Assembly: GCF_002113885.1 (NCBI RefSeq)
Contig: NW_018408918.1
Span: 62,001-116,919 of the forward strand
DNA length: 54,919 nt
Reading direction: 5' to 3'
DNA from: Mizuhopecten yessoensis
Taxonomy: Eukaryota
The position numbers and the translations under genes were made by a program. The notes under the pieces were generated by a model, which made no database searches, was not told the DNA's origin, and saw nothing but the letters and a program-made list of their open reading frames with translations. Each line of letters opens with the position of its first letter. Positions within the stretch are counted from its first letter, which is position 1. This document shows positions 1 to 54,919 of this stretch, piece by piece.

Positions 1-411
1 AGATTTGCGTAGCATGTTTTCTAATTTTTCAATCTGTCATCAGACATGGCCGTTGTGGCCTGTAATTTATTGACACAATTTAAGGTGTACGCCAAGGTGA
101 TGCAAACTCTCTATGTCTAATTTTGAAAGGTGTATATGGAATTGTACGTTTTTACAAATGCAACATTTGCGACTGCGGAGCATTTTCAGGGAGTTATGGA
201 ACGATCCCCGTTACAATTCAGTCTTCGTCATTCATGTATTATTGCTGTTAATAATTTTGTATGTGTTCTTTCTAATTCTCCAAAGTTTTCAAATACTCAA
301 ACTATTTTAAACTCAAATATGTCAAAGTATATTATTGACTTATATTGTTTTGATTGCATGTTAAAACTACTTATTGTTACAATTTGATTCCATGACATGT
401 TATGGTTGTAG

Positions 412-576
412 TTGCCTGCAGCATTGGGTCGTACTTTAAGCGGAAGTTATCAGTGTGTGTACCGTGCTCAAGAGGGACATATCAGGACCAGGAAGGACAG
501 CATTCCTGTGTGAAGTGTCCCCGACGTATCCCTGGTGTCGGCATCCTTGGAGCTAAAAATGTAATGGAGTGTACAG
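412..576 (+). CDS. SCUBE: SCUBE-like protein, internal exon (Cys-rich GCC2/GCC3, ephrin-receptor-like repeat)
   Basis: tag|TTGCC...ACAG|gtaag, phase 1-1. Translates VACSIGSYFKRKLSVCVPCSRGTYQDQEGQHSCVKCP...MECT. The gene's 5' part lies outside the window. Confidence 0.9.
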
Positions 577-1187
577 GTAAGATGCCGATTGAAAAAGAAG
601 ACACAAAAAGGTTGATACAACATTGTCTTAGAACCATTGCAATATCAAATGAATACGTATAAAATGCTAGCCAATTTGATACTCATACTTGGTTATTGGA
701 ACAATGCTGTTTTACCTGGATTGTTACAGCATTAAACTGCTTTCAATTAGCAATCATAAACAATATAAAAGCCAACTGGACAGAGGCATATTTAATGAAG
801 CGCGTCAGTGCTTCATGTCGGGTTTGGCTCCGTCATGTTGGCATTCATAATGCCTATGAATGCCAACTGGAAGCAGTTTAATGCTTACATTTACCATTTT
901 GTAATCTGTTAATCTCGTAGAAAATCTTATTACACTCATGATTCATATTAAACATTTAGTTCGAATAATTTATTTATCGCATATGCTTATTCAAAGAAGA
1001 AAACAACCATTTATCCAGGGAAGGTCATATGTATCTGAGATAACAATCATGACGTCATAGGAATGATGACGTGTAAAATCGGCTAATGGCTTTCATAATA
1101 CATAAGAATGCCATCTTAAGTTAGTAGGGTTATAACCTACATCGTGATATGTATCTTTGATCGCTGTGTTTACCTATAATGTTACAG

Positions 1188-1355
1188 TATTATGTGAGCC
1201 CGGAACTTTCTCCCATGATGGCCTCAAACCCTGTACTCCTTGCCAAGCAGGAACGTACGGACCGGAATACGGACGCACATCCTGTTTCCCATGCGGAGGA
1301 GGATTGACCACAAATGGCAATGGCGCTTCCACATTTGCGGAATGTTCTCCAAGAG
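1188..1355 (+). CDS. SCUBE: SCUBE-like protein, internal exon (Cys-rich repeat)
   Basis: cag|TATTA...AGAG|gttcat, phase 1-1. [40 protein letters not shown] matches the vertebrate SCUBE motif [12 protein letters not shown]. Confidence 0.93.
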
Positions 1356-1734
1356 GTTCATTTGTTAATAACCCACATCAATTTGTGAACAATTTCTACT
1401 AATATACCCCCTTTTATGCTGTATATGGTATATATTATCATGTGAATAATATATTATATGTAATACTTTGATATACTTTTTTTTTACCAAATTGTAGGCA
1501 GAGTATTAAATATATTATTCGTGTTGTTTTGTAGGGACCTACTTTATTATGAACAAGTGTTAATAAGTGTATTGATACCTAGCGGCACGTTTTAAATCAG
1601 TCATCTAGTTTTGTAATTATAAAGTAGCACGATAACGGTCGTCAACTTCCAATGATTGATTTGAAATGTTGTTGCATTTTATGAATGTTCATGGTGTTAC
1701 AATATGTTAACATTTTGCGTTTATGTAATTGTAG

Positions 1735-1896
1735 TTACGTGCTCCCCTGGTCATTTCTATAATGTCCAGACCCACACGTGCCAGCAATGTCCAGTTGCAA
1801 GCTATCAGCCTGATTCGGGCCAAACCTTTTGCAACGCATGCCCAGGCTCCACCATCACGGATTCCCCAGCAACGACCAACAGTTCCGAATGTAAAG
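1735..1896 (+). CDS. SCUBE: SCUBE-like protein, internal exon (Cys-rich repeat)
   Basis: tag|TTACG...AAAG|gttcgt, phase 1-1. VTCSPGHFYNVQTHTCQQCPVASYQPDSGQ matches SCUBE CSPGHFYN. Confidence 0.93.
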
Positions 1897-2187
1897 GTTC
1901 GTTCGAACAGATTTAAAGTATACTCTTGGTATGAAAAGATCAAAACGAGCCGCATTAACAGCATCAAGTTCTATATTTATGTATTTCTCGATGTACTTTA
2001 CTATGGTATTTATTAGCATTATTTTTTCATTTTCAAGTGTGTATTGCAAATGACAGTTGTTAACTTTCCCTTTCTTGCGAGTAGCATCCCTATTCCCCGT
2101 CAAATGTTCCTAAAATGTCTCAATTGATTTGGTATTAAAGAGCTTGCTATTAACTTGACTTTTGCCACAACTACAGCGTATATCTAA

Positions 2188-2402
2188 TACTGTAAAAAAT
2201 GGAAATTTTACGATCTGGATTTGTTCACGTTTTTCTCATTGAGTAAGCACGAATTTATCTACAGGCGGATTTTTTTTATTAAAAGATTATATGAATTTAG
2301 GACATGTTGAATGTTTAGAATTCTGACCATCGCCAACTAAAAGATTCCTCACTGCGTTCAGTTTAAAGAGTCGTATCGAAAACATTTTCCACTCTTACAG
2401 TA
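2188..2402. mobile_element. TA-flanked MITE (Tc1/mariner-type non-autonomous), intronic
   Basis: TA|ctgtaaaaaatggaaat ... tttccactcttacag|TA: imperfect terminal inverted repeats with a TA duplication. Confidence 0.55.
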
Positions 2403-2444
2403 ACTGGAAGTGACATATTAACCTAATTATATGGCATGTTACAG

Positions 2445-2642
2445 ATGCAACGTGCGGGGGTACGATTGGTCGGTTACAGGGATTCATACAGAGTCCTAAC
2501 TATCCTGGGCATTACCCCAACGATATTGAATGTGTGTGGAGGATTAAACCTAGTAAAAAACGCCGGATACTCGTCATCATACCAGAGGTATTTCTGCCGA
2601 GAGAAGACCAATGTGGCGACAGCCTCGTTATGAGAAAGTCAA
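2445..2642 (+). CDS. SCUBE: SCUBE-like protein, CUB domain exon 1
   Basis: cag|ATGCA...TCAA|gtaagt. The true frame (not the ORF-track frame) reads [63 protein letters not shown], the SCUBE CUB domain. Confidence 0.95.
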
Positions 2643-3304
2643 GTAAGTTTTTCAGCTTCTTACTGCTATAAACATGGTCCCTGACCTAATCTGTCAAAAC
2701 AAAAGGGTCTTCATCTAATTCTAAAATAAACATGACATGGTCCTTACCAGGTGGAAGTAACAAGTAGCGTAGCCAGCGGCACAACAAAACAAAAATGTTT
2801 AACATCAACATAGTACTTTAGGTCATTCCGAATACCACAGTCAAATATGGTCCTACGGACCAATTTAACTCATTTTATTACATTTTTGACAGTGAAATAT
2901 CAGATTCTATCAACTTGATAAAACTGATATCTTTCACACTGCGACAAATATCAAAAGTGATATTTTCACAGCTGCGCACTCGTGAAAAATATCAAAATAT
3001 AGGCCACACTCGTGAAATATATTTGTTATTACTGACACCATTACATATTCTCTATATAATCTTAATCAACAACACAGTATGTTCTTTGTAAACAACATAA
3101 AGTTTTATGATATTAAAAAAACACCTCAGTATGGTCCTTAAAAACATCCTTAAATTTCATTTCAATCATCACGAATAACACAACGTTATAATGTATTATG
3201 ATTATGACAAATGTCATTAGAAAACTGCAGTTTTGCCTCTCATTACTTGTCACTAAATAACAAATATGAAATAATAAGTTTTATCAACTTATATCAATGC
3301 AAGT

Positions 3305-3478
3305 TGATGGCCCGGATGGAAGCGCACGGGAGGTCTGTATGTGGGAGGATACTGGAGTACCCCTAAAAAACCCACGTGGCCCGCAGATAACCTTCAACTT
3401 TTCACAATAAATCCTGAATCAAAACCCGTTCGTCATGGTGAATGGCGAGTGCGCTTTCCACTACACCACCAACCACCT
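3305..3478 (-). mobile_element. tRNA-derived SINE fragment (V-domain/RUDI-like)
   Basis: The minus strand begins ggtggttggtggtgtagtgg (A box) ... gggttttgattc (B-box-like). The plus strand has ggagtaccc...aaaacccac, typical of V-SINEs. Confidence 0.55.
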
Positions 3479-3550
3479 ATTAACCTGGTAATATGATTAT
3501 GTGAACATACACATGTTTATAATATCAGTAATGTTATTATGTTGTTACAG

Positions 3551-3703
3551 AGAAGGCGTCGTCATTGACAACGTATGAGGCGTGCGAGAGTACCGAGAAG
3601 CCGATAGCATTTACCTCACAAACGCACAGACTTTGGATTAAGTTTAAATCAGACGGTCAGAACTCGGCAGCCGGATTCTCCATTCCATTCGTTACATATA
3701 ATG
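3551..3703 (+). CDS. SCUBE: SCUBE-like protein, CUB domain exon 2
   Basis: cag|AGAAG...AATG|gtagg. TTYEACESTEKPIAFTSQTHRLWIKFKSDGQNSAAGFSIPFVTYN. Confidence 0.95.
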
Positions 3704-4152
3704 GTAGGTATCCGCATTGGCACAATCTGGGGCCCGTCTTGAATCATCCAGAAAAAAATTGCTGCGAAACGTCTTTTAAGCTCATTGCTCTTTGTGCTTT
3801 CATATATCAGGTTATTTACGCGTCATCCATTTGGCGAGTTTGTTCGAAATCCAAACATATGACGTAAGCCAGGCTAGATTCAAACCTTGGCCCTTGATCG
3901 CTTACCAACTGTGCTACCTACCTAACAGCGGAAGTTCCCTGACCCATAACCTCTCCATTTATATCCAAAACGAAATTAAGGGCAGGTAATTACTGTATTA
4001 TGAAACCCTACAGAGGACTCGAGTATTTTGCCTGCAGCGTGAAAATATCCGTAACTTATACGACATTAATTATCTTCGTACACAAAAAAGTAAGACACAT
4101 ACGGATTTTCATTTTTGTATGTATTATATTTTTTCTGTTGATATTTTACCAG

Positions 4153-4232
4153 AGGATTACCAGCAATTAATAGAGGATATAGTCCGAGACGGAAGGCTGT
4201 ATGATTCCTACCAGCACCAGTCGATTCTCAAG
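4153..4232 (+). CDS. SCUBE: SCUBE-like protein, penultimate exon
   Basis: cag|AGGAT...CAAG|gtcagt. [27 protein letters not shown], a near-identical SCUBE C-terminal signature. Confidence 0.95.
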
Positions 4233-4554
4233 GTCAGTTAAACACATATATCCTACTGGTAAATACATTAGTTTTACAAATTACGTATGTTTGATAAAGC
4301 TACTAAACTTAGCAGCCTATACTACTGACGAACAGAAGGAATCATCCAACTTTTAAACTACTTTACTGCTTTCATTGCATTTAACATGCCTTTCAATTTT
4401 ATTATATTCTATAACTGAATAAGCATACGTAAAATTACATAAAAAACTATAATTCTTGATCTTGATGGGGTTTTACACTGCTTAAAAGACTGTTAACAGT
4501 AATTGACTCTCTATAAAAAATATCTAAAGCACTTAAAACAAATCATTCATAATA

Positions 4555-4557
<3 letters not shown>

Positions 4558-4585
<28 letters not shown>
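4558..4585. repeat. poly(A) tract
   Basis: About 28 consecutive A. Confidence 0.9.
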
Positions 4586-4587
<2 letters not shown>

Positions 4588-5022
4588 ACCAATATCCAAT
4601 TGTAGAGGCAACACTCGTTATGAACACAACGATAGGTGTAACCAAACATTTTTTAATTGGAGACAGGACCCACCTGGCTTTTAATCATTTACCTTATCCT
4701 ATGCATTGAAATGTATTCTAGAAGTAAAGCAACGTCTAGATTAAATATTTGTTGCTAACGCTATACCTAATGCAAAAAGGTCGAAAACGAGCGAAGACCA
4801 CATATATTTATTGAGATATAGATGTTAATGTTGATGAAATTGGTCCAATCTGTTGATATGTTAAGGAAAGCGAACAAAGACTTTTGTTTGTGGGTGTGTG
4901 ATATTTATTCTCAATACGAGACAGTAAACCCTCTTAATATCCTTTACATTTTTAATCTAGATGCTCTGTTGCATAACTTCACCATTTATTGTCCTAAAAT
5001 GTTTAGTCTGTTCTGTTGACAG

Positions 5023-5166
5023 GACAGAAAGATGCTGAGTGTACTGATGGAGGTGATAGCCCAACCTTACCACTACTTCAAATACGCTAACGCGTCTCGC
5101 ACGATGATGCCAGAGTCTTTTATAAAACTTTTGACATCTAAGGTTACTCGGTTCCTGAGCACCTAA
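5023..5166 (+). CDS. SCUBE: SCUBE-like protein, terminal coding exon
   Basis: cag|GACAGA...ACC TAA, phase 0. DRKMLSVLMEVIAQPYHYFKY...SFIKLLTSKVTRFLST*, matching the SCUBE C-terminus. Confidence 0.95.
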   Translation, partial: DRKMLSVLMEVIAQPYHYFKYANASRTMMPESFIKLLTSKVTRFLST

Positions 5167-7714
5167 TTGCTCACAGATTAAATACGTGCTGTAGTGTCGT
5201 TTGTACGGGATAAAGACCTACAATTATAACAGGAGAGGCAGGTACCGCTTTACGAGTCGCAAGAATCGAGGAAGGTACCAAGGTGAAAGTCGCAGGATGT
5301 GAGGATTGGAAAGTACCACTTTGGGAATCACGATCGGTGAGGGAAAGGTACCACTTTGGGACTAGTTACCATGAAGACATTTGTTCACTTTGTGTATATG
5401 GATCAGGACTTAATAAAGACATCGAGTTGCTTTCTTTAAAAAGATAATTTGGAAGAGGAGGTTCCGAACGTGATGTGGTAGTTCGTTTGAGGATTTTTTG
5501 TTGGATCTTCCTTTCCATGATGTAAATACTCGTACCTTCTAAAGGATATGTCAGTCGATTGATGTTGTAACAGGCGACTCCGTGGAGACAGAGTAGATCA
5601 AAATTTGTTAATATATACCGAAACCGCACTTTGTAAGACAAAGGAAGGTTTTATACGTGTTGTTTACCGATTGTAGGTTATAAACCAGTAACCAGGATGG
5701 TTTGGAAGATGTATCAATGGAGAACATGTTTCATTCGTCAAATCTGTTTAACAACGTATTTCTTTGGACGATATCTATCACCATGGAAACAAGAAAGTTG
5801 TAATTGATTGCAGTCAGATGGACGAAGTGCAATAATTTGTTGTGTTGTGTTGGACCGAAGCGAAGACTCTGATGGCCGTGCACGTCCCTCTAGAACTGTT
5901 CTTTATGGATCGATTGGATCTATGAATTGGTTTGCTCTATGCCATTACAAAGTGCTGCATATAAAGATGCTCTAGAATATTGCTTTTAACAAACATAGTG
6001 TTTTGAAATAGTTATATAACAAAGAATTATGGTTTTTGGATGAACTCGTCAAGACATCAATCTACAGACTATTTCTCTTCTGATGTACAACGTAGTAACA
6101 CAATAGATATTTGTGTAGTGTATTTACAACAAAGAAGTATATGTGTGCTAGTTCTGTACTAGAAACGTAAGATGCTAATTTTCCAATGTTAACTACAATT
6201 TCGGTTTTGCGTAACCTAATAACGTTTCCTCATTACAATGGATATGAGAAGGATGCATATATTGAGAAGAAAATTAACTCAAATCATAAAGTAACAATAT
6301 TGGTTATTTTACAGCGAAGATTTTTATTCTCCTACAGGGCCATCATTATTTGGATTTTCTCTTTTTCTAACAATTTTTGCTATCATTAAGATTCATGACA
6401 AGTTACATGTTGATATTCCGAAAGATCACATTCAGACAAACCACGTGATAAACAGTTTAAAAAAGTCGTGATGAAAAATATTTTAGCGCAATATGAGGAT
6501 ATGTGGTTAGCTATTGGTCAATATATCAGGTTTTTGAAGAGGTTTTTAAAGAAAAAGCCTTAAAGGTAAGTATGATAACGATCATGTCATTTTAATTCTT
6601 TATTTGTTTTGATAATGATGAATCAAAACATTGAAAGCTTAAACACAAAGGCGTTGTTCTGTTTCTTAGGTTCAAGTATAATATGATCAAATTCGCGACG
6701 TTTTATCTAGACTTTGCACCCTAAACGCATTTAAGATTTTCAGAATTATGTATGTTTAATTTTTTTATACATATATTCAAAACTCAAGCTGCACAAATCT
6801 GGGTAAATATTGGTATACATGTTAGAAACATCTCTTTTGTCAGAAAAGAGACCGTAATGGCGGCAGTTCATACACGGTTGGGTTGTTTTGAATTGCGTTT
6901 ACGCTTTCCTAGATTGGATTAGCCATATCATATCGAACTCGAGGTATTTGTTGTATTGTTTTAATTTATTTCACTTTTGTGAGTTGAACTTTCAGTGTTA
7001 AATGTTAACAAATAGGTGTAATTTTTGTATCATTATATCATTGCTATGCTGCGTCATTTGCTGTTTTTTTCTAATTTATGTGCATATACTATATATGTGT
7101 ATATTTTGAATATAGACTAACTGTATACTGCTCCTACAGAAAAAAAACTGAGAATACGTTTTTATTATACGTTTATTATTCTGCTTACGGGATACACACT
7201 ACTGTTGTCAGGTAAGCTTTTTATCAATAAATGTTTTGGTAGCCAATGACTAAAATAATAATTTATAATCGTCAACATTTGTATACAGTTTAAAATTACC
7301 GCCACATGTAATGTCCACAATGAAGGTAGAATAGAGAAATTTTAACGTTTGAACTAAATATCTTCTGTGTTGAGGTAAAGCCAGTTTCTGTTGTTTTCAT
7401 TCATTAATTTTAACTTATGTATTTCTGTTTGTATACATATTATGTGCATATATAGAGAGATATTTAATATTGTTAGATATGTATGCTATCACTGTGGTAC
7501 AACAGGAGCAGTTATGGTCAAAATGGCCATGACTTGTACAAATTAACATTTATTTCCTTTAGGTGCTTTCCAAGTAGTAGGTAGAAAACTAAGGCGTCAA
7601 TAATAGTGCGTTGTTTATGGTTATGTAATAAACATGTAACTATGTCGCATCGACTTAATGTAAATCCTTGAGATAGAAATTTCATATTCAAAATGACATA
7701 AACCTACTCTTCAT

Positions 7715-7720
7715 AATAAA
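7715..7720 (+). promoter_or_regulatory. candidate SCUBE polyadenylation signal
   Basis: AATAAA followed by a T/GT-rich tract; alternative AATAAA sites at ~7226 and ~7627. Confidence 0.3.
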
Positions 7721-7912
7721 TGCTTGTCAAGAGTTTAATATTGTTTTTGTTTATATTTATCTATTTATCGGAAATGAGTTATTTCTTTGATTGGTATTAT
7801 CATAAGTCAGTTTGTTATCGCATCACATGTTGACAAAGCGTAAATTCTGTCTACCGCTTGATAGGTTGCCTGTTTTTTGGTTTTTTTTATTGTTTCTATT
7901 TCTGTTCTTGGT

Positions 7913-8100
7913 ATTCCGTCTTTGCGTATTGCAGAGTTGTCTTCTCTTGTGAGCAGGGATTGATTGTTACGTCATTGGTTTGTGTGAGAAAATTACGTCG
8001 TTTTCTCAGAAATTGATGACGTTACTCTCACAAACAAATGACGTAACAATCAATACCTGCTCACAAGAGAAGATAAATCTGCAATACGAAAAGACGGAAT
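7913..8100. mobile_element. palindromic foldback MITE (~190 bp)
   Basis: attccgtctttgcgtattgcagagttgtcttctcttgtgagcagg... pairs with ...cctgctcacaagagaagataaatctgcaatacgaaaagacggaat; arms of roughly 70-80 bp. Confidence 0.8.
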
Positions 8101-10751
8101 TGTAAGTCTTCGAAGTTTGCTTTAACCTTGATGGTAACAGTTATCTCTTTTGAATATTAGCATGGTTTATAATCTACACACTTCACAAGTATTTAATTAA
8201 AAATTTAATTAAATTTAAATTCATAAATTAAGAGTTTTACGCACGTACCCCTCTGTTTCAACAGTAGTTAAGGCAATTAGGATATCAAACGTTTTTAGCC
8301 CTAGCATCATTGCCATATGATGCCGTGAGGTACCAACAAGAAAAACTATATTATAACCTTTGTCACTATTCGAAATATCTGTTTAAGTCCTTCTAAAAAG
8401 AAATATTCCATAAAAACTACTTGTCGTCATGCATTTTACAGAATTATGCTTGTTCGTGATATTTTGGGGGAAACTACAAATCAACCACAACATGTAGGGC
8501 TCGAACTTCGGACCTTATCATTGAAAATTGTACACTCTTACAACTGTGTGGTATCGATGAACATATATCTACAATATCTATAAAGTATAATCTAATGTAT
8601 CAGATGTAACATATTTTCTATATGATGAGGGTTTTTTGGAGCCTTCCTTCCTATCTTAAGTGCGAGAAAGTTAGCCCTCATATATTGCTATGGACGGGTT
8701 AACCGCTGACAAATGTAATGAATAGCGATTCGATTAATCTCCATTAAATAAATAATAATTTGAGAATATGCTGTAAGCTACAGTGTTGTTAACAAACAAT
8801 GCATGTACCTATCAAGGTTATATTTGAACAAAGTCTGATATTTAAGAATTATAACTAGTTTTAAATACCAAAACCAATGATTAAATATAATTGATGTGGT
8901 TGTGTATTCAGACAAGTGAAAAAGATCGTGTTGATTCTCAGGGGAACTATCTTACATGCGTATATTATTTATATTGTCTGATATAACCATTTCTAGCATT
9001 TCATTAACTAGGTTATGAGGTATGTTAGGGTGAATTTGTCATTGTATAAGACTATTTAGAGGTAGGCAACTGTTACAGTTCTAGAAATATTTGAAAAATC
9101 GTAAAGTATTGACATTTAACGGGTTAGATACCTTATGCACATGTCCCAAAACCTAACAAGTTATCTCCCCTTTGCTGTTAAATCCGGGTTTATGGCATAT
9201 TAGATAGTAAAGCTTTTGGCCACTGGTTCCTTTTTGTAAAACAGCAGTAAACATAGAAATAAAAAGGTTAAAAAGCTTACCTCTCTCAGCCTTTAATCAT
9301 ACTGAACTTTAATGCTTAGGAATAATTATACATTATTTGAAGTGCATAAATGGCCTATGGGAGCTATGAGATAATGAATCCACCTGTCGTTTGTCTGTAA
9401 GCTGACATGTTTAAGCTGTTGCCTAATCTTAGCGTTTTTCGCACTTAAAATATTGCGCTAAATTATGAGTGCGAATATAATGTTTATTGTTTTCTATTGT
9501 ATATAATGCCGATCCGCGAATTATCTGTATAAATCGATAATGCGGTAAAATTTGAGTACTCTTAAATACGTATGTTAACAGTGTGTGGTTATATACTTAT
9601 AATTTCAGTTAAAGTATATAGTTCATTTATTATTGAGACAATGACGTTATCAAACCAAAGAAAAAAACTTATGTGTAACAAACACTTTTTACCATTACTA
9701 ATATGACATTTTTATTATGAAATGAGAATACATATTTCTTGAAATTGAACAAAGAAATGCGGTAGGAACAAGCTGTTGTAAAATCTTGTGGTGAGGAATG
9801 ACACCACCCTTATCAAGTAATGGATAATCGTGGTCTGTTATATCATCATGTGTCTAGTTGTAATATGTTATGGCTAGCGACATTTGTTATAGCCCGTTAA
9901 GACGTCTATAGGCTAGAAATGCCCTCATGTAGTCTACAATGTATAACGGCGTCTTCAGGCCGTAACAGAAAAATGTAATGTAATGTTAAAACACTTTTAA
10001 AGCAAGTGATTTCGATTCTGTATTACATGAAATGTTCGTTGATTTTGGGGAAGCTTTGCAAACGCGAACATAAACACAACGAAAAATAAGTGATATACTT
10101 GATTACATGAGTTATCCACGAATGCTTGTACCACGAAGTGATCTTAATAGCTTGAAACCACGAAGGGAAGTACCCACCACTATTTCATGTTATTCAGCAA
10201 CTCTTAATGTAGATAACAGGTTTGTGGATGAACATATCATTATTCTCACCGTACATCAAGTTATTCAGTCGAAATATTAAGTTTGCGAAAGGGTTATAAA
10301 TTCGTGTTCGATTTTTCGCATTTTCGTCTCCATGTTAAGCTTATGACTTAGGTTAGTGGCATGTGATAAGAAGTTAACGTTTTATTTTCGCAGTATCGTT
10401 TTCGAATAAAGCGAAAATTATACACTCGCACAAACCTGCCAAATATACGTATGCACTGCATTAGCTTTCATTACTGGACGACTAGCGATCACATTCACGT
10501 GAATACGAAACACATAAGCATGAAATATTCTGCCACGTGAACTGAATTCCTTTAATATGAGTGGAAGTAGGTTCACACAGCTCTAATTTTTCAAACGTCA
10601 TTTTTTTTAAAACTACTGTTATTGTATTACGTATTTGTGCTTACAAAGTAATATTCATTGTATCATTATCTTCCGTAATTCATTTAATTTTGTCGCAAGA
10701 GTCATGAGCACATCTTAGTATAATGCACCACATTTACATATCTGGGATGAA

Positions 10752-10930
10752 AAACACTATCTCTGAGCTGAATATTTACGAACACTTTCTCCATGGCCAG
10801 TTGTAAACACGGGACACAACTAACAAGCTTGCACTGCCGCGATTTTTTCTGTGAGATATAAACACTCTCTCTTCTGAGCTGAACTTTTACGAACACTTAT
10901 TCCATGGCCAGTTGCACACACAGGGACACA
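10752..10930. repeat. imperfect tandem duplication (2 copies, ~110 bp apart)
   Basis: aaacact(a/c)tct..ctgagctgaa..tttacgaacactt..tccatggccagttg..acac..gggacaca occurs twice. Confidence 0.7.
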
Positions 10931-11383
10931 TCTTACATTCGAGATGGATACATTTATCTTTCTAGCATGCACTACCTCAATTTATACATCTAGGCTTGGT
11001 ATTATTCGTAAACAGTATCCTTGGCCATTTGCACAAACAGGATGCATCTTATAAACATGCGATACTTCGTATTTTATTTCTAAGCGGCAAAATCGTGAAC
11101 ATGAATCATATCTCCAATGTCAGGTGCACACACAGGCGCTCACCTTACACGCATGCTCTACTCTCCATGATTAGCTTTACATTGAAACATTTCTCGGACC
11201 ATGTAGGGTACATTCCAAAATGTCAAAAAAATGAATCAAGTGAACCCACCTATATTTAATCTTGCTTATTTTAACTTCTACCAGCAAGCACTTGTGTTCT
11301 GGGTTTTTTTAAAGACATAGTAACGCGGATGTCACTCTGTCATTCATAAAATTGTCTCAGCAAATATGTGCACGATATATCCG

Positions 11384-11452
11384 TTACGTGCGAGCACTTC
11401 CGACACGTATACCTCTTGTGAATATTCTTCGTCTAGGGCTTCCTACAGAAGA
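11384..11452 (-). CDS. candidate terminal exon of orphan Ser/Arg-rich gene
   Basis: tgtttcag|TCT TCT GTA GGA...ACG TAA = SSVGSPRRRIFTRGIRVGSART*, in phase with exon 11911-11960. Confidence 0.3.
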   Translation of the reverse strand, partial: SSVGSPRRRIFTRGIRVGSART

Positions 11453-11910
11453 CTGAAACAAGAGGAGATAACTCTTGAGTACCACAAGCACATATAATGT
11501 AATGTTTGCTCTTTTCAAATATTAGATTGAAAGTTCATCTTTGTTAGTTGATAAATAGTTCATGTGTAAAACAACATAAGAATCCACAACCTCAGCAAAA
11601 GCAAAAACTATTACTTTAAATATGAGGTCACTTTTTGTGCGTCTTTGGATTCCAAGACAGGAATAAAACAGCGGGAAATATCGTTTGAATTCAACGACAC
11701 ATTCAAGGTACTATTTACTGTCTGAGCTATAACTATTACAGTAAAACTATAGGCTAGCTTCTTTTGTCCTTTTTAATGCATTACGAAGTAATAAAATTGA
11801 AATGATTTTCAAAGAGAGGTGAACACACGTAATTCATCAATGATTCATGTAACAGAACCAGATACAAATTAGTGTATTCTTCTTTATTTCTTTTGATCAT
11901 TCGTACTTAC

Positions 11911-11960
11911 CCTAAACAATTGTCGGCTAGCATCGTTGTTGTTTGTCCGATAGGCATCAT
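11911..11960 (-). CDS. candidate 50-nt internal exon of orphan gene
   Basis: ttttgtttcgacag|AT GAT GCC...TTT AGG|gtaagt; phase 1 to 0; DAYRTNNNDASRQLFR. Confidence 0.35.
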
Positions 11961-12792
11961 CTGTCGAAACAAAACCATAAACGTAATTCCCAATCAGAAA
12001 ATTATAACACCTTCTCCTTACATAAGGTCAATGTTTTCCCAAAAGATCACAGTAATAGCAATAAGAAAAAGCTTAACGTTTCATTTTAAAGAATCTTTAA
12101 ATCAAATTATCTTCAAGGATGATCGTCGCCATGTTTAACGGTCATGGCATATTTACTACAAACTGGTTTTATGATTACATCATATGTCAAGGATTTAAAA
12201 AATGAACTAATTACTTATTGTTTCGACGTACATATTTTAATTTAAGTGAATGTGATTGCATGTTATATTCTCTTAAGAGATTATTGGTAACGAGGTTTCC
12301 TATATACCCGATATTTGAAAGAAAAAATGTCTTTTTTTCCATCACTCATTTTTATATTTTAGCAGAAATCGTATGGTCTTTCAAAAGTTTTGCAGGCGAT
12401 TTAAAAAATAATAATTAGTTTTTCTGTGGATTTGTTACAAACCACCCGGGAAACATTTTATTTAAATAAAAAAACAACAAAAAAACAACAACATACAAAC
12501 AAACAAAAACATGATTGAAAAGTCTTCCATCTTTAAGTTTAATGAGTTTCACCATTACTTGCATTATCATATCAAACAATACGCATGTTGCTGTTAAAAT
12601 TCACAACTTTAAAACCAAGTTCAAATACTTTGACAGGGAAATTGACTCTTAGTCTTTTTTATGATCCGTTTTATATTCAGAAAAGCGAATATTCATCGAA
12701 ATTTGGAAAGCAACGGAAAAAGTAAAATATGGAAAATATGTTTTTTCAAATATACGAACTTTAAAGTAAAAATGCTTGGCAAAAGTGCTTAC

Positions 12793-12844
12793 TTGCAACG
12801 GACCGTACAGTAGACTTCGGTGTAAGCGTCTGTCTGAAGTTGAA
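12793..12844 (-). other. candidate 52-nt exon of the same transcript
   Basis: Long polypyrimidine tract + tttcag acceptor and gtaagc donor; open in phase 0 (FNFRQTLTPKSTVRSVA). Confidence 0.35.
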
Positions 12845-12903
12845 CTGAAATTTAAAAAAGAAAAAAAAAACATGAAATATCAGAGGTACTGAAACAAACT
12901 TAC

Positions 12904-13226
12904 GCGTAAATAAGAGCGTTTATATAAACTAGTTCATTGTCCATTAAGTCCGTCGCTACCCTTAATTGAGTTATGTCGCAAATAGAAAAAGTCACAATTG
13001 CACGTTCTTGAGTTATTAACAGTTTATCGGCATCACGCCCTACTGAAGATTATAGGTTTAGGATTACAGACAGTACCCGAACTGTCTTCTGGTTGTAGTC
13101 AAAATGTCTGCCGGTATCATTCTAATTGTTTCCCTATTGTGGCCAGTATCTCCAAGTGTATATAAAGTGCCTCCCTCTCCTCCACAGCTTATCTCGCTTT
13201 TGTATCTCACGACTCTGGATATTTCC
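12904..13226 (-). other. candidate exon with stops in all frames (3' UTR or poison exon)
   Basis: ttttag acceptor and gtaagt donor; splicing from 14182 gives ...GKYPES*. Confidence 0.3.
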
Positions 13227-13244
13227 CTAAAATTGTTTCCAGGA

Positions 13245-13640
13245 TTAGTTTGGTTTGGTTGTAATTTGTTTAACGTCCTATTAACAGCTAAGGTAAATTA
13301 ATGACGTGCCTCCATGTGTGTAATGTATGCATGCTTGAGAGTATGTGTGCTGGAGGCGGGGCATGCAGATGTATTTGCCTCCTTGCGATAATGCTGATCT
13401 GATGCCAACTTTAATGTTCTACATCACTGAAATACCAGGCCGAAGGCACCCAGTACAGTATTCCACCCGGTCACATAATAATAACAACGGATAAACCAGT
13501 TGCTGTGATAACCCTAAATGCTAAACGTGAAGCAGGGATTAACAACTACCATTTAAAGACTTTGATACATTGTATGTACCGGCCTGGGGACAGAACCCAT
13601 AGCCTACCGAACCTGGGCAAATGCTCACCACTAATGCCAG
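13245..13640 (-). mobile_element. tRNA-derived SINE, Meta-domain type, with (AAACC)n tail
   Basis: The plus strand has gtttggtttggtt tail, ccacccggtcacataataataacaacggataaaccagt...ctaaatgctaaacgtgaagcagg core and a ggggacagaaccc B-box remnant. Confidence 0.65.
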
Positions 13641-14181
13641 AAGTGACGTATAGCCAAGCAAGGCACTAGGAAACAAAAGCGTATGATTGATCTGTTACTC
13701 TTTGATAAACCGACGGATCAAACAGAGTGGAAGTTAGCATGGCACCTTAGCTTTATCTAGATAAATGTTATTGGATACATTCAAGTTAAATTGAAAAAAT
13801 GGAATATTGAAAATATGCATGTTTTCAAGAAACAAACACGAGAAACACACTTTGATTTCCAACAAAAACATTTGTGGTTGGATTTGTCAAACACTAAAGT
13901 GCACCGCTATTTTTTTAAATAACGTTGCAATTTGATTGTTTGTAAACTTGACAAGAATCGCCACTAGAATCAAAGGTTCGTTGCCAATTATACTGCATCA
14001 TAACCACTTATATTTCATAAAATATATATAATGCAACTTTATGCAATATATGTATCACATAAGTGTTATATAGAGAAACCATTATACACGTGAATAGATC
14101 ATTTGAAGCACTATCGTCAGTATTTGTGAGAAATGAACTGTTTTACAATAAATGCTGTTTTCGTATCCTTCCTTGCTATAC

Positions 14182-14434
14182 CTACACGGTCATCCCTGCC
14201 AAAGTAAAACCTGAGTTCCGTCATCATCCTGTCTCTGATGTCCAGACTGATGGATGGCCGAGTTGAACTTGCACGTAATGGCATCACAGATATAGACGGC
14301 GTGGATGATCGGACAGACCGCGTACGTGAAGAGCTGGCGGACATTGTTCGGAGGTTAAAGGTCGTCTCGTGTAACACTGGTGACGAGCATGTGCGATAGC
14401 ACACTGTGACGTCTCTTAGGTACTGCGGCTCCAT
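14182..14434 (-). CDS. first coding exon of candidate orphan Ser/Arg/Thr-rich small protein
   Basis: GC-richer island with acceptor ctttcaacgtgcag| (exon edge 14442), ATG at 14434 and donor GTAG|gtatag. MEPQYLRDVTVCYRTCSSP...RDRMMTELRFYFGRDDRV. No family recognised. Confidence 0.45.
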
Positions 14435-15713
14435 GACGTCACCTGCACGTTGAAAGGAACCAGTCGTTTAATAATATAAACATATTTGAATATAACACCA
14501 TATGTCACTACCCATATATCCTCTTTCTGCAGAACTAGCTGGAAAAATTCGATTATTCACCATCAAAAACCATTGGAAGTATTTGAAGATATGTTGAAAC
14601 TGTTAAAAAATGAAATTCAAGACTAATATGCTGATTTAACAACTAATCATCATTAAATTCCAGTCACCGGTCACTATGTATTTTACATTTGAGCTAAGGA
14701 GCAAAAGCCAAAATATCTTTTGAATCAAAGACACCATATCACAATAACTATGAAATAAATTTGAATGAGAATATTTTATGTATATGAACTAAAATACCTT
14801 CCTGGCGTCTAATTACAACCAATAAATGTCAGATTATCAGGAATAATTGTGAAGTTGTATGGTGTGTATAATTCAGTTTTGCTTTTGTTTTGTTTTTGCG
14901 TTTTTCTTCGATTCTGATCTACAACTCTTTAAACGTATTTCAAGTAACAGAAGTGCTGTTTACTGCGCAGAAGTAAAACAAGACAAGTATTTATCATAGC
15001 ATGACCATACATTGACAACACGAGGAAATAAACAGAAACCAAAACAAAAGACAGCCGGAAGTTCCACAAGCAATGGGAAGTTAATCTAAACGTTCCGGAA
15101 GGGTAAGTTTAAATTGCACCAGATGCGGTATATGTTGTGTCCTCTTTTGAATTAGTTTAAATTTTATTTGAAACTACATTAGATTTATGAAAATGACGTC
15201 ATGCTGATTTGAAAAGATAATGTAGTTTAAAATATCTTACATGTATGTAGAAACCCCTTGTTAGTGGTTAATTAGTAATCTTTTCGGTAATTATTATACA
15301 TTGTATTTGGAACATGGAGAAGTGATCATGTATGGTAATTTAAATTATTAAATTTCATTATATTTAAATGTAAGTAAGTTGCGACTGTACAGATGGAAAT
15401 TCTACTGGTATGAAAACGCTAGCGTTTTACGTCGAATATAATAGAGCAAAATTATCCATACACACACATATTTATATAGATATTAGAATTTGCCGGAGCG
15501 AAATTTTCCACACAGCAATCAGTTTTATAATGAGTCACAACGGGAACATGTCTATCATTTACAGTATTTTGTGCAGCTACATGTATATCCGCCACTGATT
15601 GCATATATTTCAATTTAGAACTCCAAAAAGAGATAATGTTCTACTACCTACGAAATGAAATGAAATAGATATTAAAAATTATCACAATTCTTAATTGTTT
15701 ATAGTAAAGTGAC

Positions 15714-15761
<48 letters not shown>
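15714..15761. repeat. (CAT)n microsatellite
   Basis: 16 perfect CAT units. Confidence 0.95.
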
Positions 15762-17165
15762 GTATGTAAAGGTGAAGATATAAAACTGGGAATTCAGGTA
15801 TCAGGCATTTTCGGATATCAGAAGGTAACCGAGATACCATGGGGACTTGAATTATTTGATATTGAAGGAAAGAACATAATCAATATATCTAACCGTGAAG
15901 GGTCGGGCAGGTAAATAGGTAAATTCTCGCCCCGGACTGAAGTGAACCAATTTGACTCTGTAAGGGGTAATATATCGTACTACGCCATATCTATGTAAGG
16001 CACAGTACAATGAAGGATTGTTTGCCTCACTGTATAACACGGGAAATTATATGCCAATTATAATTACATATACGTCAGTATTGAAGACATACGTCTTTAT
16101 AATAGAACACAAATGTTATTAAAACCCAAGGTGAGGCAGTGTAAATATTTAATCGAATCCGTTAAAACACTTCACTTATAACTGTATGGTTTGTATTAAG
16201 GTCTAAACAAACAAATGAGGCACTATTTTTTTTAAATCTGGATATTTAAAAATAACATGAAGTATGACAAAAGAGAAGTACCCTGTCGTGATCATACTAC
16301 ACCTATATACGTATGTGATATACGTATACAAATGAAACAAAACATATATGCACACATTGTTTCTAAATATTTAGCAAGTTTAAGTTTCTTATGATAATAA
16401 TAATAATAAATATTGTTTTGTGGTTTATTTCTTTGTCTCGATAAAGGAGCGGATTGCTCCGACAATTTGACAACATCATATAGTTTACACTGTAAGAATT
16501 ACTTCCTTGCCTCCAATAGTAATAAACATATATATAAGTTGAAACTACCCATTCTCTACCTTACATGCAGAACGTTACATCAGTCCTTTTATACATATAA
16601 ACAATAAGTTCCATCATCCCTAGCCAGTGAAACAATGAATTCCATCATTTCTAGCTAGTGGTACATTCCCGCTAATACAGTAAAACAATACAGTTCATTA
16701 CCTGTAACTAGACGAACAATAAATACCACCATTCCAATGAACAAACATCCCATTACTAACAGTCAAAGCATTAATATGTGTCATCAGTCATACAATGCAA
16801 GAAGTGCAACAATAGGGATAATCAATCCACGTCATAGTTTATCTATTAACAAAAATGCTGTGTTAAATAACATCACAAGCTGTTTCTTTACGAAACATCC
16901 AAACCTTCATAACTGGATACGATTTATATTCATACTCCTGATTTAATACTGAAATAAATATTACACGCGAAATTAAAACAAAATATCTTCGATTTAACAT
17001 AAATCATATGTAATTTCTTTCAATTTAAAAGAAGTCTTAAACGTTTAACTTTTTCTATGAAACTCTAATGTTTGCATGTGAATCAGTATTTGTCAAAAGT
17101 ACAGGTATATCTATGTAACTGTAATATAACATGAGCATTTTAGTTCAAAACATCCGCTTACTTAC

Positions 17166-17600
17166 CTTGGTATACTTTTGATAATGGTCCGCAATCGATC
17201 TTGTTCACCCCAAGCTGTTGATTTTCAGCAAATCATACCGATCAAATCTTCGTGTACGTTCCAGATAGCACATAACATAGGACTGGTCCTTTTTGGTGTC
17301 GAATCATCCAAATCAAACCACAAACATTGTCCTCGGCAAACTCTAACTGAACCACACCTGGAAAACAACCTCGAACCACAGCTGAAAAATCTCGATCAAC
17401 TCTCTCTAGACTATGCCAAGTCAATATTATGGTTGAGGCGATAGTTCGGTCCTGGCGTGTAAAGGATATTGCCAAATAAACCTGATTGTCAGCTTTGTCA
17501 GACTCGAATGTGATTTTCACGGCTTTGCGTTTTAACCAGATCGGGTTCTTTTCACTTATAATGACATTTTGACCCTGGCATTCATCGTAGTCTTGTTATG
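17166..17600 (-). other. probable non-coding 5' exon of the orphan gene (5' limit uncertain)
   Basis: Consensus donor CAAG|gtaagt at 17165. GC-richer than flanks. All three frames have stops before the donor with no in-frame ATG. Confidence 0.35.
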
Positions 17601-18858
17601 CTATAATTGCCCCGTAGTTTTCCGTGATTCATTTTAAACCTAGTATAACGAGTGGCTGTGTTTACATAATGCCTAATATATCCGCATGAATAGGTGGGTT
17701 TTGTCACCTTTAAATATCACCCCGCTATCCGTCAAAACAATGTAAGCTTTTCTACTTAGGACTGAACAACTCAATTTTAAAGACGGTAATACACCGTCGG
17801 TTGCGAGTATTTATCGGATCGTCAAATCACTTACTACAAACAAAACCAAAAACTACACGTATCGAGATTATATTATTTAAACGACATTTCTAGTTAATTT
17901 TATTGTTTTTCCTATTTAATTGTAGGTAAGTTGATATTTTAAATCTGATATCAATTGCGTATTTTAATTAAGAAACGTATCAATTATCAAAAAAAAAAAA
18001 AAACATTTTCATACACTGTAGTAATAAAAGGGAAAATACTCACGAATCAACCTTTCAGGGGAAAAGAATGGAATTATAACTAAACAAACCACGTGTTAGA
18101 TCAATATAGTAGGATGTAGGTTTCTATCAGAAACTTCTCTTTTCCATTCTAAACAATCAGATGCAGAAAGACAAACAAAATTGGATTTTTTCCAATAATA
18201 TTACAATTGAAAACGCTTTGGCTTAAAAATCAGTTATTTGTATTAGGTATTCCATATAAACCACGACAGCATTTATAAATGATTTCTTTCATATGTGCCT
18301 CTGTAACATTCTGTTCATTACTATTTTTGGAGGTAGATGTTTTGTTTAATATTATAATGTGTTGAATCGTATTGTTGTTCATGATTATATGGATTTACAT
18401 ACGTTTCAAAAACAAACATAGACATTTATTACTCGAACTTAATTCATAACTTGACACGAATAGCTATAAAAAGTTGAACTGAGAAATAGTGTTTGAACTA
18501 AATTAAATCAATTTTTATTTCTGGTGGGTTAAACATATAATCTGTTTAGCTATACAGGTATTCAGGCTTCTGTACGTGGTGCGAGTCGGTAGCTCAATAT
18601 ACATGATAGATTTGGCGTTATTTATAATGTACTTCATTCAAGGGCAGCTTATCGCCGGATTAGTTGTTGTTCAGTGTGATATATAGCAGGGAATAAAATG
18701 TTATTAAAAATCCAATAGAAAAGAGCTACTCAAAAGTGTATGGCGTGTAGCAATGGCGGCCCCAGAGATCGAGCTTGTTTATTTATCCTAAATTTCATGG
18801 TCAGGGGAGGGTTAAAAAGAAAGTTACAAGATGTGTTGGTGAAGGGGGAGAGTTAATG

Positions 18859-18932
18859 TGTGTCAGAGTGTGTGTTTATGTCAGAGTGTGTGTTTGTGTC
18901 AGAGTGTGTGTTTGTGTCAGAGTGTGTGTTTG
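18859..18932. repeat. 18-bp minisatellite x4
   Basis: Unit gtgtcagagtgtgtgttt. Confidence 0.85.
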
Positions 18933-21101
18933 TAACGCGAGGTGAATGTTGCCAGGATGTCATAAATAACATAGCAACTGTAAACTTATGCTGTAGCCTT
19001 ATAATTCGTTAGTCACCGAACAACTTATAAACAGGAAGGAGATATTGCTTGTTACTGTATAGGGATTATTTCAACCTTATTAAAAACAATATTAATAGAC
19101 AATCTAAGCAAATATGCATAATATTTTAATTCAACAATGTTTTCTTTTAAACAGGATCTACGAAAGACAGACCTTTTCGTTTGCATTGAATTACGGTTCA
19201 AAATGCATATTATATGATATATATAAATCAATGAACAATATTGTATTTGTTACAACTACAAAAACGCGATGAAAGGGAGATAAATCTTATATGTTTGCCT
19301 TCATTTACTGAAATATTTAATTGTATGGAATCATCTATTGTTAAGTTGATATGAATTAAAATTTCAATAGATGCATGTATATAGAAATAAGGAACAATAA
19401 ACTGGTATCAACTCATTTGCGGTCGTTTTTTTGAATATTGACTTAAAACTTCATGCCTTAAAAACTGACAGAAACATTCAAGCAGTATGTTATAATGAAT
19501 CAATCTCAATGTATGTAAGTGACATTTGAATTATACCGCATTGAGCTGTCTTATCTGGCTCTAAAGGCTAGTCAGCTTTTTCCATGGTGTTTCGTCCGTC
19601 GTCCGACGTTCGGCTTTCAACATGAGCCTTGGTTTTAAAAGACTGCTTGTCACTAACGGTAGTTCAAATCGGAAGTAGTTCGCAGGGATTAAATTTCGCG
19701 CAATGTTGCACGGTAAACAATGGCAAGTGTTTTATGATAGCAATGTAAAATCCTTTACTTAATCAGTGTTTAATCGTCATTATTTGGCATTAAAAAATGT
19801 AAATAGGTCTTTTTTTCTGCTGGTATATCCATGGTATTAATATTCGCCTGGTATTTAATTTCGCGGTATCTTTCGTGAACGCGAATAATGCAAAACTAAA
19901 TCCCCCGCGAAAATGAGCAAATATGGAATTTTTCTCGAAGCTGTCAATGAAATCCTCAAGTCAATACAGATACAACTTATATTTTATTCAGTCAGGATTA
20001 CACGATTTTGACCACAAAACTGTTCATAATATGTACATTCAGACTTATCCTAATTTGTAGGGATATTTATTAGACTGTAAGGGTTTATATCAACAATTAA
20101 AACAATGCGATCACCAAATGATGCTTCAAGCCTGTGCATATTAAAGTGTTATTTCTTAGATGCTGTGTAGTTCGACAGGTGGCTTGAGACACAGAAAAGG
20201 TGTGGAATAAGGGACGGAAACGTACATAGCAGATTGAAAGAGAAGCGACAACATCTACATGTATGTGGATGCCAAGCAATTTTCTACTACCAAAAGAATT
20301 GTGAATTTTGAAACCTGCAAGTTGGTTTGGGTTACATGTTCTTACTTTGAAGGCTTTTTCCATTTAAGCATATAGCATCATTCGGGGATGACATTAGTAC
20401 CGGGTTTGATATAAACCGGTAAAAGATCTAATAATGCCCACTTCACATCAGGCTTGATCCAAAAAACATCTTGTCAGTTGTTCTCAGGTCATGTTGCTGA
20501 CACACCAATCAAATTTCTAATTTACAAAAGCATCAGCCGATTGTCAGCATTCTCAAGTGATCTATAAAGATCACAAAAAGACGATAAAAGACCAAAAACT
20601 TCACATTATGTATCTATTATTGACATGTTGATAACAAACAGGACCGGTTGAACATTTCGAAAAAACGTGTCCGGGGCGCAAGGTTCTCGAATCAAACAGC
20701 TAAAAGTACAAATTGGAAGATAATGAACGGCATGTATTGGTAGAAGTTTAAACAGATGATTAATTTTTATGCTTGTCAGTTAGTGTTACTAACAGATCAA
20801 ACACGACTACCGACTGTTACATGGGTATGACTTCAAAAATCAGACACTCGCAGGATATTCACATTCATGAATAATTGGGCGTACATTGAAGGACATGAAA
20901 GCAAATTAAAAAAAAAAAATCATAAATAGATTTTATTTATTTCATATTTCAATTCAGTTTGTTCGGATTCCAATGAACAGGGTTGAAGGACTTGTTAAAC
21001 ACAAATTATAGAAGTGTTTAAAAAAACATAAGTCTTTGAGCTTATCGTTGATAAACTACATGTGATATACATTTGAGATACATAACGATTTACTATTATT
21101 T

Positions 21102-21250
21102 AATATTAAAGTTTCGCTATATGCACAAACAATGTACGTATTGAACATGTCACAACGTTTCAATGCCGACTGGTCCCTTTGTAAAGCTAGAAACGTTGCG
21201 ACACGTTTAATACACACATTGTTCATGTAGAAAGTAAAACTCTGATATTA
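21102..21250. repeat. imperfect palindrome / MITE
   Basis: caatgtacgtattgaacatgtcacaacgtttc pairs with gaaacgttgcgacacgtttaatacacacattg. Confidence 0.65.
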
Positions 21251-21862
21251 CATATCTCTAAACTGAGGAATCTTATTGAAAGTACAAAATACAATTTAAT
21301 CTTTAACTTAAGCCTGTCATGACTAGTTAACGACATTTTGTTGAAGATGTTTCTTAATTCTCATAACTTTAACTCCCAAAGTATCCCCCGCTGGTTGCTT
21401 AACATTTTCTGACTGACCTATAGCCAAAGATCGAATTATTATTATCAAAGTACATGCTAGCAACCTAAAATAGCCGTATGAAGGTAGTTATTTCCCTTGA
21501 TGTTGCTCTTTATTTCAGATGCTTGGAATACTATATGGCGGGCACGAATCTTATATCATGATTCTGTTTGCCGATCCTGGAGCCGCCTTGGCTTATTAAA
21601 CCTTTTTTCTACTAACGTTTCCGATTTACCTTCGTTGGTAGATTGACTATTCTGGCTATTTAACCTCTGTCACTTTCCTCCGATTACTAATATTTTCTGA
21701 TTGAAGGCATTAAACCAGGAAATTGGTCAACTGATCAAACTTTGAGAAAGAATATCTGTATTGAACACTTTGGACACCGGTGGCTTGTTTAACAGTGTTT
21801 TGGATTAAGCATTTAGAACTGCAACATTCCCACGACTACAAAGTGACTATGATTATTAATGT

Positions 21863-21906
21863 TTATTTACTGCGGGACAGACCGCAGTTGTAACGGTTGT
21901 ATACAC
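21863..21906 (-). CDS. secreted FReD/GON-like + EGF protein, probable terminal exon
   Basis: tgttttggtcccag|GT GTA TAC...AAA TAA; phase 1; GVYNRYNCGLSRSK*. Confidence 0.45.
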
Positions 21907-22081
21907 CTGGGACCAAAACATGATTTTATCAATATAATAATAATATACTTATCAAAATAAGCATTAAACATTATCGCAAAAACCTTGCAAAAGTGATATT
22001 CATTGGCGACATATATACAAATGCTACTTTAACCGACCGAATTATCTGTTGTTGCCGACTTACCTCCCTTGAGTTACTTAC

Positions 22082-22198
22082 CAGTCTCGCAGTGTGTTCC
22101 TATGTAGCCCTCGCTACATTCACAGAAGGTGTGAGTACCATCGGGGAAACAGGAACCTCCATTCAAACAGGGTGAATGTGCACACGGGTTATCGTAGT
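22082..22198 (-). CDS. secreted FReD/GON-like + EGF protein, EGF exon
   Basis: ttctcag|AC...ACT G|gtaagt, phase 1-1. NPCAHSPCLNGGSCFPDGTHTFCECSEGYIGTHCE is a canonical 6-Cys EGF domain (absent from the ORF track). Confidence 0.9.
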
Positions 22199-22643
22199 CT
22201 GAGAATCACAAACCAATAAACAGTATTAATATATGCATGCAATACTTTTGACTCAAACTCCTTTATACGTAACAGAAAGAATAGGTAAATTCGAGAATTT
22301 CATCACGCCGTAATCAAGTAGTAAGGGATCATATTGCCTCTATTTCTCCATCGTGAAGCAATTTTGCTTGAACTATTACAAAGTCAATTAGTTTCGTCTT
22401 TTTACTGAAATCGATATTAGAACATTCCGTTCAATGAAAAAAACTCACTTTTTTTTTCAATTGATGACATTTTAAAACGCACATTAACAAAAAGATAAAT
22501 GCATATATTAACATAATATTATTATATCGCTGTTAGACATCCTTTCTATTAGTAATATAGACTCTGCCCTGAGTTAAGGAGTCTGGACGATTGAATCTGA
22601 TCGATTGCATCTGATAGTTAATAAGTACTACAATGCTACATAC

Positions 22644-23324
22644 CGAATCTGAGGCCCAAAGCCGCCCCTTGCACGTCGTGAATGATCGTTGGAGGGATGG
22701 CGTACCCTCCACATCCGCCCATATGGAGTTCAAAGAAAAAGAAAAATTCTGGAGGCAAGTACCTAGGCTTTGGGATATCGTGAGCATGGGTGATCCAGTC
22801 GTGCATTAACGTGGAGTCACAGCATCTGCCATAATTGATTGGCAGGTGGTCGTTATGGTTAAAGTAAAAAGCAAAGTAGCTGTTCGGATTGCTATCGCAG
22901 TTTGTGAACAGATAGTCTACACCATTTACCCTGTACCCCTGTTGATTTCGATTTTGCGCCACACTGACCGGCAGGAAACCCAAGTAGAGATAGGGCGCCA
23001 TCTGCTGGTGGTTGTATGGGTTGGCATATCCAGCATGTGTGTTGTACTGGAAGGATAGAGGGATCTTGCTGTAAGTTGAAATCTGTTCCATTTTCGATTC
23101 TTTTTGAATTCCCACCACGTTAATGTGACGTATCATCGCATGCGCCGTGGAGGTATACAGATCGGCGATGTCGACTTGTACTGATGTGGTGTTGATAACG
23201 TAGGTGTAGCCGTAATCGGCGTAGAAATCACAGTAAACCGTGAATGGCTCCTGCTTCCGGTTCATGATCTCGTAGACACCGCTTACGCTATGAGGGTTGT
23301 TAGCATATATTTCCTTGCAAGAAT
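22644..23324 (-). CDS. secreted FReD/GON-like + EGF protein, main exon (227 codons)
   Basis: ttttag|AT TCT TGC...TTC G|gtatgt, phase 1-1. Begins SCKEIY...SGVYEI...PFTVYCDF...GYTY, the motif that opens fibrinogen-related, COLFI and GON domains; the rest is unassigned. Confidence 0.88.
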
Positions 23325-23838
23325 CTAAAACGACAGTTATTATTCACATAGGGCATCGTGTTCTGCACAATCAAATTATTTCTTATAAACATGTATATAT
23401 ATCAAATGAATTAATGAATGCTGATGAGGTTAAAGGAAGGATGGTGAACCGACAAATAAATTCCGTAAGCATAACGTCTTTTTTCGTAAATTTCCGTCAC
23501 ATATTTCAGAAATAATGTATATTTATTGTGATTGATTTATATATTTAATATATAATACGATGTTTCTGTTTAGTAAAATATTACATGAATAGTATCATAT
23601 ATTAAAGGGTTTAAATATCATATGATACATGTATTAGATTCATGTATCTTATATAACAATATGGCATTTCTATATATATAGTAAAAGATATAGGTCAAAG
23701 AAGTAATGTAGACGGTCAAATCTCATATAACACTGAGATAGATATATTATCTATAACACGGTAACATATGCGTATCTAATAATACAATTTATATTCATCA
23801 AGAAAGCGATGTCGATATATTTTGGTTGACTTACTTAC

Positions 23839-23896
23839 GGAAGAGACCCTGCACTACAACCAGCATACATGATACCGTGAACAGTAGAGTATACAT
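23839..23896 (-). CDS. secreted FReD/GON-like + EGF protein, signal-peptide exon
   Basis: Acceptor tttcag at 23906-7, ATG at 23896, MYTLLFTVSCMLVVVQGLF, donor C|gtaagt in phase 1 matching the next exon. A likely 5' non-coding exon donor lies at 26045. Confidence 0.8.
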
Positions 23897-24182
23897 AGCT
23901 TTGGACTGAAACATTCGTAAACACAACATAAAGAAAATCAAAAAACAATATTGGTTGTTTTAACATTATCTTTATTTCAACTATGAGTGAATCATGAGCA
24001 AAAATGATTAAAAATCCAGCATATTTCAAGTCGCTTTAGGCATTGCTATTTAAAAACAACAAAAAAGAATTGCATACAGATGAGGGAAAATATGTGCTAG
24101 ATTACAGGTTTTTCGAGCTGCAAGCCCTCAGGATAAATCGAAACAATTTTTTGTCTGGTGATTAACACAGGTTGTTTGCATT

Positions 24183-24676
24183 GGAGAATAATAAAATCTA
24201 TTACCTGTAACTGAGCGAGATCGGGTTATCTCAGTCGAGGGTTAAGATTCTGTACCAAAATCTTAACCGAGGCGTAAGCAGAGGTTGGGGTGTTACAGAA
24301 TCCTAACCCTATCTTGCTCCGTTACAGGCAATTGATTTTTTTCTCGCATCTTTTCGTTCGAAAAAAATGTTTTGCTAAAAACCTCAAATGATAATGACCT
24401 CTTCACTACTTAAGCTACATTTGAATAATTCCGCGTAAAAAATGCTGTCCGTTCTTACATAGATGACAACGTATTTCACTGTACAACATCAACTATCTAA
24501 CAACATCAAAACTATACATATAACAACAACACAGAATATTTATAACGCAGATTGTCAATTTCAAGCAGTTAACGCGCGGATGAATACATCGCAGTGTAAA
24601 ATTCCGCGAAAGATCTACGAGATAGAAAATCTAGCATGGGGTATGACGTGGGATATCTCTGTCTGAGGTGCGAGAA
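24183..24676. mobile_element. non-autonomous DNA-transposon-like element with internal palindrome
   Basis: aatctattacctgtaactgagcgaga ... tcttgctccgttacaggcaattgatt inverted arms; ttctcgcatc...ggtgcgagaa form a second pair. Confidence 0.45.
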
Positions 24677-25303
24677 GAGGTTCATGTAGCACAACCAGTC
24701 AGTTCATTGTTTATGTTTTTGATAACTTGCACTGTATGAAGAACTTACATACAATAAAGTTAATTAGTAGTGATATAATCATTTCAGCTGTATCATTATG
24801 TACAAATGTAAACGATTTTATGATACTATATTTACAATTTGCATGGCATTGTCACTATATAGCCTTTTTGAAAGCTGTGTCGTTGATCGTCTGCTGGATA
24901 ACCGATACATCCGGTAGTGAAGCGGACGTAAAACCTATCAATCAATCAATCAATCTGTGTCGTTGATGGGACTTTAATTACCATGCATCACGAGACACAA
25001 TTCTTAGCGTATTAATACACTCTGACCGGAACTACAATATCGAATATAAATAAACATGACGGCTGCTGAAATATCGCTGGGCATTGTGAGATTTGACAAT
25101 GTCATTGAAAATTTATGTGCAAAATAAAAAACAAAAAAAAAACAAAAAAAAACCACTTTTATTACAACGAAAACAAGACCAAGGTCTGCAATATCGTACA
25201 AAATGCACATCGTTTGAAATCACCGATGCCGGCAATGGAAACAATTTTAACGCTCATGCAATTTATCAGAAATATCGTCTGTTACACTGCACTGATCAAC
25301 AGG

Positions 25304-25419
25304 GGTTCGTTACAAATGTCTGAAATGCACATATTCTATAGACCTACTGACACATATGTTACACATCTACTGATATGAGTCACAGCACACATAAACATTT
25401 CAGACATTTGGAACGAACC
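25304..25419. repeat. short inverted-repeat element
   Basis: ggttcgttacaaatgtctgaaatg ... catttcagacatttggaacgaacc. Confidence 0.65.
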
Positions 25420-26532
25420 TTTGCTCCGTCGCAAGATCACTCACTTCAAACGCTATCAGTTTCACGCGTCTCGCATCCACGGTCCCTCAGTTTCTAACGA
25501 CATGTCAAATAACGACGCTGTTATAGAATCTACCGACTGTTGTCAGGTTCCAATACAATCAACAAATAAATTCACGCCTGGATTCTTCACAAAATGAGCA
25601 AAGAGAAAAGTACGAATTAACTTCAAAATTCGAAACAATTTCAAATCTAAGTTTCAACTCAGAGTTCTATTGAATCTTAAATCACCATATAGACATATCA
25701 TACGCAATTGTATTGATACTAAATTGTGGAATAAAAATTGAAGTGTTTGTTAAAATTTCAAAGTACTTCTTTGTTTGCCAATCAGCACGCGACAATACGC
25801 TGTTCAAACTATTGAACGAAATTGTGTGGACTGTCGATAAGGCGGGCATTTTTAATTTTAAATATAAATTTTAAGTTAAAAAAGAACATAAGAGGCAGAG
25901 AAAACGCGGATTATGTTATTTTCTTGCAAAGCTGTGTCATCATACAAAAACAGTTCAATGCTTAAGTATTACATGTATATAAAAACACAAAATACTGTGT
26001 TTCTGTTTAGTTTTCGCCTCCGGACAATACATTTACTGTACTTACCATTGTCTTAGTCATAAGTGACATACATCAGCCTATCGAGTGTAAACCTACACAA
26101 ATGAACATGTCTTATCTCATTAATGACTAGTGCGAGAGATAAACGTCCTTACACAATTATTGACCCCTAGAGTCATTATCAGGGTTAGGTTATAACGTTT
26201 CCTTTGTTTTTCTGAACGGTTTTTAATACTTAATACTCCTTGAAAAAATCACATAACAATTTCATATCGTAAATTTGTTTTATATCTAAGTTTGTATACG
26301 CCTCAAGCATAACCGAATCAACGGCAATGTTCTTGCCAACTCGGCGTACTTTATACCTTAGTGTACGTGAGATTAACTCGTCTGACGAAAATGATAGAGC
26401 ACCTAACATTCTACTCATCGTTACGTCAAACACGATTATTCCATTTGCTGTGCTGCATTGTACATAACCTTGTAGAGATAGTTTCTGTAAGCATAAGTCC
26501 AATGTATGTATGATAAAAACATTGATATCGGA

Positions 26533-26689
26533 CATCCAGTTTCCGGTATCCGGACCTGCAAGACCCAGACAGGATGGATATACACTACTTGTAGACATCC
26601 ACTGACCGGAAGCAGACGGACACTGTGTTATGATTGATCTTACGTCTATGCATACAGTCGATGCATCTACAAATGAAGATGATTAACTA
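26533..26689 (+). repeat. locus-specific ~150-bp dispersed repeat, copy A (ETS-like TTCCGG/CCGGAAG motifs)
   Basis: Homologous to 27320-27471, 35403-35520, 40575-40606 and 41058-41285. Confidence 0.75.
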
Positions 26690-27319
26690 CTTAAATACCA
26701 ATGGCACCTTCACACCATTCTACAATATCATACTCACTCATTCATTTGTTAGACAAATAGCCATTACAACTTTTGGGTTTCAATTGATATTGTAGATTAT
26801 GATAAACATATGTTATCAATATGACGCTTATTTCAATGGGACAAATCGATTCGGCTCTGCTTCTTTTCTTTTTTTTACATAATCATAAAAATGCGAACTT
26901 GCCCACTGCATTGAATCTTGATGACTTCATCTATCTATCGCCTGATAGAATGTTCTCTTTTGCCAATACTATTCGAGTCAACAACATTAGATTTTTCTGT
27001 AGCTTGATTTATGATTGTTGATCTAATTATCTGGTAATCTGAATGCCACCGTCCATGCCTTGCCGATTCAATTGTCATTTCGTACATTTTTAACAACTTA
27101 TAAGTGTTTATACGCTGATAGTATTGCCTATCAAATGAATATTTTCTTGCCAACTCGTTATACTTTACTCCTTAGTGTGCAAACGATGACGGTGTACAGA
27201 GTACATAAAGCTCATCGAAATATCACGCATGAACATTACATTGGCGGTGATATATGAACCTGCATATGATGTTTATATGATGTTGTTGTTTTTTGCATTA
27301 TGACAACGTTGACATCAAC

Positions 27320-27471
27320 CATCCTGTTTCCGGTATCTGACCTACAAGACACAGACAGGATGGTGATACACAAACTGTTTACAACCCTGACCGGAAGCAG
27401 ACGGATACAGTGTCATCGACTTAACCTCTAAGTATACAGCCGATGCACCTTCAAATGAAGATGATTAGCTA
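27320..27471 (+). repeat. locus-specific ~150-bp dispersed repeat, copy B
   Basis: tttccggtatctgacctacaagacacagacaggatgg...ctgaccggaagcagacgga...aaatgaagatgatt. Confidence 0.75.
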
Positions 27472-27513
27472 AAACAAATACTTCAGCCCTTGTAGAAATG
27501 GCGTCAACAGACT

Positions 27514-27740
27514 TATCACCCTAAGTTATTCCATGCATTTTGTAAACTGAGATACCCAGTGACCGGCACCCTGTGTAGTTGTTTAAATTATCCTTAATAC
27601 TGAAATTTGTGCAACTGGACAAAAGTACAAAACTAAAACTAAAAGTGAGGTGCTGCCAAGAAAGGTGCAAGGAAACAAAAGGAAGTAGAGCGAACTATAA
27701 ATGTCCTGTATGGTGCAATGGCTGCATACAATATAAGAAT
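27514..27740 (-). repeat. inverted copy of 31697-31961
   Basis: tatcaccctaagttattccatgcattttg... is the reverse complement of ...caaaatgcatggaataacttagggtgata; homology runs ~230 bp with a ~40-bp gap. Confidence 0.85.
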
Positions 27741-28992
27741 GTTTTTGATCACTTTGGTCCCTCTAGGCACAAATGGCAACCACCAATTCTTCAAGGGTTC
27801 CAACATTAGTTGTTTCAAACAACATACAGTGGCAAGGCATGTGTATGTTTTCTCAATTTTAAGTACGCATGCAATTTAAAATTGTGCCTTAACATTTAAA
27901 AAAAAATCAAAATCATATACAGAATATATAGGTATTTAAATGGATAAGTATGTTTATTATTTCTACTTTTCATACATTTGGTTTCACAACTGCATCGCAA
28001 CTTCCTATGTTCGTAGCAATTTACCAACTTATTGCACCAATTATGGTGTGTCTAGTTTGTCACGTGACAGTTAGGAGAGATATCCTAACATTTCCTCGCT
28101 AAATCAGGCCAGTGCCCCACATTATCGGTATCTTTCGAGGAAACAAATTGTAAATACACATTGAGCATACATTAGAACTGACGAAAAGGGCACTACATTG
28201 TTCTGTATGCTTAGTAAAAGCTTGAATTCAGTACAAAGATTACGCAATAACTTTACTCCTTAGTGTGCAAACGATGACTGTGTACAGAGTACATAAAGCT
28301 CATCGAAATATCACGCATGAACATTACATTGGCGAAACATAGGCACTGAAATGACAATAGTTAGAAATGACAATTGAATCGGCAAGGCATGGACGGTGGC
28401 ATTCAGATTACCAAATAATAAGATCAACAATCATAAATCAAGCTACAGAAAAATCTAATGTAATAATGTACAAAGATTACGCAATAACGTTTGCATCAGG
28501 TTTTTTAAGAATGTACACCTATACTTATTGGGTCAATTTATGGAGCAAGTTTTAACTTACATTTATTAATGCTGAAATTCCTTTATCGGCAGGCGTCATA
28601 GTAAATAATACAAACATAGATAAATTAATCTATTAGACGGTGTTTCTTTCATTTTCTGACAAGCTATCCCTGGATCAAGGTACGAGTCTCTTGCCACTCC
28701 AGTTAAATGTGTAATTGTTTACGCCAAAAATATTCTGTCCTCGTCCCCCGAGCGATATTGTGAACAATGTGTTATTCTTGTTGTCTATTGCTTGATATCA
28801 TTTGACATTGTAATTAATAAAACGAACACAAGCTTTGAAAACATAAACAAAAACATTCGAGTGTTAGCCACTGCACATAACCCTAAAAATAACCCTAACG
28901 AAAACAGATCGGGAAGCAACATTATCTTCCGTGCATAATGATAACCCTACGGAAGTATCTTTATAGTTTGACAGGCATACGGATGTGTTCGA

Positions 28993-29516
28993 TAATAATA
29001 ATAATATACAGCATTTATATAGCGCCCCATATAAGTTGTAAAATTACTCTAAGGCGTTTTACAACATATGGATAATAGTCATGGTTATAATTGTGAAAAC
29101 AAACAACAAAGGCTTGCAATCACTTCCATACATTTAACAAGCAATGTGCACATAATTGAACAAATAAAAGGGTGGTATTTACATGACGTCTTTGCAAAGA
29201 TTCTAAAATGCAGACGTGAAGAGGTGAGTTTTTATGTCCCTCTTGAACTTGACCAGGGTATTTGACTTCCTAATAGCAGATGGTAAGCTATTCCACAACG
29301 TAGCCGAAACCCTCCCAAAGCATCTGTTTCCGTAGGTCACAGTACTAGATTTTGGGACACACAACAAAGATTCTCCCTCCGACCGCAGTGATCTTGACGG
29401 CTGATACAGGGTAACAAGTTCATGTAGGTACTGAGGAACTGTTCCATTCAGTGCCTTGTATGTGTATACCAGAATTTTGTACTGCGACCTGTATCGTACA
29501 GGTAACCAGTGCAACG
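28993..29516 (-). mobile_element. 5'-truncated L2-clade LINE (ORF2 C-terminus + 3' UTR + (ATT)n tail)
   Basis: LHWLP..R..YKIL...YKALNG..PQYL...RSLRS...G.R.F...A.LWNSLP..IR...FK..KTHLF is the L2 ORF2 end; the tail reads ggcgctatataaatgctgtatattattattatt. Confidence 0.88.
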
Positions 29517-29829
29517 ATAGCTTTATTTAAAGAAACAATTCGGTTTGACCTCGTCCATTTTCTAAAATTATTTTGTATTAGTTTCATTCATATGCTTGGT
29601 AACTTACACAACACTTATGTTTCATACAAATGGATTTTAGCAGCAGCATATTTTTAACGCATTAGTTGTACTTAAGGTAAAAGGTTCTGCCACAAAAAAA
29701 TATAGGTTGTCAGAATTTGAAAAGATTTTAAATGGAAATTTATGTAAAAGGAGTGAACTTTGAAAAAAACAACTACAATTGTTTGCAAAATAATGTCAAA
29801 AAAAATGATAGTGACATAGATTAGTATTG

Positions 29830-30238
29830 TATTAGTGTTTATTACATACTTACTAATAAATACTTTTTTCATGTATATGCGATACGACACAATTGCTCTA
29901 ACCCATATCAGCCCTCGCCGTATCACACCCCAAAACCCGTATCAGCCCCCGCCGTATCACACCCCAAAACCCGTATCAGCCCGCAAAACCCATATCACAT
30001 CGTTTTGGAAAAAAAATGTTTTTTTTTTGAATTTTTAAAAAACTTAAAATAAATCATAAGATAGAAGTTTTTATTAGTAAGTATGTAATAAACAGAATAA
30101 AACACGCCTTTTTCCATATAACACCCAGTATCAACCCTCGACCAATATCAGCCCTCGGGCCTTCGGCCCTTGGGCTGATATTGCAGTCTCGGGTTGATAC
30201 TGGGTGTGATATGGAAAAAGGCATGTATTATTCTCTAT
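29830..30238. mobile_element. non-autonomous element with tatcagccc/tatcacaccc sub-repeats and terminal hairpin
   Basis: Repeated ccgtatcacaccccaaaacccgtatcagccc; palindrome acccagtatcaaccctcgaccaatatcagccc...gggctgatattgcagtctcgggttgatactgggt; ends in attctctat like the element at ~2890-3055. Confidence 0.55.
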
Positions 30239-30868
30239 ATATAAATTGAATAAATGCTGAAATTGTGTAAAATAAATTATCTATAAACGATTAAAAATTA
30301 ACATTTTATAATAAAACCATATACACATAGTAATTGCATGCAAGAGTTATCTTTCTTGAAAAACTTCACAGTAGTGAAATAGGTAGCCGTTTTCCTGAAG
30401 TATAGAAAAATGGACACATGTGACTCATTGACAAAAAAAACCTGAATTAATGCCTGGATTGCTTTGATATACTTTAATATTGAGAGAACACACTGTTCTG
30501 TCAATAATAATCATTCAATATTCATCAGTTTAAGATAAAACATTAAGATATGGGGAATTTGTGATACTGTCTCCCTACATTGGATTTTCAACTAGGGATG
30601 TACTTCCTATTTCCGTTTATCAATACACTCATTCGACCTTAAATCACTTTGCAACATTACAACTATGTCTCAATACATGTGTATCACAAATGTAGTTTAG
30701 TAATTAGCTCCGTAATATCCCACACCTTCCGTTAAATTGTCGTAGGCATTAGATCAGCAATATAACTTGGCATGTTCGTTTAAAATGTATATATTGCGTT
30801 GCTGTTTATTGATATACGCACTTTATTAACCTGATCAGTTTAGGAGACATTTTACTAATACCACGAGA

Positions 30869-31378
30869 ATGGATAAGGCATTTTATTTCTACCATGTCAC
30901 CTCTAAAGCAATCAGAACTAGACTTACAACAACAAAGGCACTGGTTCCACAGATCCACAGCCCAAGGTCTGAGTGGATGTGGCTCTTGGACTCAAAGTAC
31001 AAGAATAAGATTCCTAAGGGGGTCTGGTTCTGCTCCACACTTTACAACGGTGGCCTGCCAACCATCTCCCCGTATGGTACAGAGCGAGTCAGGATGCCCA
31101 TTGAAAAGGTTTTGGGCCAACTTGGTGGAGGTTTTAGCCTATATCATGCCAGGGACGCTCAGGTGCAAGCAAACACTTATGTCCGACTCATGGTAGTAAA
31201 GGATGGAGATGACTTTGATTGTTTAGAATACATGGAAAAAATTAATCCCAGAAAAAATGACTGGCTGCAGCTTGTTTCAAATTCGGAGTTTAAAGTTGCC
31301 AAACGACCAAAATGGGTGGAAATATATTATCCCTATGAAGTTGATATTACAGACGGCGAATGGGATAGTTTGGACTAG
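30869..31378 (+). CDS. PHYHIP C-terminal-domain-like, putative ADP-ribosyltransferase-fold protein, copy 1 (169 aa, intact)
   Basis: ATG-to-stop ORF conserved in four paralogues. Motifs FYHVT, LVP, GVWFCST, LPTISPYG.ER, YVRLMVV, WVEIYYPYEVDI are collinear with PHYHIP FYRN, LQP, GVFFSCN, PQDSPYGRWR, YAILVLA, LEIIYTEPVDL (recalled from memory). Confidence 0.85.
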   Translation: MDKAFYFYHVTSKAIRTRLTTTKALVPQIHSPRSEWMWLLDSKYKNKIPKGVWFCSTLYNGGLPTISPYGTERVRMPIEKVLGQLGGGFSLYHARDAQVQANTYVRLMVVKDGDDFDCLEYMEKINPRKNDWLQLVSNSEFKVAKRPKWVEIYYPYEVDITDGEWDSLD

Positions 31379-33574
31379 TAAGTATTGATAGCAATCATCT
31401 AAAAAAACAAAAACATACCCATTTTAATTTTAACATAAAAACCAGAAAATGTATTATTACACTAAACTTGTGTGCATTTGCAGTTTAATTTTTTAGTAAT
31501 AATGATTTCAGAATGGATTTCAGAACATTGTAATTGATAAACTCTTGTTTTTACAAATGTTAAAGGTGATATTGTTCTTCTCACAAAAGGAAGTAGTTGC
31601 AGATCGAACTTATTTTATTTTTTTGGCTGCGAATCTTTATTTATTTCATTTTTACTAGTGTTATTTTTTTCTCTTTTCTGTCTATCAAATTCGATAATTC
31701 TTATATTGTATGCACCCATTGCACCATATAGGACAGTTATAGATCTCTCTACTTCTTTATGTTTCCTTGAACCTTTCTTGGTAGCACCTCACTTTAAGTC
31801 TTAGTTTTATACTTTTGTCCAGTTTGGCAAATTTCAGTATTAAGGATAATTCAAACACTGGTTAACCCGTTGTCAGCATAATTTGACTGGATGGAGTAGC
31901 ACAGGGTGTCTTTCACTGGGTATTTCAGTTTGCAAAATGCATGGAATAACTTAGGGTGATATCTTTTTTGCCTTATCTATAGTTTAGAACTATCTTCGAA
32001 ATCATACTCATTGTTTAATCGAAAAAAAAGCTAACCTTTCACTGATCAAGAAATTTGCTGAGCAAACCGTGCATACTAGCATTAACGACAAATCGTACAT
32101 ACAAGAACTAACGAAAATAGGGCTCCCTTGTTAAGGAATAAAAAATAACCTAATACATTTATAAACGAAAAGTGAGACAACAACTTCAAACTATTTCAAT
32201 TAGGTATAGAATAAGTCCGTATGAAAAATGTTCATATATTAATTCTTGTATTTAAGAAATTGTATTGATAACCCGTGACGTGTGATATTTGCATGTATCC
32301 TTATGTGCACAATACTCCTTTTTCAAAATATGTTATGCATCACACTGAATACTCATGCTTTAAATGTAAATGGATTAAAGTTAATTGATTGCCAATTCAG
32401 AAGTAGAGAACATCAACGATAAATTACTTCTGGATAAAAATCGATCTTAAATTGAAATAGAGAGTGTTTTAGTAATGAAAGAGGAATATTTGCACATTGA
32501 ATTCAATTAAACATCTTCAATTTTCTTACAAAATTGTTCGAAAATGTATTCTCTTCATTATTTCATATTAAAGGTCACCGACAATACATGTTGGATGACG
32601 TCATAACATTTCTAAGCAGACGACAGCAATATTGACGACGACAACGATGACGATGATGGCGACGACGAGAATTGGATATCCTTTTAATGAAACACTAAGA
32701 GCCTCTGTTATCTTATATCTACCCACACGTATATGTATTTTAACAATTGATATGTAAATATGTCAGATATGTGTAACCTCTTGTGTAGATATGCATTCAA
32801 CTTGAAACATGAACTATTCATACAGACAAAATGGTGTTTTTATCTTAACGATACAAATACGATTTTTTCTGAAAGCTATGATAAATTACATTCCTACTTT
32901 CGTTATTTGTTATTTATTGTTAACCCGAATGTACCTAATTAAAAACGATTATTTCAACAAGACTGCATTGTACACGCTAAATTTTAATTGTATATCCATA
33001 TATATTTAAAATAAAATATTCAAATGCATTGGTTTTGTGTTTTGTCTGAGTCACTGCTAATTATATATTTTCCTATTTGTTATTCCAATATAACCATGTA
33101 CTTTGGGCTACTCTTTGAAATCTTCCGAAAATATTTGTTGAATCAGAGATTTATTTATAGCATCTGTTGGGGGAGCTTTGCTTGCATTACTCTCTCAAGC
33201 TACAGTTTAGTGAAACTATAATGTAATCGTTTTTTTATTTTATTTATGTCGGGTCAGTTGATAAGCTATCAATTTCAGTATGTGCTTTATAAATGCATAC
33301 CCTTACTTGTTCTTGTCAGCTTGGCTGTAATATTGGTCACCAATTCTCTAGCGTAAACAAAAAAATAGAGGTTTTTTTTTAAATCATTTTCAAAAAACAC
33401 GGTAATTGATTTTTTAATTTTAGATTTAAGATATCAACGGATTTCGTATGTGTGAAAACATTCTGTAACACGTTTGTTTATATCTGGTTTTTCTGACATA
33501 CTATATTATTGTTTAGTTCTATATCTGATTAATTCAAATACCTGTATAACAATATATTAAAAGGTGTATTACGT

Positions 33575-33693
33575 TTTGGTTTGGTTTGGTATGGTACCTG
33601 ACGACTGTCCTACGTAGGCCTTTAAACCTGCGACCCATTGATGGAGGACCAGTGGTAGCAGAATGCCAGACGCTTTAACCACATGGCCACGGC
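33575..33693 (-). mobile_element. internally deleted tRNA-derived SINE
   Basis: (GGTTT)n tail next to a head whose minus strand reads ccgtggccatgtggttaaagcgtctggc (A box) ... gcaggtttaaagg. Confidence 0.5.
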
Positions 33694-35820
33694 ATTACCG
33701 TATTACTCTGCATATATTACAAAATTTAATGGAAGTTTGAAGTAAAGTTTTTAGTCTTGTGCCCCAATGTATGAGTGAATATGACGAGGAAGGTCGAGTC
33801 ACTTCAGAATACTGTTATTCCCCCATCCTCCCTCTTATTCTGTTAAACAATTGTTGCTAAGACGATCACGAAGATATCGTAAAGACGTACTTTATATATC
33901 TGTTCCTTTCATCTATTTATTTTAAACAGTTGTATAACAATCTATTGAAGGTTGTTATGTTTTCCGTGGGTTACATCTGGAGGTGTGAAGGAAAGTTATT
34001 AATCGCTTGTACCCTGTTGATTGATTAGATGAGGCAAGATAAGATTGGGCTGCTTTGTTGCCCTATGGTTTCTTACTTTACTGAAATGCTCAAATACAAA
34101 TGAATGTTTGACGAATTGTATTTCAGGTCTAGTTGCAATGGCACCGAATTTCGAAAACCGGTGTGATATACTGTCCAATTTTTTTTTTTAATAATTTCGT
34201 TTTGGTCGTGTGTCAATAAGTATTTGATGCAAATGTTAAGACTTAGCAGTTGATGAAAAAGTACTTATTAAGTCCCGGCGGATGGAAATATCAATTCATG
34301 TCCAGAGAAAATTTCTTAAAATAGTTAGGAAGAAAAATAAAAAATAAAGTACACAGAGTTGCGATATTGGTGTGTCTTTACAGTAAAATTTAGGAAATGA
34401 TTATTCTATTTATCAATACCATAAGTTCTAGCTATGTTTTAGACAAGAATGTTTATTTTTAAATGACAATTTAGGATCATATTCGTTAAAGACAAAATAA
34501 ACAACAAAATAATGTGAAACATACAGTGAATATAAAAATAAATTCAAGTGAAAAATGTTCCAAACGTTGTACGGGTTATTTCTGTTTAACAGGTATGTGC
34601 CTCACAGCATTGAGTATCACTACTGTACTACTGCACTGGATCTCAGTGGTATGGGCATAGGTTCATACAGAATTTGGACGAAGTATGGAACCTAAATGAA
34701 CATTTTAATTGTCTGTAATTCATTAGTTAGTTCACTTTTTAAATTGTTTTCAAATGTTCAGTATTTTCATTTAACACTTTAAGCAATTATGTAGTAAATT
34801 ATGCATGGGAGAAAATCTCTGCAATATAATGATGCAATTCCCTATCCTTGCTTACTGCATATAATACACCAGTAAACAATACACAGATTAGTAAAAATAG
34901 AAGCAGAAACATAAAAAAAAATCAAACGAAAACAAAACTCGATCAAGACAAAAAAAATCATAATATAAGAATACTTTAGGAGTTGTTAAACTCGAACAAC
35001 TTGCATTAGTCGAATCTCCGTTTATATTAATACATAAACTGATTCATGACTGTCTAGTGATATACAAGAGGACATGATAATGGGTTTGAGATGGTGATAT
35101 TTCTTTTTTCAAATATTAAAATTGTTAGAAAACTGTTTTGGTTTATAGTCTATATTTTACAAATGCGACGTGTCGCCACAGTGGCGTCCTCATAGTATCT
35201 TATATTGTTCTTTACGTTTGAAGTCGACTAGCAGTTTATATTTCAAGCTAATGTGAACCAAAAGGAAACACAATGAATGTAACAATGACTAAAAAAATTA
35301 TACTGGTGAAACCTGTTAGTCATCCTTGTCTTTCATACTCATGGCTGTTTTCTTTATCATTAATCCATTGGTGTGGAGAGTGATAACGTAAATTTAAGAA
35401 ACACCTGTTTCCGGTATCCTGACCTACAAGACACAGACAGGAAATTGAGTTGATACACTTTCTGTTTACGTGTCCTGACTTTAAACAGATTGACATAGTG
35501 CAATGACCGATTTCAGGTCTGGAATTGTTAGGGTCAAATTATCTTCAGACGTTTTGTCTCTATAGATCATATATAGATGTAGATTTCTTTTGTAACTAAA
35601 TTTCATGCAAACAAGTAGTGTTTTGCATTGATTTTTTGCGCAAGAATGTTAGTGTACACTTCAAAAGGAAATAATGAACGTGCATCACTCACATAGTGTA
35701 GTGTCTAGTTCCGCAGTATCCTGCCCCCCTCTCCCCCCNGTTAATAGGTCATTGTGTTAACTTTATATATACACACTCGATTAAACAACCTAGGACTAAG
35801 GACTAATCATATACGAAAAC

Positions 35821-36330
35821 ATGGATATAGTACGACAGTTCTACCACGTCACTTCTCTATGCAAATCTCAAATCATATCAGCAAAAGCACTGATCCCCCA
35901 GGTTCACAGCCCATCGCATGAGTGGATGTGGCTTTTGGATTCCCAGTACAAGGAAAAGATTCCTACCGGACTCTGGTTCTGTTCAACACTGTTCAATGGT
36001 ATCCTACCGAACCAATCTCCGTATGGTGAAGAGCGCGTCAAGATTCCCATCGAAAATGTGTTCAGCCAACTTGGTGGCAAAGTCAACATATATCAAGGCA
36101 AGAATGCATTTGTTAGTGGCAACACTTACGTCAGACTAATGCTTGTTAAGGAGGGAGACAACTTTGCTTGCTTAGAACACATGGAGAAACTTAATTTAAA
36201 AGACAATGTCTTTTTAAAGTGTATTTCTGAGTCGCAGTTTCAGGTTCCCAAACGACCAATTTGGGTGGAAACGTTCGTCCCGTATGAAATTGATATTTCG
36301 GAAGGTGAATGGGACAAGGTTAACAAGTAA
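35821..36330 (+). CDS. PHYHIP_C-like putative ART-fold protein, copy 2 (169 aa, intact)
   Basis: Full-length paralogue of 30869-31378; FYHVT, GLWFCST, SPYG and WVE retained. Confidence 0.85.
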   Translation: MDIVRQFYHVTSLCKSQIISAKALIPQVHSPSHEWMWLLDSQYKEKIPTGLWFCSTLFNGILPNQSPYGEERVKIPIENVFSQLGGKVNIYQGKNAFVSGNTYVRLMLVKEGDNFACLEHMEKLNLKDNVFLKCISESQFQVPKRPIWVETFVPYEIDISEGEWDKVNK

Positions 36331-37014
36331 GTAAAAATAACAATCATCATAGGTAAAACATTGTAGAAAACAAAGACTCTGTGCATACACTGTTTCAGGT
36401 GAACATCGAAATATAGAAAATACACAAAGCTCATCAAAAATTTTGCGTGCAATTTCGTACCATTCTTTAATATAAGGGACTAAGTGCTGATTTCAGAATA
36501 TGTTTTTCAACAATGGACGCTTCCTACGTGGTTTGAAAACACATTGTCTGTTCGGGGAACTATAGATATGGGGACTTAATCAAACTATAAAAGATAAGAT
36601 TTGACTAAAAGATATGTATTCAGCATTATTTAAGTATGAGTATATTTTTATAATCTTGTTTTATATCTAAATAGAATTGTCTTTTAAATTATGGGTATAC
36701 ATAATGACTTATTAAAACAGCAAACGATCTTTAAAGCGTATCCATTTAAAGCAAAGCCAATAAGCAGAGCTTTACTCGTTTATATTCAATTATTGTGAAA
36801 GTTTTTTTAATTGTAGTTGATATGAAGCATATACGTGTTAAGAACTCATTTTACTAATTGTATAAGAAGGACTAATGGACAATCTGTATATCTTTCAAAA
36901 GTTTTTAGATCAGAGGTTGTATCTTAAAATATTCTCTCGCCCAAAGTCTAATTTCAATATGTAAGAAAATATCGGTTAAGATATTTATTAAGTAAATTGA
37001 CTACATAGTTAGAA

Positions 37015-37112
37015 CAAATAAGTATGTTAAAATGATAAATGAGTATATTAAAATGATAAATGAGTATATTAAAATGATAAATGAGTATATGAGTCTAATC
37101 AAATGAGTATAT
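37015..37112. repeat. 21-bp minisatellite (~4 copies)
   Basis: Unit aaatgagtatattaaaatgat. Confidence 0.8.
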
Positions 37113-40100
37113 TCAAAAGGTAATTTTAAACTATCTAGGTATAATGGAAAGATACATTGTTCGGAAGGAGACACAATGAAAAATGTTTTAATCGTTGTAA
37201 ATAAATTATTATTTCCACATCGAAATGAATTAGATATATCAAAATGTTTTCTGGGCAAGGATCGTTCGAAAATTGACTATCTTAATGATTTCTATATTAC
37301 AGGTTACTGTCGATGTAAAGGCTAAATGACGGGGAGAAAAAACTTCCACTACAAATTATGATACATTATCATATCAGGAACTACTCTTAATTAGTATCAT
37401 CAGATGACCGTTCAAGCTACCTCTATGACGTATTGCAGTGTTAAAGACGCCACATGCAATGCCTTAACTGATCCAAACCATGTGATTAAACCAAAAAGTT
37501 AATGTTTGATTCCATAGTGGTTCGCCGGCTTTTGTCAATACAGCACCATTTGTTTCGGAAACATTTAACAACTGATCGAATATAGCTGTATCCGCCATGT
37601 TTGTATGTTATATCCATATATTCTTCAATTAAAATACTCAAATGTATTGGTCTTGTGTTTTGTGTGAGTTACTCTGAATGAAATAGTCTCCGATAACTTC
37701 CCGACATATTACAGGTACTGATGATGATGGCGAGTACCAGTATTGGTCAATGTATTACATGTTCATAACGTGTTCTTTGATAAGCTATAACCAACAGTAT
37801 CTAAATTGAAAAAAAAACAAAAAAACATCCATGGTATTCCCTAAACCATGTAAAACTAGGTCAAATCAAAGTAATATCATGTCATCATAACGAGGACGTG
37901 GGGTAACAACAACAAGGCACGTTAATGAACACAATAAAAATGTCTCTATTGGCTTTAATCATCATCTTTGATCACCCAATAAGCTCGTAGTTTCCTCGAA
38001 TTTAAACTAAAACAGTACATATACAATCGATTTCAGTTCTCAGTTACAATACAATTGTAATATGAACAACAGAATGTTAAAAAGGTGTTGGTACCAGTGT
38101 ACAGTAGCGTACGGTAACCATTTGTGATATTTTTGTTCAATGAATAACCCCTGTAATATCATATGTATCAAAATGTAAAAACAAAATTTTAAATTGCATA
38201 CCCATGATGAAGTGGGCTATGTGGGCTTCATAATTTTTCAAGAAAAAAAGTTACATTTGGTTTGAGACTAAAGTTTTGACAATTTTCAACTCTGTGTCTA
38301 CACAACAAAGGCTAGCTTTTCAATAAGTCGATTTTTGCACAAATCCACTGGAATTAGCTAAACCGCGCATATTTCTGTTACAGAGTATGTGATATTTACT
38401 TTAAGACAGGTTTCAATAAATATAGTCCAATTTGCGAGAATCAAAATTTGTGTTAAAAATCGTTGTGTTTCTTTTTTTGCTTTTTTGTATGTGGTTACCG
38501 TGGTTCTCAAGTTCTAGATCTCGGGAAACTTGTCTGGAAACAATTCTTTTTCTAAAAGATGTATTTTATGAATCCACATTCAATGTGTATCAGAGACATG
38601 CCCTTCATATTTAGGATCATGCCAGTTCTATTGTACATTGCTACCTTATATTAATATAAAGTTCTATAATCTATTAGAGGTCAATAAATATATAACAAAC
38701 GATTGTTTTGTGAATTGTCCTCCATAAATTACTTCTGCAGTTGAAAGTTAAATAATTGTTCTCTTGTTTCCCAATACATGACCACATGTGATGACGTGTT
38801 TCAGGTCAAATGACCATTGCACAAAATCCTACTGTAAGGATAAATTAATTTGCTATTAGTTTTGCCAAACAATTATTACCACGAAAATCATTGTGGATAT
38901 AACAAATGAAAATAAAATCGACCTTTTCTGTAAGGACCAAGCCCTTTGTAAACAGATAGAGAAATGAATCGCATTACGTTCAGTGAAATGACGCCTCCAA
39001 GCTGTCATTACATGACAAAAATATTCATGGACATCGTGATTTGACTTTAGCTGTGTGGACCTGTGTGACCTTGCAAAGAAGTAAACTTATTGTACTGATA
39101 CTGTCCATATGAACCTGATTTATATCAATACTAACGAGGATTGCTCTGAAGATCATGACATTAGTGAGAGATGATGAACGCTGACAGACAACCTTCCTAA
39201 CACATTGTTCCAAGCTGAACAGGCGGGCTGTGTGAGTATGTATCTAAATGTATGTTTATTACACAGATTCTCGCTTAACAACTTTTTTTTATATCCTGGA
39301 CCAGGTAAAATGTTAGCTCCTATTTGCATTCTATACTTAAGTTCTGAACATAATACTCATGAAACGTCGTTTGAAAAGGCCATTGTGAATTTGATAGGAA
39401 TACAAATTGTGTGTTGTAAGTCAAGGTGTGCCTCACAGAAGAAAAGTAGTCACTACAGTACTGCCATGCTAGCATTTAGTGTTCAATATTAGCTGTTGTT
39501 GTTGTTAAGATCCAGTAGGTTATGACAAGGTCCAGCAGTTCACGAGACACAGCCGATGAGGAACTCATGTTATGTTAAGATGGCTAGAAATTGTATAATA
39601 GTTAGGAAGGTGGCATACTGGCGATCTCGTTGTTGCTACAATCCGAACTCCATTTGCTCCATAGGAACTTTGTTATGTAACGTCTGTGTAAGCAATTAAA
39701 TGTATATGGATCACATTTAGTGTCATATACATAGATATAGCAAGTTAAATTATACGTAACAATCCCTTTAGACCAGAAATAGCTAAGGCGATATATCATC
39801 GTGTTATTTCAAGAAATCAAATTAGTTATAGCGTATCATCAAAACCAAATACATTGAAATGATTAATATAACTCCTTTTATGATTATGAGCAAAATGATT
39901 AACAAATTACCTGAAATTGATTTGCAAATGCATATATTTTCAACATGAGTAAATTATTTTGGTATAAAATTTTAAGTAGTTGTTAAATTATGCATGAGAA
40001 ATCTTTTAGATATAATGCTTCAATTCCCTATCCTTGCAGTACTATAAATATTGCGCTGGTAAACACACAAAGAATAACAATCATGGTGATAAGAATAATA

Positions 40101-41136
40101 AGACTAGTTTACCTTAGTTGTCGGTTAACTCGGACTCACAGGAGAATCGACCTTTCGTATATATTCATGCCCTTATTAAATCTGGTATGACTAACCTATC
40201 CAACAGTCTGGAGACTTGGGTTTGAGATTATGATTTTTTTTATAAGATATATTTTGTTTTATAATATATGATATATATTTTTCAAATGCATAATGACACT
40301 TCTCGGTCATCAGGGTATTTGCCTCTTTTCCATTCGATGTATGGCGACTAACAGTCTATAATTCAGATCAAATTGACACTTAATCCTCTTGGTTGAATCG
40401 AAAATAATTACTGAATGTAAGGACGCTCAAATAACTAGTATACAGTGACAATTGATTAGCTTGAACTCGTCTGAGTCGAGCATTCTTTCATTAAGCCATG
40501 TTCTGCATACTTATAGCTGTCTTACTAATTATTGATACATTGTATGTATTACGTAAACGTTGTCATAAGACATTCCTGAACCCGGTATCCAGACCTACAA
40601 GGACTGAGGTCACAATTAAATGCTTCCGGGTTCAGTACCCACGAATGAAGTCCCTTAGGAATATAGGTACTTTAGTAAAAACTATACTATGCCTCTTAGA
40701 ACTTGGTGTTTGCGTAAAAGTTTGGTGTTAAAATACTGTGGAGATATCAATCTAACAATTTCTGTGTCATATTTTTATATTGTGCCTTAATTTTTTGTGC
40801 AGGGTGCTGTGTGAAAAGTCCTGTGTTTACCTCTACTCCTGACCCGGAAGTTTCAAGTTTATTTCTGACATTGGTGACACATGCAGACGATTATCTCAAG
40901 ATAAAGGCCAACATGCTATGTTGAAATTTTTATATTTTACTCCCAAGATGTTGCTCTTGACCAGGTTAGATGGAAAATTGACTATCGGATATTGGGAATT
41001 TGTTATGAAATTAAATGTTACAATGAAACATATAGTAAAATTAAATGTGGTCTTAGTACTACAGACAGGATGGTGACACACTACATGTTTACCTCCCCTG
41101 ACTCGAAAAAGACGAAGATATTGTCATGATCGATCT

Positions 41137-41233
41137 CAATCTCTACCCAGAGTTGCCGTTCCTTACACTCACCTAGAGTGTGAGTAGGGGCAGTGTAAGT
41201 GAGTGTAAGGAACGACAACTCTTGATAGAGATT
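41137..41233. mobile_element. ~97-bp palindromic MITE inserted in the locus-specific repeat
   Basis: aatctctacccagagttgccgttccttacactcac ... gtgagtgtaaggaacgacaactcttgatagagatt. Confidence 0.75.
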
Positions 41234-42516
41234 TGATACATCTTCTATCTAAGTAAAATCTCGATGCACATTGAAATGAAGACAAAAAAATAAATAAAGT
41301 ACATGTACTCAAACCTACAGCGTTAACTTATATTGTTTTAGCTGCTTGTAAAAATGACTACATTTGACATGTGATGGCGTTCTCGCTTTCGTAAACTTTT
41401 TGTACGAACAGAACAGATTTGTTCCAATATTGAGTTGATTAAATAGCCATTCCAGCTAGCTAAAGCCACATTCACTTAGTATGGGAAATGATGGTTAACG
41501 CAATCGAAAATACTCTGTTGATTATATTATCGCTATTATACATTTATGTTTATTACTACTCCACACTGTAATGTTTCACTGTCGGTCAATCGAAATCAGC
41601 AATACAGTAATGCAGTGCTAAAAAATACACTGATAGTAACATAAAACATGATGACGAGTTTTTTATACCTATTTTGAGGTATCGTCTCAGCCTTGTTTGT
41701 GTTTTCCTGCCTCCATCGGTTGTACCTCTTTACTTCCTGTTGTTACATGTATGTTCATTTGAAACACGGTTGTCTCTTACTTACTTCATTGCCATACGCA
41801 GGTGACCTTTCAACCATCACTCAGGTGAAGATGGCTTTTAGGATTAAATAATATTTCAAGTAGATCCGCTGTTTTATTCGTTTACCAGTATTTATATGAT
41901 TATGGATGTAATATATGCAGAACATGTTTTGTTTCAAACTCTAAAATGGTGTTAATAAAACATAATGCATCTAAATTGACTATGTTATGCGATTTAAGTT
42001 TGCAAAACAAGTTGGTACTCAAACTTTGTTCATAGAAATAATTTTTCTAAACTAACAATAATATACGATATAGGATTGCAAATCACGTTTAGTATCGATC
42101 TCGGATAATTTGTCAATAACAATGTTCCAAAATTGACAATCACATTTTGCAAAACATTTTATATAGTTTCTTTCACTAACATGTTAATTTCATTCCGAAA
42201 AGAAGTGATACGAATGGAATTCGTACGAGCATGTCTTTCGACAAAACTTGTTCTCAATAAATCATCATTAAACGCACTATCATTATGTGTGTGCTCAGAA
42301 TGTAATAATGCAAAAAGTGTTTAATGAATGTGTATCCCTTACATAGTTAAGTATATAGTTCCGTATTAGTCTACCCTTTAGATAAATTGTTGAAACGATT
42401 TTGGATCGATTATTTAAACTGCATGTTCGTGTACAAAGCGTCATTGTGATGTATTTTGTCCATACATACTTGGCTAGCCTGACCGGTTTCAGAGTAATCT
42501 TGCTAATTCGACGAAC

Positions 42517-42897
42517 ATGGAAAAAGTACGATTTTTGTACCACGTCACTTCTCCTGTGTGCAAGTCTTCAATCCAAAAAGCTAGCAAACTTCTTCCCAAG
42601 ATCCACAACCCAAAGTCTAAGTGGATGTGGCTTTTGGATCCCAAGTACCAGGACATGATTCCAAAGGGGGTCTGGTTCTGCTCCACACTCTACAAAGGGG
42701 ACCTGCCAACCATCTCCCCGTATGATAAAGAGCGCGTCAGGATACCAATTGAAATGGTGTTGGGCAAACTTGGCGGCAAAATCAAGATTTATCTTGGCCA
42801 GGAAGCGAATGTTAAAGATAACAGATATATCCGAACCATATCTCTGCATACACATTTCTCAGCTGAAAAATTAATTCAAAAAAACAAACACAGTTGA
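42517..42897 (+). pseudogene. PHYHIP_C-like putative ART-fold gene, copy 3, 3'-truncated
   Basis: Open and homologous to codon ~106 (NRYIR, nt 42834), then unrelated sequence. It lacks the last ~64 aa, including WVE. Confidence 0.8.
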
Positions 42898-45426
42898 TTT
42901 TATTTTTAGATGAATGTCTTTATTTCCTTATTTTTTATTTATTCTAAAAGGTAGCATGGTGTATCTAAGTGTTTATGATTACATTATTAAATCGTCTGCA
43001 TACCAATAGAAAGTCTGTATTAAGTCAGATGGTTTTTAATCAAAAATTGTACAGTTGAACCTCGTCATCTCGAGGTCGGCGAGATCATGAAACACTTAAA
43101 GCTACTGAGTATTAGAGATAAGGGAGTTTCCTTGCTTGGTTTAATCTATATTCACTTGGCAAACGTCCAATTTTAACACGTTCATAGATTCATGTTAATA
43201 TCTGCTTTTGAGTGCAAAATGCTTGACATCAAAGAAGTAAGCAAAATTTTCCTTTATCACCTAAAGCTGACTTCCGTTCAATTAGTGGCTTCTATTTGCA
43301 AATTGAATCACAAAAGCATTGATAAAAACAGATAAAACAAAAATAGATAAAAAAAATCTGTTTATAGAACTAATCAAATGAAAAGTTGTAATAAATTAAA
43401 ACTAAATTACGCAAAAAATTGTTCCATCGTATAAAGTCAGTTATGTTAATACCCCTAAACGATATAGAATTGCCAATTTAAGTTTATAAGTAGATCAATA
43501 AATACTATTAATACTTTGCTTAACTCATTGATAAGTCTCGCGTTTAAACCTTTGCAGTTTTAACCTATGTGAACCCCACTGATTTTGTTTCTATCTATAT
43601 CAATAAGTAAATTGAAAGCCGAGTTTATCAAAATAGCATTACCTTCGGGGAAAATCACACGAAACGTAAGGAGCAAAAATTTAAATAATTTAAATCGATG
43701 TAATTAAAGAATGTTTACCTCATTCAATAATATTATATCTCCAAATGTTTTCTAAACAACGGTTGTTTGAAATTGATTGTCATATTTTTTTTAACAATCT
43801 AGATTACAAATGACGTCGGACACCATGTATCACTGGAATATTAATCTTGACCCAATGGGTTCGAGTCAGCGGGATTTTACTTTATGCATTTTGACAGAAG
43901 ATGAATACAAAAAGCAAATTACAAATATGAGTAGCCTCTTGTATGAATTTGCTTTGTTTACATTTTGAATTGTCCTTACTGACAGAATGGTGTTTATTAG
44001 AAGTAACTACCCTTGTGGTCAATTTATCAACTAATGATTGATTTATTATTAAATTAACTACTACTGCTTCTTCTACCTGTGTTCACATGTTGCAGTTGAT
44101 TCGGTATGCAAGTGCTTGCTCCGAATATCACGACTTCCATAAAAGATATCGACTGCTGATGGTCAAACGTATCACACAGGTTTTCTAAAGATGCAGGTTA
44201 ATGAAGCCTATGGTCAAGCTGTATGGTCATCATCGTGATATCATAGGGAAACATGTTATTTCTTTGTATAATATGAAAGTTAAGATAATGCTTATAAGTG
44301 TGCCTTGTGGATGTGTTATCACTACCCGAATTTTTCGATACGAGGACGAGACATAACTTGATTTCGACTAAGAATTAAATGGCGGGTGTCATCGATGAAA
44401 CAGGATACGCTTACCCTTCTCGAACATTTTAAGTAATGGTCAAACAAAACTCGCAGAACATACAGATTATGACAGTTGCATAGGACATAATGACGGGTGT
44501 TCACACTTATGTTAGAAGGACGAAACGGCTGTATGGTGCATTGCAATTCGGTTTTGGAATACGGTATGAATTACCTTCTGTAGCCGTGCTCACACGTGTG
44601 TGTCTAACGTTTATCTGCCTATCGGTGATGTCTTCCTTGTTGTATAGTCATGACAATCATGGACATTTTGTTCTCTTGCCAACTTTATTGACATACACTG
44701 GCGACTACACATTTTAAACAGCACTCAGAATACAAGAAGTGATCTTAAAAATATGTCGAATTCTATAGACGGCTTAGCATAAAAACTACACAGACATGCC
44801 ACAACATTGTCATGTAATGGCGAAAGGGGTGTGTGGAGTGTGACGTTTTAGACTTAAACGAATCATTTACAAAGTATTAATATAGTTTTTTATCTAAATA
44901 TCAAAAACATCTAGGGCTCAAAATTATGTTAATAAGCATAATGCTTCTAAATTGACTATACTAAACGATATCAGTTCGCAAATCATGATTGGTCTCAACT
45001 CGTATAATTTTACTAATGAAAAACGCTTCCAAATTAACAAGTCTATTGGAATGTTTTTAAATCTTAGTTTGCAAAACAAATTATTCTTTTTTATAATTAT
45101 AATTTTGTAACATGTATTTTATTAAAAAAGTAGTGAAATGTATTTATTTTCGCACAAAAATGTATGTCCTTAGCTCTCAATAAGTCATGCATTGACACAT
45201 TTCAATTATGTGTTAATTTTGTAGGTTTTAATGTACAATTGTATACTTAAAAAGGATATAATGAACGTGTATAACTTCGGTATATAAGTATTTAGTTCCG
45301 CTATATCCTACCCTTCAGATGATATAAAATTGCATGTTCGTGTCCGATTCGTCATTGTGTTCTCTTTTAGTCATACATACTTGATTAGCCTGATCGACTT
45401 TAAAGTGAACTGTTTTAACGACGAAC

Positions 45427-45939
45427 ATGGACAAAGTACAAAAGTTTTACCATGTCACTTTACCTTTCTTTAAAACTAAAATTACTAATGGGCACAAATT
45501 GATCCCCCAGATCCACAACCCATCACAAGAGTGGATGTGGCTTTTGGATTCCAAATACAAGAATAAGATTCCGAAATTAGTTTGGTTCTGTGCAACGCTT
45601 TACAACGGTGACCTGCCAAACATCTCTCCGTATGGTAAGGAGCGCGTCAGGCTGCCCATTGATAAGCTTTTGAGACAACTTGGTGGCAAAGTCAACGTTT
45701 ATCGTGGAAAGGATGCACAGGTCAACACCAACAAGTACATCCGACTGATGCTTGTCAAGGAAGGTGACTACTTTGATTGCTTAGAACATATGGAAAAACT
45801 GAATTTCGAAGACAATGACTTGTTGAAGTTCATTTCTGATTCTGAGTTTGAGGTTGCTAAACGACCAAATTGGGTGGAAATAGCTTGCCCCTATGAAGTT
45901 GATGTTACAGAAGGTGAATGGGATACCCTTAACAAGTAA
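45427..45939 (+). CDS. PHYHIP_C-like putative ART-fold protein, copy 4 (170 aa, intact)
   Basis: Aligns ungapped with copy 1, about 65% identity by hand count; FYHVT, VWFCAT, SPYG and WVE retained. Confidence 0.85.
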   Translation: MDKVQKFYHVTLPFFKTKITNGHKLIPQIHNPSQEWMWLLDSKYKNKIPKLVWFCATLYNGDLPNISPYGKERVRLPIDKLLRQLGGKVNVYRGKDAQVNTNKYIRLMLVKEGDYFDCLEHMEKLNFEDNDLLKFISDSEFEVAKRPNWVEIACPYEVDVTEGEWDTLNK

Positions 45940-48900
45940 GTAATTATGTGTCAAACATTTAAATAAAAACATTCTAGAAATCAAATTGTGTGTGCATACA
46001 GACTTTTTGGTTCAATATAGAAATTTAGAAAGTAAACATAGTCCTAAAGTGGTGAAGATGTGCGCATTCAAAATTGCAAGCTGAGGAGAAAGAGCTTCAG
46101 CAAGGAAAAGGTCGCTACTGCATCAGTTATAGTTGCTCAGGGAGTAGACTAGGGTTTTTTTACTGAAAAAAAGTAACGAATTGATCTTTCTCGAATTTCA
46201 TATGAATGTTCCCTTGATTTTGAGAGCTCAAGTTTGTTATTACCTTTCTCAAATTTCATATATAATTTCCCCATGGACAATAGTTTTCCATGTTCCATTC
46301 TGGGATTTATCGAAGAAACACGATTGCAACCAGGCAGTCATCTTTGATTTGGACAGTTCAAGTTTGCTTTGCTATTTATGAAGTACTTTAAAGTTGAGCA
46401 TGTTTCGTTGAGACTGCTAAATGAAAAAAGATAACCACCAAGCAGCCATTGAATGTTGACAATTCAAGTGTGTTATCATTATTTATCAATATAGACTGGA
46501 CAGATCTTTCTTATATGTAGGTTTCCCTCAGGCTATAGTTATTTTTAACATAAACGTTACATATCGTTCTCAAATTTAACTTAGATAAAAAGAATGCGTA
46601 TCAGTTAATTTCAGTTTGAAACTATTGTTCATTTCACTGAATGTTTGTGCATAAATGAATAAATGGAATAAAGTGACTTGACCACCGTCTGTGAAAAAAC
46701 ACTTTACAAAAATCTATCTACGACTAATATACCTTAGGAAAAACACATTTCCTGGAATAGGTTTTTATCTTTGTGAATAAAATAATGTTTCCGTTTTCAA
46801 TTAAAGTAATATCATCCAAGGATTTTTCGAATATGTTCGATTGAAAATTGATTGTCTTCATTATCTTAATATTATAGGTAACACAACAGAGCAAGGTGAA
46901 TGTCGTAATGGATATTTCTAAGTGGATGACGTCTTCTTGAGGAGTAAGACCAGTGGATAACGACTACATGAAAAACAAAGGACATACGCTATTGAATTTA
47001 TTATCATACATACATAAACTGCCTTTTAAACTTTCTATCATCTGACTTTCGCGACATTAGCACAGCTCGAACTACTCTTCTGTCTCACCTGATCGACATA
47101 TGACAATGTCGAAAATACCTCGGTTTCGTACAATGTACATGCATTCTTGGGAATTTCATTATGGACCCCATGAGTTGGAGTTATCTGGGCTGTATTCATT
47201 TCAAATGACATTAACGATTGAAATATAAGCATAGTCTCTTGTATAGGTTACTATTCAGCTTACATCCCGTAGTGACCTTTCGGGCGGCAGATTATTGCAT
47301 ATTTACTAGTTAACAATGAGTGACTGCCGTGAACTGAAATCACGTGATCTCTCATGCTAACTTCATGACATCTTGCATTGTTTATGATATATCGTCACAT
47401 GCAACGTTTCAACGGGTTTGTGCCATGTGGTATAATCGAATCTAAAGGATTCCTTTGTAGTTACCGGCTTATGTTTTCGAATATTACAAAAAAATAGTCG
47501 TACTATAATAAACCTACTTGAAAACAATACGTTAAACAGTAACACATTGTAACCGCTTTCTTTCTTAGTTATACTCATATCTTGTTCAATTAAAATACGC
47601 AAACTGCATTGGTCTTGTGTTTTGTGTGAGTCATTCTAAATCACAACCTTCTATTATTTCGTGTTATTCCAAAATGACCGAGTACTTTGGGACAGTCTTC
47701 GATATCATCTAAAACATCTTAGGTATTAATGAACCTTTTAATTGAGTATCTGTAGAAGTGCTTAATGCACTATTATGATTAGCTGCTATTTATTGAGGAT
47801 ATTTTATGTGACTACCTTTTAATAACAGTAGTTTGTAAATGCTAAACCTTAGTCTTTGATATTAGCTTCACTGACTTTTATTATCAATTGTCTAACGTTA
47901 ATGAAAAAAGTGACTTATTTAAATCAATATGCTAACTGATAAAAACGAATTACATTATGGAATTATACATATGGGCGTAATAATACTAGCTTTATTCACA
48001 ATCCATGACTTGACAAATGATAGAAATAAGCGGGGGTCACATTGGAGAAGAAGACGAAAACCCTTCCGGTGAAATACGTGTATTCACTTCCGGTTTTGTT
48101 TGCTGGATGGTACTTTGTCCAAGTGTTACTTCAGTTCCTGTTGCCATTTCGTTTTGACTTTAATTTAGAATGTTTACTGTATTAAAAAACATTTCAGATC
48201 GGTTTAGTATTCATCGTTTCATTGACTTATACAATGCAGACTAAACGCCTGCAAGTTTTAGGATTGGTTCACAATTTTTTTTTTTTAAATAATATGATTG
48301 CACCGTTTGGTTTGTACACCTAAAACTGACATCAGACTATACACGTACGTTAAAACCTTTCGTTATATATTAAAATATCATTTCTTACTAAATCTTATGC
48401 ATTTTATCTCTTGAAACGACCACGTGGTATGTAGCTGTCCAAAGAATAAAAGTGATGTCACATATTTATGCGATATTCCATTCGATGTTTCTGTAGGCGA
48501 TGTAATAAACACAAATGCTATCGAATCTTGAATGAGTAAGGTTGTGAACAACGATTTACATGATTTTAACACAGTAAATCACAATCAAAGGAGTGATATC
48601 TTTTTGTTGCAATTATTAATTTCGCTAATACCGTTTCGTCTCTTTAGATGTTTCTTTCAATGTGATAAGTACATAGCTATTTCAGACGGTCTTATAACGC
48701 CAAATATAAAAAATCTGCTGTTACTCTTTGTAAAGATATTTCTTGTTTATTTTATTTAACCCAATGTTCAAGCTGAAATGAGTTCACAATAGAACGCTAT
48801 CTTTCAACACTGATATTTCTTTCTGTAGTATTTGAATTTGTCATATTGCAATAAAAAACGAGACAAGAGAATACCCAAGTGTCGACAATACAGTATTTTA

Positions 48901-49237
48901 AACTAAAACTCGATAGCATAGGCAAAATATGAACAAAGGAGGGCTTTACAGTGTAAACGACTCTGTACAAGACTGGGTTTCAAACTAATTAACACAATGT
49001 TAAAGGAAAAATTGATTACCAAAGTTTATGTAAATGAATAACTAGACATAAAAGTGAGTCATAGGAATAAATTGCAAACGCTGTAGGGGTGACTTCCCCT
49101 CGTCAGTATTTTTGTCTGTCTCAAAGCCTTTATGGTGACAATTTTCCGTGAATTCCCAGGATTCAGATGCTGTACCCGTACGTGAGATTTCAGTGTGGTG
49201 TGAATCAGGTTATGGCGGAGGTGTGGCAACAATAACC

Positions 49238-49878
49238 TGTATTTAATGTTAGGATATACCTCTTTAACATATAGTGATGTATTTAATGCTAGGATATATA
49301 TCTTTAACATAAAGTGCTGTATTTAATGCTAAAATATACCTTTTTAACATTAAGTGCTGTATTTAATGCTAGAATAAACCTCTTTAACATATAGTGATGT
49401 ATTTAATGCTAGGATAAACCTCTTTAACATAAAGTGCTGTATTTAATGCTAGGATATACCTCTTTAACATATAGTGCTGTATTTAATGCTAGGATATACC
49501 TCTTTAACATAAAGTGCTGTATTTAATGCTCGGGTATACCTCTTTAATATATAGTGCTGTACTTAATGCTAGGATAAACCTCTTAACATATAGTGCTGTA
49601 TTTAATGCTAGGATATACCTCTTAACATATAGTGCTGTATTTAATGCTCGGGTATACCTCTTTAACATATAGTGCTGTACTTAATGCTAGGATATACCTC
49701 TTTAACATGTAGTGCTGTACTTAATGCTAGGATAAACCTCTTAACATATAGTGCTGTATTTAATGCTAGGATATACCTCTTAACATGTAGTGCTGTATTT
49801 AATGCTAGGATATACCTCTTTAACATACAGTGCTGTACTTAATGCTAGGATATACCTCTTTAACATATAGTGCTGTAA
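49238..49878. repeat. 40-bp minisatellite, ~16 copies
   Basis: Unit tgtatttaatgctaggatatacctctttaacatatagtgc, head-to-tail with no spacers. Confidence 0.95.
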
Positions 49879-51530
49879 TTTTGAAGCCTTGATGTATTAT
49901 TAATGATGCGCAAGTAAACAATACCAAGATAACATAGAGAAAGAAAACCCAAACATACTTGATAAGGGTACTGAAGATAACAATAACGATTCATTGTTAT
50001 TTTCATTTCACTAATACATTATTAGTGGGTAGAATCATATGCTTGATTTTGTATTGGAAATTTGTAATTTTGTTTCCGTCATACAGTTAATTGTATCTTG
50101 CCATCATCTCAAAAACAGATTTCAATTTTCCTTGGCTATATTTAGAATTTATCATGACACGTTCAACAAACTTTCAATACATAAATCCTGTTTGCTTAAC
50201 ATGACCCAAAGAATATCCTCCTTTCACTTCGTATTTAAACTTAATTATTTTCTATTTTGTTCCTATACAGCATACGCTTGCTTTCACTTTTTATCAACCT
50301 TACTCTCCAATGAAGATGTTTTAATACTATTCCTCTTAATATGATCTTTTCTTTTCTGAAATGTGAACACATAATGTTTATAAATTCCACATACTTGTCT
50401 CACACACTCTGATTAGTCTAAAATATCGAAATACGTTTGAAATTAATTGTCGTTTAATATAAATAACGATTATTAAAACAATATATATAATAGCACTCAG
50501 AAAGCCAAATAAGCCAATCACTGTGCCATATGGTTGTTTTATCAATTAGGGAATCATCACCGGTACTAACTGATTCTCCTTATGAAAATTACTGCAGATA
50601 AAGACCATCGAATAGCTATACATTTGGTTGTTCAGTCACATATTGCTATTGGCGTACTTCCAACTGCCCTAGCATGCACAAACTTGTTTGTAAGCTGTAA
50701 GCGCATTTAATCTGATAAATTAGAAATTAAATTTAATTAATTAATTCTGGCAAAACACTGTAGCTATGTAGTTACCTTGCATTTAAATCAAAACATGTAT
50801 CCTGATTGAAAGCATTTTGCTCGGTCATCGGCAAACATTTTGTAAATGAGTCTCTTCCAAACTATTCATACATATCCTGTACAATTCCTGTTTGCGGTAT
50901 ATATCTCCTTTACTCAAAGTGCTGGTAAAGAGTACATATTACGTATGAAATAAACACTGTGTATGCAACTAACAACACATGTCAATAAAACTAACGCTTC
51001 TAAATTGACAATTATATACGATCATATTGTGCAAATGATGTTTATTCTCGACCGGGAAAATTACTTATAAAAATAATTGTTCCAAATTAACTTCAATTTG
51101 CATTATAAGTTTCTGCTCGACCACGAATAAAGATAAATCTTCAAAATTGACTTCAAGGTACCATCCATTTTTTGCAGAACATGGTTGTCCCCGAACTCGA
51201 ATGAAATAATTCTTCCAAATTGACTTAAATTCGATTATGTTTTGCAAAAAACATCATATACTTCTGTTTGATCTAGACTAAATTGATAGAATGAATTTTC
51301 GCACAAGCACGTTTTCGGCAAATTGGTTATCAATAAATTATTTGTAATCGCTATAATCGTGTGTTAAATTTGCATATAATAATGTATACTTAAAAAGGAT
51401 ATACTGAATATTTTAACTAGTTTCGTAATATTCTGTCCTTCCGATAAGTTGCAGATGTTTGTGTACCATTCGTCATTGTGTTGATTTTTATTCATACATA
51501 CCTGATCAGTCTGTCCGGTTGAAGACGAAC

Positions 51531-51960
51531 ATGGATAAAGTATGAATTTTCTACCACCTCATTTTTTCTCCCTGTAAACCTAAAATAAAAGATGAACGGA
51601 AACTGATCCCTCAGATCTACAATCCCCTCGGATGAGTGGATGTTGTTTTTGCAGCCCGAGCACAAGGAAGCGATTCCTAAGGGGGTCTGGTTCTGTTCAA
51701 CACTCTACAACGATGACCTGCCAACCGTCTCTCCGTACGGTACAGAACGGGTCAGGATACCCATTGGAAATGTTTTGGGCAAACTTGGAAATTTCAGCAT
51801 ATACTGTGGAAAGGATGCCAAGGTCAGCAACAACTCGTATTTCCGATTCATGATAGTACGGGAGGGAGACTACTTTAAATATCTGGAGCACATAAAAAAA
51901 GCTTGATCTTTCCAACAATAACATTTTGAAATATATTCATGGTGAGGGGTTTCATATCCC
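51531..51960 (+). pseudogene. PHYHIP_C-like putative ART-fold gene, copy 5, pseudogene
   Basis: ATG GAT AAA GTA TGA (stop at codon 5), +1 frameshift near 51625 and a second in the A-run near 51900. Homology continues (LDLSNNNILKYIHGEGFHIP) and ends abruptly at 51960, before KRP.WVE. Confidence 0.85.
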
Positions 51961-52065
51961 GTCGTGTCGGTGGCTCAGTGGAGACAGGTTACGCCATGCA
52001 GAATTAAAATTACTTCAAGTTTAGGACGACAAAATGGAAAATAGAAATGTATTATGATCGAAGTC

Positions 52066-52195
52066 AAAACATCATGTCTGGCATCGTGTCCTGGTATGTA
52101 TTTCACATTTACATAGTCCAATATTTTTGATACAGTAACTCTTTAGCGTAAAATGTGAAATACATACCAGGACACGATGCCAGACATGACGTTTT
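52066..52195. mobile_element. palindromic MITE (~130 bp)
   Basis: aaaacatcatgtctggcatcgtgtcctggtatgtatttcacattt ... aaatgtgaaatacataccaggacacgatgccagacatgacgtttt, near-perfect arms of ~45 bp. Confidence 0.8.
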
Positions 52196-53060
52196 AAACA
52201 TTGCGCCAAAACATATGCTGCGGGACTAGACTCTACTCGTATTGAACGAATGATTACACAATTAATCATGATGGATTACTTAATTACAATTCAAACCGAA
52301 GCTATCGCCGCAGATCCCTGGAAAAAAATAACAAAAGTAAGTGTTGAAAATCTTCATTTGAAATTTGGCGGTACCGGTAGTGCTCTGACGAAGCTTTTCC
52401 CTTGTGTATGTTTATGTGTGTTGTGACCCATATCAGTATAGCATATGTGTGATTGTAACGTGGCCCTGTGGTCCGATGCTGGAAACTTGGAGACTCCAGG
52501 TCATACAAGGATACCAGACTTAGATTTCACGGGGTCCGATTTTCACACAGAATCCACTTTCAAATCTAAATTAGATAGGCCTATACTGAAAGAGAATTAA
52601 AGACAATACAATAAATAAAAAGCAGATCGTATCTCGATCAGCTAATTTCAAGAAATCCGGAAGCTTGATAGACTCGCCTATGAGTATTATTTACATATTT
52701 TCGTAATGTTTCAGTGCTATAACATTTACACTTTTTCCATATCTACAACATATTTCAATATCACAGGTGTGGCATTGATCCCAAACCCCATGGTCTGTAT
52801 ATATACTATACAAAATATACAGACTTCCCCCTCTTTTCAAGGCGTAAAATGGAATCTTGAAGTGCCCTGAGGTTAGTTATTTGTCCAAAAAATGTCATCT
52901 GATGAAGTGAAAAAGAAATTATGAGAGAACTAAACATACAGTTTGGAGCAAACTTTACTTGGTATATAGTGCTTTATAGTGCACGTGAAGTGAACAAGGA
53001 AGTGTACTAAACTTTTTTTATCGATATTTTAAGAAAAAGTCGGACTGTCCCACAAACCAT

Positions 53061-54812
53061 TTGAATCTTGGAGACTTTTTCGAACATTTTAAAGCTGTAA
53101 GTAGTGGCCATGATGATGCTACTGATAATCCAAATACTTCAGACTACGACAATTCACAGATTTATGACGAATTAGATTCTCCTATAACAGATAAGGAAGT
53201 ATTGAGTGGTTTAAAAAGCGCTAAATTAGGTAAATCCCCCGGTTTTGGAACCAATAATGCTATTTTTGCTTTACATGGTATAATTAAGAAAATGCTTTCT
53301 AAAAATCGTAAGCTTTACTGCTGTTTCGTTGACTATCGTAAGGCCTTCGATAGTGTGAATAGAAATAAATTATTTTTGAAATTTTTTCATAATGGAATCA
53401 GAGGAAAATTATTTAATATTTTGAAATCTTTATATGAAGGTTTAAAGTCCTGTGTGAGATATAAGTCTGAATTGTCTGAATTTGTTTCGTGCTCACGAGG
53501 CTTGATGCAAGGGGAGGGGTTATCTCCCTTCCTTTTCTCCATGTATGTGAATGATTTTGAAAATGAACTTATTAATACTTCCTGTGACGCTTTATTCTTA
53601 AGAGATATTTCTCTGTTTCTTTTTATGTATGCAGATGATACTGTCCTTTTCTCAGAATCTGCCTCTGGCTTGCAGAAAATGTTAGACTCCTTAAAACAAT
53701 ATAGCGACAAATGGCAATTGACAGTCAATATGGAAAACACAAAAATTGTTGTATTTCGTAATGGCGGAAGATTACGAGCTGCCGATTTTTTTTACTTTAA
53801 TGGCAATGAAACAGAAATTGTTGATAGATTTAATTACCTTGGTGTACTGATCAGCTTTAATGGTAAGTTTACAAAAACTCAAGTAACTATTGCTGAACAA
53901 GGTCGTAAATGTATGTATAATACGTTAAGAATTTGTAACAATTTGTCCCTCAATGTAGAATCTAAACTTAATGTTTTTGATGTCTATGTTTCCCCCACTC
54001 TTAATTACGGTTGCGAAACATGGGGTTTCAATATTGCGGACAAAGTAGAAAAAGTGCATGTCGATTTTTTAAAAAGAATTCTGAATGTACAAAACAGTAC
54101 TCCATCTTTTATGGTATATTTGGAATTAGGACGTCTGCCTTTGCATATCATCAGGAAGTGTCGAATAATCAAATATTGGTTGAAACTAATTAAATGCGAC
54201 AATTGTTTTCTTAGGTCAGTTTATGAAGATATGGATGAATGTAATCACAGAAACTGCAATTGGCGCTGTCAAGTTAGAAAATTATTATTGTCTTCTGGTT
54301 TTGGTAATGTCTGGTTAACTCATTATGTTGATAAATGAAAGGGTATTTTTACATTGTTTCAAGCAGCGTTTGACAGATGTTTTATTCAAACAAGGAATGA
54401 ATTTGCTGAAAGATCATCCAAATGTTATTTGTATAAATTCCTGATAGATAACTTTACGTTACAATTTTATCTAACAAAGTCTATTCCAGATGCGTATCTT
54501 AAACTTATTTTGAAATTACGACTTTCATCGCATCAGTTGTATGTAGAAGAAGGTCGGTATCGTAATATTCCGAGGGCGAATAGGTTATGCCGTTATTGTA
54601 ATCAAAACCAGGTAGAGGACGAGTTCCATTTTGTTCTGATTTGTCCACTCTATGTTGATATTCGTAAAAAGTTCATTAAAAAGTATTACTGGAGCCGCCC
54701 ATCTTCATATAAACTTGTCCAGCTGCTGGCTGTACATAACAGAAAAGAGCTGTGTAATTTAGGAAAATATCTGCAATCAAGTTGGTTAGAACGGTCTAGA
54801 TTCCAACCTTAG
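53061..54812 (+). mobile_element. degenerate, 5'-truncated non-LTR retrotransposon (CR1/L2 group) ORF2: reverse transcriptase + C-terminal Cys/His motif
   Basis: FVDYRKAFDSV, GLMQGEGLSPFLF, YADDTVL, FNYLGV and RLCRYC...EDEFHFVLICPLY. There is an internal deletion after GKSPG and the frame is disrupted near 54335-54380. Confidence 0.92.
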
Positions 54813-54919
54813 GTTATTGTGTTTTTTATCACACTAACATTTGAGTACTTGTTTATTTCCAGGTTAACACATATTGTTTTGTCCATCCCCTGATCACTAC
54901 ATCACTGTATACAAATTGT

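Follow-up and report, generated by a model that had tools for sequence, protein, structure and literature searches.

DarT and DarT1 are ADP-ribosyltransferases (ARTs) of ssDNA thymidine or guanosine and form part of the DarTG and DarT1-NADAR toxin-antitoxin systems, and with CARP-1 a DNA ART precedent exists in bivalves. The products of the guanine- and cytidine-specific DNA ARTs pierisin, CARP-1, scabin, and ScARP are substrates of NADARs (PMC12945103). NADARs hydrolyze ADP-ribosyl-guanine and -cytidine and serve as antitoxins to the ARTs DarT1 and YarT (PMC11543638, PMC11125620, PMC12945103), the latter being a myxobacterial toxin paired with the NADAR-family antitoxin YbiA (PMC11125620). 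The vertebrate proteins PHYHIP and PHYHIPL are described as interacting proteins only, with a function that has not been elucidated (PMC7953787).

In this study, we examined a window of 54,919 nt (the whole stretch of DNA analyzed) from the genome of the scallop Mizuhopecten yessoensis, which harbors a tandem array belonging to the PHYHIP_C superfamily. On balance, we favor the view that the encoded proteins act as cytosolic NAD+-dependent ADP-ribosyltransferases, with nucleic acids as possible targets.

A tandem array of PHYHIP_C genes

A tblastn analysis with the three intact open reading frames (ORFs) as queries against the whole window revealed exactly five paralogues, all on the same strand, and no further copy within the window. 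This confirms the sequence-only reading, which had described five same-strand paralogues with intact products of about 170 amino acids; three copies are intact (169 to 170 amino acids) and two are broken. Copy 1 (30869..31378, +), a stand-alone PHYHIP_C gene with predicted ART fold, and copy 2 (35821..36330, +) are intact ORFs of 169 amino acids, and copy 4 (45427..45939, +) is an intact ORF of 170 amino acids. The intact proteins consist of a single domain and lack a signal peptide. The motifs reported earlier for copy 1 are found at the residues named (Y8-H9-V10-T11, L25/P27, W53-F54-C55-x-T57, S67-P68-Y69-G70, and W149-V150-E151). Copy 1 thereby carries H9, G51-V-W53-F54, S67-P68-Y69-G70, R73, and E151, and copy 2, whose numbering is that of copy 1 minus one from residue 13 on, carries H9, G50-L-W52-F53, S66-P67-Y68-G69, R72, N129, and E150.

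Copy 3 (42517..42897, +) is truncated to a 126-amino-acid ORF. Its homology is limited to residues 1 to 106/108 and stops at ~42834 in tblastn; past ...RYIR, the translation departs into unrelated sequence until the end of the ORF, and the SPYG motif reads SPYD, i.e., Asp at the near-invariant Gly69. Copy 5 (51531..51906, +) is a pseudogene: codon 5 is an in-frame stop, the frame shifts near codon 32 (~51625), and homology is lost at about residue 124. The intact copies are 58 to 65% identical to each other (58% for copies 1 and 2) and under purifying selection, with pairwise dN/dS values of 0.25 to 0.36 at a dS of 0.7 to 0.95. Since these dN/dS values are low and copy 2 corresponds to LOC110440301 of M. 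yessoensis at NCBI (100% identity; the same sequence as P0001), the array is not a chance occurrence. Furthermore, expansion is seen across several arrays of the same genome, which bears out the proposed lineage expansion. The evolution of these genes is of the birth-and-death type.

Transcription and gene structure

RNA coverage at copy 1 starts in bin 30794-30987 and reaches a depth of ~5 to 25 in runs X23 and X24, with zero depth in X20 and X22; expression is condition-specific. This pattern and the birth-and-death evolution are the only findings that bear on the innate or antiviral role suggested as possible in the sequence-only reading. The region upstream of copy 1 (30677..30868, +), a putative promoter with a short 5' UTR, was recognized by its conservation in self-blastn, where 30677-31128 matches 42328-42776 upstream of copy 3, and the region upstream of copy 4 (45240-) matches that of copy 5 (51383-). 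Several in-frame stops precede the ATG of copy 1, the nearest 17 codons upstream. The copy 1 intron (31378..32573, +; GT..AG, 1196 nt) begins within the stop codon (TA|G), and the splice joint 31377->32574 is covered by 22 reads in X23 and 32 in X24. As TAG is restored in the spliced mRNA, the protein remains 169 amino acids long. Exon 2 (32574..33125, +; 3' end approximate), with RNA depth across 32540-33121, constitutes 3' UTR and harbors a conserved element that recurs downstream of copies 2 and 4 (in self-blastn, 32933-33125 matches 47512-47709, and 32991-33076 matches 37609-37694). The corresponding elements downstream of copy 2 (37587..37694, +; matching 47548-47641 and 32991-33076) and copy 4 (47512..47709, +; matching 32933-33125 and 37587-37679) are probable 3' exons. 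For copy 2, RNA depth is only ~1; its stop codon and the donor AACAA|GTAAGT overlap, and in the NCBI model the protein gains LLSM from a downstream exon.

The gene layout is thus a single exon with the entire coding sequence, an intron placed at the stop, and a further exon of 3' UTR. With the coding sequence of copy 1 wholly in one exon and its intron at the stop, the genes are stand-alone and FN3-less, as the sequence-only reading had held. That the ORFs are exons of an FN3 protein is excluded by the copy 1 gene structure.

The expected match to Pfam PHYHIP_C (PF19281) was found for copy 2 with 33.7 bits, above the cutoff of 27 bits, while copies 4 (22.4 bits) and 1 (14.9 bits) score below it. 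The profile is matched by 60 of 70 family representatives (best E value, 6e-35), and an ESM-Atlas fold search gave a TM score of 0.66 over 161 residues against the vertebrate PHYHIP cluster.

Predicted fold and structural neighbors

The AlphaFold2 model of copy 2 (pLDDT 97.4) was searched exhaustively against 48,161 PDB representatives, and ART folds account for at least 46 of the 50 highest-ranking matches. Among them are Tpt1/KptA (Z 5.1), AvrPphF (Z 4.8), and DarT1 (Z 4.7), and the neighbors also include CopC, scabin, PARP1, 2, 3, 4, 10, 13, 15, and 16, tankyrases, LT, PT, cholera and diphtheria toxins, pierisin, and Arr. After realignment of the Foldseek list for this model, the top 39 rows were all ARTs. 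A second model, of the Arg-type relative P0063 (pLDDT 92.3), gave 29 ART-fold proteins among its 30 matches with Z ≥ 2. The Z-scores have low ceilings (≤5.1 for copy 2 and ≤3.5 for P0063), under the typical best score of the tool for unmatched models. With a high-confidence model and almost exclusively ART-fold neighbors, albeit at low Z, the earlier prediction of an ART fold was borne out, and the domain is predicted to be a very divergent member of this fold.

The resemblance could also be coincidental, reflecting a common split beta-sheet in proteins whose function is unrelated to NAD+ or ADP-ribose. No match reaches a Z of 6, the Foldseek search of the copy 2 model gave no significant match (probabilities ≤0.25), and sequence and profile searches of the family reached no ART family at significance. 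We nevertheless regard coincidence as very unlikely, because ARTs are a tiny share of the 48,161 representatives, yet fill nearly all rows for two independent models. Moreover, in an independent search by language-model features, the closest named clusters other than PHYHIP_C are a phage DarT/PARP cluster (0.93) and Arr (0.90); the motifs of His/Arg and of G-x-aromatic-F are in register with those of ARTs, and adjacency to NADAR genes is conserved (see below).

The register was read from the end-points of the structural alignments, using the catalytic positions that we take to be H862/E988 in PARP1, H440 in ExoA, R7 in CT, and E160 in DarT. PARP1 858..1007 aligns with residues 5..169 of the copy 2 model, with H862 on H9 and E988 on E150. 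Alignment of ExoA 436 with residue 5 and of CT 1 with residue 3 puts H440 and R7, respectively, on position 9, and alignment of Thermus DarT 179 with residue 169 puts E160 on position 150. In the P0063 model, PARP1 858 falls at residue 29, so that H862 lies on R33 of the YRN motif. In a single planned hhalign comparison of the family with four scallop PARP catalytic exons (P = 0.026, at an hhalign probability of only 1.9%), FYHVT was paired with LFHGT and GLWFCSTL with GSYFAKSA. By the end-points together with this weak profile alignment, H9 corresponds to the ART His and G50-x-W52-F53 to the G-x-Y-F motif. Greedy extension of the hhalign alignment pairs WVE with the C-terminal YPEY strand of PARP, not the catalytic strand; because of this pairing, the putative placement of E150 on the catalytic Glu is taken from the structural end-points only. 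Of the H...W...Y...E signature proposed earlier, H9 and G-x-W-F therefore stand at ART positions, and the Glu does so by end-points.

Residue conservation and proposed mechanism

Column statistics over 70 family sequences (copy 2 numbering) show His (45) or Arg (13) at position 9, W/F/Y at position 52 in 64, F at position 53 in 63, Y/F/H at position 68 in 68, and Glu (51) or Asp (8) at position 150. His is followed by Val/Ala/Asn in the family, versus Gly in PARPs and diphtheria toxin. Position 150 is nonacidic in ~15% of members, including both zinc-knuckle fusion proteins (Phe in P0011, Ala in P0041), so that part of the PHYHIP_C family is probably noncatalytic.

Such losses would suit an ART-derived fold turned pseudo-enzyme, a binding module for protein, nucleic acid, NAD+, or ADP-ribose comparable to PARP13, the TASOR pseudo-PARP, or vertebrate PHYHIP as an interaction partner. 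Conservation is highest at S66, P67, G69, R72, Y103, and N129, which are not classical ART catalytic residues and lie outside the H-Y-E set. Copy 4 has Leu in the Gly50 column, where 66 of the 70 sequences have Gly, and the low structural Z-scores and the description of PHYHIP/PHYHIPL as interacting proteins only (PMC7953787) agree with a binding role. A pure binding module is hard to square with the joint retention of a beta1 His/Arg and a Glu/Asp at 150 in 48 of the 58 sequences that have a residue aligned at both columns. Purifying selection and the presence of all four signature residues in the three intact scallop copies also speak for catalysis, as does a conserved de-ADP-ribosylating neighbor in relatives, which implies that a modification is being written. 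We therefore consider a pseudo-enzyme rather unlikely for the array.

For the favored transferase, we infer NAD+ binding, catalysis, residue roles, acceptor, and biological role along the following lines. Strand beta1 would contribute His9 (Arg in the PHYHIP-proper branch), beta2 would be formed by G-x-[W/F/Y]-F, resembling the G-x-Y-F of PARPs and followed by the conserved S-P-Y-G loop, and a late strand would present Glu150 at the place of the ART catalytic Glu. NAD+ may occupy the cleft that separates the two halves of the sheet, its nicotinamide-ribose end held by His9 and aromatic residues. Glu150 would activate the N-glycosidic bond, and ADP-ribose would pass to an acceptor in the cytosol or nucleus, for which a DNA or RNA base or phosphate is the most likely candidate.

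NADAR genes beside distant relatives

In three of three informative metagenomic contigs, a PHYHIP_C gene lies within 100 to 300 nt of a NADAR gene. The pairs occur in two different orientations, and the genes are mutually 30 to 42% (PHYHIP_C) and 39 to 44% (NADAR) identical. The NADAR-adjacent genes are diverged, Arg-type, microbial or viral-like relatives only; the His-type scallop genes have no NADAR neighbor, and the scallop NADAR genes are on another contig. This neighborhood strengthens the ART reading beyond the evidence of the sequence-only reading, and together with the predicted ART fold, it gives the function-unknown PHYHIP family a testable enzyme function.

The neighborhood also bears on whether the proteins act as NAD+ glycohydrolases, depleting NAD+ without transferring ADP-ribose, as do Tne2, TNT, and some defense effectors. 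In favor of this, the structural neighbors include the ART-like NADase Tne2, no substrate-recognition domain is apparent in these small proteins, and birth-and-death expansion suits a conflict-type effector. A NADAR partner, however, suits a transferase product and not NAD+ depletion, and transferases (DarT, scabin, CopC/OspC3, and PARPs) provide the best and longest structural matches, making a glycohydrolase highly improbable.

Comparison with known systems

The C-terminal domain of PHYHIP/PHYHIPL is homologous to the scallop proteins, with the same predicted fold and collinear G-x-aromatic-F, S-P-[YF]-G..R, Y-V-x-L, N-P-F-L, and W-x-E-x-F blocks. In contrast, the scallop proteins lack the FN3 domain, carry His (YHVT) in place of the Arg of PHYHIP proper (YRN), and comprise only ~170 amino acids versus 221 positions of the PHYHIP_C model; their genes are expanded in tandem arrays, with copies 1 and 4 individually under the Pfam cutoff.

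In PARPs (ARTD, H-Y-E), the His of beta1 and the strand with G-x-Y-F correspond in register to FYHVT and GLWFC, and the His-to-Glu spacing is similar; the PARPs listed above, with the tankyrases, are neighbors across model residues 5 to 169. However, Z is only 2.6 to 4.0, the first Tyr is Trp in the scallop proteins, and a Pfam PARP match, the helical regulatory domain, and the Gly after His are absent. Scabin (Z 4.2 to 4.3, ~100 residues) and pierisin-1 (Z 2.8, 99 residues) are also structural neighbors. Pierisin, CARP-1, scabin, and ScARP, of which some are animal proteins, are of the R-S-E type (ARTC), several of them secreted or lectin-bearing, whereas the scallop proteins are His-type, without signal peptide, and have no detectable sequence similarity to them.

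YarT offers a likeness in discovery logic, as a small uncharacterized protein beside NADAR/YbiA for which AlphaFold shows a minimal H-Y-E ART fold; it is bacterial and of the HYD1/Rhs-toxin subclade, and we liken it to PHYHIP_C without claiming homology. DarT/DarT1 differ from the eukaryotic, spliced scallop genes, which lack a paired hydrolase gene, and no family representative matches the Pfam DarT profile PF14487. Yet DarT proteins rank with the best and longest structural matches (Thermus DarT with Z 5.0 across 113 to 128 residues; E. coli C7 DarT1 with Z 4.7 across 113), and DarT1 is a small single-domain ART with a NADAR neighbor, as found for the microbial PHYHIP_C genes (PMC11543638).

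Organization of the PHYHIP_C gene array

tblastn analysis using the three long ORFs as queries revealed five same-strand copies and no others within the window. Copies 1 (30869-31378; 169 aa), 2 (35821-36330; 169 aa) and 4 (45427-45939; 170 aa) are intact. The homology of copy 3 (42517-42897) reaches only to about residue 106, and the near-invariant Gly69 is replaced by Asp. Copy 5 (51531-51906) has a stop at codon 5 and a frameshift near codon 32 and is truncated at about residue 124. Copy 2, whose residue numbers are used below, is 100% identical to the product of NCBI LOC110440301 of the Yesso scallop Mizuhopecten yessoensis; copies 4 and 1 are 58 to 64% identical to it. Copy 4 harbors a Leu at a Gly that is otherwise kept in 66 of 70 relatives. 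Pairwise dS values among the intact copies range from 0.7 to 0.95, with dN/dS of 0.25 to 0.36, and judged from their sequences these genes are old duplicates on which purifying selection is acting.

Further features of the locus include a 209-aa ORF without a Pfam match upstream of the array (22636-23265, minus strand), a single N at 35739 that ends a C-rich tract 82 nt 5' of the copy 2 ATG, and a tandem repeat between copies 4 and 5 (49237-49877; 40-bp unit with a 158-bp higher-order period, ~16 copies, 91% identity). Just 3' of pseudogene copy 5, a reverse-transcriptase ORF (RVT_1, E = 3e-25) is followed by a 152-aa ORF; this segment (53061-54812) is a non-LTR retroelement.

Gene structure and expression

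Raw RNA reads of four public scallop runs were mapped over positions 30600 to 36400. The copy 1 coding sequence was covered at a depth of about 5 to 25 in runs X23 and X24, which stem from two studies, and at zero depth in X20 and X22 from a third study; depth over copy 2 was about 1. A GT..AG splice joint in copy 1 (31377 to 32574) is supported by 22 and 32 reads in two runs. The intron begins within the stop codon, and the TAG is re-formed by splicing. Copy 2 shows the same arrangement, with its donor (AACAA/GTAAGT) sitting on the stop codon, so that the NCBI model has 173 aa with LLSM added; the source of this four-residue C-terminal extension is the database protein (P0001) only. About 190 nt 5' of the coding sequence and a 3'-UTR exon element 1.3 to 1.6 kb downstream are conserved between copies.

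The sequence-only reading had described the genes as lacking a fibronectin type III (FN3) domain and had allowed that they might prove to be exons of a larger FN3-containing protein. The reading frame of copy 1 is interrupted by several stops 5' of its ATG (the closest at a distance of 17 codons), no RNA joint in the four runs enters the copy 1 coding sequence from the 5' side within the mapped region, and the splice joint falls at the stop codon. The array genes are therefore stand-alone genes of two exons, of which exon 1 encodes the whole protein, and not exons of an FN3 protein. The ORFs begin at beta1 of the PHYHIP_C domain, and no fn3 domain was detected in them by Pfam.

An upstream exon at 30600-30646, where reads of all four runs pile up, was considered and rejected. 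The various loose ends of these reads (at 30630-30646) are absent from the window, so the coverage is that of a repeat common to transcripts from elsewhere. Within exon 2 of copy 1, the 3'-UTR exon, two runs have reads with a joint that goes back 22 nt (32765-32786), which suggests a 22-nt duplication polymorphism. Several fixed differences between X24 and the assembly, e.g., C>T at 31354, look allelic.

Membership in the PHYHIP_C family

The motifs that had been read as conserved from the sequence are present at the residues named for them, and the predicted match to the Pfam PHYHIP_C profile (PF19281; gathering cut-off, 27 bits) was found for copy 2 at 33.7 bits; copies 4 and 1 score below the cut-off, with 22.4 and 14.9 bits, respectively. 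HMMER, run exhaustively against 1.8 billion representatives, yielded 77 matches, among which the three bacterial multi-repeat proteins P0012, P0034 and P0071 were discarded as spurious repeat matches. The resulting family alignment (A1) comprises 70 relatives, including the window copies and four further database matches. PHYHIP_C is matched by 60 of the 70 members at E ≤ 10 (best, 6e-35) and by 54 at E ≤ 0.01. Named relatives belong to the scallops Ylistrum, Argopecten and Mizuhopecten and to one fish. G50, F53, L57, P63, S66, P67, G69, R72, Y103 and N129 are near-invariant columns.

The PDB returned no matches to sequence or profile queries even at E = 10, and a Pfam scan of the 70 members at the same threshold returned no ADP-ribosyltransferase (ART) family, with no match to PARP (PF00644). 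Likewise, the DarT profile (PF14487) matched none of the 70 sequences with the threshold relaxed to E ≤ 10 and found nothing in the scallop genome and control genomes; the relationship of the array family to DarT is structural only. Against PADLOC and PHROGs, the full set of 70 members produced scattered single matches only, and no relatives were found in viral or metagenome contigs in a search with alignment A3.

Predicted fold

An AlphaFold2 model of copy 2 based on A1 was obtained with high confidence (pLDDT, 97.4; pTM, 0.91). Foldseek searches of this model against the PDB and BFVD returned nothing significant; the weak PDB rows include DarT, a diphtheria-toxin homologue and OspC3, and rows for GH11/GH12, jacalin and ecotin were dismissed as noise (TM, 0.1 to 0.3). 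In an exhaustive VIA search of 48,161 PDB representatives, ART folds made up at least 46 of the top 50 matches, led by Tpt1/KptA (Z = 5.1 over 78 residues), AvrPphF (Z = 4.8), DarT1 (Z = 4.7, 113 residues) and CopC (Z = 4.3, 130 residues). Further matches were scabin, PARP1/2/3/4/10/13/15/16, tankyrases, Arr, LT, pertussis toxin, pierisin, TccC3 and Rhs ART toxins. When the top 1000 Foldseek rows were re-aligned, 39 ART rows preceded the first non-ART row. A second model, of the Arg-type metagenomic relative P0063 (re-ordered alignment; pLDDT, 92.3), had ART folds in 29 of 30 matches with Z ≥ 2.

Every Z value is low (maximum, 5.1), and according to the warning of the tool a Z below 8 may reflect a common arrangement; the case for the fold thus comes from one rare fold being enriched almost to the exclusion of others, rather than from any single match. 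The low values leave some room for a chance resemblance to ARTs, which we nevertheless regard as improbable given this enrichment. In a structure-free feature search with a protein language model, too, the closest named clusters apart from PHYHIP_C were a phage DarT/PARP cluster (0.93) and Arr (0.90). The ART fold anticipated by the sequence-only reading is thus borne out by the neighbors of two high-confidence models, which are almost solely ARTs at Z values of 5.1 or less. On these models, a split beta-sheet fold homologous to the ART fold is very probable for the PHYHIP_C family.

In the ESM Atlas, the copy 2 model matches the vertebrate PHYHIP cluster (TM, 0.66) and several chordate clusters of hypothetical proteins (TM, ~0.72), in one of which an AIG1/GIMAP GTPase domain is fused in 100% of members. 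A bacterial DUF2971-containing cluster of the same resource matches the fold at a TM of 0.53.

Putative active-site residues

Residues were mapped by combining the end-points of structural alignments with the catalytic residue numbers given in the literature, and the corresponding model residues were inferred from the offsets. The catalytic positions, which we take to be H862/E988 in PARP1, H440/E553 in exotoxin A, R7/E112 in cholera toxin and E160 in Thermus DarT, fall on or near the same two residues of the model. Residues 858 to 1007 of PARP1 align with model residues 5 to 169, placing H862 on H9 and E988 on E150, and PARP2, PARP3, tankyrase-2 and PARP10 share these offsets and positions. 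In exotoxin A (436 aligned with 5), H440 lies on residue 9, and the C-terminal end-point puts E553 on residue 148. Cholera toxin/LT (1 aligned with 3) places R7 on residue 9 and E112 on about 149, and Thermus DarT (179 aligned with 169) places E160 on 150. With the P0063 model (PARP1 858 aligned with 29), H862 falls on R33 of the invariant Y-R-N.

As a second method, the family was compared by hhalign with four PARP catalytic domains that the scallop genome encodes in single exons. The match is weak (P = 0.026; probability, 1.9%), and the local register is the predicted one: FYHVT pairs with LFHGT, and GLWFCSTL pairs with GSYFAKSA, so that G50-L-W52-F53 lies opposite the G-S-Y-F of the scallop PARPs. 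The global hhalign alignment was uninformative. Greedy extension was unreliable; it paired the WVE strand with the C-terminal YPEY strand of the PARPs at negligible confidence. Both the ART-type His on beta1 and the aromatic G-x-Y-F-type beta2 strand, as proposed from the sequence, are hence supported by two methods, structural end-points and hhalign. Since the greedy extension pairs WVE otherwise, Glu150 is a putative catalytic Glu assigned from the end-points of the models.

In A1, column 9 is H in 45, R in 13 and N in 2 members; column 52 is aromatic in 64 of 70 (W 38, F 21, Y 5) and is framed by G50 (66/70) and F53 (63/70). Column 68 is Y in 48, F in 14 and H in 6, and column 150 is E in 51 and D in 8 of 67 members. 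The Glu is lost in two paralogues in which the domain is fused to CCHC zinc knuckles, being replaced by Ala in P0041 (M. yessoensis LOC110463133; seven knuckles) and by Phe in P0011 (Argopecten irradians). Because of this loss, both are probably non-catalytic nucleic-acid-binding derivatives. We therefore did not take them as evidence for a nucleic-acid-directed enzyme; at most, they suggest a nucleic-acid context. That the array proteins, too, are ART-derived pseudo-enzymes or binding modules is a reading to which these fusions lend some substance and with which the retention of columns 9, 52, 68 and 150 across most of the family has to be reconciled. It carries the most weight among the rivals, followed by chance resemblance and then by an NADase, and we still consider it rather unlikely. 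In our preferred reading, held with only modest confidence, the products of the intact genes are small cytosolic enzymes of a new and very divergent clade of ARTs, predicted to transfer ADP-ribose in an NAD+-dependent manner.

Association with NADAR genes

A PHYHIP_C gene of an Arg-type relative adjoins a NADAR gene in all three informative metagenomic contigs; two other Arg-type contigs, only 1 kb long and with no neighbor visible, were left out of this count. In L046, PHYHIP_C (8001-8630, plus strand) and NADAR (8728-9360, minus strand; E = 3e-28) are convergent, as they are in L057 (275-928, plus strand, and 1117-1680, minus strand). In L050, the two genes (6001-6585, plus strand, and 5044-5718, minus strand; E = 2e-27) are divergent. 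The three PHYHIP_C proteins are 30 to 42% identical to one another and the NADARs 39 to 44%, and the remaining flanking genes differ. Low identity, differing flanks and two orientations indicate that the pair has persisted while its members diverged deeply and their orientation changed. The contigs are gene-dense with a GC content of 44 to 53%; these PHYHIP_C hits may be non-metazoan and the family range wider than assumed.

In nucleic acids, NADARs strip guanine (and cytidine) of ADP-ribose, and they are the antitoxins that counter the ARTs DarT1 and YarT (PMC11543638, PMC11125620, PMC12945103). YarT itself was recognized through its AlphaFold ART fold beside a NADAR-family gene, and workers in the field describe the NADARs of animals, molluscs among them, as having an unknown role (PMC11125620). 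The pairing is the strongest functional clue, though it comes from distant Arg-type relatives. The scallop array has no NADAR nearby; NADAR exons lie on two other contigs of the genome, with multi-exon NADAR-domain genes at two loci ~10 kb apart on C5059 (274418-287410) and a fragment on C80534. If the array proteins are writers, these NADARs are candidate erasers.

Nucleic acid is the favored acceptor because of the NADAR link, the nearest neighbors, which are minimal nucleic-acid ARTs (DarT, Tpt1, scabin), and the context of the zinc-knuckle fusions. An NADase would leave the paired NADARs without an ADP-ribosylated substrate, and we hold this reading to be slightly more improbable even than chance resemblance.

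Family dynamics in scallop

Further arrays exist in the scallop genome, for which all copy counts are lower bounds. His-type clusters were found on C2286 (11733-117013; at least ~8 copies, several frameshifted) and C5434 (1317265-1368664; at least four copies), with 37 to 51% identity to copy 2, and single copies were found on C845 and C1812. Several C2286 copies are split at about residue 91 to 98 by apparently shared frameshifts and are pseudogenes or assembly errors. A 578-aa open frame at C1812 (locus L016) was an artifact of an N gap. An Arg-type array on one strand of C4809 (650155-872005) consists of at least nine stand-alone single-ORF genes of ~230 aa with the motifs HFYRNK, GLFFS, NNPFL and VEIFYTEDV. 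No second copy was found within 10 kb of the Argopecten orthologue. We conclude that the scallop family evolves by birth and death, which is compatible with a conflict-related role and no proof of one. An immune or antiviral role is speculation; the only hints are that expression differs between runs, that the genes turn over and that a fish cluster carries the AIG1 fusion.

Implications and comparison with known PHYHIP proteins

PHYHIP and PHYHIPL are, to our knowledge, conserved brain-expressed vertebrate proteins whose C-terminal domain is without known activity. No link between PHYHIP and ADP-ribosylation was found in the literature searched. A functional paper on PHYHIPL describes its function as not elucidated and discusses its FN3 domain alone (PMC7953787). 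An ART fold in which the His/Arg, aromatic and Glu positions are kept would offer a concrete, testable function for the PHYHIP family. The PHYHIP_C-NADAR gene pair ties the family to reversible nucleic-acid ADP-ribosylation and makes it a candidate maker of animal NADAR substrates. New here are the RNA-supported array of His-type stand-alone genes, the checks of the register, the model of P0063 and the PHYHIP_C-NADAR pair. With ~170 aa, a single coding exon and no accessory domains, the scallop genes are the simplest family members for biochemistry and crystallography.

A broader and distinctly tentative reading, which we think doubtful as a whole, is that the entire PHYHIP_C superfamily is an unrecognized clade of active ARTs that mark nucleic-acid bases, making the marks that animal NADARs erase, and that expanded in bivalves by birth and death into cytosolic effectors that counter viruses or mobile elements. 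It would cover the His-type genes of the scallop, the Arg-type arrays of invertebrates, the microbial or viral-like genes linked to NADAR and possibly also the human proteins PHYHIP and PHYHIPL.

Compared with PHYHIP and PHYHIPL proper, in which an N-terminal fibronectin type III domain precedes PHYHIP_C, the scallop array ORFs consist of the latter without fn3. Furthermore, the vertebrate proteins carry Arg on beta1 (F-Y-R-N), whereas all copies of the array have His, and Arg-type sequences account for 13 of 60 aligned family members. Alternation of His and Arg at this position is the classical divide between the two ART classes.
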